IMG/VR virus record: IMGVR_UViG_3300044638_007692
Location: 1 to 64,000 of that record
From: an uncultured virus (IMG/VR IMGVR_UViG_3300044638_007692)
Lineage: Duplodnaviria > Heunggongvirae > Uroviricota > Caudoviricetes
Reading direction: 5' to 3' (one strand)
Length of the DNA stretch: 64,000 nucleotides
Part shown: positions 1 through 64,000 of the stretch, one piece after another
Layout of the letters: each line of letters begins with the position of its first letter
Position numbering within the stretch: the stretch's first letter is position 1
The notes under the pieces: generated by a model
What the model was told of the DNA's origin: nothing
The model's input: only the letters and a program-made list of their open reading frames with translations
Databases searched by the model: none
Position numbers and translations under genes: made by a program

Positions 1-3000
1 TGAATGGGCGTACGAAACTTCTGTCTTCGAAGTAGGACCAGACCAGTTCAACGACCTATCTAGCAAGGATGGCGAGAACACAGCAACTGGTTGGTTTACT
101 GGAGACCAAATCAACAAGATGTCTGATGCAGGAATGTTGCATCCAGACTTCGCAGACTCTTTCCCAAACATTGTTAGCAACCTTGAAGATGAGGATGCAA
201 AGACTGACAAGCCAATTCCAGCAGAAGAAGTTTCTCCTGAAGATGTAACTTCAGTATTTGATACTTCTAAGTGGAAGAAGGTTGCAGGACAAGCTGGCTC
301 CAATCAAGGTGCTTTCTATGTAGACCCAGACACTGGAAATCAGTATTACGTTAAGAAGCCAAAGTCTGACAAGCATGCAGAGAATGAAATCTTAGGCGGT
401 GCTCTTTATGAAGAGGCTGGCGTTAAGTTTGGTCGTGCATACAAGGGTGTAGACAAGAGTGGAAACACTGTTCTTGTTTCTCCAGTTTTAGATGGAAATA
501 CTCTTGCATCTGACAAGAACAATGCAGATTTAAAGAAGAAGGCTCAGGCTGACTTCGCAGTTGACGCATGGCTTGGTAACTACGATGTAGTTGGCCTTGA
601 GTATGACAACATGCTTGTTGACAAGGATGGAAACATCGCTCGTATTGATGCTGGTGGTTCTCTACTATTCCGTGCACAGGGTGGAACTGACAAGGAGTTT
701 GGTCCTGAAGCAACACAAGTTGACTCGATGCGTGATGCAAAGCAGAACGCACAGGCTGCAGACATCTTTGGAGATATGAGCGATGAAGAAATCGCTGAGT
801 CTGTTAAAAAGGTACAAGCAATAACTCCAGAAAAGATTGATGAGCTTGTAGATGCTGCCTTCTCTGACCCAGACACTGCTGAGTCAGTTAAAGAAACTCT
901 TAAGGCACGTCGTCAATATCTAATCGACCGTTTCTTGGGCGGACAAGCAGAAGAAACACCTGCCGAAGAGCCAAAGAAGCCAGTTGTTGATACCAATACA
1001 GTTGTTATTGATGCTGCAGGTGACATTGAAGCACAAATTACTGCTGCACAAGATGCTGGAAAGAAGATTGCGTTCAAGTACAACGGAAAAGAGAGAGTTG
1101 TAACTCCAAAGGGAGTGTGGAAGAACCCACAGAACGGCAACATTAATCTTTCAGCAATCGGTGAAGATGGTGTGAAGAAGAACTACACCCTCTCTAAGTT
1201 TGAGCAAAGTGATTCTTCTGCTACAGAAGCACCAGAGGCTGCTCCAACACCTGAGAAGGAACTTCCACAGGCACCAGAAGCTGCTCAGATTGATCCAGTT
1301 GAGAAACAAAAGGTTCTTGACGAAGTTTCAGCTCTTGCAGAAAAGCTTTTTGGTAGCAAGGGCAAGACAAAGGACCTACTTGAGTCTCTCAAGGGGCAGG
1401 AAGGCTCTAACGATGAGCTTATCGATTCAATTCTTGAGGACATCAACACTGTATCTGCTCCTGCAGATGCAACTCCTGAAGAAAAGATTCAGTCTGACCT
1501 TGCTCAAGCACTGACACCAGATGAAGATGCTGCTCCAGAAGATGAAGTGGAGCCAATCGATGCTGATGCACTTGCTGAAGAGTTAAAGAAGCCTTTAGAC
1601 CCAGATTTGATTTGGGCAAAGGTTAAAGATGAGAAGGGAATCTCTGTCATCGAAAACGGTGACATTGTTGTTGCTGAGAATGTAACACCTGCTGGCTCAA
1701 CTATTTATACAATGGTGAAGCGCAACTCTGACAACACCTTTAGTGTCTATCACAGAATTAAGGGTTCTGATGGAACTACAAGAGTTAAAACTCTTGCAGG
1801 ACGTTGGCACTCATACACAGCTCTTTCTAGCCGTATTGAGAACGAGAAGTGGAAAGCAAAGGTAACTCCAAGCAAGGTTATCTCAAAATCTAAGCCAGAA
1901 ACTCCAGGAACTATCGCTCCTTCTGCAATTCCAACAAAGAAGGGTGCTTATGTATCTGCTGATGGCAAGACTCCAATTAAGGTTGGAATGATTGTCAAAG
2001 ATACTAAGACTGGTAAGACTGGAAAGGTTGTTTCACTTAAGGATGAGCTTGTTACATCTAAGAGCAAATCAAATCCACAGGGTTACACCTACACAGACGT
2101 TGCCAAGGTTCAATGGGATGATGGCAAGAAGAACTGGAAGGTTTCAACCTATCTAGATATTCAGGACACTTCAGGTGTAAAGCCTGACAAGCCAGAAGAT
2201 GATGGCCCAACTGGTGGAAGTGGTGGAACACCAACAACTCCTAAAGAGCCAACAAGTCCTGCACCTGTAAACAATCCAGAACCTGCAGTTGAACTTCCAA
2301 CTTTTGAAGGTACTGACCTTGCTGGTGCTACTGCAATCAAAGATGTTGAATCTAAAGCAGTAGAAAAAAACTCTGTTGGTCACTTAGCTGCTTATGGAGC
2401 AAATGATTACAGCGATTACAAGAGTTTTTTAAGTGGCGAGTTTATTAAAGACCCAAACTCTAAGAACATGGTTCCAGGAATTTTGGTTCAAAACGTAAGC
2501 CCAAACGATTCTGACCAAGACTTGACTAGCTACGGTGTAATTTCAAAACAAGATGCAAAAAGTGGTGAAATTTTTGTTTCATACTTTGATGGACCTCTTG
2601 CAGGACAGACTAAGAGCACAAAGTCTGACAAGTTGTGGTCCCGTGAGAAGTTTATTACTCCTGAGCAAGCAAAAGAACTAGACATTACTCTTGACCCAAC
2701 ACTTTTTGACAAGTCTAAGGCTGCAGCAAAGGCTAAAGGCGAGGCTTATGCAAAGAAGCAAGCAGATGCTTTGAAGAAAGCTCAATTGGAAGCAGAAGCT
2801 AAAGCTCTAAAGGATAAGTTCTCTGTCAACGGTCCAGGTTTTGCTGTTCAAACACTAGATGCCGCACCTGACTATTCGCAATCTCCACATCCAGATGTGC
2901 CTTCACTAGAAGACTCGTTGAAGATGGCAAAGAATGACAATGCTGGAGAAGCTGCAAATGGTTCAACTACTCTTCTTGACTCAGATTCAATCGAGGACCT

Positions 3001-4201
3001 AGAAGTCCACGTTGGAATGGTTACAGACAAGAATGGCGAAAAGAAGATTCGTCTTCAGTTCACTTTAACTAACTGGGCTGGAAAGCAAATAGTTGCTAAA
3101 GCAGATTCTGACCCGAATGTAACTAAAACAAAAGCATTGCGTTTGGATAAGTGGGAGAAGAAGGCAGATGGTTCTCTCGTTTGGAAAGACACTTGGGATA
3201 CAAGCACAGTTGACTCAAATAAAAACGGTGTAACTTTTGAAGGACCTGCTGGAAAGGGAACTTTCCTTCTTCACAGAGCAAGTAAGTCTATTGATGATAC
3301 TGAAGTGGACTTCTTTAAGTACCACAGTAGTAGTCCATACGCTGTTTCCTTCCACAACAAAGCAGAAATCTATCTTCCAGCAGATGCAACTTCTGAGGAT
3401 GTAGCTGAGGCCCTTAACTCTTTGGGTGGAATCTCTCAAGTTCGTCCAGCACTTGAATCTGATGTTCAAGGTGTTATTGAAAACAAAATGATTTGGTTGC
3501 TTGGCTCTTCTACCGATGGAAAGAAGAACTACGCAGGTGAACTCCGTGAGAAGACCCTTGAGTACATTAAGGATGAATATGGATTCACAGCAGCTGATGT
3601 TGAAGTTGTCGTAGACCCACTTGCTCGTGGTCGAGTTAACTATTACATGCCAGAGTCCGCTGTAGAAAAGTTGATGGAAAAAACTGGATTCTCTCCATAC
3701 ATTGTTCACAATTGGAAGGGTGGAGACCAGACCAACACTGTTGACTGGTTTTACAACGTTGTTACATCAGGAGGCGTCTACGCAACTGCTACTCGTTGGA
3801 TGAACGGAATTAACAAGAGCGGAATGTCTTCATCTGCAGATATTGATGCTAACGGCGGAAACTATGTTTTTGCCTCTCCATCATCTAAAGGTTCAAGCAC
3901 TTCTACAAGCTTTGCTTTGTACTTCGATTCACGAAAAGTTCTTCGTCGTTTGGATTACTACAAGAACAACTCCGATAAGTATGGTCAGCTTCAATCTGAC
4001 TCAGAAGATATCGTTCAGTCTCTAAGCAACAACTACGGAGAGTTGATGTTTAAGAAGAACCTTTCATGGGCAGACATTTCATCCATGTCAATGCCAGCAG
4101 CTATCCGAGAGAAGCTCATCGAGCGTCTTATGACTGAAGGTCTTACTGATTTGGCAGACATGGTTTCTGGCAAAAAGAAAAAGAAAGGGGCTAAGAAATA
4201 A
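1..4201 (+). CDS. 5'-truncated giant multi-domain protein: C-terminal part of a Nudix domain, PI3K/PI4K/HipA-like kinase domain, WYL-like domain, SH3/KOW-like domain, C-terminal ADP-ribosyltransferase-like domain; probably head-associated
   Basis: Frame 2 is open from base 2 (EWAYETSVFEVGPDQFNDLSSKDGENTATGWFTGDQINK) into the tracked ORF at 119, so the gene starts upstream of the window. Motifs: W-x-Y-x-T...E...W...LHPDF (Nudix C-terminus); GSNQG...YYVK...ENE...DAWLGNYD...DN...RIDAG (kinase-like); IAFKYNGKERVVTP (WYL-like); YIVH...NYVF...GELMF (ART-like). Confidence 0.7.
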   Translation, partial: EWAYETSVFEVGPDQFNDLSSKDGENTATGWFTGDQINKMSDAGMLHPDFADSFPNIVSNLEDEDAKTDKPIPAEEVSPEDVTSVFDTSKWKKVAGQAGSNQGAFYVDPDTGNQYYVKKPKSDKHAENEILGGALYEEAGVKFGRAYKGVDKSGNTVLVSPVLDGNTLASDKNNADLKKKAQADFAVDAWLGNYDVVGLEYDNMLVDKDGNIARIDAGGSLLFRAQGGTDKEFGPEATQVDSMRDAKQNAQAADIFGDMSDEEIAESVKKVQAITPEKIDELVDAAFSDPDTAESVKETLKARRQYLIDRFLGGQAEETPAEEPKKPVVDTNTVVIDAAGDIEAQITAAQDAGKKIAFKYNGKERVVTPKGVWKNPQNGNINLSAIGEDGVKKNYTLSKFEQSDSSATEAPEAAPTPEKELPQAPEAAQIDPVEKQKVLDEVSALAEKLFGSKGKTKDLLESLKGQEGSNDELIDSILEDINTVSAPADATPEEKIQSDLAQALTPDEDAAPEDEVEPIDADALAEELKKPLDPDLIWAKVKDEKGISVIENGDIVVAENVTPAGSTIYTMVKRNSDNTFSVYHRIKGSDGTTRVKTLAGRWHSYTALSSRIENEKWKAKVTPSKVISKSKPETPGTIAPSAIPTKKGAYVSADGKTPIKVGMIVKDTKTGKTGKVVSLKDELVTSKSKSNPQGYTYTDVAKVQWDDGKKNWKVSTYLDIQDTSGVKPDKPEDDGPTGGSGGTPTTPKEPTSPAPVNNPEPAVELPTFEGTDLAGATAIKDVESKAVEKNSVGHLAAYGANDYSDYKSFLSGEFIKDPNSKNMVPGILVQNVSPNDSDQDLTSYGVISKQDAKSGEIFVSYFDGPLAGQTKSTKSDKLWSREKFITPEQAKELDITLDPTLFDKSKAAAKAKGEAYAKKQADALKKAQLEAEAKALKDKFSVNGPGFAVQTLDAAPDYSQSPHPDVPSLEDSLKMAKNDNAGEAANGSTTLLDSDSIEDLEVHVGMVTDKNGEKKIRLQFTLTNWAGKQIVAKADSDPNVTKTKALRLDKWEKKADGSLVWKDTWDTSTVDSNKNGVTFEGPAGKGTFLLHRASKSIDDTEVDFFKYHSSSPYAVSFHNKAEIYLPADATSEDVAEALNSLGGISQVRPALESDVQGVIENKMIWLLGSSTDGKKNYAGELREKTLEYIKDEYGFTAADVEVVVDPLARGRVNYYMPESAVEKLMEKTGFSPYIVHNWKGGDQTNTVDWFYNVVTSGGVYATATRWMNGINKSGMSSSADIDANGGNYVFASPSSKGSSTSTSFALYFDSRKVLRRLDYYKNNSDKYGQLQSDSEDIVQSLSNNYGELMFKKNLSWADISSMSMPAAIREKLIERLMTEGLTDLADMVSGKKKKKGAKK

Positions 4202-4806
4202 TGGCTCTTATCTCTGAAGAAGTAATTTTTGGGACTCCAGGTGTTATTGAAAAACTATCTGGAGAAAACCAAAGCAAATTCCCTCTATTCGATGTAGTTC
4301 AGTTTGTATATGAGGGAGACGACGATGAAGCCGATAGCGGCATCCTCGTTCGTGGAGGACGCGGCATGTTTTACCCAGTTGATCCAGAGTTAGTTAAGAA
4401 AACCGAGGGTACAATTGAGTTTGCTGCGTTCGACGGTACCTATCGAATCAGAAAGTTCACAGAGGATGACTCTGCGCTTCTAACTGGTTATGGACTGACT
4501 CTAACCCCGCAAATGATGGAGGAAATGATGGTAATCGACGAGCAAGTCGGTTTAGAACAAGCCGTAGAGGCTTTGTCTAACGATGCTGGTGACGTCACAG
4601 CTGTTGTCTTCACGGTTGCTGGGCTTGGTACTTTCTTCCGCAACGAGGGTAAGTGGGTTCCTGCCACTCCTGAGATGTCAGAAGAGTATGACGGCTCAGA
4701 AATCACAGACATTGATGTTGAAAAAGGAAAAGACCTCGTAGCCCGCTGGGACGCTGGTGAAAAAATTACTAAAGATAATTTAGCAGAGTACGCGGTAGAG
4801 GAATAA
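4201..4806 (+). CDS. hypothetical acidic protein in head-gene region
   Basis: 201-aa ORF, TAA/ATG overlap with the upstream gene, 2 nt from the next gene. Confidence 0.75.
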   Translation: MALISEEVIFGTPGVIEKLSGENQSKFPLFDVVQFVYEGDDDEADSGILVRGGRGMFYPVDPELVKKTEGTIEFAAFDGTYRIRKFTEDDSALLTGYGLTLTPQMMEEMMVIDEQVGLEQAVEALSNDAGDVTAVVFTVAGLGTFFRNEGKWVPATPEMSEEYDGSEITDIDVEKGKDLVARWDAGEKITKDNLAEYAVEE

Positions 4807-4808
4807 TC

Positions 4809-7800
4809 ATGGAATTTCTAGGTAGAAACGATAATTACGTTCTCTTCTCGAACGACGACTTGGCAACAGTTATTGACGAGTCTACTAATACAGTTGTTCG
4901 GGTTGATAGCAGTGCTGTTCTACTAGCTTCTGCAGAATGGAGTACTTATGGTGAAAGACCAGAAGCTTCTTCTGTTGAGTTAGCAAACGCTGCCGTTACT
5001 GACCTAGATATTAAAGTTCTTAGCAATGGTGATAGCAGCAATATGTACACCATTCCTGATGCTGTTGTTTCAGAAGCAAAAAGAGGACTCGCTTGGAGAA
5101 AAGAAGAAAAACGAGGTGGCACACCTGTTGGCCTGAATACTGCACGCACTCTGGCGCAGGGTGGGCAGATTGGTATCCAAAAGATTCGTCACATCGCGAA
5201 ATACTTCCCACGTCACGAAGTGGACAAGAAGGGCAAAGGCTACAAACCGGGCCAACAAAACTACCCAAGTAATGGTCGCATTGCATGGGCTCTTTGGGGT
5301 GGAGATGCTGCAAAGCGTTGGGCGTCAGCAATTGTTGAGCGCGACAATAAAAAGCGTGCAAACAATTCTGTAGTTGCATCTATCGATGAGTTTATGCCGA
5401 TAGAGCGTATTGATTACAAGTCATTTAATCCATCAGAGTACGAGCCAGATTTTTATATTCGAATTCGTTTAGATGGCTCAGGTATTGACCGTCTATACAA
5501 AGTAGATATGGAAGGTTACTGCACCGTTTGGGATGACGGCTGCTGGGAAGACCTTGGTCACATTGACCATGACTTTATTACATATGACAAGTCACTTGAC
5601 GATCCTTATGACCAAGTGCAAAAAATTCACACTCCTGTAGACCGTGAATCTGCAGTAAAGATTTCAGCGATGCTGGATAACAACCCATTTGATTCAATTT
5701 CTATTCAAATGATTGATTTCAATGAATCAGATTTGATTGAAAAAGCAATTCCAGAAATTGACTGGAAGTTCCTTGACCAGCTTTCTGAAGATGAAGTATT
5801 TGAAGTAGATGAGTGGGATGACGGCCTTCTTGCTGTAGGTGCTCCTACAACACAAGCTCCAACAAACCAAGATGGAAACTACACACCTGAAGAACGTTCA
5901 GAGAAGGCTTCTCAGCAAGTTCGTGACCAGCTAGGTAAATTTGCTAAAGCTGGAAGCACTGTGATTGTTGGAAACGACCCTAAGTACACAGGAAAAATTC
6001 TTTCTATCAACTCACAAACTCAAGAAGCAAACGTTGAGTTTCCTAATGGAAATGTCGTAGCAGTTCCAGCAAACCAAACTCAGTTGGCAGAAGATTATCA
6101 ACCTCTTCCTGTACAAGGCTTTCCAAGTTTTGAACTAGACACTTCTGGCATTCTTGGAGAACCACGAGTTCCAATTGATGAGCCAACAGCAAAACTTCCA
6201 GGACGTCTACCACCACTTACAGTAGACAGTCTTCAAACAATGCTTACTGACTGGTCTAGTTGGATGTCAGACCAAAGAGTTACTCCTGAATACACAGGAC
6301 AGCCAGTAAATGCTCCAGCACCAGTTGCTGGAACTTCACCTGCTGTAGATACACGTCTTGACCCAAATACTGTTCTTGGTCAGTACTACACAGGTTCATT
6401 TAATCCAGATGGCACACCAAAGCCAGGTTGGAATCCTGCTACAACAGAAAATGTTTACAACAACCCACTACTACGTGATTGGTTGGATAAAAAGTACAAC
6501 AAGAACGCATCTCCAGAAAATGCTTATCACCGAGATGGTTGGTATAAAGAAAATCCTTACGGAAAACTTGGACCTAAGGTAGAACCAAAGAAATCTGCTA
6601 AAGATGTAAGAAAAATTAGCGCAGAAGATTACATGAAGAGGTTTGATCCAGACCTTGAGATGTCAATTACCTCTTCTGCCGAGGCTAAAAAACCTAACTA
6701 TGAAATCACACCTGAAAAAACAGATGTGGCTCCTATGTACATTGCAATTGTCGCTGAGGATGACCCAGCAGCAGTGATGGAGTTAGTTGCTGTTGTTCCA
6801 GCAGGTTTCGATACAAATCAACCTTCTACTTTCAAACGCCGTGACCGTAAGTGGGTACGCGATGAAAGAATTCTTGCTGACCTAAACAGCCCAACACCTC
6901 CACCAACTATTGTTCTAAGCACAGAACAATTGGCTGAAGTTGTTTCTCAAATTGATGGTGGAATTGTTGCTTCAATTCGAATCAACCCTGCGATGGCTCT
7001 TACTCTTAACGCTATTACAGCTGCTGGAGGACTTGACCAAAACCGCGGTAACGCAGAGAAACTTCGCCGTTATTGGACAGTAGGTAAGGGTGGATTAAAG
7101 ATTCGTTGGAACAGCCCAGGAGACTGGACTCGTTGCCACAAGTATCTTTCAAAGTATCTTGGACCTCGCTCAAAAGGTTACTGCGCTCTTCGTCACAAAG
7201 AGATGACTGGCATGTGGCCTGGAGATAAGCGCAATCCAGGAATGAAAAAGAAGTCTATGGTTTCTAGCATTGAAGCCTTACGTTCTGAAGAACAAATTAT
7301 TGATTCATTTACTCTATCTGCTCGTGCTGAAGCAGCTAAGGCTCAATTCATGGGCCGTGAAGGTGCTAAACCAGTAGAACACGGAGCAAAATTTGTTATC
7401 CCATTGGTTATTCCTGAAGACAAGGAATCTGGCGATGGTCGCATCTTTGATAAAGGTGTAATAGTTATGCGAGACCTACCTCTGCCTCTACTGTGGCAGA
7501 TTAAAACAGGTCAAGGTCACGATGGTTCCGTTGTGGTTGGTCAAATCACGCATATGGAGCGCATCGATGGTGGAATTGGAAATGCTGTAGGCGTTTTCGA
7601 TACAGGCGAATATGGAAAAGAAGCTGAAAGGCTTGTTCGCAATGGGTTTATCCGTGGAGTATCTGCTGACATGGATATGTTTGAGGCTGATGAGGAAGAG
7701 GCTTCTGAGGACTCAGGAAAAGTAGAGGCAGGTAGAATAGTAATCAAGAATGCTCGAATTATGGCTGTCACCATTGTGCCAAAACCAGCATTCCAAGAGT

Positions 7801-8996
7801 GTTATATCCAAATCGTTGATGATGGCAACGAAGTTGAGGAGGAAGAAATGTCAGTTCCAGATGGTATTTATGTAGATGGGGTGAGCCCGCTTGATGCGTC
7901 AGCACTTGTTGCTTGTGGCATGGTAGCTGGTGCTATCCCTGTAGAGCCTCCTTCAGAATGGTTTGGAAATCCAAAGCTTGACAAGGCAACCCCACTTACC
8001 ATCACAGATGAGGGTCGCGTATTCGGTCACATTGCTGCTTGGCATGTAGACCACATTGGAATGGCATTTGGAACTCGTCCTCCACGTAGCCGTTCTAAGT
8101 ATTCATATTTCCACACTGGTGTAATTCGTACCGCTGAAGGTAAGGATATGCCAGTTGGTCAACTAACTTTGGCTGGCGGTCACGCTGGTCTAGAAGCTTC
8201 TGCTGAAGAAGCAGTTCGTCACTACGATGACACTGCATCAGCATTCGCAGACGTGCACGCAGGTGAAGATGCTTACGGAATTTGGGTTTCAGGTGCTCTA
8301 CGCCCTGGCACAACCCCCGAGCAAATTAGAGCCGCTCGTGCATCAGCTCCATCAGGTGACTGGCGACCAATCAAGGGACACCTTGAGTTGGTTGCTGTTT
8401 GCCAAGTAAACGTTCCAGGATTCCCAATCGCACGTGCTCGTGTCGCATCAGGTCAGGTTATGGCTCTTGTTGCTGCAGGTGCAAATGTACTTGCTCAGCT
8501 TAAGCATGACCCAATCGCTGAGATTAATTCAAAGATTGATGCCCTTGAAGCAATCCACAAGAGTGCAGAGGCTGCTGCTCTATCTGGAAAAATGGCTGAA
8601 TTTTCAGCTCGTGTAGCCAGTGCTAAAGCAGAAGCAGAGGCTGTTTCAGAGTACATGCTTCAAATGTTCGATGAGAATCCTGAAGCAGAGATGTCAGTTG
8701 TTACTCGCCGTGAGCGTCAAAAACTTGCTGAAGAGGGCAAGGCTCTTAAGGATGGTTCATTCCCAATCCGCAATGTAACCGACCTTCGTAATGCAATTCA
8801 AGCTTATGGACGTGCTAAGGCTGGAAAGCGTGGTCTTGTTCAAAAGCACATTATGAAGCGAGCAAAGGCTCTTGGTAAAGAGACTTTAATTCCACAAAAG
8901 TGGGCAGCTGCTTCTATTGATGTAGATAGCTTCCGAGAAAGAGCTATATCTGCTGCAGCAAAACTTCAAACTTCTGATAGTGAAATTAAGGACTAA
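4809..8996 (+). CDS. multi-domain capsid maturation (prohead) protease
   Basis: 1395 aa, two genes upstream of the major capsid gene. Protease-like domain ESGDGR...LPLPLLWQ...GHDG...GVSADMD...TIVPKPAF; second related domain PPSEWF...GRVFGHIA...SGDWR...VNVPGFP; N-terminal GRIAWALWGGDA domain; RYW...GDWTRC...GYCALRH domain; C-terminal DGSFPI...AIQAYGRA (DUF6582-like). Confidence 0.75.
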   Translation: MEFLGRNDNYVLFSNDDLATVIDESTNTVVRVDSSAVLLASAEWSTYGERPEASSVELANAAVTDLDIKVLSNGDSSNMYTIPDAVVSEAKRGLAWRKEEKRGGTPVGLNTARTLAQGGQIGIQKIRHIAKYFPRHEVDKKGKGYKPGQQNYPSNGRIAWALWGGDAAKRWASAIVERDNKKRANNSVVASIDEFMPIERIDYKSFNPSEYEPDFYIRIRLDGSGIDRLYKVDMEGYCTVWDDGCWEDLGHIDHDFITYDKSLDDPYDQVQKIHTPVDRESAVKISAMLDNNPFDSISIQMIDFNESDLIEKAIPEIDWKFLDQLSEDEVFEVDEWDDGLLAVGAPTTQAPTNQDGNYTPEERSEKASQQVRDQLGKFAKAGSTVIVGNDPKYTGKILSINSQTQEANVEFPNGNVVAVPANQTQLAEDYQPLPVQGFPSFELDTSGILGEPRVPIDEPTAKLPGRLPPLTVDSLQTMLTDWSSWMSDQRVTPEYTGQPVNAPAPVAGTSPAVDTRLDPNTVLGQYYTGSFNPDGTPKPGWNPATTENVYNNPLLRDWLDKKYNKNASPENAYHRDGWYKENPYGKLGPKVEPKKSAKDVRKISAEDYMKRFDPDLEMSITSSAEAKKPNYEITPEKTDVAPMYIAIVAEDDPAAVMELVAVVPAGFDTNQPSTFKRRDRKWVRDERILADLNSPTPPPTIVLSTEQLAEVVSQIDGGIVASIRINPAMALTLNAITAAGGLDQNRGNAEKLRRYWTVGKGGLKIRWNSPGDWTRCHKYLSKYLGPRSKGYCALRHKEMTGMWPGDKRNPGMKKKSMVSSIEALRSEEQIIDSFTLSARAEAAKAQFMGREGAKPVEHGAKFVIPLVIPEDKESGDGRIFDKGVIVMRDLPLPLLWQIKTGQGHDGSVVVGQITHMERIDGGIGNAVGVFDTGEYGKEAERLVRNGFIRGVSADMDMFEADEEEASEDSGKVEAGRIVIKNARIMAVTIVPKPAFQECYIQIVDDGNEVEEEEMSVPDGIYVDGVSPLDASALVACGMVAGAIPVEPPSEWFGNPKLDKATPLTITDEGRVFGHIAAWHVDHIGMAFGTRPPRSRSKYSYFHTGVIRTAEGKDMPVGQLTLAGGHAGLEASAEEAVRHYDDTASAFADVHAGEDAYGIWVSGALRPGTTPEQIRAARASAPSGDWRPIKGHLELVAVCQVNVPGFPIARARVASGQVMALVAAGANVLAQLKHDPIAEINSKIDALEAIHKSAEAAALSGKMAEFSARVASAKAEAEAVSEYMLQMFDENPEAEMSVVTRRERQKLAEEGKALKDGSFPIRNVTDLRNAIQAYGRAKAGKRGLVQKHIMKRAKALGKETLIPQKWAAASIDVDSFRERAISAAAKLQTSDSEIKD

Positions 8997-8998
8997 TA

Positions 8999-9721
8999 GT
9001 GACTACAAATAGTGACGATACAGCTTCTAAAATGAGAGAAGCCATTTCTACTGCTCAAGCGGTGTTGGCTTCTGCAGAGTCAAAAAATGATAATTCTGAA
9101 AAATCAGAAGCACTTTTTAAAATTGACCCAGAACTCGAGGGTTTAACTGACGAAGAGGTAAAAGCTCTTAAGCTGGAAAAAGCCACTCGAAATAAGGAAG
9201 AAGAAGAGCGGGCTAAATACACCCCAAAGACTCAACCTCGTGACGCTGGAGGTAAATTCCGTCAAGTCCTAGCTCGACTCAAATCTGACCTAGGTACTGC
9301 TGGGTTAGACCGAGTTATCGAAAAGGTTGAAGAAGCCGAAAATCTTGATAATGCGGGAGACTACGGAAAAGCATCCAAAGCAGCTGACGATTTAATTGGA
9401 ATTATTGACCGATTGGACGCAAAAGCGTTGAATCCTGAAGCTTTAGAGAACATTCGTACTAGTTCAGCAGAGCTTGGAAAGGTTATTGCTAACCTCCCAT
9501 TTGGGTTCGGTCAAGATGCTGAAAAGATTAGATTCTCTGATGTACCCCCAGCCCTACGTAAGCTAATGAAAAATATGATTACTAGGGTCGAAGACAAGAT
9601 TGGCGATGAGGATGCCGATATCGCCACAGCGGAGCTAAAGAAGTTCATGTCTGGTAGCGAGCTCTACAACCAATCAGAGATTTCCAGCCAGATGGCGAAG
9701 CTTTTAAGACTTTTAACATAA
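8999..9721 (+). CDS. hypothetical head-associated helical protein with QPRDAGGKF motif
   Basis: 240-aa ORF between protease and capsid genes; exact start uncertain (GTG 8999 or a downstream ATG). Confidence 0.65.
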   Translation: MTTNSDDTASKMREAISTAQAVLASAESKNDNSEKSEALFKIDPELEGLTDEEVKALKLEKATRNKEEEERAKYTPKTQPRDAGGKFRQVLARLKSDLGTAGLDRVIEKVEEAENLDNAGDYGKASKAADDLIGIIDRLDAKALNPEALENIRTSSAELGKVIANLPFGFGQDAEKIRFSDVPPALRKLMKNMITRVEDKIGDEDADIATAELKKFMSGSELYNQSEISSQMAKLLRLLT

Positions 9722-9892
9722 AGGACAGAAACACGGCGTTTTCCGTCCAATCACCTTTTATAAGTGGTTGTACCATTTATAACTAGGTGGAGTGCCTCCA
9801 CGCATTTATTGCGTTTCTCGGAGTCCCTCGGCCTCGACTAAATCAGCGATAGAACTATTGTTTTGTTCTACACAACTGCCCAAGGAGGGACA
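9722..9892 (+). promoter_or_regulatory. promoter and structured 5' leader of the major capsid gene
   Basis: Candidate -10 TACCAT 9771-9776; hairpins GTGGAG-tgc-CTCCAC (9787-9801), ACGCA-tttat-TGCGT (9800-9815), TAGAAC/GTTCTA (9850-9870); SD AAGGAGG 9882-9888. Confidence 0.55.
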
Positions 9893-11983
9893 GTGGACCG
9901 AATCACAGAAATGATGGATTCTCTGTCTGAACTCGACAGCGATAAGCTTGCCGATCTTCAACAGACAATCATCAGCGAATTCGAATCGGTTGAGAAATCA
10001 GACATCACTCCTGAGACAGTTGACGCTATGAAGTCGCTCGCCGACATGCTTGATTCAGTTCGCACTGAGCTAAAGCAGCGCGAAGCCGCAGTTCAGGAGC
10101 TCGCCCAGCGGGCCGCTGAGGCCGCGTCCCGTGTTTACGGCGACGACAAGAAGGAAGATGGCGAAATGCCAGAATCAGATGAAGCTAAAGAAGGAGACAC
10201 CGATATGGAAAAGTCTCCTGAAATGGCTGCACCTGTAATGGAAGAGGAAAAGAAGGAAGAAGCTCCAGCTCCTGCTGAAGAAGTTCCTGCTGCTCCTGCC
10301 GATTCCGCACCTGCAGCTGAAGAAGCACCTGTTGCTGAAACAGATGCAGAAAAAGAGAAGGAAGAGGAGAAAAAGCCAATGACCGAAGCGTCAACAGAGT
10401 CTGAGAAGACCGTCGAGCTCTCAACTGAGACAACCGAGACAGCTGAAGTAGCACCAGTTGCTACAGAGGCACAAGTAGTTACCGCATCAGCAGAAGAGGA
10501 AGCAGCACCTGCTGCAGAGGCTTCAGCAGATGTAGCAGAGGAAGCACCTGCTTCTGATGCAGATGCAGATGCAGCATCCGATGATGCAGCAGATGCAGCA
10601 GCCGATGTCGCCGATGGCGCAGAGGCTTCAATTCAAGAAACCCAAACAAATGAACCAGTTGTGGTTCAGGAAACTATGGAGGCACCCGTGACCGCCGCTG
10701 CAAATGCAGACGACCTCACACCAGAGGTCCCAGCGGACCGCCGTCCTGTAGCTCAGGTATCAGCCGCTCCCGTGGCAATCACGGCAGGTGCTGACATTCC
10801 TGGCCTAACAGCTGGCAGCCCGCTTTCAAGCATGGACGATGTAGCTGAAGCTTTTTCAAAGCGCATCCATGCTCTACGCCGTGTAAACGGCGGAGATGGA
10901 GAACAACACATTGTTGCATCCGTCTCTACCTCTTTCCCAGAAGAGCGCACTCTTTCAACAGATGCTGAAGCTAACTGGGCAAAGATCCAAAAAGTTGTCT
11001 CTCCAGAAGCCATTGTGGCTGCTGGTGGACACGTCGCACCATTCGAGGTTCGCTACGACATCTTCGGACTAGGAACTACAGCACGTCCAGTACGTGACGC
11101 ACTTCCTCGTTTCCAAGCTGACCGTGGTGGTATCCGCTACATCGTTCCACCAGTTCTAACTGACTATGCAAACGCTGTCGGTGTATGGACTGCAGCAAAC
11201 GATGCAGCAACCACTCCAAACCCTGCTGCTAAGGCAAGTTTGACAGTGGCAGCAGCATCTGAGACAACAGTCGCAACTGACGCTGTTACTCTACAGATGC
11301 AGTTCGGTAACCTTGCAACTCGTGCATATCCTGAGTTGATCGCTCGTCACAACGAGCTTGGTCTTATTCAGCACGCACGTGAGGCAGAGCAAAACCTTCT
11401 AGCGAAGATTGCAGCTGGTTCAACAGCTGTTACAACTTCTTCACTAATCGGTTTCGGTCGTGACTTCCTAGTACAGGTTGGTCGCGCAGCAACTGCTTAC
11501 CGTTCACGTCACCGTCTAGAAGCTGACGCATCACTTCGCATCATTATCCCAGCATGGGTTAAGGATGCAATGGCAGCTGACCTAGCACTAAACATGCCTG
11601 GTGATTCAACATTGAACGCTTACTCAGAGATCGACGGCTACCTAGCTGCTCGTGGCGTTGTCGTAAGCTACTCACTTGACCAAGATGTATTCGGCGCTCA
11701 GGGTGCAACAGCACTTGTTGAGTTCACCGATTCATTCACATGGTACCTATTCGCTGAAGGAACATTCTTGTTCCTAGATGGCGGAACTTTGGACCTTGGA
11801 ATCATCCGCGACTCATCTCTAGTCGGAACTAACGACTACAAGATGTTCGTAGAAACATTCGAAGGTGTTGCAAAGGTCGGTATCGAAGGTCTTGCAATCA
11901 CTTCAACCATCAGCATCAACGGTGTAGCAGCAGCTCTCCGTGATACAACTGGTGGCGCAACAGCTGCAGCAGTCGAATACTAA
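9893..11983 (+). CDS. major capsid protein with long acidic N-terminal scaffold-like region
   Basis: Strong SD AAGGAGG before GTG at 9893 (the ORF-track start at 9863 lacks an SD). Acidic Ala/Glu/Pro-rich N-terminus; C-terminal domain with RDALPRFQADRGGIRY and GGTLDLGIIRDSSLVGTNDYKMFVETFEG, typical of actinophage HK97-fold capsids. Confidence 0.85.
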   Translation: MDRITEMMDSLSELDSDKLADLQQTIISEFESVEKSDITPETVDAMKSLADMLDSVRTELKQREAAVQELAQRAAEAASRVYGDDKKEDGEMPESDEAKEGDTDMEKSPEMAAPVMEEEKKEEAPAPAEEVPAAPADSAPAAEEAPVAETDAEKEKEEEKKPMTEASTESEKTVELSTETTETAEVAPVATEAQVVTASAEEEAAPAAEASADVAEEAPASDADADAASDDAADAAADVADGAEASIQETQTNEPVVVQETMEAPVTAAANADDLTPEVPADRRPVAQVSAAPVAITAGADIPGLTAGSPLSSMDDVAEAFSKRIHALRRVNGGDGEQHIVASVSTSFPEERTLSTDAEANWAKIQKVVSPEAIVAAGGHVAPFEVRYDIFGLGTTARPVRDALPRFQADRGGIRYIVPPVLTDYANAVGVWTAANDAATTPNPAAKASLTVAAASETTVATDAVTLQMQFGNLATRAYPELIARHNELGLIQHAREAEQNLLAKIAAGSTAVTTSSLIGFGRDFLVQVGRAATAYRSRHRLEADASLRIIIPAWVKDAMAADLALNMPGDSTLNAYSEIDGYLAARGVVVSYSLDQDVFGAQGATALVEFTDSFTWYLFAEGTFLFLDGGTLDLGIIRDSSLVGTNDYKMFVETFEGVAKVGIEGLAITSTISINGVAAALRDTTGGATAAAVEY

Positions 11984-12035
11984 AATTCGATAAATAACAC
12001 GTAGGCAACGCTTAGGAACGAAGGAGTAAGAACAA

Positions 12036-12926
12036 ATGGCACCATTCAGAGGAGTTTTTCCAGCGAATGAGCTAGTTCCTGCCCCTTGCGGTCTCCTAAG
12101 CGTTGCCCGTGTTATGCAGCACACTGGGCGCGAAGGCGACGAGAGATGGGTTCGTCGTTTTTCACAAGAGTTTGATTCAATCCCATCATATTTGCGTCTT
12201 CTAACTGTAAACGACGAGACAATTACAGATGGTGAGCTTTTTGATGGCTCAGGCGAAGACAAGTACATTGACTACGTTCCATTTTACGTAGATGCAGAAC
12301 TTTTTGATTCAACATTTAGCCTTCCAGGTGAAGACCGCTTCGCACAAGTAACTAAGGTGCTTGAGGCAGTTACACAGAAGGCAGTAGAAAGAGAATTCTG
12401 GGAGGGCGTAGCAGCTCTTGAAGAGACATCTGCCTCTGGCAACATGTTCCTTCGTAAGAGTGGTGCTGCAACCGTTCCAGTTTCTGGCGCTAAAAAGCCA
12501 GAGAATGCACTAATGATTCTAGAGCAAGCTATTGCTGAATCACCTACTGGTGAGAATGCAGTTATTCACATGACTCGCGATGTAGCTTCAATTCTAGGCT
12601 CCCGTCTTATTTACAAGAAGGGCGACAACGAGAACTCAGGAAGTGCTATGACACGTCTTGGTACTCGTGTAGTCATTGGTTCAGGTTATACAGGTAACGG
12701 TCCAATTGGTGATGCTAATGCTGCCGCATCTGCTACCAACAAGTGGATTTATGCAACTGGAATGGTTGATGTTCACCTCGGCAAGGTCGAGATTGTGAAT
12801 GAAAACTTAGCCCAGGGTGCAGATGTTACAATTAATAACATGCGGATTAAGGCGTTTCGCCCTGCAGCTGCGTATGCAGATCCGTCAATTCATTACGCAA
12901 TGCGAGTGACACTTCCTAATGACTAA
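12036..12926 (+). CDS. putative minor capsid/decoration protein
   Basis: 296 aa directly after the MCP with SD AAGGAG; GLLSVA...LGTRVVIGSGY resembles post-MCP genes of actinophages. Confidence 0.55.
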   Translation: MAPFRGVFPANELVPAPCGLLSVARVMQHTGREGDERWVRRFSQEFDSIPSYLRLLTVNDETITDGELFDGSGEDKYIDYVPFYVDAELFDSTFSLPGEDRFAQVTKVLEAVTQKAVEREFWEGVAALEETSASGNMFLRKSGAATVPVSGAKKPENALMILEQAIAESPTGENAVIHMTRDVASILGSRLIYKKGDNENSGSAMTRLGTRVVIGSGYTGNGPIGDANAAASATNKWIYATGMVDVHLGKVEIVNENLAQGADVTINNMRIKAFRPAAAYADPSIHYAMRVTLPND

Positions 12927-12955
12927 GCCCAACAAAGAATAAGGAGCACACTGGA

Positions 12956-14002
12956 ATGGCTACACAGGACTACGCGGCTAGCGTCCAAGGTGTGGCGATC
13001 CGAGTCACTCGACTGGACGCCGCTGGTAACTTGCTCAATGGAGCAGGTGACTCTTACACCACCTCGGCGTTTCTTCGCGCATCATTCACCCCAGAATATG
13101 AAGAGGGTGACGAAATCGTTGAAAAGTCTGCTGATGGCACTGTATGTGTATCGTACAAGGCACCAGACACACTAAAGCGCATCACAATGGAGATCGCGAT
13201 TTGCGAACCAGACTCAGAGCTTTCAGCTCTTATGTCTGGCGGTCTACTTCTCCGCAAGAATTTTGGTTCTTACGCATCACCTGACAACAAGTCAGTCGGT
13301 TGGGCCGCACCAGCCGTTGGCGATGACCCAGCTGGTAACGGCGTGGCAATTGAAGTTTGGTCTTACGCAGTTAAGGATGGAAAGCGTGCAACTGGCCTTC
13401 CATACTTCTACTGGGTATTCCCATACTGCAAGCTTCGTCAATCAGGTGACCGCGTCATCGAAAATGGTTTGCTTGCAAACACATTCGAAGGATACGGTCT
13501 TGGAAACCCAGAGTTTAATGCTGGTCTAGATGGCCGCTGGGAGTTCCCAGTAGCAGCAGAGCGTCCATACTCATACGCTCGCGCATCATGGGCACCAGAA
13601 GGACTAAAGGGCTTCTACCGCTGGTTCGACTTGTCATCAAAGACAGTAACCAACAAGTCTCTAACTTCAAACGTTGCAACCCTTACAACAGGTTCAGCAC
13701 ACGGCTTTGAAGTTGGACAAACTGTTACTGTGGCAGATGTAGATTCCACATTCAATGGAACTCACACAATCACTGCAACACCAACAACAACTTCATTCCG
13801 CTTCGCTAAGACAGCTACAGATGTTTCATCTACAGCAGTTAGCCCAGCAGGTTCTGCAGTTCGTAACCGTGGTTACCTAGCAGTGTCTGACTTTGACGCT
13901 CAAGGTTCAGAGACTGGATACAACGTTCCAGGTTCTGATGCATACAACCCAGATCTACCAATCGACTTCATTATTGCGTCGACTGAGGATCCATCCGCCT
14001 AA
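12956..14002 (+). CDS. major tail (tube) protein with C-terminal E1-FCCH-like beta domain
   Basis: IRVTRLD...EEGDEI...CVSYKAPDTLKR...ICEPD...YFYWVFP tail-tube pattern; C-terminal VATLTTGSAHGF...FNGTHTIT module; SD AAGGAG. Confidence 0.8.
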   Translation: MATQDYAASVQGVAIRVTRLDAAGNLLNGAGDSYTTSAFLRASFTPEYEEGDEIVEKSADGTVCVSYKAPDTLKRITMEIAICEPDSELSALMSGGLLLRKNFGSYASPDNKSVGWAAPAVGDDPAGNGVAIEVWSYAVKDGKRATGLPYFYWVFPYCKLRQSGDRVIENGLLANTFEGYGLGNPEFNAGLDGRWEFPVAAERPYSYARASWAPEGLKGFYRWFDLSSKTVTNKSLTSNVATLTTGSAHGFEVGQTVTVADVDSTFNGTHTITATPTTTSFRFAKTATDVSSTAVSPAGSAVRNRGYLAVSDFDAQGSETGYNVPGSDAYNPDLPIDFIIASTEDPSA

Positions 14003-14017
14003 TAATAGTAGGATAAA

Positions 14018-14067
14018 GGGGCGGGCAGATGCCGTTTGTGTCTAACACTCGGTTCCCTGTCCGCCCC
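14018..14067 (+). terminator. GC-rich stem-loop after the tail tube gene (terminator or mRNA stabiliser)
   Basis: GGGGCGGGCAG (14018-14028) pairs with CTGTCCGCCCC (14057-14067) with one G-U; short inner stems CCG/CGG and GTGT/ACAC; only a weak U-tract follows. Confidence 0.65.
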
Positions 14068-14096
14068 TATTCACATCTGGAGAAGAAAGGGACGAA

Positions 14097-15236
14097 ATGA
14101 GCAATCTTTGGGTTGAAACAGATGAGTTAGGTATCTATGCCGACTCTGACTATGCCTACGATGCCGTTAAAACCGCTTCTTACATGCTTTGGGCCATGTC
14201 AGGCCGTAAATTTTCTGGAAGCACAACAGTAACGGAGCGTTATGTTTCAGTTTATGACCCGTATCTTCGTGCTGGTGCTTCTCGCCTTTCTTATTCTCCT
14301 ACCCTTATTAATGGTCAGGTAGAAAACCTTCCACAAGGTGGTTTTGGTTTTGATTCACATCACGATTATCAAGGTGATGGAACTTCTTCTTACAGTCGTG
14401 TAAGACTTCGTGGTCGTAAAGTAGTTCGCGTACACGCTCTTCGCACTGGCGATGGCGATATTGTCGACCCTAACACTTATTATTTAGCTGACCACTCGAC
14501 CATTTACGGAACTCCAAATGCTACTTGGACACCTTCCAACGTTGAGGTCACATACACCTACGGAACTCCTCCTCCAGTAGCTGGCAAAGCTGCAGCCAGA
14601 ATGTTGGCTATTGAACTTGTAAAGCTTTATGAAGGCGACGACACCTGTGCCCTTCCTCAAAGAGTTACTTCTGTATCTCGCCAAGGCGTTACTTACACAG
14701 TTTTAGATTCTCAAGATTTTATTGATGATTTGCGCACTGGTGTTTATGCAATTGACTTGTTTTTAAAAACAGTAAACCCAGATAAGGCTCGTGCTCGTTC
14801 TCGTGTATTCTCACCAGATACACCTCGCGCTCGCCGCATTATTGGTCAGGCACCAGCATTTGAGCTTTCTGCGTATGACTTGTATTTCAACCAAGAAGGC
14901 GGAACAGTTGTCTATTATTTAGACGAGCTAAACGCAGACTTCTTAACAGAAGATCAAGAGTGGGCGATATCTACAACTGTATCCAACTACACCAACACAA
15001 CAAGCACAACTTTTGAGTCTGCTGCTGTTTTGGATAGAATAGAAGGAACAATTCGTCTTAGCCTTACCTATTCACAGCTTTTGCCTATTTTGGGCACTCG
15101 TGACCCAGGAATTCTAGATTTGTACGCAACACGTCCAAGTTTGGGCAATCCTGAAGTAGATGAAGTGATTAACTTGCTAACTAGCAACGTTATTTATCAA
15201 CTAGGGAACCCTGTAAACCCAATAGTTCTACCTTAG
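14097..15236 (+). CDS. head-to-tail adaptor with C-terminal extension
   Basis: AVKTASYMLWAMSGRKF...VTYTYGTPPP...CALPQRVTSVSRQGVT...TGVYAIDLFLKTVNP, a pattern of actinophage adaptors. Confidence 0.75.
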   Translation: MSNLWVETDELGIYADSDYAYDAVKTASYMLWAMSGRKFSGSTTVTERYVSVYDPYLRAGASRLSYSPTLINGQVENLPQGGFGFDSHHDYQGDGTSSYSRVRLRGRKVVRVHALRTGDGDIVDPNTYYLADHSTIYGTPNATWTPSNVEVTYTYGTPPPVAGKAAARMLAIELVKLYEGDDTCALPQRVTSVSRQGVTYTVLDSQDFIDDLRTGVYAIDLFLKTVNPDKARARSRVFSPDTPRARRIIGQAPAFELSAYDLYFNQEGGTVVYYLDELNADFLTEDQEWAISTTVSNYTNTTSTTFESAAVLDRIEGTIRLSLTYSQLLPILGTRDPGILDLYATRPSLGNPEVDEVINLLTSNVIYQLGNPVNPIVLP

Positions 15237-15251
15237 AGACGGAGATAGACG

Positions 15252-15758
15252 ATGACACTTCCAAGTGTAATAAATGTGTCAGATGACGCAAAAAATCTTG
15301 CGAACTTAATGCAAGATGTCTTAGACAGAGTTATCACTGTTTATAACTCATACAGTATGCCTTTGCCAGCACGACGCTACTGGAATATTGCAACACCAGC
15401 TGTAGATTGCGAACAGCTCGTTGTTTCTATGATTCAAATGTATGTAGGAACTCCAGGCGATGAAGCAACTGAGCCTCGCCGTTGTAATGACCCACGAAGT
15501 GTCACTCTTAATATTTCTGTATCTCGCTCTGTTCCAATTCTGCAGAATAATGGACAACCACCACTAGCAGATGATATTCAGGCTGCCGCTGTGGTTGCAG
15601 CTTATGATGCTTGGATTTTGATGGAAAGCATTAATCAATTTGACTCATGGGCAACCAATGGACCTTACGGTCTTGGAGTAATTGCAACTGTTGACTCTGC
15701 TCCTCCTGAGGGCGGATTTCAAACAACTCGTATGACAATCACAATGGCGGTTCCATAA
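15252..15758 (+). CDS. putative tail terminator/neck protein
   Basis: 168 aa in neck position; DCEQLVV and PPEGG motifs. Confidence 0.5.
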   Translation: MTLPSVINVSDDAKNLANLMQDVLDRVITVYNSYSMPLPARRYWNIATPAVDCEQLVVSMIQMYVGTPGDEATEPRRCNDPRSVTLNISVSRSVPILQNNGQPPLADDIQAAAVVAAYDAWILMESINQFDSWATNGPYGLGVIATVDSAPPEGGFQTTRMTITMAVP

Positions 15759-15759
15759 A

Positions 15760-16146
15760 ATGCCTGTAATTTTTATTGAAAATAGAGCAGGTATGGAGTA
15801 CTTGCTAAGGAGCCCGAATGGTCCTGTAGGTAAAGACCTCAGACAGCGCGGTATAAGAGTTTTAACAGGTGCTAAGGCTCAGGTAGGAGTAAGAACTGGA
15901 GCACTTCGTGCTTCTTTGCATATGCGTCATTTTAGTGACACTAGAGGTCAGTATGTCCGAGTTGGTTCAAATCTGAATTACGCACGCCTACACCATGACG
16001 GTTCTATTCCGCACATCATTAAGCCAAATCGTAAGCATACGTTGAAGTTCCAAACAAAGGGACAGATTATTTTTGCCCATGTTGTAAAACATCCAGGTAC
16101 AAAACCTAACCGTTATCTCACCGATAACCTTAGGTTGGCAGGGTAA
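15760..16146 (+). CDS. HK97 gp10-like neck/tail completion protein
   Basis: VRTGALRASL...VGSNLNYA..HHDG..PH.I.P...V.HPGTKPNRYL. Confidence 0.7.
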   Translation: MPVIFIENRAGMEYLLRSPNGPVGKDLRQRGIRVLTGAKAQVGVRTGALRASLHMRHFSDTRGQYVRVGSNLNYARLHHDGSIPHIIKPNRKHTLKFQTKGQIIFAHVVKHPGTKPNRYLTDNLRLAG

Positions 16147-16200
16147 AATAGAACGTCTGCTACACACGTAGTAGACAACGACACAAACAAAGGAAACAAG

Positions 16201-16548
16201 ATGACAAACCGATTCAAGGACTTCGGTGGAACGGTCGTAGACCAGTCTCCACTTTCGTTCAAGATTCACGGTGAAGAGTTCCAATGCCGTCCAGCAATTC
16301 AAGGCAAGGTACTTCTCAACATCGTGGCAGGTGCAGACGAATCTGATGGTGCAGCGGTAGCACGTACCATCAACGACTTCTTTGAGAAGACCCTTCTTCC
16401 AGAGAGCTTGGACAAGTTCAACGCACTTCTTAATGACCCAGACAAAATCGTTACAGTCGATACTCTTGGTGAAATCACTGCGTGGCTTGTAGAGGAGTAT
16501 TCAAGCCGCCCTACGCAGCAGCCAGAGCCTTCATCGAGTGGGCAGTAG
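16201..16548 (+). CDS. tail assembly chaperone (gpG-like)
   Basis: 115 aa upstream of the tape measure, ends ...SSRPTQQPEPSSSGQ. Confidence 0.75.
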   Translation: MTNRFKDFGGTVVDQSPLSFKIHGEEFQCRPAIQGKVLLNIVAGADESDGAAVARTINDFFEKTLLPESLDKFNALLNDPDKIVTVDTLGEITAWLVEEYSSRPTQQPEPSSSGQ

Positions 16549-16916
16549 ATCTCTGGCCCTACGTTAATGGGAAGGCACTTGTGAGCGGGCTGAAACTAGT
16601 TGAAATGGATGCGGCTGATATGGTCGACGTCCTTCACTACTATTTTGAAGATGATTTAAATATCGTCTCTCAAGAACAGGTAGCAGCAAAGTCAGAGTCT
16701 CGTTCAGTGATCTACAGAACGTTGTATGGCACGACTTACAAGTACAGAGTTGATACAGGAATGAAATCAGAAACTGCATCTAGCTCGTCTTCTTTTGATG
16801 ATCTAGTTCCATTTGATCCATCAAATAACGTAACAAAACCATATGTACCGCCAACAGAGTTTGATGCTGATGCACCAAGCCCTTTTGGCAGAACTCTTGA
16901 CGCACCGCTCGGCTAA
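16473..16916 (+). CDS. tail assembly chaperone -1 frameshift extension (gpGT-like)
   Basis: The -1 frame is open from 16473 (after TGA 16470-16472) to 16916, overlaps the gpG 3' end, has no good SD and lies just before the tape measure. Confidence 0.7.
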   Translation, partial: NHCVACRGVFKPPYAAARAFIEWAVDLWPYVNGKALVSGLKLVEMDAADMVDVLHYYFEDDLNIVSQEQVAAKSESRSVIYRTLYGTTYKYRVDTGMKSETASSSSSFDDLVPFDPSNNVTKPYVPPTEFDADAPSPFGRTLDAPLG

Positions 16917-16938
16917 TCGAAATAGGAGGTGATAGCAC

Positions 16939-19900
16939 ATGGCAGTAGTAGGTGAAGCACACGTCATTGTCCGTGCTATTACCAACCGCGTTCGTCCTGA
17001 TATCCAAAGAGCTTTTGAGGGTCTTGATGGAATTGGTGAGGACGCTGGTCGTAATATTTCTGACTCTTTTTCAAGAGGATTAGCCAGCGGTGACCGAGAT
17101 AGAGGCGGTCTTTTTAGTGCAAAATTTAGACGAGAAGCAGAAGATGCTCGTTTAGGTCTACAAAGACTTATCACTACAGGTTATTTCTTAGGTCCAGCTA
17201 TTACTGGACTTGTTGGTGCTGTTGGTGCCCTTGGTGGAGGACTTCTAACTCTTGGAGCGACTGCTTCTGCAGTTGCAGCAGGTGGTTTAGTAGCAGTTGC
17301 TTCTACTTTAGGAGCCTTAGGTCAAGCAGCTCTAACAGCTAAATTAGCTTTTGCTGGTGTCTCTAAAGCATTGTCTGCTGGTTTAAAGACTCAAAAAGCT
17401 TCTGCTTCTAATGATAAAGCAATTGCAGCAGCAAAACGTCGTTTAGCTGATGCTCAATTAAAGTTAAAGCGTCTTCAAGATGAGGCAAAACCAGAACTCC
17501 TTGCTCGACTAACACAGCGGCAAGTTGAGGCAGAGGAAGACCTTGCTAACGCAAAGATTTCTGCTTCGCGTTCTGAAAGAGCCTATAGAGATTCACTTGA
17601 AGCAAGTAATAAAGCAACAGAGCAGCTCAACAAAGCTAGAGAAGATGCAAAAGAGAAACTGCAGCAACTTCGCTTTGAAACTGAGGGTGCTGCAATTTCT
17701 GAAAAGAAGGCACGCCTTGAGTTTATTAAAGCTCGTGATGCATTGCAGCGTGTTCAAGACCTTCCACCAAACTCTCGTGCTCGTCAAGAAGCAGAGCTTG
17801 CTTTTGCTGAGGCAGACCTCAACCTTCGTAAGGCTATCGATAGAAACAAGGACCTAAAGAAGGAAGAAAAGGCTGCTACTGCAGCGGGCGTTGAAGGTTC
17901 ACAAGAAGTAAAAGATGCTGTTATTGCTCAAAGAAATGCTAGAGAAGCAGCAGCAGATTCTGCTATTGATTATGCAAAATCTATAAAAGCTGTAGCAGAT
18001 GCAGAAAAAGCTGCAGAAAATGCAAAAAATGAAGCAACCAATGATCCAGCCAAGAGCAAAGCCATACGTGACATTAATCGTCAAATTGCATCTGCTGTGC
18101 GGGATGTTTCTGACGCTCGTAAGGATTTAGCAGATGCTGAAAAGGGTCCTGGAGTTGACGCTTTTAATGACGCTCTCTCTGATTTGTCACCAGAAGCTCA
18201 GAGGTTTGTTAAGTACTTATTAAGTATTCAAGGCGAGTTTAAAAAGCTAAGAGCCGCCGCTGGAAAAGAACTATTTCCAAAACTTGAGACAGCGATACAA
18301 AATCTTGTAGATAACCTATTTCCAAAACTAATTCCTCTACTTCAGGGAACTGGAGGAGTGCTTGGCGATATTGCTATTGACTTTTCAAACACAATTACTG
18401 AGGGCACAAATCTTAAGAATCTTGAAACTGTTTGGAAGAATAACGACACTCTTCTAAGAAGAGTTGGTAAGGGTGCAAACGGATTCTATGGAGGTCTTCT
18501 TGCACTAGTAGCTGCTGCTGAGCCACTTATTGATAAGTTTGGTTTATGGATTCAACGTCTTGGAGAAACTTTCGACAAGACCATGAAGGCCAAGCAAGCC
18601 ACAGGTGAGCTTACTGAATTCTTTGAGAACATTAATCGCATCTCGAGTGGTCTTGGGGCAGCTTTTAAGAAGGGCTTTGGCTCTTTAGGCGACATCATTG
18701 ACAACGTTATTGCTCCTGGCGGTGCTGCAGATATCTTTGTCAAGTATCTAGATACCACATTCCAAAAGTGGAAGGACTTCACTCAGGGTGGTGCTGATAA
18801 TGAGAAGCTAACTACTTTCTTAAATGGTCTAACAACTAACTTTACAAAGCTTCTTGACCTTATTGGAAACATTATTGGAGAAGCAGCAAAAATTGGTGCT
18901 ACTCCACAGTTTGGTGTTTTTGTTGACAAACTAAACGAAGCTGTAGATATTTTTGGTTCAGTTGGAGAAGAGCTAAGTGGAGCTTTACCAGCACTTGGAG
19001 ATGTTGTAGTTAACTTTGCTAAGTTAGTAAAAGTATTCACTGAAAGTGGAGCTATTACAACATTCTTTAAAACTTTAAGTTCAATCTTTGAAGTTATTAC
19101 AAAAATATTTGGCAGTGATATTGCTCAGAAGGTTCTTGCTTTTGTTGGTGGTATTTTTGCTGTTTATCGAGCTTTTGCTTTAGTAGGTGGGGCAGCAAGG
19201 TTTGTATTTAAAGGATTTATTGGAGCAATTCTTAATGTTCAAAAATCCTTTACTAATCTAAAGAACTTTATCAAAGACCCATTTGGAAAACTTAGACAAG
19301 GCTCTGGACTAACACGTACCGAGCTTCAAAAGCAGATGGTTATTGATAAGCAAAAGAAAGCTGCTATGCAGGGAATTTATATCTCTGGAAAGCAAGCAGC
19401 AACTAGCTTAACTACTGTTGGAACAGCTTCTGCTGGTGCTAGAACTGGCATGCAAAAATCAACAGTTGCTGCTCGAATTAAGGCAGGAGCTCTTCGAGGT
19501 GTAGCAGGTGCTGCTCGTTTGGCTGGAGGCGCTCTACGCTTACTTGGAGGTCCTATTGGACTACTTTTACTTATTGTTCCTCTTATTATCTCAAACTGGG
19601 ACAAGATTGTTGCATTCTTTAAAGACTTTGGTCCAAAGGTTCTTAGATTCTTCCAAGAGTTTGGCTCAAAATTAGGAACGTGGTTTAGTGAATTATTTAC
19701 AAAAATTTCTGCATGGTTTACAGAGACTTTGGTTCCATTCTTAATCAGTCTTCCAGGACGATACATCAAACTTGTAGCTGGTTTTTGGCTTTGGATTTTT
19801 GATTTATTAGGTAATTTATTTACAAAAATTGGCAGTTGGTTTATGGATACTTTAGTTCCATTCCTAGTTTCCCTGCCAGGACGATACATCAAACTTGTAG

Positions 19901-20685
19901 CTGGATTCTGGGGTTGGATTTTTGACCTTCTTGGAACACTCTTTACCAATATTGGTAACTGGTTTGCAAACACTCTTGTTCCATTCTTATTAGGAATTCC
20001 TAAGAGATATATAACTCTTGTAGCTGGATTCTGGGGATGGATTATTGATCTTCTTGGTAAGGCATTTACTGGAATTAGTGATTTCTTTGCAAAAACTATA
20101 CTCCCATTTATTACTGGAATTCCTAAGAGATTCATCGACGGAGCTGGCAAGCTTTGGGACTTCATGAGTGGTGGAGTGAAAACAGCATGGACTGCTGTAA
20201 CTGATTTCTTTACAAAAGACATACCAGCATTCTTAAGAGGTCTTCCAAAGAAATTTACTGATAGTGCAGGAAACATTTTTGGATTCTTAAAGAGTGGACT
20301 AGAAGCTGCATGGACTTCAGCAAAGTCTTGGTGGAACAGCAACATTGCTGGAAAGGGTTTCACCCTTGGTGGATTTAAAGTTGGAAGTTTCCAAGTTCCT
20401 AAGGTAGACATCAGAATTCCTCAACTTGCTCAAGGTGGAATTATTCCTGCGACACAAGGCGGTGTTCTTGCACAGCTTGCTGAAGCAGGTCGCCCAGAGC
20501 GTGTTGAACCTCTTGACCCAGATGGATTGTCAAAACGTGATAAGGCAATGATTTCCTTCTTAAGTGGAGGGGTTGGTAAGGGAGTAACTGTAAATGTTTA
20601 CCCATCCGCTGGTATGGATGAACGTGAACTTGCAAATCTTGTCTCACGTCAGCTTGCTTATCAAATGAGAAGGGGAGCTGCATAA
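16939..20685 (+). CDS. tape measure protein
   Basis: 1248 aa, SD AGGAGG; coiled-coil and hydrophobic Ala/Gly segments, Trp-periodic 41-aa repeats, C-terminal IPQLAQGGII...AEAGRPE. Confidence 0.9.
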   Translation: MAVVGEAHVIVRAITNRVRPDIQRAFEGLDGIGEDAGRNISDSFSRGLASGDRDRGGLFSAKFRREAEDARLGLQRLITTGYFLGPAITGLVGAVGALGGGLLTLGATASAVAAGGLVAVASTLGALGQAALTAKLAFAGVSKALSAGLKTQKASASNDKAIAAAKRRLADAQLKLKRLQDEAKPELLARLTQRQVEAEEDLANAKISASRSERAYRDSLEASNKATEQLNKAREDAKEKLQQLRFETEGAAISEKKARLEFIKARDALQRVQDLPPNSRARQEAELAFAEADLNLRKAIDRNKDLKKEEKAATAAGVEGSQEVKDAVIAQRNAREAAADSAIDYAKSIKAVADAEKAAENAKNEATNDPAKSKAIRDINRQIASAVRDVSDARKDLADAEKGPGVDAFNDALSDLSPEAQRFVKYLLSIQGEFKKLRAAAGKELFPKLETAIQNLVDNLFPKLIPLLQGTGGVLGDIAIDFSNTITEGTNLKNLETVWKNNDTLLRRVGKGANGFYGGLLALVAAAEPLIDKFGLWIQRLGETFDKTMKAKQATGELTEFFENINRISSGLGAAFKKGFGSLGDIIDNVIAPGGAADIFVKYLDTTFQKWKDFTQGGADNEKLTTFLNGLTTNFTKLLDLIGNIIGEAAKIGATPQFGVFVDKLNEAVDIFGSVGEELSGALPALGDVVVNFAKLVKVFTESGAITTFFKTLSSIFEVITKIFGSDIAQKVLAFVGGIFAVYRAFALVGGAARFVFKGFIGAILNVQKSFTNLKNFIKDPFGKLRQGSGLTRTELQKQMVIDKQKKAAMQGIYISGKQAATSLTTVGTASAGARTGMQKSTVAARIKAGALRGVAGAARLAGGALRLLGGPIGLLLLIVPLIISNWDKIVAFFKDFGPKVLRFFQEFGSKLGTWFSELFTKISAWFTETLVPFLISLPGRYIKLVAGFWLWIFDLLGNLFTKIGSWFMDTLVPFLVSLPGRYIKLVAGFWGWIFDLLGTLFTNIGNWFANTLVPFLLGIPKRYITLVAGFWGWIIDLLGKAFTGISDFFAKTILPFITGIPKRFIDGAGKLWDFMSGGVKTAWTAVTDFFTKDIPAFLRGLPKKFTDSAGNIFGFLKSGLEAAWTSAKSWWNSNIAGKGFTLGGFKVGSFQVPKVDIRIPQLAQGGIIPATQGGVLAQLAEAGRPERVEPLDPDGLSKRDKAMISFLSGGVGKGVTVNVYPSAGMDERELANLVSRQLAYQMRRGAA
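19712..20260 (+). repeat. 123-bp (41-aa) tandem repeats within the tape measure gene
   Basis: CCAGGACGATACATCAAACTTGTAGCTGG at 19753 and 19876, degenerate copy at 19999; unit WFTETLVPFLISLPGRYIKLVAGFWLWIFDLLGNLFTKIGS. Confidence 0.85.
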
Positions 20686-20686
20686 A

Positions 20687-23014
20687 ATGTCTGCTTACAC
20701 ACAAGGGCAAGAAAATTTTTATGTAGATCGTGGACTTACTCCATTACAACCTGACTACATTGAAAAATTAAAGCTTCAAGCCAACATTATTCTTGGTGAC
20801 TTTATTTTTAACTCAATTGATGATGATGGCGTTGTTTGGGTAGTCACTGATATTGAAGGCTGGTGGTCAATGCCTTCTGCAGAAATGCCTAATATTGCTC
20901 GAGGTTTTGGTGACGGTTCTTATGATGTTCAAGGACGTTATAACGCTCGAGAACTAGTTTTAAAAGGTGTATATCTGACTCAGAATCCTTCTCAGGTTGA
21001 ACCAGCTCGAGATAGGTTAGTTGCCGCTTGCGATTTAGTTTATAAAGGAACATGGTTAAAGACTGGTAATGACCCTATCCGTGCTTCTTGGGTTCGTCTA
21101 AGCGGTGACGTTCGTATTGAGACACGTAACTCTCGTGGAAGAACAGAGTTTGAAATTGGTCTTCGTGCTGCTGACCCAATTAAGTACTCTTGGAACGATG
21201 CAAGCCCTGACGGATATAACGTTGGTGAAATTCCTGTAAAGAATAATGAAATGGGATATAGCGGAATTGGTTCTGTTCAAAACATTGGAAACTATCCAGT
21301 CCCATGTATATTAGAAATTACAGGACCCTTGATATCTCCTGCTTCTATCTACAACAGAACTACAGACAAGCTCATCTTAGTTACTCAGTCGTTGAAGGGA
21401 AGTATTGTTCGAGCTATTGTAAACAAGCAGCTTGTTTTTGATACAACAAGACTTGTTGATGTGGCAACTCTTACAACCACAGCAAAGCATGACTTTAAAG
21501 CTGGAGATGAGATTTACATTTCAAACGTGGGATTCCCATTTGATGGTCAGCAATTAATTACTTCTACTCCAACAGACACCACTTTCACTTTTGAAACAGA
21601 GTCTGCAGTTATCACAGATGTCGTCACGAAGGCTTTACAGAACAGTGTTGCTAGATTAGAAACAGCGAACGCACATGGTTTTGGAGTTAATGACTCTATA
21701 ACTATTGCTGGGGTAGATAGTCTTTTTGATGGAACATATAAAATTACTGGTGTTCCAAATGACAACACTTTTACTTACGCAAGAACTCGCGTTCCCCCAA
21801 AATCAGTAACAGGAAAAGTAGTTGTCTCTAATATTGCAACTTTAACTACAGCAGACGAGCACCAATTTATTATTGGAGACACTGTAACTGTTACAAACAC
21901 AGGTATTCCTTTTGACGGTTCGTACACAATTACTGCAACAACTTCTAATACATTTAGCTATGCTGCAACTCGTACCAATGCTAAAGAAATTGTAAGTAAA
22001 CAGCTGCTTCTCAACATAGCAACCCTAGAAACTAGCGCTGCTCACGGATTTATTGTTGGGGAACTAGTTTCTATTACAAACGTTGATGCTTACTTCAATG
22101 GCACATACACAATTACAGAAATTCCAACACCTACTAGCTTTAAATTTAAGAAATCTTCTTCAAATGAAAGAGCTATTTCTATTAGGTCAGCATCGTCAAA
22201 CACTGTCATTCTAACTACTGGCACACCTCACAACTATGTTGTCGGTGAAAAAGTTGTAGTTTCTGGGGTGGACCCAAGCTATGACGGAACATTTACAATT
22301 ACAGCAGTTCCTAGTACAACAACATTTGCTTACTCAAAGAGTGTTGCAAATCTAATCCCTACCTCTGTAACAGCTGGCTTCGTCGAGCCTTCTTCACGAA
22401 AGGTGAAGTCCTACTCACGAACTGGAAACATTGTCACAGTGACTACAGTAAACGCTCATGGCCTATACACTGGAGCTGAACTTACTTTCTCTGGGACAAC
22501 ACCTTTTGGTGCTGGCGTTAGGTCAGTTGCTTCTGTTCTGACTGCAAATTCCTTTACTCTAGTTATCTCTGGAACAGATGTCCCAAATACCGAAGTTACA
22601 ACTGTGTTTATAGAGCTTCTTGGAATTGCTACAGCTGTTCCTGTCACGCCAAGTGGTATTGCAACAGTTTCTGGAAGCCTCCCATTTTCTGGGGCAAATG
22701 GAACAGCAAGCGTTTCTGACACTATTGCAAAAACTCTGGCAAGTGGAAAAGCTATTAAAAAGAATGACGTTATCTTTACTCCAGGTATTGCCAATGCAAC
22801 AGCTACTCTTAGTGCCGACGTATTAGAAATTGATACAAAAAACAGAGAAGTTGCCTTTAACGGTCAAGTTGACGGTGCTAGAGGAAGAATTGATGTTTTA
22901 GCTGATTTCATTGAGCTTGCACCAGGAAATAATGAAATAGAGTTTACCGACTCGGGTGATGTGAATGGAGATGCTAGCCTTCGCGTCTACTATAGATCTG
23001 GCTGGCTGGGATAA
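20687..23014 (+). CDS. distal tail protein (Dit) with six inserted E1-FCCH-like beta modules
   Basis: First gene after the TMP. Dit-like N-part (IEGWW...AADPIKYS...NIGNYPVP) and C-part (LEIDT...LAPGNNEI...YRSGW) are interrupted by (V/A)xLxTxxxHxF repeats. Confidence 0.75.
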   Translation: MSAYTQGQENFYVDRGLTPLQPDYIEKLKLQANIILGDFIFNSIDDDGVVWVVTDIEGWWSMPSAEMPNIARGFGDGSYDVQGRYNARELVLKGVYLTQNPSQVEPARDRLVAACDLVYKGTWLKTGNDPIRASWVRLSGDVRIETRNSRGRTEFEIGLRAADPIKYSWNDASPDGYNVGEIPVKNNEMGYSGIGSVQNIGNYPVPCILEITGPLISPASIYNRTTDKLILVTQSLKGSIVRAIVNKQLVFDTTRLVDVATLTTTAKHDFKAGDEIYISNVGFPFDGQQLITSTPTDTTFTFETESAVITDVVTKALQNSVARLETANAHGFGVNDSITIAGVDSLFDGTYKITGVPNDNTFTYARTRVPPKSVTGKVVVSNIATLTTADEHQFIIGDTVTVTNTGIPFDGSYTITATTSNTFSYAATRTNAKEIVSKQLLLNIATLETSAAHGFIVGELVSITNVDAYFNGTYTITEIPTPTSFKFKKSSSNERAISIRSASSNTVILTTGTPHNYVVGEKVVVSGVDPSYDGTFTITAVPSTTTFAYSKSVANLIPTSVTAGFVEPSSRKVKSYSRTGNIVTVTTVNAHGLYTGAELTFSGTTPFGAGVRSVASVLTANSFTLVISGTDVPNTEVTTVFIELLGIATAVPVTPSGIATVSGSLPFSGANGTASVSDTIAKTLASGKAIKKNDVIFTPGIANATATLSADVLEIDTKNREVAFNGQVDGARGRIDVLADFIELAPGNNEIEFTDSGDVNGDASLRVYYRSGWLG

Positions 23015-23028
23015 AAGGACTCCTATAA

Positions 23029-25062
23029 ATGACACTACAGACTAATGTCGAATACCGATACTATCTAACAGATTTGCTGACAAATACTGTTATTTCTGAA
23101 GTTCCTTTTAAAAATGTTTCCTATGAAAGAGTTAATAGAAAAGCTGGTGCTTTTTCTGGAACTATTCCATTTATTGAAACCACAAAAGCCCTTGACCTTT
23201 ATGAAGCAACTATGCCAGGTAGAACAGGTATTTACATTATGCGTAACGGGGTTTGCGTATGGGGCGGGATTATTTGGTCACGTCGATATGACGTAAGAAG
23301 TCAGGAGCTTTCAGTCGACGGCGCTGAGTTCGTCAGCTATCTCTATCATAGAAATATTTGGCAAACTATTGTTTATGGCTCCGAGTACATTGGAATTGCT
23401 GCATATTCTGTCTCTGGCGGAGTTGCAACAATAACTACTAAAGAACCCCACGGTTTTTCTGAAGACCAGTTTATAAAAATTACTACAGTAAACCCTGCTG
23501 TAAATGGTACTCATCAAATTACAAACATAACTGCTGCAAATCAATTTCAGTATTTAAGCACTTCTGCAAACACCTCTGGTACAAGCGATTCTGGTGCATG
23601 TAGATTACTTGCAGATACTTTTGATGTAGCTAGAGATTTAGTTTACAGAATTAATACAGATTTGGGTGGGGTTAATTTTGCAAATGAGGCAATTAGACCA
23701 GCTAAAGATTTTGACGTTCCAATCGTTAAAAAAGAGCGTTCAGCTAACGTAGTAACAATTACTACAGAAAAAGAACACGATATTATTGTTGGTCAAGAAG
23801 TATCTGTTTATGAAGTTGGCTCAGACTTGGATGGTACTCATTTTGTAACTGAAGTTCCTACATCAACAACTTTTAGATACGACTTGAACGGTCCAGATGT
23901 GCCCCCAAGCCCTGTAAGTGGTCTTCAAACATACAACGTAATTTCAAGATCCATGGGCAACATCTTTGGGCCTAATGGTGGAGGAACTGCAGAGCTAACT
24001 CTTGATAGAACTCATAACTCATTGGTTGGGTCTTCTGCTGTTGTTAAAGGTGTAGATTCATTTTTTACTGGTGTACTTGACACAACATATGATGGACGGC
24101 AAATAATTAGTGCTGTTCCAGCAGCAAATAAAATTAGATACGTTACTGGCTCGGTGCTTGCTGATTTTAAAGCAGTGGCTGGTGGAACTGTAACACTAGG
24201 TAGCAAAGTAAGTTACGGAGATTATGGAAGCTATCTTTCAAACTCAGATATTGGTATAGCTCTTGATAGCTCTATCAAAAGTGGTTATTATAGAGACACT
24301 CTTACTTTTCGAGGGTATCAAAATAAAACAGTTGGAGAAATTTTAGAAGAATACTCCAACTCTATAAATGGTCCATTTGAGTATCGAATTGATTGCGACT
24401 ATGACTACGATACTGCAAGCTTTACAAGAAAGTTTGAAGTGTTTTCTGCTGACTTAGAGTTTGAACCAGCAAATGGAGATTACTACACTGCAGAAGAGGT
24501 AGGTGCTGATCAAATAGTGTTTGAATACCCAGGAAACGTTCTTACATTTACTGTAGAAGAATCTGCAGAGGACTCGGCTACACGTTTCTTTGCAGTCGGT
24601 CGTATAGAAGATATGAATGACGATGCTAGCCAGCCTTACGCAGGTGCTGCTGTCCGCGGGTATCTTTCTAATACAGAAGGTAGGAGCTGGCCTCTTCTAG
24701 ATCAGGTAGAACAGGTAGATGAAATTGAAGATGAAGACTCACTCTATGAATATGCTCAGGATTATCTCTATGAAGCCTTACCTCCAATAGGCACTTACAA
24801 CATTCAGGTCAATGGTTCTCTATCGCCATTAATTGGCTCTTACAATCCAGGTGATTGGTGTTCAATAATTATTGATGATGAATTCGTACGTCAAAGACTT
24901 GGCAACGACCAAGAACCCAGAGATGACATTTTAATTAGAAAAATTGAGTCTTATAAAGTGTCTGTCCCAGATACTCCTACATTCCCAGAGACGGTAGATT
25001 TAGTTCTTATTCCTGATTGGAAAGTCGACAAAAAGAGGAAGATAAAGACAATTGGCGAGTAG
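23029..25062 (+). CDS. baseplate hub/minor tail protein (siphovirus Gp37-like) with three inserted beta modules
   Basis: YYLTDLLT...RNGVCVWGGIIW...FEYPGNV...WPLLD...YNPGDWC pattern of actinophage minor tail proteins. Confidence 0.7.
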   Translation: MTLQTNVEYRYYLTDLLTNTVISEVPFKNVSYERVNRKAGAFSGTIPFIETTKALDLYEATMPGRTGIYIMRNGVCVWGGIIWSRRYDVRSQELSVDGAEFVSYLYHRNIWQTIVYGSEYIGIAAYSVSGGVATITTKEPHGFSEDQFIKITTVNPAVNGTHQITNITAANQFQYLSTSANTSGTSDSGACRLLADTFDVARDLVYRINTDLGGVNFANEAIRPAKDFDVPIVKKERSANVVTITTEKEHDIIVGQEVSVYEVGSDLDGTHFVTEVPTSTTFRYDLNGPDVPPSPVSGLQTYNVISRSMGNIFGPNGGGTAELTLDRTHNSLVGSSAVVKGVDSFFTGVLDTTYDGRQIISAVPAANKIRYVTGSVLADFKAVAGGTVTLGSKVSYGDYGSYLSNSDIGIALDSSIKSGYYRDTLTFRGYQNKTVGEILEEYSNSINGPFEYRIDCDYDYDTASFTRKFEVFSADLEFEPANGDYYTAEEVGADQIVFEYPGNVLTFTVEESAEDSATRFFAVGRIEDMNDDASQPYAGAAVRGYLSNTEGRSWPLLDQVEQVDEIEDEDSLYEYAQDYLYEALPPIGTYNIQVNGSLSPLIGSYNPGDWCSIIIDDEFVRQRLGNDQEPRDDILIRKIESYKVSVPDTPTFPETVDLVLIPDWKVDKKRKIKTIGE

Positions 25063-26602
25063 AAGAAGAAGTAGAAATAGAACAATTACAGGTTCTATTT
25101 CCGATGTTCAACGCAGAATTAAATATCTAGAGGCTAGGCCATCTCCTTCTAGATTAGGTAACTTTGCTGTCGATGAAAACAATCTTGCCCCTAGAATTAT
25201 CAGCACAGATAAAATTCTAGCACAGGCAATCACTAGAGAGTTGGTTGCTGATTCTGCAATTAGTGAGGCTCAGCTTGCTATAGATTCAGTAAGTGCTGCA
25301 GAAATACAAACAGACGCAGTTGGTTCTGCAGAAATTGTGGAAAATGCTGTTACAACCAATGAGCTTTCTGTAGATGCCGTCTATCGAGAAAACATTCTCA
25401 CAGATGCAGTAGGAAACGATGAAATTGCCTCGGATGCAGTGACTTCTTCAGAAATAGCTCAAGATTCTGTAGGTTTTTCTGAGTTAGGTGTAGATGCAGC
25501 TGGAGCAGAGAATCTTCAAACAGATTCTGTAGGAAACAGCGAAATCTCTTCAGACGCCGTAGGTTCTGCAGAAATTACAGCAGACGCTGTAGGAACATCC
25601 GAAATTAATGTTGATGCTGTTGGTTCTTCAGAGATTGCTTTAGATGCTGTAGGAAACAGCGAGTTAGCCGCCAATGCAGTTGGCACAGAAAATGTTATTA
25701 GCGGTTCTATAACTGATGGTCTAATTGACGGTACCAGTGGAATTTCTGCCTCAAAAATTAGAGGAGCTCTAACTAATGCAACTATTGCTGGAGATAAAAT
25801 CACAGGAAATGTTGCAGCATCTCAAGTATCTGGAGTTTTATCAACAGGTAATATTCCATCACTTGGTGCATCTATTATTACCTCAGGAGAATTTGCTGCT
25901 GGACGAATTCCAGGTTTAGACGCTGGAAAAATTACTTCAGGAACATTAAATGTTACAAGAATTCCCAACCTAGATGCTGGAAAAATTACTTCAGGTATTT
26001 TTGCTGATGCTCGCATTCCGCAAGTTAGTGCGTCAAAAATTGATAGTGGTACTCTTGCTTTTGCCCGTCTTCCAGTTGGCACTGGTTCCAATCAAGTTGC
26101 TGTTGGAAACCACCAACACACTGGCGGGTCTGTACCAGCTCACACGCACACCGCAACTTTATTTATGAATAGCATGGCAATTACTGGTGGTGCACACGGT
26201 CACGTTGGTTCAAATGGTTCGCACATTCATGGTGTTACCCCTCAAGGTGGTGTCAGTATTGGAGGAGTAGTCCCATCTACATTAAAAGTAAAGCAAGATA
26301 TATCAGATTTTGTAGTTCAAGAACCAAAAAATATTTTAAATCTTAAAATTAAAAAATATAAATACAAGAATTCTGTTAGAGGGGTACAAAATAGATATAA
26401 TCGTGAATGGATGTATGGTTATATTGCTGAAGAAGTTCAGGATTTAGGTGTTGAACAAATCCTTTCATACGATAAGAATGGCGAGCCAGACGGTATTGAC
26501 TACGGACTTCTTTCAACACTCGTTATTGAACTACTAAAAACTCAACAATCTGAGATAGACTCTCTCAAGGAAGAGATTCAGAGACTGAAGGAAGTAATAT
26601 GA
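25052..26602 (+). CDS. tail fibre with 10-aa and 15-aa repeats, HxH motifs and C-terminal intramolecular chaperone (peptidase S74-like)
   Basis: DAVGSxEI-type repeats; IPxLDAGKITSG repeats; HQH/HTH/HGH/HIH; PSTLKVKQDI...YGYIAEEV...IDYGLL followed by a coiled coil. Confidence 0.8.
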   Translation: MASRRRSRNRTITGSISDVQRRIKYLEARPSPSRLGNFAVDENNLAPRIISTDKILAQAITRELVADSAISEAQLAIDSVSAAEIQTDAVGSAEIVENAVTTNELSVDAVYRENILTDAVGNDEIASDAVTSSEIAQDSVGFSELGVDAAGAENLQTDSVGNSEISSDAVGSAEITADAVGTSEINVDAVGSSEIALDAVGNSELAANAVGTENVISGSITDGLIDGTSGISASKIRGALTNATIAGDKITGNVAASQVSGVLSTGNIPSLGASIITSGEFAAGRIPGLDAGKITSGTLNVTRIPNLDAGKITSGIFADARIPQVSASKIDSGTLAFARLPVGTGSNQVAVGNHQHTGGSVPAHTHTATLFMNSMAITGGAHGHVGSNGSHIHGVTPQGGVSIGGVVPSTLKVKQDISDFVVQEPKNILNLKIKKYKYKNSVRGVQNRYNREWMYGYIAEEVQDLGVEQILSYDKNGEPDGIDYGLLSTLVIELLKTQQSEIDSLKEEIQRLKEVI

Positions 26603-27075
26603 TAGAATATCTTGCACAATATAACGGTGAAGACCGTCCGTATATCTGTAAAAAATTTACTGCATCTTCTTCTGAAGAAGTTCATACAGCTATCAACATA
26701 AATAACACTCAAGAAAGAGATGAACTTTCTGCAGAATTAATATACAACCACATGGATAATGTTGTTCAGTATATAACTGATGTTTCAAAAAATATAGAGC
26801 TTATTCAATTAAATGAAAATCCTGGTTTTGAGCCTTGGCCTATGCGCGGATGGGCAGAAATTGAATGGGCCAAAGAAGAATGCATTTTGTGGTGGTCTTA
26901 TATCTATTTTAAAGACAACCCTGCAGGAGCTACGGATATTGTAGTACCAATAGAAGAGCTTACTATTGAGCATACACATGATGAAGATTTACATACAGAA
27001 CAAGCTCAAGAAACATCTGATCTGTTGACATCTCTACAAGAGCAACAAAACTCTGGAGGGGGGACACAGCCATAA
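26599..27075 (+). CDS. hypothetical protein
   Basis: 158-aa ORF, ATGA overlap with the tail fibre gene. Confidence 0.65.
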   Translation: MIEYLAQYNGEDRPYICKKFTASSSEEVHTAININNTQERDELSAELIYNHMDNVVQYITDVSKNIELIQLNENPGFEPWPMRGWAEIEWAKEECILWWSYIYFKDNPAGATDIVVPIEELTIEHTHDEDLHTEQAQETSDLLTSLQEQQNSGGGTQP

Positions 27076-27545
27076 TGTATGAAGTAAAGGACGGTTCTCG
27101 TACCCTCCAATTTAGTGGTCGTCTTCTAGGCGATTCATCTTCATGGCGTCGCGGCTCCACGCGATGGATTGAGTTTAAGCTTTACAAGACTGAAAATGGT
27201 TCTTACATTCTTTCGAGAGTTGGAGTTTCTTTAGTTTTTCATGGAGCAGCTTGTCCTCTTGTAAAGAGATACGGGCTAGTTGAAGCTCCTTCAGATGAGC
27301 TAAAACCAGACTCCTTGCCATGCGAGGAGTGCTATCCAAGTAAAAACCTTCCTATCATTTTCCCTGAAAAAGACCGAACATGGGCTCAAGTTTCTGAAGA
27401 CCCAGAACCTGTGCTAGATGCTCTTTACAAATATGATGCTGGTGGGGCAAGATATCTAACTCACGTAGCCCAGCGGCTTTTGGAACAAGCAGCAAAGTAT
27501 GATGAAAAGATAGAATCAATCTATAGAATAGAGATGATTCCTTAG
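27075..27545 (+). CDS. hypothetical protein with HxxxC and CxxC motifs
   Basis: 156-aa ORF, TAATG coupling; RWIEFKLYKT...HGAAC...PCEEC. Confidence 0.7.
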   Translation: MYEVKDGSRTLQFSGRLLGDSSSWRRGSTRWIEFKLYKTENGSYILSRVGVSLVFHGAACPLVKRYGLVEAPSDELKPDSLPCEECYPSKNLPIIFPEKDRTWAQVSEDPEPVLDALYKYDAGGARYLTHVAQRLLEQAAKYDEKIESIYRIEMIP

Positions 27546-27559
27546 AAGAAAGATTGTAA

Positions 27560-29386
27560 GTGACTGAGAGACGAGATTTAACAGGAGTTCAGCTACATCT
27601 AGTTGACTCTGTAGAAAAAGCGCAAGCTTTTCTTCATTGGTTGGGTGAACGACGTCCATACAATGCTATAGCGATTGACACTGAAACTGGAGAACGTCCA
27701 GGTGGTCAACGTAAAGATGCATTGTCTCCTTGGCATGGTGATTTACGTCTTGTCCAAGTTGGTGACGGAATGACTGGCTGGTCTATTCCATGGGAAGAGT
27801 GGAATGGCGTTTTCTATGAAGCAATGAATCGTTTTGACGGTCCTATTGTTTGTCACAACGTTGCGTTTGAAGCTCGCTGGTTTGAAATTAAATCTCGCTG
27901 GCGTATTCCATGGGACCGTGCACATGACACAATGATTATGGCTCACATTGTTGACCCTCTTGGTGTCGGTGGTCTAAAAGAACTTTCTGCTCAACATATA
28001 GACCCATACGCTGCGCATCTTCAATCAAAACTTGATGAAGAACTTTCTGCTAATGGTTGGACTTGGGGAACTGTTCCAATTTCTTTTGAACCATTCTGGT
28101 CTTACGGTGCTCTCGATACAGTACTAACAATGCGTTTGTGGGAGATGTACTGGGAAAAGTGTGGCCCTAATGGTCCATACAATCGAGCTTACGAATTAGA
28201 GATGGGCGCACGAAAAGTCGTTACTCGTATGGAAATTAACGGCGCTCGCGTTGATGTCGATTACTCAAAGAAAAAGTATGAAGAACTTCTTGACTACACA
28301 GAGAAGACAAAACTTTGGGCATTCAATCGTTATGGTGGCTCGATAACAAGTAATCAACAGCTTGTCAGAATGTTGGAAGAACTTGGTGGAGAAATTACAG
28401 AGTTCACCGCTTCTGGTCAAAAGTCTGCTGCAAGAGACCAACTAGAAAAACTTGCTATTGAAGGCAACCAAGAAGTTAAAGAGTTAGCAGACATAGTTCT
28501 TCAAGTTAGAAAAGCAGAAAAACTAGCAAGCACTTACTTTTTAAACTTTATCAATATGAACATAGATGGAGTTCTTCACCCATCTATCAAAACAGTAGCT
28601 GCTAGAACTTCTCGTATGTCAATTACAGACCCAGCATTGCAGACTCTGCCTAAAGGTGATGCAACTGTGCGTCGAGCCTTCATCCCTAAAGACCCTGACC
28701 ATGTGATTATTACATCTGACTTGGATCAGGTCGAGTTCCGTATGTTCTCGTCTTTGTCAGGGGATGAAAACCTAATCAATCTATTTAACATGGCAGATGC
28801 AACTGGTTCTGATCCATTTACTGAGATTGGTCGTCAGGTTTATCAAGACCCAACTATGCAAAAGTCTGACAAGCGTCGTAACCTCATTAAGGGTGTTGTC
28901 TACGGACGACTCTATGGTGCAGGTGTTGCTAAGCAAGCTTTAACTGCTGGTGTTCCAGAACCTCAAATGCGAGCTGTGTCTGATTCATTCGACGTTAACT
29001 ATCCAGGTATGGCTGCTTTTCAAAAACATATCGACAGCATTGGTCAAGAAAGACTTCGCACTGAAGGGCAAGGATATGTTCACACTTGGACTGGACGTCG
29101 AATCCCTTGTGACGAAGAGCGTACATACACGCTAGTCAATTATTTGATTCAAGGTGGTGCTGCTGAAGTGTTTAAGTCAAATCTTTTAAAGCTAGACCAA
29201 GCAGATTTGACTGACTACTTAATTGTTCCAGTACATGACGAAATTGTTCTTCAAGCCCCTCGTGAAGAGGCTGAAGAAATTAAAAAAGTTGTTCGTGAAT
29301 GTATGACTACCAGAGAAGGTTGGGCTGTTCCATTAACGGCTGATGTTGAAGGACCACTCGAGAACTGGGGGCAAAAGTACGAATGA
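27560..29386 (+). CDS. polA: family A DNA polymerase (3'-5' exonuclease plus polymerase, no 5'-3' exonuclease)
   Basis: ExoI AIDTETG, ExoII HNVAFE, ExoIII YGALD; motif A SDLDQVEFR, motif B RNLIKGVVYGRLYG, motif C VHDEIV. Confidence 0.95.
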   Translation: MTERRDLTGVQLHLVDSVEKAQAFLHWLGERRPYNAIAIDTETGERPGGQRKDALSPWHGDLRLVQVGDGMTGWSIPWEEWNGVFYEAMNRFDGPIVCHNVAFEARWFEIKSRWRIPWDRAHDTMIMAHIVDPLGVGGLKELSAQHIDPYAAHLQSKLDEELSANGWTWGTVPISFEPFWSYGALDTVLTMRLWEMYWEKCGPNGPYNRAYELEMGARKVVTRMEINGARVDVDYSKKKYEELLDYTEKTKLWAFNRYGGSITSNQQLVRMLEELGGEITEFTASGQKSAARDQLEKLAIEGNQEVKELADIVLQVRKAEKLASTYFLNFINMNIDGVLHPSIKTVAARTSRMSITDPALQTLPKGDATVRRAFIPKDPDHVIITSDLDQVEFRMFSSLSGDENLINLFNMADATGSDPFTEIGRQVYQDPTMQKSDKRRNLIKGVVYGRLYGAGVAKQALTAGVPEPQMRAVSDSFDVNYPGMAAFQKHIDSIGQERLRTEGQGYVHTWTGRRIPCDEERTYTLVNYLIQGGAAEVFKSNLLKLDQADLTDYLIVPVHDEIVLQAPREEAEEIKKVVRECMTTREGWAVPLTADVEGPLENWGQKYE

Positions 29387-29868
29387 ACTCTAACTATGCA
29401 ATTTTGGCAGTAGACCCAGGTAAAGCCACGGGTATAGCTCTTATTACATGGAGCGGAGGGGCTGATGACTTTCCAGTTAAAGTTTATTCAATGGAATCTC
29501 AGCCTGAAGACTTTGCTTCTGACGTAAGAGCAGTGATGGCCCAATATAAAAACTCGCCCTCATTCAAAGTTGTGTGTGAGCGTTTTATTATAAATGCAGC
29601 CACTGTTCGAAATTCTCAGGCTCCATACTCTCTAGAGCAAATAGGAGTCTTGAAACATCTATGTAGGGAAGATGGTTATTCGCCAGAAAACATATGGATG
29701 CAAAACCCAGTAGACGCAAAGAACATGTTCCCAAATGATGCTCTAAAAAAGGTTGGAACTTGGCACGTGGGTGGGGAAGGTCATGCTAATGATGCAATAC
29801 GACACGCCCTACTAGCTCTAGCCAAGCAAGGATGGGTACCTCGTGTACTCTTAGACAAAGAAAAATAA
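29383..29868 (+). CDS. RuvC-like Holliday junction resolvase
   Basis: LAVDPGKATG, VVCERF and HANDA acidic motifs of the RNase H fold. Confidence 0.75.
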   Translation: MNSNYAILAVDPGKATGIALITWSGGADDFPVKVYSMESQPEDFASDVRAVMAQYKNSPSFKVVCERFIINAATVRNSQAPYSLEQIGVLKHLCREDGYSPENIWMQNPVDAKNMFPNDALKKVGTWHVGGEGHANDAIRHALLALAKQGWVPRVLLDKEK

Positions 29869-29936
29869 CTATCAAGAATTTTAAAGTTTTTTAATTTTTC
29901 GTGATAGTATGTTTGACATAGTGACAGGAAGTAAAA

Positions 29937-31736
29937 ATGCCAGTATTTGTGGATTTAGACGCTGAAAAATCCAACATAGTCATTCAAGCTGAGTGGCGAT
30001 TTAAAGACCTTTGTAAGTCTATTCCAGGCTCTAAATGGTCTACAGAAGACCAGCTATGGAGACTGCCTTTAAGCTGGTCCAGTTGCCTTGCTTTGCGCTC
30101 CACCTTCCTCCATGACCTTCAAATAGGTCCAGCCCTTAATGATTGGGCAACCAATGAATTAAATACCCGTATTTCGCCTTCTATGGCCCTTAGAGAGGTT
30201 TTAGAGGCGGAAGGGGATGAAGACCTATTCCCACACCAAAGAGCGGGCGTACAGTTCCTCAGCACCGCTAAGCGTGCCCTGCTCGCTGACGAGCCAGGTT
30301 TAGGTAAAACGGCTCAGGCAATCAGAGCCTTGAAAAAACTACAAAACGACGGTGAGCAGGTCTTTCCAGCACTAATCGTTTGCCCTAACACCCTAAAAAA
30401 GAACTGGGCGAGAGAGTTTGAAAAATGGTGGCCTGAAGTCACCACTCAAGTTGTCAAAGGAACAGCAGTACAACGCAAAAAACAATTCGATGCTCAAGCC
30501 GATGTTTATGTTCTCAATTGGGAGGCTTTAAGAGGCCACTCAAGACTTGCTCCTTATGGCTCTGTGGCTTTGACTCGCTGCTCCGATTGTGGAGGTCACG
30601 ACGAGTCTGTTAGTGCTAACCGCTGCGAAGTGCATCAGCGTGAGTTGAACGCTATTGATTTTAAAGCTGTAATTGCAGATGAGATTCACCGCTCTAAGGA
30701 GCCAAAGTCAAAGCAGACTCGAGCTCTATGGGCTGCAACTGGCGATGCTCAAATTAAGTTTGCTTTAACTGGTACACCGATTGCAAAAGATGTAGTCGAC
30801 CTATGGGCAATCCTTCACTGGTTGTCACCAAAAGACTGGCCTAGCAAAACTCGTTGGATTGAGCGAATGGTAGACACCATGTTAAATGCATTTGGTGGAA
30901 TGCTTGTTATCGGAGTAAAGCCTCACATGCAAGCAGAATTCGACAAAGCTGTTCAACCTGTTATGCGACGAATGTTGAAGTCTGTTGTGCTCCCTTGGTT
31001 GCCAGAGGTAATCAACGAACGTCGTGACATTGAAATGTCTCCTAAGCAGAAGAAGGCTTATGAGCAAATGCGTGACACCATGATTGCAGAGTTAGAAAAC
31101 GGTTCTGCTCTCACTGCTCCAAGTATTTTGACGCAGACTTTAAGACTTCTGCAGTTTGCAAGTTCTTCTGCTGTTCTTGAGACAAATGAGCAAACAGGAG
31201 AAATAGCTGTATATCTGACTGAACCTTCTTGCAAAGTTGATGCACTCATGGACGATATTGAAAGCGGAGACTTTGGTGATGATTCAGTGGCAGTTTGCGC
31301 TGTGTCTCGGCAATTAATTGATTTAGTAAGTGCCGAGATGACAAAGAAGAGCATCCCTCACGGGCTTATTACAGGTGCTCAAACAGAAGATGAACGTCAG
31401 AAAGCCATCGATGATTTCCAATCTGGAAAAACTAAATGGATTCTATTTACTGCTCAGGCGGGTGGTGTTGGTGTAACTCTTACTGCTGCTCGCCGTTTGA
31501 TTATGCTTCAACGCCCTTGGTCGCTAGTTGACCACAAGCAAGCCCTTGATAGAGTTCACAGAATTGGTTCCGAAATTCATGACTCAGTAATCATCACTGA
31601 TTACGTGACTGAAGGAACTATAGAAGAACGTGTTATCGATGTTCTCGAGAAAAAAGCTCAGAACTTTGAAGACATCGTTCAAGACCAAACACAACTACTA
31701 AAACTACTTAAAGACGATAAGGCAGGGTTACTATGA
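29937..31736 (+). CDS. SNF2-family helicase with N-terminal HARP-like domain and Cys/His insert
   Basis: LADEPGLGKT, DEIH, LTGTP, QALDRVHRIG; N-terminal KSIPGSKW...WRLP; CSDCGGH...CEVH insertion. Confidence 0.9.
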   Translation: MPVFVDLDAEKSNIVIQAEWRFKDLCKSIPGSKWSTEDQLWRLPLSWSSCLALRSTFLHDLQIGPALNDWATNELNTRISPSMALREVLEAEGDEDLFPHQRAGVQFLSTAKRALLADEPGLGKTAQAIRALKKLQNDGEQVFPALIVCPNTLKKNWAREFEKWWPEVTTQVVKGTAVQRKKQFDAQADVYVLNWEALRGHSRLAPYGSVALTRCSDCGGHDESVSANRCEVHQRELNAIDFKAVIADEIHRSKEPKSKQTRALWAATGDAQIKFALTGTPIAKDVVDLWAILHWLSPKDWPSKTRWIERMVDTMLNAFGGMLVIGVKPHMQAEFDKAVQPVMRRMLKSVVLPWLPEVINERRDIEMSPKQKKAYEQMRDTMIAELENGSALTAPSILTQTLRLLQFASSSAVLETNEQTGEIAVYLTEPSCKVDALMDDIESGDFGDDSVAVCAVSRQLIDLVSAEMTKKSIPHGLITGAQTEDERQKAIDDFQSGKTKWILFTAQAGGVGVTLTAARRLIMLQRPWSLVDHKQALDRVHRIGSEIHDSVIITDYVTEGTIEERVIDVLEKKAQNFEDIVQDQTQLLKLLKDDKAGLL

Positions 31737-32662
31737 GCGAAGTAGTCAGAATCTCCAACAGCGAGATTCAAACATTTAAAGATTGCCGTCGCAAGTGGTG
31801 GCTTACTTACTATAGAAGATTGCAACCAAAGTATAGAGACTCTACTGGTGCACTCGTACTTGGTACAAGAATTCACGCTGCGCTAGATGACTACTACGCA
31901 AACGGAACACCGCTTCTAGAATCACACTCAAAACTTTTAAACGCAGAAAAGCAAGTACTTCTTGCAGAGTTCAAAGACGTCTCCGAGTTGGAAAAAGAGG
32001 GAGAACTTGGACACATCATGCTTGAAGGCTACTTGCAATGGGTAGAAGAAAATGGCATTGATGCCGAACTTGAAATGATTTCTACAGAAGAAGTTATTAC
32101 CGCACCGCTTTTCAATGGAGAAGTTGAACTCACTGGAAAGCTTGATATGCGTGTGCGTCGCAAGGGTGATGGTGTTCGTATGTTCCGTGACTTTAAAACA
32201 GTTGGCGGTTCATTGAGCGAATTTGCAAACCTTGCACCAATGAATGAACAGATTTTGACATACATGCTCTTGGAATCCACCAAGAAGGATGAGTCAGAAC
32301 GCTCAGACGGAGGCATCTTCACAATGTTGAAGAAGGTACGACGTTCTGCAGCGGCACGTCCGCCGTTCTACGACCAAATCGAAGTACGGCACAACATCTT
32401 CACCCTACGCTCCTTCTGGGACCGTCTGCACGGCACTATTGCCGACATGATGCGTGTTAGAACAGCATTGGATGAAGGTGAGAACCCAGCTTTCCATGCG
32501 TATCCACGCCCTTCGCGTGACTGCAAATGGAAGTGCCCATTCTTCACTGTTTGCACACTTGTTGATGATGGCAGTGCCGCAGAACAAGCAATCAGTGATA
32601 ACTTCGTAGTAGCAGATCCATATGCTTACTATGGTCAAGAAGAAACTAAAGGAAACGAGTGA
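31733..32662 (+). CDS. PD-(D/E)xK RecB/Cas4-like exonuclease
   Basis: SNSEIQTFKDCRRKW, GTRIHAAL, GKLD, DFKT, QILTY, CKWKCPFFTVC (four Cys, Fe-S type). Confidence 0.85.
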   Translation: MSEVVRISNSEIQTFKDCRRKWWLTYYRRLQPKYRDSTGALVLGTRIHAALDDYYANGTPLLESHSKLLNAEKQVLLAEFKDVSELEKEGELGHIMLEGYLQWVEENGIDAELEMISTEEVITAPLFNGEVELTGKLDMRVRRKGDGVRMFRDFKTVGGSLSEFANLAPMNEQILTYMLLESTKKDESERSDGGIFTMLKKVRRSAAARPPFYDQIEVRHNIFTLRSFWDRLHGTIADMMRVRTALDEGENPAFHAYPRPSRDCKWKCPFFTVCTLVDDGSAAEQAISDNFVVADPYAYYGQEETKGNE

Positions 32663-32665
32663 CGC

Positions 32666-33454
32666 ATGAGTGAAATCCAACGGTCCCTGACCGTAATGGT
32701 TTACGGAGAATCAAAAGTTGGTAAATCAACTTTCGCCGTAACCGCACCATACCCACGACTCATGCTTGACGTTGAAGGCGGTCATAGATTCTTGCCTATC
32801 GTCGTTAAGTACTGGGACCCACTGCGAGAGGAACCACCTGTAGCAGATGGAACTTGGGATACCTGCGTAGTCACAGTACGTGATTACGACACGGTGATTA
32901 AAACATATCAATGGTTGCAACTTGGTAAGCACCAATTTAAATCATTGATTATTGACTCTATATCAGAGTTACAAGTTAAGTGCATGGACAGCATCGCTGG
33001 AAACGAGCAGATGAAGATGCAACAGTGGGGCGAACTACTTCGCCACATGGGTGGCCTTCTCCGCGACCTCCGCGACCTAACGATGCACCCAACTAACCCA
33101 CTCGAGGCTGTTGTTCTTACAGCAATGTCTCGTGTTACTCAGGATGGAAAGCACAGACCTTACCTACAAGGTCAGCTTGCTATTCAAGCGCCATATTTCT
33201 ACGACATTCTTGGTGCTTTGACTATCGAGTCTTTCCCCAACCCTGACCCGCTTTCACCTCCTTACAAGGTTCGTCGTATGTACGTCGAACGCACAAATGA
33301 GTATGAAGCAGGAGAACGAGTTCAAGGCCGATTGGGCTCGATTGTCGAACAAGACAAGCTATCTATTGATGTCATGCTCGACACTATCTTCGGACCAAAA
33401 CAAGTACCACAAGCACAACAAACCACCACTACTAAGAAAGAAGCAAACGCATGA
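32666..33454 (+). CDS. AAA_24/Sak4-like ATPase (recombinase)
   Basis: VYGESKVGKST Walker A, LDVEGG, LIIDSISE Walker B; lies between the exonuclease and SSB-like genes. Confidence 0.8.
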   Translation: MSEIQRSLTVMVYGESKVGKSTFAVTAPYPRLMLDVEGGHRFLPIVVKYWDPLREEPPVADGTWDTCVVTVRDYDTVIKTYQWLQLGKHQFKSLIIDSISELQVKCMDSIAGNEQMKMQQWGELLRHMGGLLRDLRDLTMHPTNPLEAVVLTAMSRVTQDGKHRPYLQGQLAIQAPYFYDILGALTIESFPNPDPLSPPYKVRRMYVERTNEYEAGERVQGRLGSIVEQDKLSIDVMLDTIFGPKQVPQAQQTTTTKKEANA

Positions 33455-33984
33455 GTACTCTCAATTGGGCAGACCTCATTAAAAATGCAGGTGAATCTGC
33501 ATCTTATGAGCCACTACCAGATGGCGACTACGACTTGAATGTTGTAGAAGCTGTTGCAAAGGTAACGCAGTCTGGTAAGACAATGTTTTCACTCAAGGCA
33601 CAGGTTGAATCTGGTGCTTTCGCAAAGCGTCTTGTTTGGGACAACCTAACAATTTCGCCTGAAAACCCAACAGCTCTCGGAATCTTTTTCCGTAAGATGG
33701 GCGCACTAGGTCTTACAAAAGACTTTTTCGACCGTGCACCATCAAATGCACAAATTGAAGCAGCACTTCAGGGTCGACGCTTCCGTGCTCAGGTTGGTCA
33801 GAAGACTTATCAGGGTAACAAGAAGAACGAAATTAAGAACTACTACCCAGCGGCGGGTGGAGCAACTGCAGGAGCTGCAGTACCACCAGCACCAGCTGCA
33901 GCGGCACCAGCCCCTGCACCAGCCCCTGCACCAGCACCAGCACCAGCTGCTGCACCTGCGGCGGCACCAGCAGCACCGTTTTAA
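33451..33984 (+). CDS. DUF669-like single-stranded DNA-binding protein with Pro/Ala tail
   Basis: YEPLPDGDY...SGKTMF...VWDNL...YQGNKKNEIK; (AP)n tail ending APF. Confidence 0.7.
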   Translation: MSTLNWADLIKNAGESASYEPLPDGDYDLNVVEAVAKVTQSGKTMFSLKAQVESGAFAKRLVWDNLTISPENPTALGIFFRKMGALGLTKDFFDRAPSNAQIEAALQGRRFRAQVGQKTYQGNKKNEIKNYYPAAGGATAGAAVPPAPAAAAPAPAPAPAPAPAPAAAPAAAPAAPF

Positions 33985-34000
33985 GGTGACATCTGTGTTA

Positions 34001-34031
34001 GAGCCGCCCAACGTTTAGCGTTGGGTGGCTC
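34001..34031 (+). terminator. intrinsic terminator-like hairpin
   Basis: GAGCCGCCCAACG-tttag-CGTTGGGTGGCTC 13-bp stem (one G-U) right after the recombination block. Confidence 0.75.
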
Positions 34032-34055
34032 TTCACATAAATGAAAAAGGACATT

Positions 34056-35069
34056 ATGAAAGTTTTAATTACTGGATGTACTGCACAGCAAGCGTCTAAA
34101 AAGCATGCAGAGAGAACTCCTACTTTTAGTAACTTATTAGGTCAAAATTTTAAAAATGCTGGCGTTGACGTTACTTTTGCCTCCCCTCAAATTAACTGGG
34201 AAAAGTCTTATCTAGAAAAGTTTGATTTGGTAATAGTTGGTATTGCCCCAACAACCAGCATCTCTGCTAACAAAATTTATCCTGCTTTTATAACAGCAAA
34301 TAAGTGTAAAGAAATAGGAAACCTATCTCTTTTAATTGATGCCCCAGAGAGTTTTAAAATTCCTCCGTCTCTAAATGCTTGGACCACCGAGGCGTCAACT
34401 TTTAAAAGTTTTTATGACAGAAGAAAAAGTTATTCTGATGTTGTAGACAATCCAGAGCTTAAAGCCGAGATTAAAAGTTTTGTTGAATATCTGAGTAATG
34501 AACCGTGGCCCACAACTTTTTACCCATCCTACCCATGGTCAACTGCAGACCTACTAACTAAATATCTTCCTAATCTTTCTGCAGAAAGCCTAGTAGGCGT
34601 AAGTGTGGATTCGTACATCCTTCTTCAGCCAGAAAAAACAAAAAACTACTACCTCAGTGACGAGTATTGGGTGTGCGATTCTTTTAATTCTTCTGGAAAA
34701 AGCTACGCTCAAATGCTGACAAAAAAGGTTGTCCCAATCAAACAAGACGTTTGGGAAGTTGAATCAGAGACTCTCACTCATATCCGTGGAGCAGTCGGAA
34801 CGATTGTACCTACCTATAGAAATAATGAATCTTGGTGGTCTCCTGCACTTGCTCAATCTCTATCTCAGGGGGTTCCTGTAGTTCACGATTGGAAAATCAC
34901 GGGGTATATGGGAGAAGAGTGGAGACATCTTGCAACAAGCGTAGAGCTTATGGACACGGTGGAACGGACAGAACTAGCGTTTAGTCAAAAACAATCATAT
35001 CTTGATCAACTTCCTAGCCAAGATGATATAAACGAAAAATTAACTAAAACACTAAAACAGTTAGCTTAA
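34056..35069 (+). CDS. putative GT-B fold glycosyltransferase-like protein
   Basis: MKVLITG N-terminus with AAGGA SD before ATG 34056; FDLVIVGIAP; C-terminal WWSPALAQSLSQGVPVVHDW resembles GT-B donor-binding helices. Confidence 0.45.
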   Translation: MKVLITGCTAQQASKKHAERTPTFSNLLGQNFKNAGVDVTFASPQINWEKSYLEKFDLVIVGIAPTTSISANKIYPAFITANKCKEIGNLSLLIDAPESFKIPPSLNAWTTEASTFKSFYDRRKSYSDVVDNPELKAEIKSFVEYLSNEPWPTTFYPSYPWSTADLLTKYLPNLSAESLVGVSVDSYILLQPEKTKNYYLSDEYWVCDSFNSSGKSYAQMLTKKVVPIKQDVWEVESETLTHIRGAVGTIVPTYRNNESWWSPALAQSLSQGVPVVHDWKITGYMGEEWRHLATSVELMDTVERTELAFSQKQSYLDQLPSQDDINEKLTKTLKQLA

Positions 35070-35118
35070 ACCTTTACTAAACAACTAAAAACTAATACAC
35101 TTTAAGAAAGGAGGTCAA

Positions 35119-35541
35119 ATGTCAAACTTAGACATGGATTGGGTTAAGTCCCAATTACAGGCAGCTAAGGTAAGAAAGCCAGTTGGCGATGCCACAATGA
35201 AATTAATTGAACTGATTGAGTCTTTAGACCTTACTCCTGAATTTAAAAATAAAGCAATTGATATGTTTGCTTCACTAGCAAAAGGTCACATTGTTGTTAA
35301 AGAAAATAAAAATGAAACTTGGATTCCAGTACAAGCAGGTTTCATTAAAGTAGCCGAACAAGTACGAGTCAAAGCTGATGCTTTTGATGGAGAACTTGGG
35401 CCGATTCACAACGGACGTCGAGGCGTTGTTGTGGGTGTTAGGTACGGAGACGTCATTATTAAAAGTAATGATGGTAAAGAACCTATTCTTGACGGGGCTC
35501 ACTACCCACCAGCTAAATTAGAGAAGCTGGTCTTGACATGA
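35119..35541 (+). CDS. hypothetical protein with C-terminal SH3-like domain
   Basis: SD AAGGAGG; VRVKADAF...HNGRRGVVVGVRYGDVII. Confidence 0.7.
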   Translation: MSNLDMDWVKSQLQAAKVRKPVGDATMKLIELIESLDLTPEFKNKAIDMFASLAKGHIVVKENKNETWIPVQAGFIKVAEQVRVKADAFDGELGPIHNGRRGVVVGVRYGDVIIKSNDGKEPILDGAHYPPAKLEKLVLT

Positions 35542-35789
35542 AAAGTATTACCTTGAATCTAACAGTTCAAGGTGATAGTTATGAAGAGCTTCGTGAAAAA
35601 GCTGACATAGCTATTGCAAAATTTTTAGGGACTAATGACGAGGGAGATGATTTTTTTGACGAAGAAGACACCCCAGAAAATTTTCAACAAGTCAATTACG
35701 AACTAATAGTCACACAAAAAGAAGACATTACGTCTGTATACGAATACTCTGCACAAGTGATTGCGAAGGTAAAAGATGTCGGAAAATGA
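35538..35789 (+). CDS. hypothetical acidic protein
   Basis: 83-aa ORF, ATGA overlap. Confidence 0.6.
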   Translation: MKSITLNLTVQGDSYEELREKADIAIAKFLGTNDEGDDFFDEEDTPENFQQVNYELIVTQKEDITSVYEYSAQVIAKVKDVGK

Positions 35790-36084
35790 AGTAACTCCCC
35801 CACGCATAGAAGCTCTTAGAGAAGCAGCTCGTATTATCTCTACTGATAGAAACACTAATTATGGGGACCCTGAAGATAATTTTGACCGAACAGCAAAAAT
35901 TTGGTCTGTAATTCTAGGAATCCCTATTTCAAACGAAGATGTAGCAATGATGATGGTTGGTTTGAAAATGGCTCGCTATGCAAATAAAGGTGAGTTCCAA
36001 CCAGACACATGGATTGATATTGCTGGTTATGCTGGATGTGGTTATGAAGTAGGACTTCGAGAAGACAAGAAGAAGAAGGGATAA
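35776..36084 (+). CDS. DUF6378-like protein
   Basis: DRNTNYGDPEDNF..TAKIWS...DVAMMM..LKMAR...DTWIDIAGYA. Confidence 0.8.
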   Translation: MSENEVTPPRIEALREAARIISTDRNTNYGDPEDNFDRTAKIWSVILGIPISNEDVAMMMVGLKMARYANKGEFQPDTWIDIAGYAGCGYEVGLREDKKKKG

Positions 36085-36091
36085 GTTTTAA

Positions 36092-36370
36092 ATGATTCGT
36101 CCTCCTTGGCAGTATGAAGACCCACTTTGTGCTCAGGTAGGAGGAAACTTCTTTTTTTCTGAAGATAGAGATGAACCAAATCTGCCTGGAACACCAGAAA
36201 TAAATTACGAAGGTGCAAGAAAGATATGCAAGAGTTGTGCACATCTTGTTGAATGTGCTTTATGGGGGCTAGAAAATGAAGAATTTGGTATGTGGGGCGG
36301 TTTAAGCCCTGTTGATAGAAAGCATATAAAGAGTAAACGTAAGCCATTCCCTTATAAGAAAACAGCGTAA
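36092..36370 (+). CDS. whiB: WhiB family transcription factor
   Basis: C...CKSC.....C four-Cys pattern plus FGMWGG. Confidence 0.9.
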   Translation: MIRPPWQYEDPLCAQVGGNFFFSEDRDEPNLPGTPEINYEGARKICKSCAHLVECALWGLENEEFGMWGGLSPVDRKHIKSKRKPFPYKKTA

Positions 36371-36380
36371 AATTATTGTA
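36368..36380 (+). promoter_or_regulatory. putative leaderless promoter
   Basis: TAAAAT 36368-36373, 6 nt before ATG 36380, no SD. Confidence 0.45.
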
Positions 36381-36700
36381 TGAGCGGTGGACCTATAGTC
36401 ACTCCTACACCAGTCTGCGAGCAGTGCTGGCTAAAAGAGCACGCCCGCTGGGAGCCACACAGTATGGACGACTACGGCAACATTAAAATGGCTTTGTCAG
36501 GTGTGGATGTACCTCAAAAGATAAATACAGGGACAGTTGAAAGCTGCTCCGTCTGTGGGAAAATCACAATTGCTGGGATCTTTGATGTAAAAGAACACAA
36601 GATTGTCTTCTCTGCCGAGTCTGAAGAATCTCGAGCATATGAGGAAGATGAATACCAAGAAGACGAGCTTGGTGGCTATTATGGGGAAGATAGGGAGTAG
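36380..36700 (+). CDS. hypothetical Zn-binding protein with acidic tail
   Basis: CEQC and CSVC pairs. Confidence 0.65.
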   Translation: MSGGPIVTPTPVCEQCWLKEHARWEPHSMDDYGNIKMALSGVDVPQKINTGTVESCSVCGKITIAGIFDVKEHKIVFSAESEESRAYEEDEYQEDELGGYYGEDRE

Positions 36701-36702
36701 TC

Positions 36703-37041
36703 ATGAAGGATAAAAGAATTGGCGAGTCTCTTTGGATTCACTGGGACGGTGAAGGCTACATTGAACAAAAACTTTACACTGATAGCATTTATTATACTAA
36801 AGAGCATGTTGATCTTGAAAATGAATTAGTTCGCAGGGGTCTAGCATCAACACTACAAAGAGACGGCATAGTCGATTCTCTGTCAGATGGGTTTAATTCA
36901 ATTGTGGATTCACATGTAGAAATTGGTTGGGCAGGTATTATAGAAGGAGAAAATAATTACACCTTCTGTGATGCAAATGGTGAAACCGAATACGGTGAGT
37001 ACGTAGAAGAAGTTTTTGAGTTCACTTGGGTTGAATTATAG
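36703..37041 (+). CDS. hypothetical acidic protein
   Basis: 112-aa ORF with GGGAG SD. Confidence 0.65.
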   Translation: MKDKRIGESLWIHWDGEGYIEQKLYTDSIYYTKEHVDLENELVRRGLASTLQRDGIVDSLSDGFNSIVDSHVEIGWAGIIEGENNYTFCDANGETEYGEYVEEVFEFTWVEL

Positions 37042-37102
37042 TTTTATAGTTTATAGTGTGTTGCTTACTTATTTTATGGTTTTATAGTATATAGTCTAAT
37101 GT

Positions 37103-37651
37103 GTGTGGAAACCAGCTAATAACATAGAATGGCAGTCTGAAGCCCTTTGTGCTCAGCCAGGAAATAATCATTATAGAGACTGGTTTTTCTCCAAAGACCC
37201 AAAGCAAAAATATGATGCAAAAAATCTTTGCTATGAATGTCCCGTAAGAGCGCAATGTCTGCAGTGGGCTTTAGAGCACCGACAAATTTGGGGCACATGG
37301 GGCGGCAAAGACGAAAGTGAAATACGTCGAGCACTTTCTGTTTCTTATAAGGGTGAAGAGATAAAACGCCGTAGATACCCGCACTGTCCTTATTGCTCAG
37401 CACGTCCTTCAAAGCTGGAAACAAGTTCTCAGGAAATTCCTGGTGGTGGTAGGTGGACTGTCGCCAAGATAGTCACATGTACGGTGTGTGGCTTTTCTTG
37501 GCGCAGTCGAACTAGCGTAAATGCTATTGAAGCTTATAAACAAGAGCGTATTGATAAATCTGAAAAAAGAGCACGCATTCGAGAGAAAAAAGCTTTAAAG
37601 CTAGAAAAGAAACGTTTAGCTAAAAAACTTAAGAAGCAACAACTTAAATAA
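37103..37651 (+). CDS. whiB: WhiB family transcription factor fused to a zinc ribbon and basic tail
   Basis: WQSEALC...CYECPVRAQC...WGTWGG; then CPYC...CTVC and a Lys/Arg-rich C-terminus. Confidence 0.9.
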   Translation: MWKPANNIEWQSEALCAQPGNNHYRDWFFSKDPKQKYDAKNLCYECPVRAQCLQWALEHRQIWGTWGGKDESEIRRALSVSYKGEEIKRRRYPHCPYCSARPSKLETSSQEIPGGGRWTVAKIVTCTVCGFSWRSRTSVNAIEAYKQERIDKSEKRARIREKKALKLEKKRLAKKLKKQQLK

Positions 37652-39152
37652 TAAAGTCTTTGGGATTCATCTCAAAAGGTCTACTATTTTCATGAATTTT
37701 TCTCATGTCTTCTCTAAATGCTCTGTATTGAGCTTGAGCAAATTCAAATTGATCAAATTGTTTCAACTCACTCATTGCTTGTTCTCTTGAAACATACCCA
37801 AGACCAGCTAAGGTCCACTTCCATAGAGAATCTACACCCCAAAAATCCATAAAATGTAAAGCACTAGGAATTCTACTCTTTGACCTCTCGATGTAGTTTT
37901 CTACAGCAGGAGAGGTAATCTTGTCGAACTTAATAGTTTTCCAAAACTCGGAATCTTCTCTTCCACCTTGATAGTGGAACACCGTGAAGTCTTTATAATA
38001 CTCATACATTTTTTCAGTTTTAGCGTTGTATTTTTGTATTGAAGCAGGGTTTAAAGTTTTTTCTTTTGTATCTGAAAGATACTCTTGACAGAAACTAAAA
38101 ATTTGCATAATAGTTGCATGAATACTGGTTGCCTCTAAAGGTTCAATAAAAGAGCTTGCAAGGCCAACTACCAAAACATTGCCTTTCCAAAATTGGTCCA
38201 CTCGGCCTGATTCATATTTAATATGCTTAATTGGCTCAATAGGGTGCCCCATAATTTTTTCAGCTTCTTTTTGAGCTTCATCCTCAGAAATAAACGCACT
38301 GCTGTAGACATACCCACAACCTCGGCGGCCTCCTGTAGGAGTTCGCCACATCCAACCAGAAGAAAGAGCTTCTGCAACTGTTACAGGTTGTACTTTTTCT
38401 TCTTCTTTGTATGGAACTATAAAAGGCATAGCTCTATCTACAAGAAGTTGGTTTTTGTAGTCTGTCCACCCAATCCCGACCTTGTTTGCCAACAATCTAA
38501 CAAATCCAGTAGCGTCAATGAAAAAATCTCCTTCAATGACTTGACCATCTTCGATAATTACGCTTTCAACTAGACCATCGCTAGTAACAGTAACATCCTT
38601 GATAATTGAATCTATATGAGTAGTTTTTGTGGTTGTAGTTATATACTCTCGTAAAAATTTAGCTACTTTATGGGCATCAAACTGAAACCCATAACCTCCA
38701 CCCGCTGGCGGAAGTTTATTTAGATCATAAGACTGCCCTAATACAGAAGATAGATAAGCTTTTTCAGGACCAAACTCTGTTACAACATAATTAAATAGAT
38801 GGTCAGGAGAGCGCTTAGAAGTTTCTGAGCCGTTAATTGGTGCCCAATAAGAGCCTTTGTCTTTAGCCCAGTTGATGTGTTTAAGTGCGTACTTAGGTAC
38901 AGCATCGACTTTTTTAGCAAACTCTGCAAAATCAAAAGCCACTTTGTTTGGGTTCATTGTTTGATTATTTCCAAATAAAGTAGAGCCATCTAATACATCG
39001 TAGAGAAAACCGCTTGTAGCCTCTCCAGCTCCAATAATTCCTATTTTTTGTGATTCTATAACCACTACTTCATGAAACTTTGGATTACTAGAGTGAATGG
39101 TTAAAGCGGTAAGCCATCCAGCTGTTCCACCACCACAGACTACAAATTTCAC
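37644..39152 (-). CDS. flavin-dependent (tryptophan halogenase-like) halogenase
   Basis: GGGTAGW FAD motif, GAGEAT, Lys in PKYALK at the position of the catalytic Lys, FIDATGF, GWMWRTP (WxWxIP-like), FIEPLEATSI. Confidence 0.85.
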   Translation of the reverse strand: MKFVVCGGGTAGWLTALTIHSSNPKFHEVVVIESQKIGIIGAGEATSGFLYDVLDGSTLFGNNQTMNPNKVAFDFAEFAKKVDAVPKYALKHINWAKDKGSYWAPINGSETSKRSPDHLFNYVVTEFGPEKAYLSSVLGQSYDLNKLPPAGGGYGFQFDAHKVAKFLREYITTTTKTTHIDSIIKDVTVTSDGLVESVIIEDGQVIEGDFFIDATGFVRLLANKVGIGWTDYKNQLLVDRAMPFIVPYKEEEKVQPVTVAEALSSGWMWRTPTGGRRGCGYVYSSAFISEDEAQKEAEKIMGHPIEPIKHIKYESGRVDQFWKGNVLVVGLASSFIEPLEATSIHATIMQIFSFCQEYLSDTKEKTLNPASIQKYNAKTEKMYEYYKDFTVFHYQGGREDSEFWKTIKFDKITSPAVENYIERSKSRIPSALHFMDFWGVDSLWKWTLAGLGYVSREQAMSELKQFDQFEFAQAQYRAFREDMRKIHENSRPFEMNPKDFII

Positions 39153-40228
39153 TAGACACTCTTTTCTTCTGGATTTACAGCGCTAAGACAAAATTTAAGA
39201 TTTTCTGCAAGTCTTTCATTATCTGGCTCGATGCTAAAAGCGTTCTTTGCATGCTCCACTGCTTCTTCAAACTTACCTAAATAGTAAGCAGAAATTGCAG
39301 CAAAATCGTGCGGGGCTGCTCCCCATGCTTTTGCTTCGCACAAATACTCTAAAGGTTTCTCAGCAATGGCAATAGCATCTTTAGCAGCTTCATAACACTT
39401 CTGCCAATCTTTACGTTGATAGTACAACTCTGCTAAATCAACAAAAGGTTCACGTCGTCCTGGAGCTTGCTCGATAGCTTTACGAAACCAAATCTCTGCT
39501 TCTGCAGGAAGACTCTTACCAATAAAGCGCATTGATGCAGCACGCTCTGGTGCCCACCGAGCTGTTGGGAGTTCAAGATGTCGCTTTAGCTCTACTGCTG
39601 CTTCTTGGTAGCGACCATAAAAATAAAGTTCTCGACCATAGTAGAACGCATTGCGGTCGTTATATGGATCTTCTTGAACAGAAAGAGCTAACAACGGTAG
39701 ATACTGAGAGCGCGACTTTGTTGGGTCTGGGTGGTGGTGAGTCTCTAAACCTTCAATCCACTCTTGTACTTCCTCGCGTCCGTATACATATAAACACTCA
39801 TGCACTGGGTGACGCCAACGATAATTTTTACGAGTATGAATGTGGTCATAGCTAAACTCCAAACCTGGAGTCCCATCATCATTCCAAGACCAAATATGCT
39901 TATAGCGAGGACGTGTTACTCCACGTTGCCATGCAGCTTCAAGCAATGGACGCCAGTTAGGAGTAATTACTTCATCCATATCAAGGGAGATACACATATC
40001 AATATCGATTGGTAAAGCTGCCATTGCTGCGTTTCTAGCATCATCAAAACGCCAAGGGGATACTCGAACATCGACTACATTAATTCCAAGCTCTTTTGCA
40101 CGCTCAACGGTGCCGTCTGTGGAGCCTGTATCGGCTATTAACAAGTAATCAGCTTCTTTTGAAGCTTCATACCATTTATCAACAAACTGTCGTTCATTTA
40201 ATGCGATTGTGTATATAGCTACTTTCAT
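39152..40228 (-). CDS. GT2-family glycosyltransferase with C-terminal TPRs
   Basis: IALNE, ADTGSTDGT, FDDARN, SLDMDE (DxD), HPVHE; TPR-like helices (RNAFYYGRELY, REPFVDLAELYY). Confidence 0.85.
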   Translation of the reverse strand: MKVAIYTIALNERQFVDKWYEASKEADYLLIADTGSTDGTVERAKELGINVVDVRVSPWRFDDARNAAMAALPIDIDMCISLDMDEVITPNWRPLLEAAWQRGVTRPRYKHIWSWNDDGTPGLEFSYDHIHTRKNYRWRHPVHECLYVYGREEVQEWIEGLETHHHPDPTKSRSQYLPLLALSVQEDPYNDRNAFYYGRELYFYGRYQEAAVELKRHLELPTARWAPERAASMRFIGKSLPAEAEIWFRKAIEQAPGRREPFVDLAELYYQRKDWQKCYEAAKDAIAIAEKPLEYLCEAKAWGAAPHDFAAISAYYLGKFEEAVEHAKNAFSIEPDNERLAENLKFCLSAVNPEEKSV

Positions 40229-40237
40229 GTGAGCATC

Positions 40238-40813
40238 CTACCTTGTCTTCCTATACCAACGCTGATATCCGTCAACTAAAAGTTCGAGTCGGTCCGAATA
40301 AACTGCATTAAAGGCATCTATTGCCAACTTTGGCTCATTTAAATAGCCAAGCCCAGCGGACCATTGATAATCATCAAAAGCTATTATTCCATTTACATTT
40401 AAACACTCGTAAGCGCTTATTGCATCTTTTATTACACCATAGGAAGTATGATCCCCATCAACATACACAAAGTCATACTTCTCTAAATTATTTTTAAAAA
40501 ACCAATCACTTGTAGACTTGACTTTAATAATTTTTTTGCTCTGCTGCCCTACTAAAGTTTTTACATCATAAAAACTTTCTACAGACTCCCAGTTCATCTG
40601 ATTATGAACAGGTTCGTCAGAACCCTCCCACGTGTCTACATCAATCAACACCGAGTCTGGGTTGTGACGTAATATGTTGTCCCAAAGCCACACAGAAGCA
40701 TCCCCTGTGTATGCGCCTATTTGCAACATTCGAGCAGGTTTATTTAAAAACTCTAGTAGATGGTTTTTAAAGTTCTCTTGACCATCATTTTCAAACCAGT
40801 TGGGATATGTCAT
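40238..40813 (-). CDS. class I SAM-dependent methyltransferase (Methyltransf_24-like)
   Basis: LQIGAYTGDAS, DVDTWEGS, YDFVYVDGDH, GIIAFDDY. Confidence 0.85.
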   Translation of the reverse strand: MTYPNWFENDGQENFKNHLLEFLNKPARMLQIGAYTGDASVWLWDNILRHNPDSVLIDVDTWEGSDEPVHNQMNWESVESFYDVKTLVGQQSKKIIKVKSTSDWFFKNNLEKYDFVYVDGDHTSYGVIKDAISAYECLNVNGIIAFDDYQWSAGLGYLNEPKLAIDAFNAVYSDRLELLVDGYQRWYRKTR

Positions 40814-40845
40814 TTTCGTCCTTTCGTAAAATAGCTTACCTTAAA

Positions 40846-41475
40846 TTACACGTATGGGGTAGCACCGCTATAGCTTGAGTGGGGAGTTCCAGTCCAAAAT
40901 CCGTCTAGTGAGCCATCAAAATAGGTCCCCAAAGTGGAAGACCTTTCTGCCATAACAGAGTCAACAAAAAATACGTCTGTATTAGATGCTGAAGTGGTCA
41001 CAATTCTTAGTGCAAAAAAATTAGCTCCAGAGGTTCTAGTAAAAGACCCGCTCAATCTAACCCAGCCATCAGCACTAGTTAGGGCTTGAATTCCAATATT
41101 TCCACTAGATATAGCAGCTGAAGCATTGCTTGTGGTGTATTGAAGATGACGAAGATAGTAAGTCGCATTGTCATTTAGAGCATCAAGCTTTACATAAGCG
41201 CTGACAGTCCACTCTTCTGAAGTGTCAATAAATGGGATTCTTTCAAGTGTTTGAACACCTCCTCCAGAGGTGTTTGTAACTTTAAGACAAGCTGACCCTG
41301 TGTTAAATTCGTTTGTATCTCTTTCTAAGGTAGTTCCAGCAAAAGGTGTCCAGTCAGAGATGTCTACTTCAAAAGTCGGGTTTTTAATATAATTAACCCT
41401 GTAATCTAAATTAAAAGCTTCTGCAGGGTTTTTTAAATAACCTGCACCAGCAATGGACCCGACATTAATTGGCAT
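40846..41475 (-). CDS. carbohydrate-binding (CBM_4_9-like) virion-type protein
   Basis: NYIKNPTFEVDISDW...WTVSAYVK...WVRLS...FFVDSVMAE...YFDG. The likely start is MPINV at 41475, just after the upstream stop at 41478. Confidence 0.65.
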   Translation of the reverse strand: MPINVGSIAGAGYLKNPAEAFNLDYRVNYIKNPTFEVDISDWTPFAGTTLERDTNEFNTGSACLKVTNTSGGGVQTLERIPFIDTSEEWTVSAYVKLDALNDNATYYLRHLQYTTSNASAAISSGNIGIQALTSADGWVRLSGSFTRTSGANFFALRIVTTSASNTDVFFVDSVMAERSSTLGTYFDGSLDGFWTGTPHSSYSGATPYV

Positions 41476-41477
41476 TT

Positions 41478-41939
41478 TTAAATTAGTGCCAAGTCTCCGA
41501 CGAGAATCCACTCGTTAGTTCCAATTTTTACGGCAGAAGCTACAGAGTAGCGAGCTCTCAATTTATTGGTTGGAGTTGCTCTTACTGTCACGCCGACTGC
41601 CCCAGCGACGGTAAGCTGACCTGCTCCATATTGAATAAAGTCAATTTTTTGACCGTCTTGAAAAGCAACTGATGCTTCAACAGGTATTGTTGCAATCATA
41701 GAAGCACCGTTATCACATTTTAAAATTTTTCCAGCATCAGTTAGCTCTAAAATAAAAGAAGCGCTTTTTGTCACAACAGGTTGAGCAGTTGACCAGTCCC
41801 CCTGAGGCCCAGTAACACCCTGTGCACCCGTTGGGCCAGTAGGCCCAACAAAGCCAGTAGGACCAGTAGGACCTGTAGCTCCAACAGCAATAGGTTTCCA
41901 AATTTGATCATCAAGATCATATTTTTTTAAGACTGGCAT
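41478..41939 (-). CDS. short collagen-like protein with C-terminal beta domain
   Basis: (GPT)n segment; C-terminal LRARYSVASAVKIGTNEWILVGDL domain shared with 58308-60197. Confidence 0.75.
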   Translation of the reverse strand: MPVLKKYDLDDQIWKPIAVGATGPTGPTGFVGPTGPTGAQGVTGPQGDWSTAQPVVTKSASFILELTDAGKILKCDNGASMIATIPVEASVAFQDGQKIDFIQYGAGQLTVAGAVGVTVRATPTNKLRARYSVASAVKIGTNEWILVGDLALI

Positions 41940-41958
41940 TTTATTCTCCTATTGACTC

Positions 41959-43545
41959 TTAAGGTAGGGCGTGCGTCCACAGTGCACGGTTAGAAGCTGT
42001 TACAGAACCTGCAGAAATAGAGCTTGGTAAATCTGTTTGAGCCGCAACTAAACCTGTAATTCTTGGAGGTAAGGCCAAAATTGCGTTAACACCAGCAGAT
42101 GCAACATGTGCGTGACCAATAACTGTAGGAAGCGTTTGTGTGCTTACCAGTACAACTGCATATGCATACAAATTACCAGCTGTCTTGGTAAATGATGAAG
42201 TTAAGTTAACTTCAAAAGCGCTGTTAGCGGTTGAAAAAATTGATGTGTCGTTTGCAGTAGACGCTACCAAAGTTAAATCTCCAGTAGAGTCATTTACTGA
42301 ATAGACTCCATATTTCACTAGTGTTGGGGTTGCACCAGCAGCAGTACCGCAAGCCATAGAAAGTTTTGTAATAGTTTCTGTTTTGATTGCTCGACGATAA
42401 GTTAGAATAAGGTTTCCTGATGCTCCATATGCAACACCAGTAAGAGGAGCTTTTCTATCAATACTGCCCTCTCCACTAGAAAGAATATCTAAATCACCAA
42501 GTCTCGTGTTTAACCCAGAAATTTGACTTGTAGATAGGGTCACCTCATCACTACCGCCAGCAGCATGAGTGCTAGCGTGGGTAAGAATTGCTGAATCTAC
42601 AGTTGTATCTACCCAAATAATTGATAAATCTGCTGGAGGAACTGCACTAGAAATTATTCCTGTTTCACCAATAGCACCAGTAGGACCTGTTGGCCCCTCA
42701 GGACCAGTTGGACCAGTAGGTCCGAGTGAACCAGTTGGACCTGTTGGACCAGCAGCACCAGTTGGTCCTCCTGGTTCACCAGCAGGTCCAGTAGCGCCAG
42801 TTGCACCATCTGCTCCACCAATACCCTGTGGACCTGTAGGTCCAGTAGAACCTGTAGGGCCAGTTACACCAATTGGACCAACGAGCGCCCACTCTTGGTT
42901 AAGGTCTGACCATGCATAAACAAATTCTGAAGCAACGACATAAGCATCACCAATTGCACCAATTGGGTTATCAGCTTGAAGAAGATTAAGAGTTGCGTAT
43001 GTTCCAAGAATACGAACGCTAGACCCTTGGGGACCAGTTGGTCCTGATGGGCCCGTTGGACCAGATGGACCAGCGGGACCTGTTGGTCCTGAAGGAGCAA
43101 TACTTGCTACAGTGTTAAATCCTGAACCTGTATAAAAATTAACTTCTTGAGTGTCAGAATCAATCCAAATATCTCCTACAGAAGGGAATCCCGGTTGATT
43201 TGAAGAATAAGTTATATTTGCTCTACCAGCTTGATCATAAACAAGAGTTGCAGAAAAATTAGCAAGAGATGTGCTGGACTTAACCCAAAGCTGGTCTCCA
43301 ACATTTAAAGCAAATCTAAATGTCTCAAAGGATTGACCCACAGAAACAGCCAAATTGTCAACAATGTAGGAGCGAGTTGCCTCCACACCTAGGGCTTCGG
43401 CTGGTTCAACGTAGATAGTAACAAGACTCTGAATATTAGCTCTGTTTGAAACAATTACAGAAGCAACACCAACTGTGTCGTTGGTAGCAAGCAGAGTAGC
43501 TATGTTTGCATTGGGAGTAGCAAGACCTAAGCGTTTTGCTGCCAT
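41959..43545 (-). CDS. collagen-like fibre protein
   Basis: N-terminal domain (RLG...SFETFRFA) paralogous to 45201-47594; G-X-T repeats; distinct C-terminal domain. Confidence 0.8.
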
Positions 43546-43578
43546 TTGTCGCTCCTTACTTCGTCAGCTTTTCTCATA

Positions 43579-43586
43579 ATTATACC
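43579..43586 (-). promoter_or_regulatory. putative sigma-A -10 element (GGTATAAT) for 41959-43545
   Basis: Perfect TATAAT on the - strand in the 50-bp intergenic gap, followed by SD AAGGAG. Confidence 0.55.
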
Positions 43587-43595
43587 TTTAAAATC

Positions 43596-45188
43596 CTATA
43601 CCGTGGCTCTTTGGAAGGAGAATTTTCTCTGTGAAGCCATAGGTACGTAGGCTATCAGGTTAGCGCCACCATGCACGCTATGGACATTCGTATAGTCATT
43701 TGTGAGGTCAGTCTTAAAAAGACTAGAAAATGACTTATCTTTGATGAAGTTGATGACCTGTCTTGGGGTCCAGTCTGGGTGCATTTGATATACAAGAGCC
43801 GCTATACCTGCAATTTGAGGAGCTGCCATGGAGGTACCAGACAAAAGTTGCTGCTTAAAAGAGCCATTTAAAAAGTACGGGTAGTTAGAGTTATCGTCAT
43901 TAACTTGGCTCATTGCACTCATAATTCTGGACCCAGCGGCATAAACTGTCACTCCTGGACCAGAATTACTGAAGTTTGACTTTCTGTCTGTTGAAGTTCC
44001 AGTGACTGTTTGGTGGTCAACAGAACCTACAGTAAAAACACTCTCTCGTGCTGTAATACTAGCTCCTGGTGTGCCACCTCTGTGGTATGTAAAAGCGCCA
44101 AAGTCAGTGAGGATGTAGTTGTTGTAATCAAATCCACCTTGAACATCAATTTTTGTAAACTCATTTCCAGCAGCGTTGACAAATAAAATTCCAGCTTCAG
44201 CGCCAGTTCTAATGTCAGCATCAACAGCAGCAACTCTAAATGGATATCTATAAGTAGATGGAGCAACAAGAGCACCAGTGTGACCTTTTGCAGTGTCTAA
44301 TACAGTACCTTCCCAAGCAACACCTCGGTAAACCCCTCCATTTATAGCGTAAAGAGTTTCTGATTCATCTAAGCCAAATGAAAAGGCTTCTAAATCTGCT
44401 CTATGAAATACTCCATACCCCCAGCTATTAACAACAACAGTAGGTCTTCCATTTGTTTTGTTATTGTGCCAACCAATTAACACATCAAAAGCGGTTGCTA
44501 CGTCAAACCCTTCTCCAGGATCACTAGGAGCTCTTAATCCTTCAAGCTTTATAGAATAAATTCTTGCATTTTTTGCCCATCCAAAATTAAGACCAGCAAC
44601 AGTAGCAGCAACGTGAGTTCCATGACCATCATAATCTTGATAGAACCCTGAGGGCATACTTCCAGAAACACCACTGACTGCAAACCAATCTACAAGGTTT
44701 ACTCTACTTGCACCACTACCATCAGAATATAAAAATTCAGGGTGGTTGGCTTGAATACCGCTATCTATAATTACAACGTCAACATTAGAACCATCTAAAA
44801 CATAGTCATAGGTTCCACCTGGGTCTAAAAGACTACTTCCATAAACATTAGATAGCTTTGAATGTCTCAACAATCCCCAGTTAACTTTAGGACCAGTTTG
44901 ATTTGTAGTTTTATCAAAAGTTCCAGTTTGAAAAGCTAACTTTTGTGGTTTAAAAATGCTTAGGTCTTGTACATCGGAAACGCGAGGGTCTTGTCTTAAA
45001 AACTCTGCTTCTCTATCTGTTAGCCAGTATGAAGTGTTTAAAGGGTTTTCTGGCCTATCGTTTGCCACTTCCACGGCTCTAATAGGAATAGTAGTTAGAT
45101 TACTTCCCTCAGTAAGAAGAGCGTCCCACACAGCATCAGTAAGCTCTAGACTTTCTGTAGTAACTGTGTACTCTTTGTATTCACTCAT
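43596..45188 (-). CDS. subtilisin-like (S8) serine protease with N-terminal prodomain
   Basis: Catalytic triad motifs VVIIDSG, GHGTHVA, SGTSMAAP; oxyanion AAGN. Confidence 0.9.
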   Translation of the reverse strand: MSEYKEYTVTTESLELTDAVWDALLTEGSNLTTIPIRAVEVANDRPENPLNTSYWLTDREAEFLRQDPRVSDVQDLSIFKPQKLAFQTGTFDKTTNQTGPKVNWGLLRHSKLSNVYGSSLLDPGGTYDYVLDGSNVDVVIIDSGIQANHPEFLYSDGSGASRVNLVDWFAVSGVSGSMPSGFYQDYDGHGTHVAATVAGLNFGWAKNARIYSIKLEGLRAPSDPGEGFDVATAFDVLIGWHNNKTNGRPTVVVNSWGYGVFHRADLEAFSFGLDESETLYAINGGVYRGVAWEGTVLDTAKGHTGALVAPSTYRYPFRVAAVDADIRTGAEAGILFVNAAGNEFTKIDVQGGFDYNNYILTDFGAFTYHRGGTPGASITARESVFTVGSVDHQTVTGTSTDRKSNFSNSGPGVTVYAAGSRIMSAMSQVNDDNSNYPYFLNGSFKQQLLSGTSMAAPQIAGIAALVYQMHPDWTPRQVINFIKDKSFSSLFKTDLTNDYTNVHSVHGGANLIAYVPMASQRKFSFQRATV

Positions 45189-45200
45189 GTACCAGTCCTA

Positions 45201-47594
45201 TTAAATAGCCGAGATATCTTTAATTACGATAGTGTTTCCCATTGCTGGGTGTGACAAACATTGATATCTATATCCACCAGTAAGGTTTTGTCTGATTCTC
45301 CAATAAAGAGTTCCTGAGCTCTTACCTTGAGCATTTGAATCGGTAGAAACAACACCATTAGTGTCTACGTGAATTAAACCTTCACTAAAGTTGTTTCCAT
45401 CTGCTGTTTGGATTGCAAATGGGTGACCAGCATTAGCAAGATTGAAAGCAATAGTAGTTCCAGAGATAGCATAAATTGTTGGGTTATTAGATAATCCGTA
45501 GTGACTTGTAAATCTATAGGCAGTTGTACCTTGATTAACAACTCGTAGCATAGTAATTGCTGGTTCATAAATTTCATCAACAGTTACTGAAGCAGAGGTG
45601 ATGTCATTCAAAGAGCCAAAATTAGTAGTACCTGCAGGTCCAGTAGGTCCAGTAGCACCAGTAGCACCAGTTGGTCCAGTTGGTCCAGTTGAACCGACTG
45701 CTCCTGTAGGACCTGTTACTGCAGGGCCTGTAGGTCCAGTTGAACCGACTGCTCCTGTAGGACCTGTTGGACCACCAGATGGACCTGTAGCACCTGTAGG
45801 TCCTGTAGGTCCTTGACCAGTTCCTTCAATCTCAACCCATTGAGTCCCGTTGTAGTAGTACAACTGAGATCCAATTGGTGCATCACTTACGTAAATAATT
45901 GCACCAGCACTAGCAGTTAAGCTAGATAGAGCAGCAACAGTAGAACTTAAAAGTTTAAATGGTGCGTTAGAGATAACTTCACTCTCTGCATCAAGAGTTA
46001 AAGTTGTTGGAGAACTTACAGTAAATGTTCCAACTCCTGAAGCAGGAGGAAGGATTGTAGGAGTCTCAATCTGAGACACAATAAGTTTTTGTGTAGAAGC
46101 ATCGAAGATGATTCCTTGATTAGTTTTACCACCTTGAATACCTGTTAAATCTTCATAAAGACCAACAAATGTAGTTGAATCTACTGTCTCAACTACTGCA
46201 ACACTAGAGCTGCCTGGTCCTTGAGGACCAACAGGTCCAGTTGCACCTGTAGGTCCTGTTGGGCCACCTGAAGGTCCAGTTGGACCAGTATCACCAGTAG
46301 AACCTGTGGCACCAGTAGCACCTGTAGGACCCACTGGTCCAGCAATTGCTCCAAGATTGACCCATGCAGAACCAGTCCACATGTAAGTATCGCCTGTATC
46401 TAAAGTTACATAAGCGTCATATAAAGTGTTTCCTGATGATGGTAGAGAAGCGAAATCAGCAACACTACCCTTCATAACAATATTTGTTCCAGCAGGTCCA
46501 GTAATTCCTTGTGAACCAGTTGGTCCAGTTGAGCCAGTGGCACCAGTCGGTCCAGTTGCTCCCGTTGGACCAATTGCACCTTGTGAACCAGTTGGTCCTG
46601 GAATAATTGATGGGTCTCCCTGAGGACCTGTAGGTCCTGCACTACCTGCTGGACCTGTCGCACCCGTTGGACCAGTTACATTTGATGGGGCTCCTGTAGG
46701 TCCTGTTGAACCAGTAGGTCCAGTAGCACCATAAATAGGTCCAACATTTGACCATGCACTCCCCGTCCACACATAAACATCTCGTGTGTCAAGAGTTACA
46801 TAAGCATCGTCAGCTGTGTTACCTGTCGAAGGTAGTGCCGCAAAGTTGGCTACTCCACCTAATAAATTAACACTAGTTGCTTGCGGACCAGCTACACCTT
46901 GTGGACCAGTAGGACCTGTTGGTCCTTGATTACCACCTAAACCAACAGGACCAGTAGCACCCGTAGGGCCAACTGCACCTGTAGGTCCTGTTGGGCCACC
47001 TGAAGGTCCAGTTGGACCTGTAGCGCCAGCGGCTCCAGTTGGACCAGTTGGTCCAGAAGTTACACCAGTACCTACAATTTCCCAGCCGTTTGTAGTCTTC
47101 TGCTCTAGAGCACCTGCACCACCATTTAGTTCTGTATTAAATCGAACATAACCAACTTCAGCAGTAGAGCGACGCTCTGCTGTTGTTCCAATGTCAATAT
47201 AAACAGTGTTATACAAACCTCTAATTTCTTTATTAGTAAAAGTTTGTACGAGGTTTTCAGGAAGAGCAGAGTCTTCTTGAGCGATACCTACACAGCTAAA
47301 TGAAGCATTTGATGTACTAGAACGTACCCAAAGTGTGTCGCCTGGATTGACAGCAAATCTAAAAGTTTCAAAAGAAGAGCCAACAGGTACATCTAAGTTA
47401 AAAGCAATGTACGCAAAGTTAAGAGCGATTACAGCATTAGCTGGTGCAATCCAAATACTTACTTTACATGCTGGTACTGCTACTACACCTTTATTGGCAA
47501 TAATTACTGAAACAAGGTGCGCTTCAGAAAATGTAGCAAGAACAGTATCAGTATTACCCGTTGGGTTCTGAATCCCAAGTCGCTGAATTGGCAT
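45201..47594 (-). CDS. collagen-like fibre protein with C-terminal cupredoxin-like domain
   Basis: GPT/GAT repeats with LPxxGN..DAY...W.G..W knobs; C-terminal GHPFAI...[15 protein letters not shown] (His...Cys-x-x-His...Met). Confidence 0.75.
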
Positions 47595-47603
47595 GTGTCT
47601 CTC

Positions 47604-50600
47604 CTACGCCTGAGCTTCTGCCCATGACATCTTCGCTGAGGTTAGTGTAGCGTTACCAGTCAATCTAGATACTGCAATTGTCAAGATGTCTGGACCATCT
47701 GGGAAAATTGAGTCTCCACCAAGAATAGAGTTTGACAACTCAAACAGGCTTGAAACATCTACCACAGTGGTGTCTTCAGCACCGCTAGCACCACCAGCAG
47801 CACGGAAGTTGTAAACCTGAACTCCACCAGACACTGTGTCCTGAGCTGTGTGCTCAACAATCTGAGTCAAGGAAGGTGTATCTACACCCACGAAGTTTAG
47901 GTTGTTTAGACGTGGATTTAGAAGAACCTTACAGTCAACCAACTGTGTCGTAGACACACCAATTTCCTGCAAACGTAGCTGCATTCGGTTGATAACGTCT
48001 CGGTCACCAAGCTTACCTGTCAAACCTTCAGATACTGAAGGAGAGAGGCGAATTGATAACAATGGCTGGTAGTTAGGACCAGATGTGTTGTTCAATGAGC
48101 CATTTGGATATAAGAAGTAAGTGTACTGGGTGTTTCCTTGGGTAGTGAAGTTAATGACCTCAGAGATGATGATAGCTGGATCATTTAGTGCAGTCACAGG
48201 TGTTGAAACGTTGGTTGCCTGATATGTGAATGTAGTTGAGTTAGTAACTGTCACATAGAACGGACCATTTGGCACACGGGTTGAGCCGTATACACCGACA
48301 TACATACCAGTACTCAAGTTGTGTGGTTGTGTGGTTACGATAGTTACAGTCGTACCAGTTTGAGCACTAGTAATTGTCTGAGGATTGATTGCATATGAAG
48401 TTCCACGGCTAATTGTTACGTTAGGTGGGGTCAAGTGAATCAAGTTAGGTGAATTGACCAGAACTCCATACAACGCATCGTTAGTCAGGTTAGCTCTTGT
48501 GTTAGAACCAACAATCTGAGTTGCTGGGTTCAAAAGGTTATTACCTGGGAATCCGTTAGTAGCAATTGACTGGAACTGTAGCAAATCACCAGTTGCAAAA
48601 CCGTGACTCTGTACAGTAAACAAGTCAGTTGTTAGGTTGATACCAGATGAAGCAAATGACTTAGCGGTTGTTCCAGTTACCTGCAGAGTCTGGCTTGAAC
48701 CAGTGAAGAGGTACGCGTTGTCATCATCGAAACGACCATCCATGATGACCGAAGTACCCCAGTGGAAGAGGTAAGGAATATAAGTTGGGTTCTCGTAAGT
48801 TACAACTTCATAACGAGCTGGCAAGTTACCTGAACGGAAGTATGACTCGAACAAGTTGTTGTTGTGGACAAACTCGTGAACGTACTGTACTTGACCGTCT
48901 GTAGTCTTGAAACCGAAGCGAATCTTACCTGCACCGTACCAAGAGTAGTCAATGTAAGCCATCTGAATACGAGAAATATCTAAGTTATATCCTGTAGGAC
49001 CAGAACCATCGCAAACGTCGATGTTCCACTGGCTTTGAGGAACTCGGGTATCTACAGTCTTTGTCATAACAATACCTGACTTAGCAGGTACAAATGAGTG
49101 GACTGTGGTTGTTCCTGTAGTAGACAAATCTACGTTAATTTCAGAATCTGGGTCAGCAACAAGTTTAAAGGTGTTGTTGTTAATCAAATCAACATAGTAT
49201 GTACGACCGTTAATCATTCCACCAATAGGCTCGCCGTCAATGGAGTTGTAGATAACTGGTAAACGATCAGCAAAACCATGACCAATAATTGTAAAGATGT
49301 CAGTGGTTGTATTGACTTGAGTCTGAGGATTGAATTCCTTCTCTGTTCCAGAAGAACCCTTATACTCAGGACGAATCGACATACGTGTATCTGACTCAAT
49401 CTCTGTAATTCTATAAGACTGACCACGCATAACAATAAAGTCACCAACTTCAACCTGAGCTTGGAACGCTGTGTTTGTTCCAAAGATAAGCTCTGAGCCT
49501 TGTAGAGCAGCTGCTGTACCTGCTAGCTGCTGAGTAGATGAACGACGTACGGCGTAGATAGCTTCACCATCGAACTCGAAGTATGCACCGTTCTGGAAGT
49601 CGAACATACCTTCACGGACAGCACCGTTTGACCACTCACGAACATAGAACTGAGGGAATCCGTAAGCACGGTTTTCAATAATCGGTTGTGTAGAAGTAAA
49701 TCGGAATGTTGTTAGGTCAACAACTGTTACTTGGAACTCTCCGTTGTAAACAGTGCTTGTATTTCCATAAGAATCTTCTGCACCATTTACTACAATAAAG
49801 AGACCAGAAACAAGTCCGTGAGGGCGACGAGTCTTACATTCAACTGTAAGTGAGCTGAACTGTCTCATACTCTCAAGGTCAATTGAAGGCTGGAAGTTAA
49901 CACCGCAAGAAGACTGAATACCCTTACCTGATTGGTAACGGAAGTACTTACGAGTCTGACGAACAATCTGACCAAACGATGTCTTAGCACCTACTGACAT
50001 CTCAACGCCACCATCGAATGGACGGTGTAGTGAGTAGCCCTGAGGACGTACATAGACGAATGTTGGATATGAGTAAGAAACAGCGCTATATGCGTTTGCA
50101 TACGGACGGTCCACTGTAATCTGAGTATCTCCACCAATCGCGGTGATACGACGAATGATTGGACCTACTGGAACAGTGTTTGTAAGAGTGAACCCTGTAC
50201 CAGTACCTTGTGTACTGAAGTCAAGAGCCTGAAGGTTATTTTGAGCATCGTTCAATGTAGTGTGCAGAGTAATTTCTGTGTTAGAAACTGCACGAACATA
50301 GTAGTAGTAACCATCAACTAGAGGTGTTGGTGGTACACCACCATTTGCTGCAAACTTAACAACATCACCAGTGACAAAATTGTGAGTGTCAACAATTCTG
50401 TTGTTAGTTGTATTCACATCAGCATCAGCAAATGTTTTTACTGTGCTAGATATAGAGAAATTACTTCCAGTACCAACTGTTGTGAGGTCAATAACGTTTG
50501 TATTGTTAGTAGCATCAGTTGATGTTGGGTGAAGAGTCATAGTAGACCCAGCGCTAACTGCTCTTACAAAGTAGGTAGCTCCTTCTACTAGAGGAGCTGG

Positions 50601-53600
50601 CGCAGTTCCACCACCAGCAGAGAACACAACTTGTGTTCCTGTAGTGAAGGTGTTGCTCTTTGTAATCAAGTTTGTAGCTGTGTTTACATCTGCAGCAGCA
50701 AAAACCATAGTTCCATGCTGCTTAGTTACGTTAGGTGGGAATAGACGGAAACGGTCTCCCACTTTTAGAATCTTCGAGAACGCAGTACCAGAACCGTTAA
50801 CAAGAACAGAACCAGATGAAACAGATACGGTTCCTGAACCAGTTACGTTACCGTTGATTTGGTCAGTAATAAGCTTGTGACCAACACCAGTACCGTGGTC
50901 GCTGATGTTAAGAGTAATACCAGCTGCAGCATTTTCTGCTGAAGTTGCTAGACGTAGATAGTCACGGTTGATTGCAACAACATAATAATCAGTGTTGTTT
51001 GTCAAACCAGCAATATCAGTTGCAGCATCTCCTTGCTCATATGTGACTTTTGTTCCAGTTGTAAAACCGTGAGAAGGAATAAAGAAAGTATTTAGCTCAA
51101 GGTCGATTGTGCCTCTTGGGTTAAACACCTTTGTAATAATTGGAACGTTACCTGCTGCCTCGACAGTAAATGTCTGAGGAGAAGGTGTAGAAGTGATGGT
51201 GTAAATACCATCTGGAGTCTTTGACAAAGAACGTAAAGTATGACGTCCAACACCTGCTGGGCTCGCTGTTAGATCAACAGCTGTACCTGCATCAGCATTT
51301 TCTGGAGTTGTAGCAAGTTTGATGTTATCTCCATCTACGAAAATTACGTAGTATGGAGTAGCAGTAGTCAAACCATTGACAACTGTCTGACCCTTTGAGT
51401 CATATTCAACAAGCTCTCCCTGCAAGAATCCGTGACTTGGAAGAGTGATTGTGTCAGTTGTGTAATCAAGCGATGTAATAAACAGCGAATGAGTACCAGT
51501 TGCTGGCCATGGATCTTGGTTAGTGATATTTGCAATAATGCTTAATGCTTTGTTTGTAGCAAGGCGCACAATGCTGTTGTCAACTTTAACAATGTAATAG
51601 GTGTTGTTATCAGTCAAACCTGGGATGACAACGTTTCCAGAACCACCCTTTGAATAGCGGATTGCTTGACCAGATACAAGGCCGTGGTTAGGAATGTAGA
51701 GAGTATCTTCAAGAGCGTTAACAGTCAAGAAGATAAAGCTGTGACCAGTACCAGTACCAGTATTAGTGAAATTAATGTAAGTAGGAGAGTTCAAAGAAGA
51801 CTTCAACCTAATTTGGTTAGCATTGATAACTTCAGATACATAGTATGTAGCTTGATCAATAAGAGGAACGATAGCTGTTCCATCACCAACGTTGTAACGT
51901 AGAGGTTGGTCTACTAAGAATCCGTGGTTATTAATAGTCAAAGTGTCAGTAGCTGTGTTTACAACAACACGACTCAACTTAGCAGTTGTTGCGACTTCTC
52001 GAGAAGATGGAGCAGTTAAGTTAATATTTGTAAACGATGGTGCAGGAGTAGTGCTCAATCGGTAGCTAAACGCACTGACTGTGTTTATGTAATAAATTGA
52101 TCCATTTGTTATTCCAACTGGAGGAACTCCATTGAAATTTACTTGAACTGCTTCACCATTTGTAAGAGTGTGTGGAGCAGCACTATGAATTTGATCATTT
52201 TGAATGTCTAAGCTGATTGGCACAAAAGCGTGGTATGAAGAACCAGCTGGTGCAATGGCAATTGCATTTGTACCGTTTTCTGCATCCTGTGCTGTTGGGT
52301 GAATACTGTTACCAGTTGTAAAGCTAGAAACTAGTGATACTGTAACTTGACCTTCACCTGTGTTATATGTAGAAAGGTTTGAAATTGGAGAACCATTAAA
52401 TGTGTTTGCTCCGTCAAAGATACCTGTAGAAGTTCCAACATTTGTAGCAGTAGCTACGATGAATGAGCCACCACCACCACCAGACTGGTTGGCTGTTGTA
52501 GAACGAGCACCGCCACCACCAGAGTAGCCACCGCCACCACCAGACTGACCTACACGGTTGCCGTCAGATTGACCACCGCCACCAAAACCACCATAACCAC
52601 CAGTACGAATGTTAGTTCCCATGGTTAGACCGTCTAGGAATGAACCACCACCAAATGTTGGTTCTGAGCCAAAGCTACCGTTCTGTCCGCGAGAGAAGAA
52701 ACCTCCACCAGCAGCAGAGTAACCAAGAGGGCTTTGCGCACGACCACCAAAACCAACACTACCGCCAGCTTGCTGACCATTGGTAGATGTACCACCAAGT
52801 CTTGTAAGAACACCATCTCGTCCAGCACCAGAGTTTGATTCAGCAGAACCACCACCAGCGACAAACAAAGGCTCGTTACCAGTTTTACGAACAACGAATG
52901 TTCCACCACCAGAGCCACCCCATGTAGCACTTCCACCTTGCTCACCACGTTGACCAACGGCGATTGTAATAACTTCACCTTTAGTTAAAGCAATACGTCC
53001 TTCAACAACAGCTCCGCGGCCTACACCACCAGATCCGTTACCATCAAAACCAGAAGCACCACGAACGTTAAAGCTGTAAATACCAGATACAGGAACTGTC
53101 CAGTCTTGATAACCGACAAATGAACCCTGAGAAATATATTGATCGTCCCAAGTTGTATTATAAAAGTTACGCATTTCTGTTTGAGTAGGTCCAACACGAC
53201 CAGTCTTTCCACAGGTTGTAAAGGTGTGGCTAGTAAAGGCATAAAGTGCCTGTGAACCAGCAAACTCAGAAATTGATACGTTCTTTAAGAAGTATGTATC
53301 TCCACTAGTCAAGCCAACTAAAGGAGTTCCGTTTGTGTAATACTTCACTGCTTGATTTGTTGGTGTTGATGCGTCAATATTTAGCTTATTTGCGTAAACA
53401 ATTGGAGTATTAAACTTAATTGAACCAGCTGCGCTATCAGTAAGATTGAGTGCTGAGCCATTAAAAGTTGCACTAAATTGTAGTTTTTTTGGTTGAGTTG
53501 TAGTTACATAAACAAGACCATTCTCGGTAAATCCTGTAACTGACCCAACACCAGATGTATACAAAAATGCTACTCCAGGAGCTAGGGCAGCTGGGATAAC

Positions 53601-53708
53601 GTTCGGGGCTGTATTCTTAAAGTAGATGAAATCTTCATCAAGATTCACGTTTACTCTAGAAAAAGAGTGAGTACCAACAGCACCAGCAGCTGTTACGTTA
53701 ATTGGCAT
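47604..53708 (-). CDS. giant (2034 aa) virion structural protein with Gly-rich domain and repeated HGF beta modules
   Basis: Repeats of D.I....HGF..G..V.Y....I.GLT....YYV.......LAT; Gly-rich WTVP...GGGGGTFV domain; HRPFDGGV...RQTRKYFRYQSGKG; IDYSWYGAG. Confidence 0.7.
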   Translation of the reverse strand: MPINVTAAGAVGTHSFSRVNVNLDEDFIYFKNTAPNVIPAALAPGVAFLYTSGVGSVTGFTENGLVYVTTTQPKKLQFSATFNGSALNLTDSAAGSIKFNTPIVYANKLNIDASTPTNQAVKYYTNGTPLVGLTSGDTYFLKNVSISEFAGSQALYAFTSHTFTTCGKTGRVGPTQTEMRNFYNTTWDDQYISQGSFVGYQDWTVPVSGIYSFNVRGASGFDGNGSGGVGRGAVVEGRIALTKGEVITIAVGQRGEQGGSATWGGSGGGTFVVRKTGNEPLFVAGGGSAESNSGAGRDGVLTRLGGTSTNGQQAGGSVGFGGRAQSPLGYSAAGGGFFSRGQNGSFGSEPTFGGGSFLDGLTMGTNIRTGGYGGFGGGGQSDGNRVGQSGGGGGYSGGGGARSTTANQSGGGGGSFIVATATNVGTSTGIFDGANTFNGSPISNLSTYNTGEGQVTVSLVSSFTTGNSIHPTAQDAENGTNAIAIAPAGSSYHAFVPISLDIQNDQIHSAAPHTLTNGEAVQVNFNGVPPVGITNGSIYYINTVSAFSYRLSTTPAPSFTNINLTAPSSREVATTAKLSRVVVNTATDTLTINNHGFLVDQPLRYNVGDGTAIVPLIDQATYYVSEVINANQIRLKSSLNSPTYINFTNTGTGTGHSFIFLTVNALEDTLYIPNHGLVSGQAIRYSKGGSGNVVIPGLTDNNTYYIVKVDNSIVRLATNKALSIIANITNQDPWPATGTHSLFITSLDYTTDTITLPSHGFLQGELVEYDSKGQTVVNGLTTATPYYVIFVDGDNIKLATTPENADAGTAVDLTASPAGVGRHTLRSLSKTPDGIYTITSTPSPQTFTVEAAGNVPIITKVFNPRGTIDLELNTFFIPSHGFTTGTKVTYEQGDAATDIAGLTNNTDYYVVAINRDYLRLATSAENAAAGITLNISDHGTGVGHKLITDQINGNVTGSGTVSVSSGSVLVNGSGTAFSKILKVGDRFRLFPPNVTKQHGTMVFAAADVNTATNLITKSNTFTTGTQVVFSAGGGTAPAPLVEGATYFVRAVSAGSTMTLHPTSTDATNNTNVIDLTTVGTGSNFSISSTVKTFADADVNTTNNRIVDTHNFVTGDVVKFAANGGVPPTPLVDGYYYYVRAVSNTEITLHTTLNDAQNNLQALDFSTQGTGTGFTLTNTVPVGPIIRRITAIGGDTQITVDRPYANAYSAVSYSYPTFVYVRPQGYSLHRPFDGGVEMSVGAKTSFGQIVRQTRKYFRYQSGKGIQSSCGVNFQPSIDLESMRQFSSLTVECKTRRPHGLVSGLFIVVNGAEDSYGNTSTVYNGEFQVTVVDLTTFRFTSTQPIIENRAYGFPQFYVREWSNGAVREGMFDFQNGAYFEFDGEAIYAVRRSSTQQLAGTAAALQGSELIFGTNTAFQAQVEVGDFIVMRGQSYRITEIESDTRMSIRPEYKGSSGTEKEFNPQTQVNTTTDIFTIIGHGFADRLPVIYNSIDGEPIGGMINGRTYYVDLINNNTFKLVADPDSEINVDLSTTGTTTVHSFVPAKSGIVMTKTVDTRVPQSQWNIDVCDGSGPTGYNLDISRIQMAYIDYSWYGAGKIRFGFKTTDGQVQYVHEFVHNNNLFESYFRSGNLPARYEVVTYENPTYIPYLFHWGTSVIMDGRFDDDNAYLFTGSSQTLQVTGTTAKSFASSGINLTTDLFTVQSHGFATGDLLQFQSIATNGFPGNNLLNPATQIVGSNTRANLTNDALYGVLVNSPNLIHLTPPNVTISRGTSYAINPQTITSAQTGTTVTIVTTQPHNLSTGMYVGVYGSTRVPNGPFYVTVTNSTTFTYQATNVSTPVTALNDPAIIISEVINFTTQGNTQYTYFLYPNGSLNNTSGPNYQPLLSIRLSPSVSEGLTGKLGDRDVINRMQLRLQEIGVSTTQLVDCKVLLNPRLNNLNFVGVDTPSLTQIVEHTAQDTVSGGVQVYNFRAAGGASGAEDTTVVDVSSLFELSNSILGGDSIFPDGPDILTIAVSRLTGNATLTSAKMSWAEAQA

Positions 53709-53725
53709 TTATATTATCCTCTTTC

Positions 53726-56410
53726 CTACAGTCTCGTAATTGAAACTTGACCGTTACCGCCACTGGCAACTTCCGAATCACTACGGTTAGCACCAGCATT
53801 GTATGAACCTGCTCCACCACCAGCAGATGACCACCAAGAACTTGGTCCACCAGCGTAACCACCGCCACCGCCAGAACCGCCAGCCCAACCGCGGTTAGCA
53901 CCACCGCCACCAAAACCACCAGCGTTTGAGTAAGAGCCGCCGTATGCACCATTTACGAATGATGTGCCAGGTCCTGCCCAGCCGCCGCCGTTCCCATAGA
54001 AACCGCCGCCTCCACCATGAGACTCGCCGTTACCACCGTTACCGCCACCTGCTCCACCAAATGAGTTAGATCCTCGGGAAGATTCACCAGTAGTTGCGTC
54101 AGAATATCCGTACCAGCCAGCGCCCGCTCCACCGCCACCGCCAGCAACTAAGTATGGAAGGTTATCTGAGCGACGAGCAACAAAACTTCCACCACCACCA
54201 GCACCAGTAGAACCATCATTAGAGCCAGCTTGACCTACAACAATTTTAATTTCATCGCCGAGACTCCAGTTAAAGTCTCCACGCATACGAGTTCCATAGC
54301 CACCACGAGCACCCCAACCGTTGGACCAACCACCAGCTGCTCCATAAGCTTCTACTCGGTATGTTGCAACCTCAGGGACAGTCCAAACAATTGTTCCAGT
54401 GTTGCCTGGCATGTTGATATAAGTATTACCCCATGAAGGGTTGCCCGCACCCGAGCGAGCTTGAGATAGGTTAGGACCACCTGTACCACCAGCACCACCT
54501 GGTGTGAATGTAACGCTTGAGAATGAGTACAAAGCAGGAGGTTGATCAAACTGATATGTATGTACTTGGAATGCAGAAATGCCGTCTACGTCTGTACCAG
54601 TAATAATAACTTGACGTCCTGGGACTGCAATATTTTCTGTAGGAGTTCCAGAAACAACTCCAGTTGAAGGGTTGAGAGACAGACCTGATGGAAGAGTTCC
54701 GCTTGTAACTGCATAAGTAATAGGGGCAGTCATACCTATAGGCGTCACGGTTGTTGGAGTAATTGCGTATCTAGAAAAGCCTGATCTTGAGATAGTTAGT
54801 GGGCTTAGCTCACCAACGGTCTGATTCAAAGTGAAGTTGTGTTGGTCAATAACTGTAGCTACAAAGTAGAAATTTTTGACTTGAGATGAGTCAACTACTG
54901 TAAAAGCACCGTTTTCAGGTGAAACATAGCGAAGCATGTCAAAGCGAGAGTATCCGTGGTCTTTTACGTGGAAGATATCTCTATCTGGAGACACACCAAT
55001 TTGTTTAAATGTTTGAGTACCAGTTCCACCAGAAATTGATGTAATTGTTGCTGAAGTTGGAAGAGGTTTAAGAGTGAAAGCGTAGTTAAGTCCGCCAGTA
55101 GAGAAGAAAGAGTCAATAAAATAAGTGGTGTTATTTGTAAGACCGTTTGCAGCGGTACCAGTGGTGTTGTAGAAAACCATAGCTCCGAAGTACCACTCGA
55201 GAGGGATTGCTTGGGCTGAAGTGACGTTTACTAGGGAGCCGCTGTAGGAAGTTACTTGACCTATTTGAACAGAGCTGTTTGAACCATCAAAAACTTTTGG
55301 AGTATCTTTAACAATATCAACTACAACTTCTGTAAGAGAGTTAGTATTATTTCCAGCAAAAGTACGTGCTTGGTTAGCTAACTGGAAAGTTCCTGTCATT
55401 GTGGTTGGGATTTCAATGACATCACCATCTGGAACTGCTGAAACTTGGAAGGTAGAGCTAGAAGTTCCTAGAGCAGTTGCTGTTTTTAGGAAGACAACGC
55501 CGCGAGGATTGGTAGCAAAATATCCGCCTCCAGATACAACATCATAGTAAAACGGAGTTCCAACAGCTCTGTTTGCAAAATTTTCTGTGCCGTGAGCAAC
55601 AGTAATAGTGTTGTTCACAAGGTTTTGAGCATTCATATTAACTGTGCTAGTAACGCCAGCTACAGTTGCAGAGTTAGACCAATCAATATTGATTTGAGAA
55701 AGAGTGTTAGAACCGTCAAATGTTTGGGCTACAGCAGAGTTAGAAGCGTCAAAAGACTTAGCTTCGTTGTTATTTGCAGGGAATTCCTGCGAAATAGTTG
55801 AGTTTAGGTTCAAGAAATAGAACGGAGTGTCAACATAAAAACCGTGAGTAGAACCTGTTGTAACAGTAAGTGTTGAAACTGACTCACCGTCTGTTGTAAT
55901 ACCAGCGGCGTCTGCTAGACGCAGCTGCGAACCTTGGAAAAACTCGCCTGTAATAACTGAGGAGTAAAGGTCTTCAATAGAGTTATTGCCTAGCTGAACG
56001 TCGCGACATAGGTAGGTGAAAGTATTTGGGTTCGGAATAGAGTTGATGATGTATGCACCATCGGCTGTAATTGATTTTGTTCCTGTTACGTTAATAGGAA
56101 TACCGACCGCAAGCCCGTGTGGGAGGCCAGTGCTGACGGTAATTTCACGTGTGCCATCGTTAGTTGTGATGGCAGTAATGTTGGGAATAGTGGTGTCACC
56201 AGACTTAGAAAAGAATGATGGAGTGTTGTTGATGAGCTCAACAGTTTCCCACTTAGTAGGCTGAAGACCATATTCAAAGTCGGTATCGATGAGGTTCTCA
56301 GGCTCGGATACGCGAAGTTTAGTTACTGGGTCAATAAACTCCTTTGGGAAGTTAATTTCTCCACCAACACCGCTTGAGCCGCCTGAGCTACCACCTAAAA
56401 AGCCGGGCAT
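53726..56410 (-). CDS. large (894 aa) virion structural protein with putative Ig (He_PIG-like) and Gly-rich domains
   Basis: DPVTKLRVSEPENLIDTDFEYG N-terminus; SGTLPSGLSLNPSTGVVSGTPT; Gly-rich C-terminus. Confidence 0.7.
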   Translation of the reverse strand: MPGFLGGSSGGSSGVGGEINFPKEFIDPVTKLRVSEPENLIDTDFEYGLQPTKWETVELINNTPSFFSKSGDTTIPNITAITTNDGTREITVSTGLPHGLAVGIPINVTGTKSITADGAYIINSIPNPNTFTYLCRDVQLGNNSIEDLYSSVITGEFFQGSQLRLADAAGITTDGESVSTLTVTTGSTHGFYVDTPFYFLNLNSTISQEFPANNNEAKSFDASNSAVAQTFDGSNTLSQINIDWSNSATVAGVTSTVNMNAQNLVNNTITVAHGTENFANRAVGTPFYYDVVSGGGYFATNPRGVVFLKTATALGTSSSTFQVSAVPDGDVIEIPTTMTGTFQLANQARTFAGNNTNSLTEVVVDIVKDTPKVFDGSNSSVQIGQVTSYSGSLVNVTSAQAIPLEWYFGAMVFYNTTGTAANGLTNNTTYFIDSFFSTGGLNYAFTLKPLPTSATITSISGGTGTQTFKQIGVSPDRDIFHVKDHGYSRFDMLRYVSPENGAFTVVDSSQVKNFYFVATVIDQHNFTLNQTVGELSPLTISRSGFSRYAITPTTVTPIGMTAPITYAVTSGTLPSGLSLNPSTGVVSGTPTENIAVPGRQVIITGTDVDGISAFQVHTYQFDQPPALYSFSSVTFTPGGAGGTGGPNLSQARSGAGNPSWGNTYINMPGNTGTIVWTVPEVATYRVEAYGAAGGWSNGWGARGGYGTRMRGDFNWSLGDEIKIVVGQAGSNDGSTGAGGGGSFVARRSDNLPYLVAGGGGGAGAGWYGYSDATTGESSRGSNSFGGAGGGNGGNGESHGGGGGFYGNGGGWAGPGTSFVNGAYGGSYSNAGGFGGGGANRGWAGGSGGGGGYAGGPSSWWSSAGGGAGSYNAGANRSDSEVASGGNGQVSITRL

Positions 56411-56504
56411 TATTCATTACCTCTCTCACCACACACGAGATCTGTTAGTAGAATACCACTGCTACAAATCTTTGATTTTAAAAAAGTGCTCGTGTTTTGC
56501 ATTA

Positions 56505-57155
56505 TTACGTACCTAACCACCAGCTTGTGCTAACAGCAAAAGAACCTACAGGACCTGTTGCTCCAGCTGGTCCTGTTGAACCACCCTGAGTCTCAATAAA
56601 AACTCCGTTGTAAAAAACATAAGTAATAGCGGTGTTTGTATCAAACCAAGCATCACCATTAACGGCAGTCAACAAGTCAGGTTGAGTTGGGCTAGCAGTA
56701 AACTTACCGACTGGGCCAGTAGGACCTGTAGGACCTGGAACTTCAGACTGTGGTCCTGTAGTACCAGTAGGACCTGTAACACCACGAGGGCCTGTTGGAC
56801 CTTGAGGACCTGTAACATTTGAATCTGCTCCAGTTGGACCAGTAAAACCGCGAGGACCTTGGTCTCCTTGCAAACCCTGTGGACCTGTAGGTCCTTGTGG
56901 ACCAGTAGGACCAATTGGACCACTAGGACCAGCTACATCTGATACTGGGCCTGTCGGACCTTGAATACCTTGTGGACCAGTGTCACCTTGTGGACCTGTA
57001 GCTCCAGTAGGACCCTGAATACCTTGTGGACCAGTAGGACCTGTTGGAGTTACACGCTTAGCTTCCCAAACTAGTCCAGTCCAGACCCAGGTTTGACCGC
57101 CAGATGTGAACTCTTCTCCAACTACTACGGGCGTTGGAAAATCAATTGCTGCCAC
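56505..57155 (-). CDS. collagen-like protein with AIDFP N-terminal module
   Basis: MAAIDFP...TWVWTG..W, G-X-Y repeats, GDAWFDT module; SD AAGGAG. Confidence 0.8.
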
Positions 57156-57203
57156 TCTGCTTGCTCCTTTCTGGACTAACTATCTATTTTACTTGGATAA
57201 TTA

Positions 57204-57380
57204 CTATCCAACTTCTGGTTCTGATTCATTTGAATTTTTTAATCCCACATATGCTTCTGCCCAAGTAGTGGCTGACTCGATAGACTCCCACGGACCACTC
57301 TCGTCAATCACGTTGGCACCATCTAAAATCTCGACCATAGGGCCTCTTGGATTGTCATATGTCAAGTTGTATCTAAACAT
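57204..57380 (-). CDS. small 58-aa protein not in the ORF track
   Basis: ATG 57380 to TAG 57204, MFRYNLTYDNPRGPMVEILDGANVIDESGPWESIESATTWAEAYVGLKNSNESEPEVG; SD GGAGG upstream; starts 2 nt after the stop of 57383-58306. Confidence 0.75.
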   Translation of the reverse strand: MFRYNLTYDNPRGPMVEILDGANVIDESGPWESIESATTWAEAYVGLKNSNESEPEVG

Positions 57381-57382
57381 CT

Positions 57383-58306
57383 TTACCCTCCTGAGTAAGC
57401 AATTTTGCCACCGTTTCCAACAACAATGGCTAAAGACTCGTCGAAATAAACATCATTTACGTTGGATATGCCTACACCAGAATTTCTTTGAATCCATTGA
57501 ATAGAATCCGTTGAGGTAGCAACTTTTCCTGCAGTTCCTCCAGCTAGATAGTAGTTCTCACTATTTGCTGCGACTGACCTAATCTGAGAAGATCCGAAAC
57601 TACTTGCTGGGAAAGACTGAATCCATGTAAGACCATTAGTAGAACTAGCAATTTTTCCTGAGTCTCCAACGGCAATGTACTTGTCTCTTGCTGGATTTCC
57701 TACAACTGAAAAAATTGTGCTTGATATAAAAGATGACCCGCGTTGAGTCCAACTAACCCCATTTGTTGATGTTGCAAGTTTTCCATCATATCCAACAGCA
57801 ATAATAAGATTTGCGTCAGAATAAACGTTGTTTATAAAAGAAGTCCCAAAAGAAGAAAGTCTTTGAGTCCAATCAATTCCATCAATAGAGGTAGCTAACT
57901 TTCCAGAACCACCTACAGCAATCCACAAACCTGCCGCTTGAGAGTATGTGATTCCCAAGATTGCACTAGCACCAAAAGAAGATGAACGTAGTGTCCAGTT
58001 TATTCCATCAGTTGATGTAGCAAGTTTTCCAGAACTTCCTCCAACAACATAAATATCGTCTCCATATGCCACTGCATAAATATTGCTACCAGCAAAACCA
58101 GAAGTTCTCTGGGTCCAACTAGTTGAAACATCGTTAGATGTGGCAAGTTTTCCAGAACTACCGACTGCTACAAATTGCCCCATGCCATTTGTAGCAATTG
58201 AATTAATGTTGGTAGAGCCAAAAGAACTGGTAGGAACAAGTGACCAGCTAGTAGGTAAAAAAGCTACTGGCAGGGTCGCATGCATTGCATGGGTAGATAT
58301 CAGCAT
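57383..58306 (-). CDS. BNR/Asp-box-like beta-propeller protein
   Basis: About seven repeats of AVGxSGKLATSxDGxxWTQRxSSFGxSxI. Confidence 0.75.
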   Translation of the reverse strand: MLISTHAMHATLPVAFLPTSWSLVPTSSFGSTNINSIATNGMGQFVAVGSSGKLATSNDVSTSWTQRTSGFAGSNIYAVAYGDDIYVVGGSSGKLATSTDGINWTLRSSSFGASAILGITYSQAAGLWIAVGGSGKLATSIDGIDWTQRLSSFGTSFINNVYSDANLIIAVGYDGKLATSTNGVSWTQRGSSFISSTIFSVVGNPARDKYIAVGDSGKIASSTNGLTWIQSFPASSFGSSQIRSVAANSENYYLAGGTAGKVATSTDSIQWIQRNSGVGISNVNDVYFDESLAIVVGNGGKIAYSGG

Positions 58307-58307
58307 T

Positions 58308-60197
58308 CTAAGCCTGTAGGTTTCCGCTTAACAACCACGAATTAGCTCCAAGTTTAATTAGAGAAGCTACTGCATAACGCTGCTTACTTGTATAGCGACT
58401 TCCTTCACTAAGAACACTAACTCCTGCAGCACCAGTAACACTGAAAACAGCACTACCTAATTGCGTCAAAACAATCTGAGAACCAGTGTCGAATGTATAT
58501 CCGCTAGTTCCATCTGCTGGAATAGTTACAACAGTAGGAGAAGAGCTGTTCAACTTGACTAAAGAAGCATTGTCATTAGCAGTAAGAGTTACAGAAGCTA
58601 AATACTGAGGACCAGTTAGATTAAAGAATGCAGGTCCAGTTGGTCCTTGAATACCAGTAGAGCCTGTAGGTCCAGTGCTTCCAGTAGGTCCAGTAGGTCC
58701 TGCAACTGTGCTATCAGCACCTGTAGGACCTGTAGGACCAATTAGTCCTTGTGACCCAGTAGGCCCTGTGCCTCCAGTAGGACCTTGAATACGTCCCACA
58801 TTTTGCCAAGTAGTTCCGTTCCAAACCCAAAGGTCACCTGTTGCAGAAACTACATAAGCATCGTTAATTTGATTTCCACTTGCTGGAAGATTTACGTCAA
58901 ATTGAACAGTACCTTTAAACTTAATAGAAGCACCCTGAGGACCAGTAGGACCTGTAGGTCCGATTTCTCCAGCACCAAGAACTAAGTTCCAACTTGCATA
59001 TGTATTTCCTTCACCATTTACCTTGTCCACAAACATGGTGATGCTTGTGCCAACAATTGTGGTGATGACACCTTCCATATAATCCTGAGGGAAGCTAGCA
59101 CTAGCTAAACGAGCTCGAGTTCCGACAGCAAAAGCATCAACTTTATTAACAATAAAGTTTTCAGATCCTAAAGAAACAGAAAGGTTGCTTGTAGATGTTA
59201 CTCCAGCAAAACTTGCTCCCGCTGAACCTGTAGGACCAGTAGGACCAGCACCTGTTGGTCCTGTAGGACCTGTTGGTCCTGGAATATTGGAAGCAGCACC
59301 AGTTGGGCCAGTTACAGATGGACCTGTAGGACCTGTAGGTCCTGGAATAGTAGAGGCAGCACCTGTGGCACCTGTAGCACCAGTCGCACCACGAAGACCA
59401 GCAGCACCAGTTGGACCTTCAGAACCAGTAGGGCCTGTTGCTCCTGTTGGACCTGTAGGTCCACCTGCAGGACCTGTCGGGCCAGAAGCACCAGTTGCAC
59501 CTGTCGCACCAGTTACTGACGGACCAGTAGCACCTACTGGGCCAGTAGGACCGACGAATCCGCGAGGACCAGTTGGGCCAGTAGCACCTTGCAAACCTTG
59601 TGCACCAGTTGGGCCAGTTGTACCTTCTTCACCTTGAGGACCAGTATTTCCGATTGGTCCAATAGGACCTGTAGGACCTCTTTCACCTTCAGGACCAGTT
59701 ACACCTTGTGCACCTGTAGGACCTTGTGGACCAGTAGGCCCAGTGATGTCAAAACCTCGAGGACCAGATGGGCCTGTATTTCCTTGTGGGCCTGTTGGTC
59801 CTGTAGAACCTGTAGGACCAGTTGGACCTAGAACTGTACTTTGAGGGCCAGTAGCACCTGTAGCTCCAGTAGGACCTTGGCTACCGCTCAAACTTGATGC
59901 AGACTCAACCCAGTAGTCATCAAAGTAAACATAAATTTTTCCAGTTGCAGTATTTAACCAAGCATCACCTGCAGAAGCTCCAGTTGGAGGAGTGTCTGAT
60001 GCTAAAAGAACAGTGCCTGTCGCACCTGTAGGACCAGTTACATTACTTGCTGCTCCAGTAGGACCTTGAGGACCAGTAGGACCAACAACTTGAGAAATAA
60101 CTAAGTTCCAAGAAGTTCCATCCCACTGCCAAGTTTGACTACCTGAAGTAAATAAATCGTTTGGTGTAGGAGAATTAGGAAAATCAATAGCTGCCAT
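58308..60197 (-). CDS. collagen-like fibre protein
   Basis: [10 protein letters not shown]...TWQWDGTSW; long G-X-T tract; C-terminal [21 protein letters not shown] domain. Confidence 0.8.
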
Positions 60198-60211
60198 TAT
60201 CTACTCGCCTC

Positions 60212-60913
60212 CTATACCACTGACTCGTATGTGAATTGGACAAGAATCTTGTCATTACCGCTAAACAAAAATGGAGTGCTTTCAGTAACTGCTACACCTT
60301 CATCAAATGTTGCAGACTGTGAGTGCATAAACAATTCAATTCTGTTTGTAAAGTTATTGTTGAAAATTGCAGTTCCAAAGTAAGTAATACCTGGACCTTC
60401 ATCTCGCATAACCACTTGCCCTACAGGCTGGTAATTCTCGACGATACCGTTTGAAGGAAGGCTTAGAGAATAAGTTCCACTTCCTCTGTTAAATCCAGAA
60501 GTTCCAGCTTGAATTCTAATTTCTCCAAAAATTGTTGCACCTACATAGGTATATCTACCTTGAATAATTCCATTACCGATTTGCGGATTAGTTGTGCTGC
60601 CATACCAAACAGGTGTATATAAAGTCCAAGGTTCAATCGCGAAAGAACCTGTCGCACCTGTAGGTCCAATTGGACCAGGTGTAGTTGAAGGAGCTCCTGC
60701 TGGTCCTTCTGGGCCAGTTGGTCCTTGCGCACCTGTAGGTCCAGTTGCACCAATAGCTGTTGAGTCTGCACCTGCTGGTCCTGTAGGACCAGTAGGACCT
60801 TGAGCACTAGTACGAACTAGTCGCCAAGCAGTACCATCCCAAGAATAAGTGTTAACTCCATTTGTGTAAACCTGATTTAGCGTCGGGTTATTTGGAAAAT
60901 CAATTGCTGGCAT
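60212..60913 (-). CDS. short collagen-like protein with C-terminal receptor-binding-like head domain
   Basis: MPAIDFPNNP...YSWDGTAW; WTLYTP...GRYTYVG...YSLSLP head domain. Confidence 0.75.
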   Translation of the reverse strand: MPAIDFPNNPTLNQVYTNGVNTYSWDGTAWRLVRTSAQGPTGPTGPAGADSTAIGATGPTGAQGPTGPEGPAGAPSTTPGPIGPTGATGSFAIEPWTLYTPVWYGSTTNPQIGNGIIQGRYTYVGATIFGEIRIQAGTSGFNRGSGTYSLSLPSNGIVENYQPVGQVVMRDEGPGITYFGTAIFNNNFTNRIELFMHSQSATFDEGVAVTESTPFLFSGNDKILVQFTYESVV

Positions 60914-60934
60914 GTTATCTCCTCTCTGTCATTC

Positions 60935-63900
60935 CTAGTTCGATACGTAAGATCCTGTTAGATACAAAACTGCAGTTGTAGAAAGTGTAGTTGGCGCTGT
61001 TCCAGTTACCGCGGTCAACAGGCCGTTTGTTCCTTCAAACCAAATTTTCATAGTTGCAGAACCCTCGGTTTGAGTAACTGCTTTTACTCCATAAATTGCA
61101 CCAGTTTGAGAACCACTAATATCTAAAACTCCAACAGCAGTCACTACTTGAGCACCGTTTGGTAGGAATGGAAGAGTTACTGTTAATTGAGCAGCACTAA
61201 AAGTGGAGTTTGAATATACAACTCTAAGATAGAAAGAAACATCTTGACCATATTTTGTATACTCTCCAAACACATTTGGTGTACCAGTTACCCCACCAGC
61301 AATAGGAACATAAGAAGCTGAGACAGGAGTTCCTGTTGCTCCAGTAGGACCAGAAGGGCCTGTAGGACCAATTTTGTCTACAACTTCAATAATTCCACCA
61401 ATACTTGGATCTGTAACGTCTACATATACAAGTGAGGTAGGTGCATTTAAAGGAACATCGTAAATAATTGTTGTGTCAGCACTTGCACCAGAACGACCTT
61501 GAGTAGGTGAGTTATTAATAGTTCCTGGAACTGTTGAAGATGAGAACTGAGTTAGTCTCAGTGCAAATGGGTTAGCAGTTAAAACCTGACTTACATCAAT
61601 ATATAAACGCTCACCGCGAACTGCAATTAATGTTGGGTTGTTACCAATAATTCCTTCAACTGAGTAGGAGCCATTATCTCCAGTAGAAGTTACTTGATAA
61701 GTAACACCACCCTTAGGACCAGTAGGACCGAATGGACCTGTTGGGCCAGTAGGTCCCGGTTGAGTAGATGCAGGGCCAGTTGGACCTGTAACTCCCGGAC
61801 CAGTCGGACCTGTTGGACCAACAATTTGTCCTACGTTATTCCAGCTATCGCCATCCCAGACATATAAGTCACCATCAGCATCAACAGCACGACCATCATT
61901 GATAGTATTGCCAGTTGCTGGGAGATTACCAACAGTCGCAACGCTTGCCTTCATAGTGATTGAAGTACCTTGAGGACCAGTAGGTCCAGTAGGACCAGCT
62001 CCACCTGTTGGGCCAGTAGGGCCAGCTACTGTTGAATCAGCACCAGTTGGACCAGTAGGTCCAATCAAAGCACCAGCTTCAATCCATCCATTAGTTGCTG
62101 TGTAAATGTAGATGGTGTCTTCTTCGTAAATTACGTAGAAGTCTCCAACTTCACCAGAAGTTGCGCCAGCACCAGCGATGAACTCAGCGTATGTGTTGTA
62201 GTAACCCTTGGCTTGAGAACCAACACCTTGTGGACCTGTAGGACCAGTAACAATTGGTCCAGTAGCACCAGTAGCACCAGTTGGTCCTACAAATCGTCCT
62301 CTATCAGTCCAAGCTGTTCCATCCCAAATCCAAAGATTTCCTGAATCAGTAATGATGTATGCATCGTTAGTCTGATTTCCGCCTGTAGGTAGAAGAGATG
62401 ATGTATTTAGGTTTCCTCTAAATGTTAGAGAAGCACCTTGAGGTCCAGTAGGTCCTATATTTCCAACAGTTCCTTGCGGACCAGTAGGTCCAGTAGCGCC
62501 ACCAAATTCGGTACTACCAACTTCTACCCAGAAGTCGTCATAGTAAACAAATACTGCACCATTGTTTGTATCAAACCAAACTTGACCTGCTACTGGGTTT
62601 GATGGCGGAGTGTTTGCCTGTGGGATAAATTGACCGTCAGGACCTGTAGGGCCTACAAACTGTCCAGCATCGACCCAACCAAAACCATCCCACACATAAA
62701 GATTTCCATTAGAAACAACTACATAGCCATCATTGAGAGAGTTTCCGCCTGTAGGCAAAGCACCTACGTTTGCAACCTCTCCAAGAAGGCTTAGAGCTGT
62801 TCCTTGTGGACCAGTTGGACCAGTTGGTCCTGTTGGTCCAGTTACATTTGATGGGGCACCAGTTGCACCTGTGGCACCAACTTCACCCTGAGGTCCAGTA
62901 GAACCTGTAGGACCAGTTGGTCCAGTAGGACCAGTTACTTCTGGACCTGTTGGTCCTTGAGGACCTGTAATTCCTCGATAACCAGTTGGACCAGTAGGAC
63001 CTGTCGCACCCGCAGGTCCAGTTACAGTTGAATCAGCACCTTGAGGACCAGTAGGACCAGTAGGTCCTACAGGAGCTGCACCAGTCTCAATCCAATAACC
63101 GTCGTAATAGACGTAAGTTTTTCCGTTATTGCTGTTAAACCACGCATCACCGTTATTTGGATTTGTAGGTGGTGTTGTATCAGAGATTGCAAAATTACCA
63201 AGTTCACCTTGTGAACCTGTAGGACCAGTAGGACCTGCTTCACCAGTCGAACCAGTAGCACCAGTTGGTCCTTGAGGACCTTGAATGTTTCCAACGTTGT
63301 CCCACTCGGTGTTTACAGCATCCCAAACATAGAGATCACCAGTTACTAAGTAACCATCACCTGATGCTGGTTGAGTGTATTCAGCCCATCCAAAACCTAA
63401 ACCAGGTTGACCACCGACAGTCCAGCCACCAATGGCAGCAAGAATCCAAACTTGACCTGCATGTGTGACTAAGTCATATAGTCCATACATAGCAAAGTTG
63501 TCCCAGTCGGCAGGTGGGGTTGTGTATGTTGGGTTTGCAGCAATAAGAGTTGATTCATCTGGATAGGAACCAAGAATGGTTACACCAATACCAGCAATAC
63601 CCTGTGCACCAGTCGCACCAGTAGGACCAGTTACACCAATCTCACCTTGTGGACCAGTTACACCAATCTCACCTTGAGGACCAGTAGGACCAGTTACACC
63701 AATCTCACCTTGTGGACCAGTTACACCTTGTTCACCCTGAGGACCAGTTACACCTTGTTCACCCTGAGGACCTGTAGGCCCAGTGTCACCTTGTGGACCA
63801 GTTGCACCTGTAGCACCAGTTGGTCCTGCTTCACCTTGTGGACCAGTAAGTCCAAGCGACAATGTAACTAATTCATCATGAGTAAATGAGCCATAACCTG

Positions 63901-64000
63901 TGTAAGAAGTTACGTTAAAAACTACATAACTTCCAGGTGTTGTCTCATTAGTAGCAGTTCCAGCTACACAAGAAGTAATCTCATATGTGGCGTAAGTACC
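60935..64000 (-). CDS. 5'-truncated long collagen-like fibre protein
   Basis: The frame stays open from 63862 to the window end ([14 protein letters not shown]...ELVTLSLG); many GPT tracts and knob modules; C-terminal GEYTKYG...LPF head domain. Confidence 0.8.
63624..63770 (-). repeat. 27-bp tandem repeats encoding GPQGE(Q/I)GVT
   Basis: GGACCAGTTACACC(AATC/TTGT)TCACC repeated five times. Confidence 0.85.

What the first reader, a model, noticed from the sequence alone, without database searches (positions are those of the whole stretch)
1..4201. Giant head-region protein combining Nudix, PI3K/HipA-like kinase, WYL-like and ART-like domains
Seen: the ORF is open from base 2, and its first ~55 codons match the C-terminus of actinobacterial MutT3-type Nudix hydrolases (WxYxT...E...W...LHPxF). 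Next come a kinase-like domain (~272-935; GSNQG loop, YVK Lys, ENE, DAWLGNYD catalytic loop, RIDAG), a WYL-like Sm/SH3 domain (~1058-1204), an SH3/KOW domain and a C-terminal domain with an H...Y...E layout. Acidic or Pro-rich linkers separate them. Established: 'polyvalent' MuF-type phage proteins and T4 Alt are packaged in heads and injected. Inference: this is an injected toolbox for host takeover or anti-defence, for example degrading nucleotide signals and phosphorylating or ADP-ribosylating host targets, possibly gated by a nucleic-acid-sensing WYL-like domain. I do not know of this combination being described.
Basis: partly seen in the sequence, partly recalled or inferred. Interest (0 to 1): 0.8.

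Follow-up and report, generated by a model that had tools for sequence, protein, structure and literature searches.

The report
Tail end of giant phage effector protein
The window holds the last 1399 residues of a 3114-residue multi-enzyme protein encoded beside the head genes of a phage of actinobacteria, a known kind of "polyvalent" phage protein whose kinase-like and DNA-toxin-like parts belong to large families with no published description that I could find.

Summary
The ORF at 2..4201 is real and is cut by the contig start. An identical contig (L002) gives the whole 3114-aa gene, which lies between the portal gene and the protease, scaffold and capsid genes of an actinophage related to DSL-LC01.

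- **Nudix.** The first ~55 codons are the end of a RenU/MutT3-type Nudix domain (PDB 6uuf, E 6e-11). Its Nudix box is degenerate.
- **Kinase.** Residues 81-335 fold confidently (pLDDT 89) as an atypical kinase. The nearest structures are H. pylori CtkA (Z 15.8), CotH, PI4KII and HipA, and the catalytic residues are conserved.
- **WYL.** The WYL-like call holds by transitive homology.
- **C-terminal module.** The last 450 aa fold with pLDDT 84. Their second half is an ADP-ribosyltransferase fold nearest DarT (Z 8.0; the top 4-6 hits are all DarT), with near-invariant H, R, S, D and E.
- **SH3.** This call stays weak.

The kinase-like domain occurs in at least 4674 protein clusters, mostly inside 1000-7000-aa proteins, alongside MuF, ART, Zeta toxin and Nudix domains.

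Delivery into the host in the virion is inferred, not shown. This is a new variant of the known polyvalent-protein class.

The parts
2..4201 (+). C-terminal 1399 codons (residues 1716-3114) of a 3114-aa polyvalent protein gene. Stop TAA at 4199-4201. The 5' part is lost at the contig edge.
2..175 (+). C-terminal ~58 residues of a RenU/MutT3-type Nudix domain. The rest lies upstream, at residues ~1617-1772 of the full protein.
   Evidence: phmmer against PDB: 6uuf_A RenU, E 6.3e-11. The alignment runs through EWAYETS...LHPDFADSF. Pfam NUDIX scores 17.8 bits, below the cut-off of 21.1.
242..1006 (+). Atypical protein-kinase-like domain (P0001 residues 81-335). G-loop at G99-G103; Lys118; Glu129; D188/N193/D195/N203 loop; Asp216 of RIDAGG.
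   Evidence: AF2 pLDDT 88.9, pTM 0.85. Foldseek: CtkA, E 2e-8. VIA: CtkA Z 15.8, CotH 13.7, PI4KIIa 13.4, HipA 11.9. Residue conservation in 168-177 of 177 domain copies.
1001..1204 (+). WYL-like small beta domain (P0001 residues 334-401).
   Evidence: BLASTP: 57% identity, E 7e-26, to P0131 residues 848-921. That region is one of four tandem repeats which Pfam scores as WYL (34.3 bits; cut-off 21.8). There is no direct Pfam hit on the window's own copy.
1604..1861 (+). Beta-rich domain of unknown family (P0001 ~535-620).
   Evidence: Read from the translation. Found in 10 of 154 relatives. No family hit.
1949..2161 (+). Possible SH3-like barrel (P0001 ~650-720).
   Evidence: Only sub-threshold Pfam hits, all to SH3-fold families: DUF2098 E 0.008, MIB_HERC2, DUF3097_N, MSSS. 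Found in 19 of 154 relatives.
2339..2701 (+). Domain of unknown family (P0001 ~780-900), followed by a Lys/Ala-rich helical linker.
   Evidence: found in 11 of 154 relatives
2849..3439 (+). N-half of the conserved C-terminal module: an eight-strand alpha+beta domain whose fold assignment is undecided.
   Evidence: AF2 model. VIA hits at Z 4-5 only, to TTM/CYTH RNA triphosphatases, TBP and START. Conserved D44, E49, D50 in module numbering.
3656..4171 (+). DarT-like ADP-ribosyltransferase-fold domain (module residues 270-441). Conserved His1236 (base 3707), Arg1265 (3794), Ser1276 (3827), Asp1280 (3839), Tyr1288 (3863), Glu1347 (4040).
   Evidence: VIA: 8baq DarT1, Z 8.0, rmsd 3.4, 146 aligned; ranks 1-4 and 1-6 are all DarT. 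Foldseek: DarT 7omv, prob 0.75. Conservation: H 75/78, R 78/78, S 78/78, D 78/78, Y 66/78, E 77/78. Sub-threshold Pfam DarT hit on the same strand in relative P0058.
4201..4806 (+). Downstream acidic 201-aa ORF whose ATG overlaps the giant gene's stop by one base. Function unknown.
   Evidence: An ORF of 206 aa sits at the same position in L012.

Best explanation
This is the C-terminal 45% of a 3114-aa 'polyvalent' effector protein of an actinobacteriophage.

Shown:
- The full protein strings together a conserved ~260-aa N-terminal module, repeated small beta domains, a DEDD 3'-5' exonuclease and a RenU-type Nudix hydrolase.
- Inside the window it continues with a CtkA/HipA-like atypical kinase, a WYL-like domain, further small domains and a conserved 450-aa C-terminal module that ends in a DarT-like ADP-ribosyltransferase fold.
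- The kinase and ART domains keep their catalytic-type residues across hundreds of diverged copies, so both are probably active enzymes.
- The gene sits between the portal gene and the protease, scaffold and capsid genes.

Inferred:
- The protein is made late, built into the head, and released into the host with the DNA.
- There its parts act in parallel. The kinase phosphorylates host proteins. The ART transfers ADP-ribose from NAD+ to a host macromolecule, possibly DNA as DarT does. The Nudix and exonuclease parts destroy nucleotide-derived molecules or nucleic acids.
- The conserved N- and C-terminal modules form a chassis, and the middle is swappable cargo.
For: Gene order in the identical contig L002 is portal (phrog_776), a 493-aa protein, the giant ORF, a 201-aa ORF, a protease fusion, a 240-aa ORF, then the major head protein (phrog_777). 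The same order occurs in phage DSL-LC01, which has a 3289-aa homologue. In Gordonia phage Forza the portal gene is followed by a 734-aa protein with the kinase-like domain and then a 1017-aa ART.

Domain evidence:
- RNase_T E 8e-12.
- RenU E 6e-11.
- Kinase fold Z 15.8 to CtkA.
- DarT-like fold Z 8.0, with all top ranks DarT.

Catalytic-type residues are conserved: kinase K118 in 168/177 copies, D188 177/177, N193 177/177, D216 168/177; ART R, S and D in 78/78, E 77/78, H 75/78.

Relatives of the kinase-like domain carry MuF, exoenzyme-type ART, Zeta toxin, RNase_T, WYL, KTSC, Nudix and UvrD. P0149 combines MuF, Zeta toxin, the kinase-like domain and the ART half.

A Yersinia phage protein that carries the kinase-like domain plus an ART is annotated 'phage particle associated' in its GenBank record.

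Chassis: of 156 session proteins, the N-module occurs in 63, the C-module in 82, and both in 58. In 24 of 29 loci checked, the C-module ends within 32 aa of the stop.

The published framework for virion-packaged polyvalent proteins, ARTs and Nudix domains is in PMC5512222 and PMC9503650 (passages read).
Against: - There are no virion proteomics or expression data for this phage or any close relative.
- No MuF domain is present in this protein.
- The ART assignment rests on fold only. There is no Pfam DarT hit in the genome, no profile hit to any solved ART, Foldseek E is only 0.13, and Z 8 is what the tool calls middling.
- The kinase has no direct Pfam or PDB sequence hit.
- No Macro or NADAR reversal enzyme was found in four related records.
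- The Nudix box is degenerate.
- The strict positional conservation of the C-module could reflect a structural or packaging role rather than catalysis.
Confidence: 0.6

Rival explanations
1. The protein is a late-expressed cytoplasmic multi-enzyme that works in the producing cell and is not packaged. It might shut down the host, or modify or protect phage DNA before packaging. Its place among the head genes would then reflect only late timing.
For: No MuF or other recognised head-targeting domain is present. A DEDD exonuclease and a DNA-type ART could act on replicating DNA. At ~340 kDa it would be a bulky cargo.
Against: The position directly after the portal gene is conserved in DSL-LC01 and in Forza. 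Relatives of its domains are fused to MuF. One relative is annotated particle-associated. The N4 virion RNA polymerase of similar size is packaged and injected (PMC5512222, passage read).
Confidence: 0.2
2. The conserved C-terminal 450-aa module is chiefly a structural or encapsidation/ejection module. Its ART-like half would be a non-catalytic scaffold or an NAD-independent binding domain, and only the middle domains would be effectors.
For: The module is nearly always the last domain (24 of 29 loci end within 32 aa of it). It pairs with a conserved N-module (58 proteins carry both). In N4 vRNAP the C-terminal region is required for encapsidation (PMC5512222, passage read). ART support is fold-level only.
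Against: Polar residues of catalytic type (R, S, D, D, E, H) are invariant in 75-78 of 78 diverged members. The ART half also occurs alone at the ends of other giant proteins: P0149, P0058 and loci L064-L075. The Glu strand of P0058 matches the Pfam DarT profile at positions 152-188 (E 0.013, sub-threshold).
Confidence: 0.15
3. The kinase-like domain is a small-molecule or lipid kinase, or a pseudokinase, rather than a protein kinase.
For: The close structural neighbours include the lipid kinases PI4KIIa (Z 13.4) and MavQ (Z 13.1) as well as protein kinases. No substrate information exists.
Against: The best match, CtkA, and also CotH, HipA and HipT are described as protein kinases in their PDB titles and, from my recall, in the literature. 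Full conservation of the Lys, Glu, Asp, Asn, Asp set argues against a pseudokinase.
Confidence: 0.25

Closest known systems
Polyvalent proteins of phages and conjugative elements (Iyer, Burroughs, Anand, de Souza, Aravind 2017, PMC5512222; passages read)
   Same: One giant polypeptide encoded by a phage that carries many effector-type domains (ART, kinase, Nudix, nuclease). It lies next to head genes. Relatives are fused to MuF and Zeta toxin.
   Different: This protein has no MuF, ArdC-N or zincin peptidase. The kinase that paper describes is another type: a Ser/Thr/Tyr-type kinase lacking the C-lobe, with His and Asp, found in Verrucomicrobia and Bacteroidetes. 'HipA' does not occur in its main text. 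Its supplementary files were not seen and might list this domain.
Helicobacter pylori CtkA and the HipA / CotH / PI4K-II group of atypical kinases
   Same: Same fold (CtkA Z 15.8, rmsd 3.2 over 204 residues; HipA Z 11.9). The order of motifs matches: glycine loop, Lys, Glu, Asp/Asn loop, Asp-x-Gly. CtkA is also carried by a mobile element, the tfs4 ICE (search listing).
   Different: There is no sequence-level match: no Pfam HipA_C, HipA_2 or CotH hit on this copy and no profile hit to PDB. Only relatives P0007, P0009 and P0149 touch the HipA models weakly. The domain is embedded in giant proteins rather than standing alone.
DarT, the DNA ADP-ribosyltransferase toxin of DarTG (PDB 8baq, 7omv, 7yk3; PMC11543638, passages read)
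   Same: It is the best structural match of module residues 270-441. Both have a His, Arg, Ser/Tyr, Glu series in the same order, and both belong to the H-Y-E (ARTD) class by residue pattern.
   Different: It does not match the Pfam DarT model. It is fused to the end of a phage giant protein, preceded by a 270-aa module of unknown role. No DarG, Macro or NADAR partner was found. The target is unknown.
RenU / MutT3-type Nudix hydrolases of actinobacteria (PDB 6uuf)
   Same: Sequence homology over ~150 residues (E 6.3e-11), including the piece in the window.
   Different: It is a domain of a phage protein. The Nudix box has a 3-residue insertion and lacks the Arg at its canonical place. It scores below the Pfam NUDIX cut-off.
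T4 Alt and N4 virion RNA polymerase (packaged, injected phage enzymes)
   Same: The proposed mode of action is the same: an enzyme carried in the head and delivered with the DNA (described in PMC5512222 and PMC9503650, passages read).
   Different: No sequence or domain relationship was tested or found, and packaging has not been shown here.

Membership tests
Polyvalent proteins (Iyer et al. 2017) | Two to fifteen effector-type domains in one polypeptide of a phage or plasmid | tested here: met
   The full protein has a DEDD exonuclease, Nudix, kinase-like, WYL-like and ART-like domains. The context is a phage head module.
Polyvalent proteins (Iyer et al. 2017) | Delivered into the recipient cell with the invading DNA (virion-packaged) | not testable with these tools
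   Only context is available, plus the GenBank note 'phage particle associated' on a Yersinia phage protein that shares the kinase-like domain.
MuF-led head proteins (Pfam PF04233) | N-terminal Phage_Mu_F domain | tested here: not met
   No hit in the 3114-aa protein at E<=1. MuF is present in relatives P0009, P0011 and P0149.
Nudix superfamily (PF00293) | Match to the family model above its cut-off | tested here: inconclusive
   Pfam gives 17.8 bits against a cut-off of 21.1, but phmmer to the solved Nudix hydrolase RenU gives E 6.3e-11.
Nudix superfamily (PF00293) | Nudix box GX5EX7REUXEEXGU | tested here: not met
   A regex finds no strict box. EFMEEVG is present at residue 1691 of the full protein, after a 3-residue insertion. 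Relatives P0130, P0122, P0065 and P0110 show the canonical box in the same alignment block.
HipA-like kinases (PF07804, PF20613) | Match to the family model | tested here: not met
   No hit on the window's domain at E<=5. There are weak hits in relatives: P0007 HipA_C 1.7e-18 summed over copies, P0009 HipA_2 4.7e-6, P0149 HipA_C 0.034.
Protein-kinase-like fold (CtkA/HipA/PI4K-II group) | Bilobal kinase fold with nucleotide-binding Lys/Glu and catalytic Asp/Asn/Asp | tested here: met
   pLDDT 88.9. CtkA Z 15.8, with 79 chains at Z>=8. Residues conserved in 168-177 of 177 copies.
WYL domain (PF13280) | Match to the family model | tested here: inconclusive
   The window copy has no direct hit. 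It is 57% identical to repeats of P0131 that together score 34.3 bits, although no single repeat passes on its own.
DarT (PF14487) | Match to the family model | tested here: not met
   No match in the genome at E<=10. There is a sub-threshold hit (15.7 bits, cut-off 22.5) in relative P0058 at the homologous Glu strand.
ADP-ribosyltransferase fold, H-Y-E (ARTD) class | ART beta-sandwich core | tested here: met
   VIA ranks 1-4 are DarT (Z 8.0, 6.4, 5.8, 5.5). Also listed are Tpt1 4.7, SopF 4.4, CopC 4.1 and OspC3 4.1. A second look gives DarT at ranks 1-6. The Z values are middling by the tool's own note.
ADP-ribosyltransferase fold, H-Y-E (ARTD) class | His, Tyr and Glu lining the NAD+ pocket | tested here: inconclusive
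   H1236 (75/78), Y1288 (66/78) and E1347 (77/78) are conserved, in the right order, and each on a predicted strand.

The most novel reading that the evidence does not exclude
Actinophages of this lineage, and many uncultured phages, carry a standard giant-protein chassis: a conserved N-module, swappable cargo, and a C-terminal module ending in a DarT-like enzyme. On this reading the chassis delivers a DNA-targeting ADP-ribosyltransferase into the host together with a CtkA/HipA-like kinase. The phage would then use offensively the same chemistry that bacteria use defensively in DarTG, halting host DNA replication by base ADP-ribosylation. The kinase-like domain (at least 4674 clusters at 50% identity, no Pfam model matched) would be one of the commonest unrecognised phage effector enzymes.
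Probability: 0.25. Interest if true: 0.8.

Novelty: new variant of a known kind. Interest (0 to 1): 0.6.

Why it matters
Polyvalent virion proteins are thought to be a phage's first strike against the host, yet most of their domains are unassigned.

This work gives two large domain families a fold and a testable active site. Neither matched any Pfam model:
- an atypical kinase found in thousands of giant phage proteins;
- a DarT-like ADP-ribosyltransferase module that closes a whole family of 2000-7000-aa proteins.

If the ART acts on DNA, it would show a phage using a known bacterial anti-phage toxin chemistry in the opposite direction.

The RenU-type Nudix and the exonuclease are candidates for destroying NAD-derived or nucleotide immune signals.

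Cultured relatives make these ideas testable: Gordonia phage Forza gp78 and gp80, and the Yersinia and Pseudomonas phage proteins.

Tried and rejected
- **Direct family scans.** Pfam and PHROGs on the 1399-aa piece gave 0 families. phmmer against PDB gave only noise (actin-family, E 0.4).
- **Nucleotide search.** megablast of bases 1-8000 against 50,697 phage records found no match.
- **Homologue searches.** I used the search for related loci instead.
- **Profiles against PDB sequences.** Neither profile found CtkA or DarT. A1 hit only a surface-layer protein (E 0.26). A3 hit only NSE2 and GDPD at E~0.15.
- **Foldseek on the C-module.** Nothing at E<=1e-3 in PDB or in BFVD (best were uncharacterised Tupanvirus and Pithovirus proteins at E~0.01).
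- **ESM Atlas.** No usable hit for the WYL-like piece. For the C-module there were only sub-0.9 leads, whose named neighbours were three ART clusters (a DarT/PARP cluster, OspC, Arr) plus a DUF5846 cluster.
- **Cellular genomes.** A scan of 185,579 species' genomes with the single pattern derived from A3 found no relative of the C-module. This is limited to that one pattern and is not proof of absence.
- **Reversal enzymes.** Macro and NADAR were found in 0 of 4 related records.
- **Downstream ORF.** The 201-aa ORF has no PDB, Pfam or PHROG hit.
- **TTM/CYTH reading of the C-module's N-half.** I considered this because of hits to mimivirus, Cet1, YgiF and CYTH enzymes at Z 3-5 and an ExExK-like string. 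I did not adopt it: only D44, E49 and D50 are conserved there, and the basic position is not.
- **Complex prediction.** I considered modelling the portal with the N-module but did not run it. Gene neighbourhood was the only reason, and a negative result would say nothing.
- **Literature.** 'fHe-Yen8-01' returned 0 papers, so the 'particle associated' note rests on the GenBank record alone.

Full report
**1. What is in the sequence**

The + strand is open from base 2 to a TAA at 4199-4201, giving 1399 codons. The window is bases 1-64000 of a 78,633-base IMG/VR viral record rated 59% complete. The ORF is therefore cut by the contig start.

A scan of viral contigs found 12 loci encoding relatives at 59-100% identity. 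L002 and L003 are 100% identical over all 1399 residues. In L002 the complete ORF runs 4856-14200 and encodes 3114 aa. A 59%-identical relative, L012, has 3155 aa. The window holds residues 1716-3114. Minus-strand ORFs inside the region (the longest is 164 aa at 3215-3709) overlap this conserved gene, and I treat them as spurious.

**2. Context**

The order in L002 is:
- portal (phrog_776, E 3e-108);
- a 493-aa DUF5824 protein;
- the giant ORF;
- a 201-aa acidic ORF whose ATG overlaps the stop;
- a 1395-aa protein with a prohead-protease-like C-terminal part;
- a 240-aa ORF;
- the major head protein (phrog_777);
- major tail protein, adaptor, tape measure and so on.

The window also encodes a WhiB-like regulator. 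Its head protein is 72.6% identical to that of Actinomycetia phage DSL-LC01 and is related to those of Microbacterium, Gordonia, Arthrobacter and Mycobacterium phages. This is an actinophage. DSL-LC01 has a 3289-aa 'hypothetical protein' in the same position, with the kinase-like domain at 1663-1898 and the C-module at 2586-3057. The paper on DSL-LC01 (PMC10611076; I read only the passages that contain the phage name) predicts an Actinomycetia host and, in those passages, does not discuss this gene.

**3. Nudix**

Pfam sees only a DEDD/RNase_T exonuclease in the full protein (residues 1176-1340, E 8e-12).

- Scanned alone, residues ~1560-1790 give NUDIX at 17.8 bits, under the 21.1 cut-off.
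- phmmer against solved structures finds the Nudix hydrolase RenU (6uuf_A) at E 6.3e-11 over ~150 residues. The alignment runs through the window's first ~55 codons.
- The strict box GX5EX7REUXEE is absent (regex).
- The protein has GGAHKDQTIAKAPNATAKEEFMEEVGG. This keeps the E-U-x-E-E-x-G core but has a three-residue insertion and no Arg at the canonical spot.
- More distant relatives aligned in the same block do carry the canonical box.

**4. Kinase-like domain**

Neither Pfam nor PHROGs recognises residues 81-335. An exhaustive HMMER search of 1.84 billion cluster representatives found 4674 proteins at E<=1e-3, 3558 at <=1e-10 and 712 at <=1e-30. Of the 150 best, 131 are >=1000 aa and 90 are >=2000 aa (median 2486, maximum 7004). 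Some carry 2-5 copies.

*Fold.* With a 12-sequence alignment (A1), AlphaFold2 gave pLDDT 88.9 and pTM 0.85.
- Foldseek's best matches are the seven chains of H. pylori CtkA (E 2e-8 to 6e-7, TM 0.50-0.57), then ordinary protein kinases, PI4KIII-beta and LepB.
- The Foldseek-independent aligner gives CtkA Z 15.8 (204 residues, rmsd 3.2), CotH 13.7, PI4KII-alpha 13.4, MavQ 13.1, HipA 11.9, HipT 10.9, Fam20 and actin-fragmin kinase.

*Residues.* Across 177 domain copies from 152 proteins plus the query:

| Residue | Conserved in |
|---|---|
| G99 | 168/177 |
| K118 | 168/177 |
| E129 | 172/177 |
| D188 | 177/177 |
| N193 | 177/177 |
| D195 | 169/177 |
| N203 | 174/177 |
| D216 | 168/177 |

That is the glycine loop, Lys, Glu, catalytic loop, Asp-x-Gly-Gly series of an active kinase.

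*Sequence-level links are weak.* Relatives touch the HipA models (HipA_C in P0007 and P0149, HipA_2 in P0007 and P0009) and, in P0007, APH. A profile of A1 does not find CtkA in PDB.

*Literature.* The kinase described for polyvalent proteins in PMC5512222 is a different one, judged from the passages read.

**5. WYL-like and small domains**

Residues 334-401 align at 57% identity (E 7e-26) to residues 848-921 of P0131, and more weakly to three neighbouring repeats there. Pfam scores that repeat block as WYL at 34.3 bits (cut-off 21.8), although no single repeat passes alone. The window's own copy has no direct hit, so the call is transitive.

The putative SH3/KOW barrel (residues ~650-720) has only sub-threshold hits, all to SH3-fold families (E 0.008-0.5). 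Two further domains (~535-620 and ~780-900) remain unassigned.

**6. C-terminal module**

The last 450 residues had only four homologues among proteins of similar length. A pattern scan with alignment A2 found 59 viral loci.

*Position.* Of the 29 loci I examined, the frame is open upstream to the start of the locus in 28 and for 890 aa in the other. The module ends within 32 aa of the stop in 24 of 29. The other five have 48-386 aa more.

*Fold.* With 24 sequences (A3), AlphaFold2 gave pLDDT 84.1 and pTM 0.87.
- Foldseek found nothing at E<=1e-3. DarT (7omv) was rank 2, with E 0.13 and prob 0.75.
- The all-against-all aligner put four DarT entries first: 8baq Z 8.0 (146 residues, rmsd 3.4, model 270-441), 7omu 6.4, 7omv 5.8 and 7yk3 5.5. 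Tpt1 (4.7), SopF (4.4), CopC (4.1) and OspC3 (4.1) are also listed.
- The second look placed six DarT entries first.
- The tool warns that Z near 8 is middling. What counts here is that the top of the list is one family and that other ARTs follow.

*Independent hints agree.*
- Three of the four nearest named ESM-Atlas clusters are ART clusters (one DarT/PARP, one OspC, one Arr). The scores are 0.81-0.83, so these are leads only.
- In relative P0058 the Pfam DarT model matches positions 152-188 (E 0.013, under the cut-off). This falls exactly on the strand that aligns with the module's conserved Glu.

*Residues.* Across 78 diverged members (module numbering in brackets):

| Residue | Conserved in |
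|---|---|
| H1236 (287) | 75/78 |
| R1265 (316) | 78/78 |
| G1269 (320) | 78/78 |
| S1276 (327) | 78/78 |
| D1280 (331) | 78/78 |
| Y1288 (339) | 66/78 |
| D1325 (376) | 78/78 |
| G1328 (379) | 78/78 |
| E1347 (398) | 77/78 |

His, Tyr and Glu each sit on predicted strands, in H-Y-E order. DarT is an ARTD/H-Y-E enzyme with an essential Arg and Glu (PMC11543638, passages read).

*Against.* There is no Pfam DarT hit in this genome, no profile hit to any solved ART, and I could not measure residue geometry.

*Independence of the ART half.* It also occurs alone at the ends of other giant proteins: P0149, P0058 and loci L064-L075.

*N-half.* Module residues 1-197 are an eight-strand alpha+beta domain with only Z 4-5 matches, to TTM/CYTH triphosphatases, TBP and START. 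I leave it undecided.

**7. Family architecture**

Among 156 session proteins (the 150 best kinase hits plus P0001-P0006), the N-terminal ~260-aa module of the full protein occurs in 63, the C-module in 82, and both in 58. The middle segments are each shared by only 2-33 of 154. This looks like a fixed chassis with variable cargo.

Relatives of the kinase-like domain carry Phage_Mu_F, exoenzyme-type ART, Zeta toxin, RNase_T, WYL, KTSC, NUDIX and UvrD. P0149 has MuF, Zeta toxin, the kinase-like domain and the ART half. P0058 adds a tyrosine phosphatase, SH2 and Nudix.

In cultured phages:
- The kinase-like domain sits in Yersinia phage fHe-Yen8-01 gp129 (2146 aa, with a C-terminal exoenzyme ART). 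Its GenBank note reads 'phage particle associated protein'.
- It sits in Pseudomonas phage Dolphis gp117.
- It sits in Gordonia phage Forza gp78, directly after the portal gene and two genes before a separate 1017-aa ART.

No paper on fHe-Yen8-01 is in the library.

**8. Mechanism**

*Shown:* the domain folds, the conserved catalytic-type residues, the head-module position and the polyvalent architecture.

*Inferred from the published framework* (PMC5512222, PMC9503650; passages read): late synthesis, incorporation into the head, and release into the host with the DNA. The kinase, ART, Nudix and exonuclease would then act on host targets or immune signals. The WYL-like domain might bind a ligand or nucleic acid, but nothing tests a gating role.

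No Macro or NADAR gene was found in four related records, two of them rated complete. A scan of cellular genomes with one pattern found no C-module.

**9. Novelty**

The class is known. I did not find the particular kinase family, the DarT-like terminal module or the N/C chassis described. Searches returned nothing relevant. 'HipA' has 0 occurrences in the main text of PMC5512222, whose supplementary files I did not see. I rate this a new variant of a known kind.

Noticed in passing
window 4809-8996 (+): A 1395-aa protein whose C-terminal ~440 residues resemble prohead proteases (Pfam S78 E 0.0019, under the cut-off; phrog_859 and phrog_18402). It has an ~850-aa N-terminal extension of unknown role. 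DSL-LC01 splits this region into three 'capsid maturation protease' genes.
   Followed up: partly
window 4201-4806 (+): An acidic 201-aa ORF whose start overlaps the giant gene's stop by one base. It has no Pfam, PHROG or PDB match. An ORF of 206 aa sits at the same place in L012. It could be a partner or chaperone of the giant protein.
   Followed up: partly
L002:4856-5635 (outside the window): The N-terminal ~260 aa of the full protein, including an Arg-rich 'RRDRKGRF'-type stretch, recur at the N-termini of 63 of 156 proteins examined. Several more match only the short Arg-rich stretch. This is a candidate head-incorporation signal.
   Followed up: partly
L010/L024 and L035 (IMG/VR record 3300047564_003843, 160.7 kb): One record rated complete holds two different C-terminal modules, 88% and 43% identical to the window's, about 130 kb apart. 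These are either two paralogous giant genes or a chimeric assembly of two phages.
   Followed up: no
window 37103-40228: A WhiB-like regulator (+), then on the minus strand a tryptophan-halogenase-like gene and a glycosyltransferase. The DSL-LC01 paper also names WhiB and a tryptophan-halogenase homologue.
   Followed up: no
window 41478-63862 (-): A long minus-strand block of collagen-like and tail-fibre-like ORFs with repeated modules, plus 2034-aa and 894-aa virion structural proteins.
   Followed up: no
P0007 (3416 aa), P0058 (3130 aa): Relatives show extreme cargo. P0007 has five copies of the kinase-like domain plus an ART. P0058 combines a tyrosine phosphatase, an SH2 domain, Nudix and the DarT-like end.
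   Followed up: partly
L077 (Gordonia phage Forza 33038-38570): A split arrangement: the portal gene is followed by a 734-aa kinase-like protein and a separate 1017-aa exoenzyme-type ART. The same functions are fused in other phages.
   Followed up: partly

What the first reader, a model, noticed from the sequence alone, without database searches (positions are those of the whole stretch)
37644..64000. Collagen-fibre locus with its own modifying enzymes: candidate BclA/exosporium-like glycosylated virion coat
Seen: a 26-kb same-strand block encodes at least seven proteins with Thr-rich Gly-Pro-Thr/Gly-Ala-Thr collagen tracts, a subtilisin and a CBM. It ends in a tightly packed trio of SAM methyltransferase, GT2-TPR glycosyltransferase and flavin-dependent halogenase (9-nt gap, then a TAGTG overlap). 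Established: spore collagen-like BclA proteins of Bacillus anthracis and Clostridioides difficile have G-X-T repeats that are O-glycosylated. C. difficile bclA3 sits beside its glycosyltransferase SgtA, and BclA glycans in B. anthracis include O-methylated sugars. Virion glycosylation is known in some mycobacteriophages. Inference: this phage builds a 'hairy' coat of collagen fibres and glycosylates, methylates and perhaps halogenates it with its own enzymes, for shielding, adhesion or particle attachment.
Basis: partly seen in the sequence, partly recalled or inferred. Interest (0 to 1): 0.85.

Follow-up and report, generated by a model that had tools for sequence, protein, structure and literature searches.

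The report
Phage collagen fibres with own glycosyltransferase
A lake phage of actinobacteria carries about 30 kb of collagen-like fibre genes, followed by a sugar-adding enzyme whose relatives sit beside spore and cell-surface collagens in many bacteria, a sugar methylase and an optional halogenase, so it probably glycosylates its own fibres.

Summary
Window 37644-64000 (minus strand; the block runs on to 67255 in the 78.6-kb contig) encodes 7 collagen-like proteins. They hold 506 G-X-Y triplets, with Thr at Y in 280. The block also holds an S8 subtilase, a CBM_4_9 protein, two giant glycine-rich virion proteins and a BNR-type propeller. It ends in MT, GT2-TPR and halogenase, with the 9-nt gap and the TAGTG overlap as described.

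- **GT:** the link to collagen is strong. The model's best fold matches are the peptide glycosyltransferases SunS and ThuS. All 43 related viral loci with at least 4 kb upstream carry collagen genes. In two sets of 80 bacterial loci, a Thr-rich collagen gene lies within 300 bp of the GT homologue in 33 and 45 loci. Many of these carry a BclA_C domain, as in the SgtA/BclA3 pair of C. difficile.
- **MT:** it folds like sugar O-methyltransferases and accompanies the GT in 58 of 67 viral loci.
- **Halogenase:** it looks catalytically intact but is optional. It is present in 30 of 67 viral loci, in three positions around the GT and from two deep lineages, and in none of the 160 bacterial loci. Its substrate is open.
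- **Fibres:** they look like tail or host-recognition fibres, not a shown "coat".

I rate this a new variant of a known kind.

The parts
37644..39152 (-). Flavin-dependent halogenase (502 aa), last gene of the block; its GTG start overlaps the GT stop codon
   Evidence: Pfam Trp_halogenase 2.6e-83. PDB sequence matches: RebH, Thal, PyrH and PrnA at about 1e-48 to 1e-50, VirX1 at 9e-37. G7-G12/W13, K87, W267-x-W269-x-x-P272 and E337-P-L are invariant in 24 phage halogenases; E340 is present.
39152..40228 (-). GT-A (GT2) + TPR glycosyltransferase (358 aa), proposed O-glycosyltransferase for Thr of the collagen tracts
40238..40813 (-). SAM-dependent O-methyltransferase (191 aa), proposed sugar O-methylase
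   Evidence: Pfam Methyltransf_24 9.5e-13. AF2 model pLDDT 88.9. Top folds NovP, MeT1, SpnH and MycF. Present in 58 of 67 related viral loci.
40846..41511 (-). CBM_4_9 carbohydrate-binding protein (221 aa; the true start is probably the internal MPINV Met)
   Evidence: Pfam CBM_4_9 1e-9. NCBIfam GTA_spike_fiber 5.2e-8, 33.6 bits against a cut-off of 36.
41478..41939 (-). Collagen-like fibre protein, 153 aa (10 G-X-Y triplets)
41959..43545 (-). Collagen-like fibre protein, 528 aa (32 triplets)
   Evidence: PHROG tail protein and tail fibre families
43596..45188 (-). S8 subtilase (530 aa) inside the fibre block
   Evidence: Pfam Peptidase_S8 2.7e-30; phrog_9158 3.3e-63; mycosin-like at 1.7e-23, below cut-off
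45201..47594 (-). Collagen-like fibre protein, 797 aa (76 triplets); its C-terminus matches a 'baseplate wedge tail fiber connector' PHROG
47604..53708 (-). Giant virion protein, 2034 aa, with a glycine-rich domain
   Evidence: phrog_5838 'virion structural protein' 3.2e-142 and phrog_2885 'baseplate wedge subunit'. tblastn matches to structural proteins of Syn1 and S-PM2.
53726..56410 (-). 894-aa protein with a He_PIG Ig domain and a C-terminal glycine-rich domain
56505..57155 (-). Collagen-like fibre protein, 216 aa (39 triplets), N-terminal 'MAAIDFP' tail-collar-like domain
57383..58306 (-). 307-aa repeat protein with SxDxGxxW-like (BNR/Asp-box type) repeats, probably a beta-propeller
   Evidence: Sequence. 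NCBIfam F510_1955 glycosylhydrolase 5.6e-8, below cut-off. The repeat name is recalled.
58308..60197 (-). Collagen-like fibre protein, 629 aa (83 triplets)
60212..60913 (-). Collagen-like fibre protein, 233 aa (15 triplets)
60935..64000 (-). 3' part of a 2106-aa collagen-like fibre gene (251 triplets) that starts at 67255 of the contig, outside the window
37103..37651 (+). WhiB-like regulator, convergent with the block. It marks the block's 3' boundary in nearly all related phages and points to an actinobacterial host
   Evidence: Pfam Whib 4.3e-17; PHROGs; gene order in related loci

Best explanation
The window comes from a large siphovirus of freshwater Actinomycetota. A late transcription unit on the minus strand encodes its accessory host-recognition apparatus. 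This comprises seven trimeric fibres with Thr-rich collagen stalks, two giant glycine-rich virion proteins, a protease, a propeller and a carbohydrate-binding module.

The last genes of the unit encode the enzymes that finish these fibres.
- **GT-A+TPR glycosyltransferase:** it holds the unfolded or folding G-X-T stalk with its TPR domain. It transfers a sugar from a nucleotide sugar, using metal and its DxD motif, to Thr hydroxyls at the Y position. This is what SgtA does on BclA3.
- **Methyltransferase:** this metal-dependent enzyme then O-methylates the sugar.

The sugars are expected to stabilise G-P-T triple helices and to change the surface of the fibres.

The flavin-dependent halogenase is an optional third gene of the cassette. 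It has been gained and lost repeatedly, and its substrate is unknown. I rate a fibre-directed role (an aromatic residue of the same proteins) and a fibre-independent role at about 0.4 each.

What is shown: the gene content, folds, motifs and neighbourhoods. What is inferred: the acceptor (Thr in collagen tracts), the donor sugar, the methylation site, and everything about halogenation. The confidence given is for the GT and MT acting on the phage's own collagen fibres.
For: **Host and phage type.** WhiB, portal, capsid, tape-measure and Dit/Tal-like genes, with no sheath gene. The closest record, Actinomycetia phage DSL-LC01, is syntenic. DNA holders are lake and freshwater metagenomes from 15 studies.

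**GT.**
- It has a GT2 domain with an invariant D83-x-D85, followed by TPR repeats.
- SunS and ThuS, which glycosylate peptides, are the only solved structures that match across both domains.
- There is a weak sequence hit to the flagellin O-GlcNAc transferase GmaR (E 0.0039).

**Viral neighbourhood.** 67 IMG/VR loci carry GTs 63-100% identical. All 43 loci with at least 4 kb upstream hold collagen ORFs. Two more distant lineages keep the GT among collagen genes. In L066 it sits with two Fringe-like GTs, an FkbM methyltransferase and UDP-galactopyranose mutase. In L067-69 it sits with a GlcNAc-type GT.

**Bacterial neighbourhood.**
- First set of 80 loci (38-58% identity to the window GT; several phyla): 59 have a collagen ORF within 8 kb and 33 within 300 bp. 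Of the 35 within 1 kb, 32 are on the GT's strand. Collagen ORF density is 2.42 per 10 kb at 0-1 kb against 0.27 at 3-8 kb. Thr is at Y in 2553 of 3482 triplets.
- Second set of 80 Firmicutes loci: 55 within 4 kb and 45 within 300 bp; all 48 within 1 kb are on the same strand.
- Of 64 adjacent collagen ORFs, 24 carry BclA_C, 3 an LPXTG anchor and 2 RTX repeats.

**Known parallel and rationale.** SgtA is 358 aa, GT-A plus TPR, encoded next to bclA3, and adds beta-O-GlcNAc to Thr of G-P-T repeats (PMC7157674, passages). (Gly-Pro-Thr)10 folds into a triple helix only when its Thr residues are galactosylated (PMC11923368, passages).

**MT.** Its top fold matches are sugar O-methyltransferases. It is present in 58 of 67 viral loci. 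A 52%-identical copy sits between two GT genes beside a 1030-aa collagen gene in an Actinomycetota MAG.

**Halogenase.** Motifs are intact. It is always next to the GT when present: 30 of 67 loci, plus 4 more found with the halogenase as query, plus DSL-LC01. It occupies three positions and comes from two deep lineages.
Against: - No experiment, proteome or RNA data exist for this phage.
- Direct homology to SgtA itself was not tested, because no tool gave its sequence.
- In 21 of 80 and 25 of 80 bacterial loci no collagen ORF lies in the flanks held. A 32%-identical GT in jumbo phage PaBG has no annotated collagen neighbour. So more distant members may have other acceptors.
- Within the phage lineage, synteny is partly inherited and is not independent evidence.
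- The contig holds only one GT and is probably incomplete, so the glycan cannot be inferred.
- Halogenase: it is absent from 37 of 67 related loci and from all 160 bacterial loci. On the GT tree its presence needs at least 6 changes. Homologues in Syn1, S-PM2, HTVC008M and P-SSM2 have no GT-TPR or annotated collagen gene nearby. The end of an operon is also a common place for unrelated accessory genes (general knowledge).
Confidence: 0.68

Rival explanations
1. The GT and MT do modify the fibres, but the halogenase is an independent accessory ('moron' or auxiliary metabolic) gene that landed at the permissive end of the late operon. It acts on a free aromatic metabolite of the infected cell, such as an indole or tryptophan derivative.
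For: It is absent from 37 of 67 related viral loci and from all 160 bacterial GT loci, and its presence needs at least 6 gains or losses on the GT tree. Homologues at about 30% identity in cyanophages and a pelagiphage lie among auxiliary genes or next to 2OG-Fe(II) oxygenases, without a GT-TPR. Other unrelated small ORFs are also inserted around the MT and GT in relatives. VirX1 halogenates free aromatic compounds in vitro (PMC8407142, passages). The DSL-LC01 authors treat theirs as an auxiliary gene (PMC10611076, passages).
Against: Two deeply separated halogenase lineages occupy different slots, all touching the GT, and one lies between the MT and the GT. In the window its start codon overlaps the GT stop. 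All 21 close homologues found in IMG/VR lie in this context, except one cut by a contig end. No other enzymes that would make a small-molecule scaffold are in the contig.
Confidence: 0.4
2. The GT (with the MT) glycosylates other virion proteins, such as capsid or tail-tube C-termini as in mycobacteriophage Che8, rather than the collagen tracts.
For: Virion glycosylation of capsid and tail-tube subunits by phage-encoded GTs is reported for mycobacteriophages (Freeman et al. 2023, seen only as cited in PMC11256854 and PMC12619734). The host here is also an actinobacterium. The giant 2034-aa and 894-aa proteins are 11-12% Thr.
Against: The GT family's constant neighbour across phyla is a collagen gene, not a capsid gene. 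None of the 69 phage records with a tblastn match to this GT is a Mycobacterium phage. The GT lies 26 kb from the capsid and tail-tube genes, on the other strand.
Confidence: 0.1
3. The GT and MT change the host's envelope (wall polysaccharide or the host's own surface collagen) during infection or lysogeny, to block superinfection.
For: This is the usual reading of GTs in phage tail-fibre regions (PMC7029224 and PMC10202952, passages). Single-domain fold matches include the wall teichoic acid enzymes TarS and TarP. Freshwater Actinomycetota chromosomes carry their own collagen + GT-TPR (+MT) clusters with 54% and 52% identical enzymes. The contig ends in a serine recombinase fragment.
Against: The genes sit at the end of the structural fibre operon, tightly packed with it. 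The phage brings at least seven acceptor-like collagen proteins of its own. The TPR-bearing fold matches are peptide glycosyltransferases.
Confidence: 0.08
4. Halogenase, GT and O-methyltransferase together tailor a small natural product. The same three enzyme types decorate rebeccamycin (recalled).
For: The three enzyme classes are tightly linked. The MT's best folds are natural-product sugar O-methyltransferases.
Against: The GT is a GT-A+TPR peptide-type enzyme whose homologues sit beside collagen genes. No scaffold-forming genes are present. The halogenase is missing from more than half of the relatives.
Confidence: 0.04

Closest known systems
SgtA / BclA3 of Clostridioides difficile (spore collagen O-GlcNAc transferase and its substrate)
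   Same: The enzyme is 358 aa with an N-terminal GT-A domain and C-terminal TPR repeats, is metal-dependent, and is encoded next to a collagen-like gene rich in G-P-T. It adds sugar to Thr of those repeats (PMC7157674, passages). Homologues of the window's GT (37-46% identity) in Clostridia and Bacilli lie directly beside Collagen+BclA_C genes.
   Different: Here the acceptors would be phage fibre proteins without a BclA_C domain, at least seven of them. An O-methyltransferase and a halogenase are attached. Sequence homology to SgtA itself was not tested. The published domain limits of SgtA (GT 1-260, TPR 262-358) differ from this model (GT about 1-170, TPR about 176-351).
SunS / ThuS glycocin S-/O-glycosyltransferases (PDB 7msn, 7msp, 7msk)
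   Different: Identity is 13-16%. Among the ORFs of at least 80 aa in the block, none looks like a glycocin precursor or an export gene; smaller ORFs were not examined.
VirX1, the flavin-dependent halogenase of cyanophage Syn10 (PDB 6qgm)
   Same: Both are viral members of the Trp-halogenase family (E 9e-37), with the catalytic Lys and the GxGxxG and WxWxIP-type motifs. VirX1 has a large open active site and no known natural substrate or gene cluster (PMC8407142, passages).
   Different: The homology is distant; cyanophage homologues are about 30% identical. Here the gene is embedded in a fibre, GT and MT operon, which gives a context that cyanophage copies lack.
Actinomycetia phage DSL-LC01 (OQ999401)
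   Same: It is the closest deposited phage. It has WhiB convergent with GT (62% identical), halogenase, collagen genes and a giant glycine-rich protein.
   Different: Its halogenase lies upstream of the GT, is only 23% identical, and lacks parts of the motifs. It has no adjacent MT. Its paper lists the halogenase as an auxiliary gene and never uses the word collagen in the main text.
Virion glycosylation in mycobacteriophages (Che8 and relatives)
   Same: A phage of an actinobacterium encodes its own GTs that decorate virion proteins (seen only as cited).
   Different: The targets reported there are capsid and tail-tube C-termini. No Mycobacterium phage is among the 69 records that match this GT.
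Mimivirus L230 with collagen-like protein L71
   Same: It is a virus-encoded enzyme that glycosylates the virus's own collagen-like proteins (PMC9614988, passages).
   Different: The chemistry differs (Lys hydroxylation, then glucose on hydroxylysine), and so do the enzyme family and the host, which is eukaryotic.

Membership tests
SgtA-type GT-A+TPR protein O-glycosyltransferase paired with a G-X-T collagen gene | GT-A (GT2) catalytic domain with a DxD motif | tested here: met
   Pfam Glycos_transf_2 25.7 bits against a cut-off of 23.3. D83-M-D85 invariant in 27 sequences. Beta/alpha domain at residues 1-165 in the model.
SgtA-type GT-A+TPR protein O-glycosyltransferase paired with a G-X-T collagen gene | C-terminal TPR domain | tested here: met
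   TPR_19 and TPR_2 pass their Pfam cut-offs. Helical repeats span 176-351 in the model. TPR fold matches.
SgtA-type GT-A+TPR protein O-glycosyltransferase paired with a G-X-T collagen gene | Gene lies beside a Thr-rich collagen-like gene | tested here: met
   Window. All 43 viral loci with at least 4 kb upstream. 33 of 80 and 45 of 80 bacterial loci within 300 bp. BclA_C in 24 of 64 neighbouring collagen ORFs.
SgtA-type GT-A+TPR protein O-glycosyltransferase paired with a G-X-T collagen gene | Detectable sequence homology to SgtA (CD3350) itself | not tested
   No tool returned the SgtA sequence. C. difficile was not among the best 80 loci of either genome scan, which says nothing either way.
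SgtA-type GT-A+TPR protein O-glycosyltransferase paired with a G-X-T collagen gene | Transfers a sugar to Thr of G-P-T repeats | not testable with these tools
   Needs enzymology or glycoproteomics.
Glycocin glycosyltransferases (SunS/ThuS) | Two-domain GT-A + TPR-like fold | tested here: met
Glycocin glycosyltransferases (SunS/ThuS) | Neighbouring glycocin precursor peptide and export or maturation genes | tested here: inconclusive
   None among ORFs of at least 80 aa in the block. Small ORFs were not examined.
Flavin-dependent (tryptophan-type) halogenases, PF04820 | Family profile above cut-off and full-length match to solved halogenases | tested here: met
   280.8 bits against a cut-off of 21. 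PyrH aligns over residues 3-455 and VirX1 over 4-406.
Flavin-dependent (tryptophan-type) halogenases, PF04820 | GxGxxG, WxWxIP, catalytic Lys and Glu | tested here: met
   G7GGTAG12 is present. W267-M-W269-R-T-P272 has Thr in place of Ile. K87 is invariant in 24 phage sequences. E340 aligns with the second Glu of RebH's EPLES. The motif list comes from PMC8407142. Equating K87 and E340 with K79 and E357 rests on recalled numbering.
Flavin-dependent (tryptophan-type) halogenases, PF04820 | Halogenating activity and a defined substrate | not testable with these tools
Metal-dependent sugar O-methyltransferases (TylF/NovP/MycF type) | Class I SAM fold closest to sugar O-methyltransferases | tested here: met
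   Foldseek top matches are NovP 2wk1, MeT1 6g80/6g7d, SpnH 4ce0 and MycF 4x7z (E 3e-9 to 5e-8), closely followed by catechol-type O-methyltransferases.
Metal-dependent sugar O-methyltransferases (TylF/NovP/MycF type) | Acidic metal-binding residues | tested here: inconclusive
   D119, D121, D147 and D148 are invariant in 17 sequences. 'YDFVYVDGDH' aligns with 'FDFVFVDADK' of a caffeoyl-CoA O-methyltransferase. Their role as metal ligands is inferred from recall.
Mycobacteriophage virion-glycosylation system (Che8 type) | Homologous glycosyltransferases | tested here: not met
   tblastn of the GT against 50,697 phage records found 69 records, none from a Mycobacterium phage.
BclA exosporium nap proteins | C-terminal BclA_C (C1q-like) domain on the collagen protein | tested here: not met
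   None of the 7 collagen ORFs of the window hits BclA_C at E up to 0.01. The domain is found on the bacterial neighbours of GT homologues.

The most novel reading that the evidence does not exclude
The phage halogenates its own glycosylated collagen fibres. The late-expressed flavin-dependent halogenase would put chlorine, bromine or iodine on Trp or Tyr residues of the fibre proteins, or use its hypohalite chemistry to cross-link them. That would give the first halogenated virion and the first natural (macromolecular) substrate for a viral halogenase. More broadly, the GT2-TPR family would be the general, so far uncurated, 'collagen Thr glycosyltransferase' of bacteria and their phages. That would explain how the Hyp-free G-P-T collagens common in viruses fold.
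Probability: 0.3. Interest if true: 0.9.

Novelty: new variant of a known kind. Interest (0 to 1): 0.66.

Why it matters
G-P-T triplets are over-represented in viral collagen-like proteins, yet (Gly-Pro-Thr)10 does not fold unless its Thr residues carry sugar. Where and how such tracts are glycosylated is described as unknown (PMC11923368). This locus offers a directly testable answer for an abundant lineage of lake phages: the fibre operon carries its own SgtA-like enzyme.

The same enzyme family turns out to be a steady neighbour of collagen-like genes in hundreds of bacterial genomes. These include BclA-type spore proteins, LPXTG-anchored proteins of Actinomycetota and RTX-collagen proteins of Alphaproteobacteria. 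Pfam and NCBIfam have no model for this family.

GTs in phage tail-fibre regions are usually read as modifying the host surface or DNA. Here fibre self-glycosylation fits better.

The recurrent attachment of a halogenase to this cassette is also the first genomic context that hints at what viral halogenases such as VirX1 do in nature.

Tried and rejected
- **RNA evidence:** no RNA holder is listed for 37644-43600. The 20 holders are lake or freshwater DNA runs from 15 studies.
- **Promoter and terminator scan of 37000-56900:** fewer sites than in shuffles (24 against 34.2; 12 against 15.2), so it says nothing about operon structure. A first try exceeded the size limit.
- **Freeman et al. 2023:** not held, so it is cited only through other papers' passages.
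- **Earlier findings of this scan:** none for this genome.
- **SgtA homology:** two genome scans did not list C. difficile among their best 80 loci, so it stays open.
- **Halogenase in cellular genomes:** only 12 relatives were found, all Dehalococcoidia or Chloroflexi MAGs at 34-36% identity, with no collagen ORF nearby. This does not inform function.
- **Halogenase against S8 subtilase:** among 26 distinct loci scored for both, the counts are HAL+S8+ 12, HAL+S8- 0, HAL-S8+ 4 and HAL-S8- 10. Only 2 independent pairs lie on well-supported branches, so the link is not significant.
- **Shared genes with acI-type chromosomes:** apart from the GT and MT, no gene of the Actinomycetota clusters matches the phage loci at E 1e-6 with low-complexity masking.
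- **Other contexts:** in PaBG the 32%-identical GT has no annotated collagen gene beside it. The 5-kb 'fecal' contig L073 (GT 43% identical) has no collagen ORF, and its neighbours have no Pfam hit.
- **DNA glycosylation:** considered and set aside, given the TPR domain and peptide-GT fold.
- **Small-molecule cassette:** set aside, as there are no scaffold genes.
- **Fx.Px.Sx.G halogenase motif** (mentioned in PMC8407142): I could not map it with confidence, so it was left out.

Full report
**What the window is.** The plus strand of 1-37651 carries a siphovirus structural module: a portal fusion, major head protein, major tail protein, tape measure, Dit/Tal-like proteins and a tail fibre with an endosialidase-chaperone domain. 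A replication module follows (DNA polymerase, helicase, exonuclease, Sak4, SSB), then two WhiB genes. WhiB points to an actinobacterial host. The closest deposited phage is Actinomycetia phage DSL-LC01 from a lake. Near-identical DNA is held by 20 lake or freshwater metagenome runs from 15 studies, 7 of which may be the source. The window is the first 64 kb of a 78,633-base contig.

Convergent with WhiB, a minus-strand block runs from 37644 to 67255 of the contig.
- It has seven collagen-like ORFs of 153, 528, 797, 216, 629, 233 and 2106 aa. The last is cut by the window's end.
- Together they hold 506 G-X-Y triplets in tracts of at least 4, with Thr at Y in 280 and Pro at X in 248.
- Between them lie an S8 subtilase, a CBM_4_9 protein, a 2034-aa and an 894-aa glycine-rich protein, and a 307-aa repeat protein.
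- The block ends in methyltransferase, GT2-TPR and halogenase.

**The glycosyltransferase.**
- Pfam finds a GT2 domain and TPR repeats.
- D83-x-D85 is invariant in 27 homologues.
- An AlphaFold model (pLDDT 89.9) has a GT-A domain to about residue 165 and a TPR solenoid at 176-351.
- A weak sequence hit falls on the N-terminal domain of GmaR (E 0.0039).
- The published SgtA of C. difficile has the same length and the same two-domain plan. It is encoded next to bclA3 and adds beta-O-GlcNAc to Thr of G-P-T repeats in vitro (PMC7157674, passages).

**Neighbourhood in viruses.** A scan of IMG/VR with the GT gave 67 loci at 63-100% identity, holding 46 distinct GT sequences.
- In nearly all of them the order is fibre block, MT, GT, then convergent WhiB.
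- All 43 loci with at least 4 kb upstream hold a collagen ORF with a run of at least 8 triplets. The MT is present in 58 of 67. Of the nine without it, four are cut within 1.1 kb upstream of the GT.
- Two loci (L056, L057) have the MT and GT inverted relative to the fibre block but still beside it.
- Two more distant lineages are more telling because their gene order differs. In L066 (GT 66% identical) the order is UDP-galactopyranose mutase, Fringe-like GT, FkbM methyltransferase, collagen (Mtd_N), Fringe-like GT, GT-TPR, collagen, then glycine-rich proteins. In L067-69 (63%) a collagen (Mtd_N) gene and a GlcNAc-type GT precede the GT-TPR, upstream of portal, protease and capsid genes.

**Neighbourhood in bacteria.** This evidence does not depend on the phage lineage's inherited synteny.
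- A profile of the phage GTs found 169 relatives in species-representative genomes. The best 80 (38-58% identical) come from Actinomycetota, Clostridia, Bacilli, Alphaproteobacteria, Planctomycetota and others.
- In that set, 59 of 80 loci have a collagen ORF within the flanks of up to 8 kb, and 33 have one within 300 bp. Of the 35 within 1 kb, 32 are on the GT's strand.
- Collagen ORFs number 2.42 per 10 kb at 0-1 kb from the GT against 0.27 at 3-8 kb. Thr fills the Y position in 2553 of 3482 triplets.
- A second profile, built from Firmicutes members, found more than 593 relatives. Among its best 80 (37-46% identical to the window GT), 55 have a collagen ORF within 4 kb and 45 within 300 bp. 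All 48 within 1 kb are on the same strand, and Thr is at Y in 1505 of 2397 triplets. One contig occurs in both sets.
- One search listed 79 adjacent collagen ORFs. I scanned the 64 that were at least 450 nt long. Of these, 60 hit Pfam Collagen, 24 hit BclA_C (12 above Pfam's cut-off), 3 carry an LPXTG anchor and 2 carry RTX repeats.
- In Intestinimonas massiliensis and Eubacterium coprostanoligenes the Collagen+BclA_C gene and the GT sit among housekeeping genes.
- In a complete acI-type actinobacterial chromosome (L082) and a related MAG (L112), a 935- or 1030-aa collagen gene is followed by a second GT2 gene, the GT-TPR and a flavoprotein of the Pyr_redox_2 family, with sulfotransferase or PAPS genes nearby. 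In L112 a Methyltransf_24 gene lies between the two GT genes. The GT-TPR is 54% identical and the MT 52% identical to the window's enzymes. Nothing else is shared.

So the family is a steady partner of Thr-rich collagen-like proteins, whatever the rest of the protein looks like.

**The methyltransferase.** It is a Methyltransf_24 protein. Its model (pLDDT 88.9) is closest to the sugar O-methyltransferases NovP, MeT1, SpnH and MycF, followed closely by cation-dependent catechol O-methyltransferases. Feature-based look-alikes are viral Methyltransf_24 clusters, some with TylF or Methyltransf_3 signatures. Together with its pairing with the GT, O-methylation of the transferred sugar is the simplest reading. 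This is an inference.

**The halogenase.**
- It is a full-length member of the Trp-halogenase family. It has the flavin motif, a WxWxIP-type motif, an invariant Lys (K87) and the Glu of EPLE (E340). Syn1 and S-PM2 have Gln at that position and DSL-LC01 has Asp.
- It is optional. It is present in 30 of 67 GT loci. On a tree of 43 distinct GTs its presence needs at least 6 changes, 3 of them forced by well-supported branches.
- It occurs downstream of the GT (17 distinct sequences forming one clade, support 100/99), between the MT and the GT (a different lineage, 28-31% identical), or upstream of the GT (L058; and DSL-LC01, which is very divergent).
- A reverse scan with the halogenase found 21 viral loci at 54% identity or more. 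All lie on contigs with the collagen, S8, MT, GT, halogenase, WhiB order, except one cut at the gene.
- None of the 160 bacterial GT loci has a homologue.
- The nearest cellular relatives found are Dehalococcoidia MAGs at 34-36% identity.
- In four cyanophage or pelagiphage genomes the roughly 30%-identical homologue has no GT-TPR or annotated collagen gene within 6-7 kb. In three of the four a 2OG-Fe(II) oxygenase lies within two genes.
- VirX1, the one characterised viral halogenase, has an open active site and no known natural substrate (PMC8407142, passages).

The repeated attachment to the GT suggests a shared pathway. The patchy distribution, and the fact that operon ends collect unrelated genes, argue the other way. 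I leave it at about even odds.

**Coat or fibres.** The collagen proteins match PHROG families called tail fibre, tail protein, tail collar and collagen-like minor tail. The 797-aa protein ends in a 'baseplate wedge tail fiber connector' match. The giant protein matches cyanophage virion structural and baseplate families. Three of the proteins share an N-terminal 'M(A/P)AIDFP...W.W.G..W' domain and two share another, which looks like common docking modules. The CBM protein resembles the head-spike fibre domain of gene transfer agents, just below cut-off. The main tail module has its own tip proteins. The block is best called an accessory host-recognition fibre module. Whether the fibres sit on the tail, baseplate or head cannot be told from sequence.

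**Mechanism.** Late in infection the fibre genes and the three enzymes are made together. No internal terminators stand out, though the scan is uninformative. The TPR domain binds the extended G-X-T chain, the GT-A domain puts a sugar on Thr, and the MT caps it. Because (Gly-Pro-Thr)10 is a random coil unless its Thr residues are galactosylated (PMC11923368, passages), the sugar is likely needed for stable triple helices as well as for surface properties. The contig holds no second GT, so a single methylated sugar per site is the simplest guess. The contig is probably incomplete, however, since relatives reach 92-160 kb.

**Novelty.** SgtA/BclA3 is known, as are phage collagen-like fibres and viral halogenases. 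I did not find the following in print:
- a phage fibre operon with its own SgtA-like enzyme;
- the wide link of this GT family to collagen genes;
- the halogenase add-on.

This rests on searches, on the DSL-LC01 paper, which lists the halogenase as an auxiliary gene and never uses the word collagen in its main text, and on two aquatic-phage papers that read fibre-region GTs as modifying the host surface or DNA. Those searches cover open-access text only. Freeman et al. 2023 and the primary SunS/ThuS and VirX1 papers were not read.

**Limits.** Everything functional is inferred. SgtA homology is untested. Synteny within the phage lineage is inherited. ORF calling in the scripts was mechanical, so GT labels were sometimes lost in high-GC loci and the counts are conservative. 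The pattern-based scans find only part of each family.

Noticed in passing
L082 (complete acI-type actinobacterial chromosome, locus coordinates 2498-14466) and L112: Freshwater Actinomycetota chromosomes carry their own cluster: a 935- or 1030-aa G-X-T collagen gene, a 173-aa ORF, a GT2 gene, a Methyltransf_24 gene (in L112), the GT-TPR, a 238-aa ORF and a Pyr_redox_2 flavoprotein. Sulfotransferase or PAPS-synthesis genes and further GTs lie nearby. This may encode a glycosylated, and perhaps sulfated, cell-surface collagen of the presumed host group. The phage's GT and MT are its closest cellular relatives (54% and 52%).
   Followed up: partly
L002 (Syn1), L004 (HTVC008M), L074 (P-SSM2): In three of four cyanophage or pelagiphage genomes examined, the halogenase lies within two genes of a 2OG-Fe(II) oxygenase. 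In all four it lies in or next to late or structural regions: tail-fibre assembly genes in P-SSM2, the neck/terminase/sheath block in HTVC008M, and 2-3 kb from giant structural proteins in Syn1 and S-PM2. This may be a recurring pair of virion-protein tailoring enzymes.
   Followed up: no
window 43596-45188 and related loci: The halogenase occurs only in fibre blocks that also hold the S8 subtilase. Among distinct loci scored for both, 12 of 12 halogenase-positive and 4 of 14 halogenase-negative loci have S8. There are too few independent contrasts to test this.
   Followed up: partly
window 57383-58306: A 307-aa protein carries about six 'S/T-S-x-D/N-G-x-x-W' repeats typical of BNR/sialidase-type propellers, with a weak match to a glycosylhydrolase family. 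It may be a virion-borne glycan-degrading or glycan-binding module.
   Followed up: no
window 36092-36370 and 37103-37651: There are two WhiB-family genes within 1.6 kb. The second (182 aa) has a long Lys-rich C-terminal tail and is the conserved convergent neighbour of the fibre block in nearly all relatives.
   Followed up: no
contig 74336-78037 (outside the window; L265 14336-18037, minus strand): A 1233-aa protein has an N-terminal hydrophobic segment, long Ala/Thr/Gln-rich repeats, a PA14 domain and an extremely Pro/Glu-rich linker. It lies next to the terminase genes.
   Followed up: no
window 4809-8996: A 1395-aa ORF matches PHROG families annotated as portal protein, head maturation protease and virion structural protein in its C-terminal third. 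It looks like a large fusion or a MuF-like minor head protein.
   Followed up: no
L066 (IMG/VR locus, 5010-11068): A different phage lineage surrounds the same GT-TPR with UDP-galactopyranose mutase, two Fringe-like GTs and an FkbM methyltransferase, set between two collagen genes that carry Mtd_N domains. This suggests a larger glycan containing galactofuranose on its fibres. DSL-LC01 also encodes a GT and a UDP-galactopyranose mutase elsewhere in its genome.
   Followed up: partly
window 41478-41511: The listed GTG start of the CBM gene overlaps the preceding collagen ORF by 34 nt. An internal ATG ('MPINV', like the starts of the 2034-aa and 797-aa proteins) removes the overlap and is the more likely start.
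   Followed up: no
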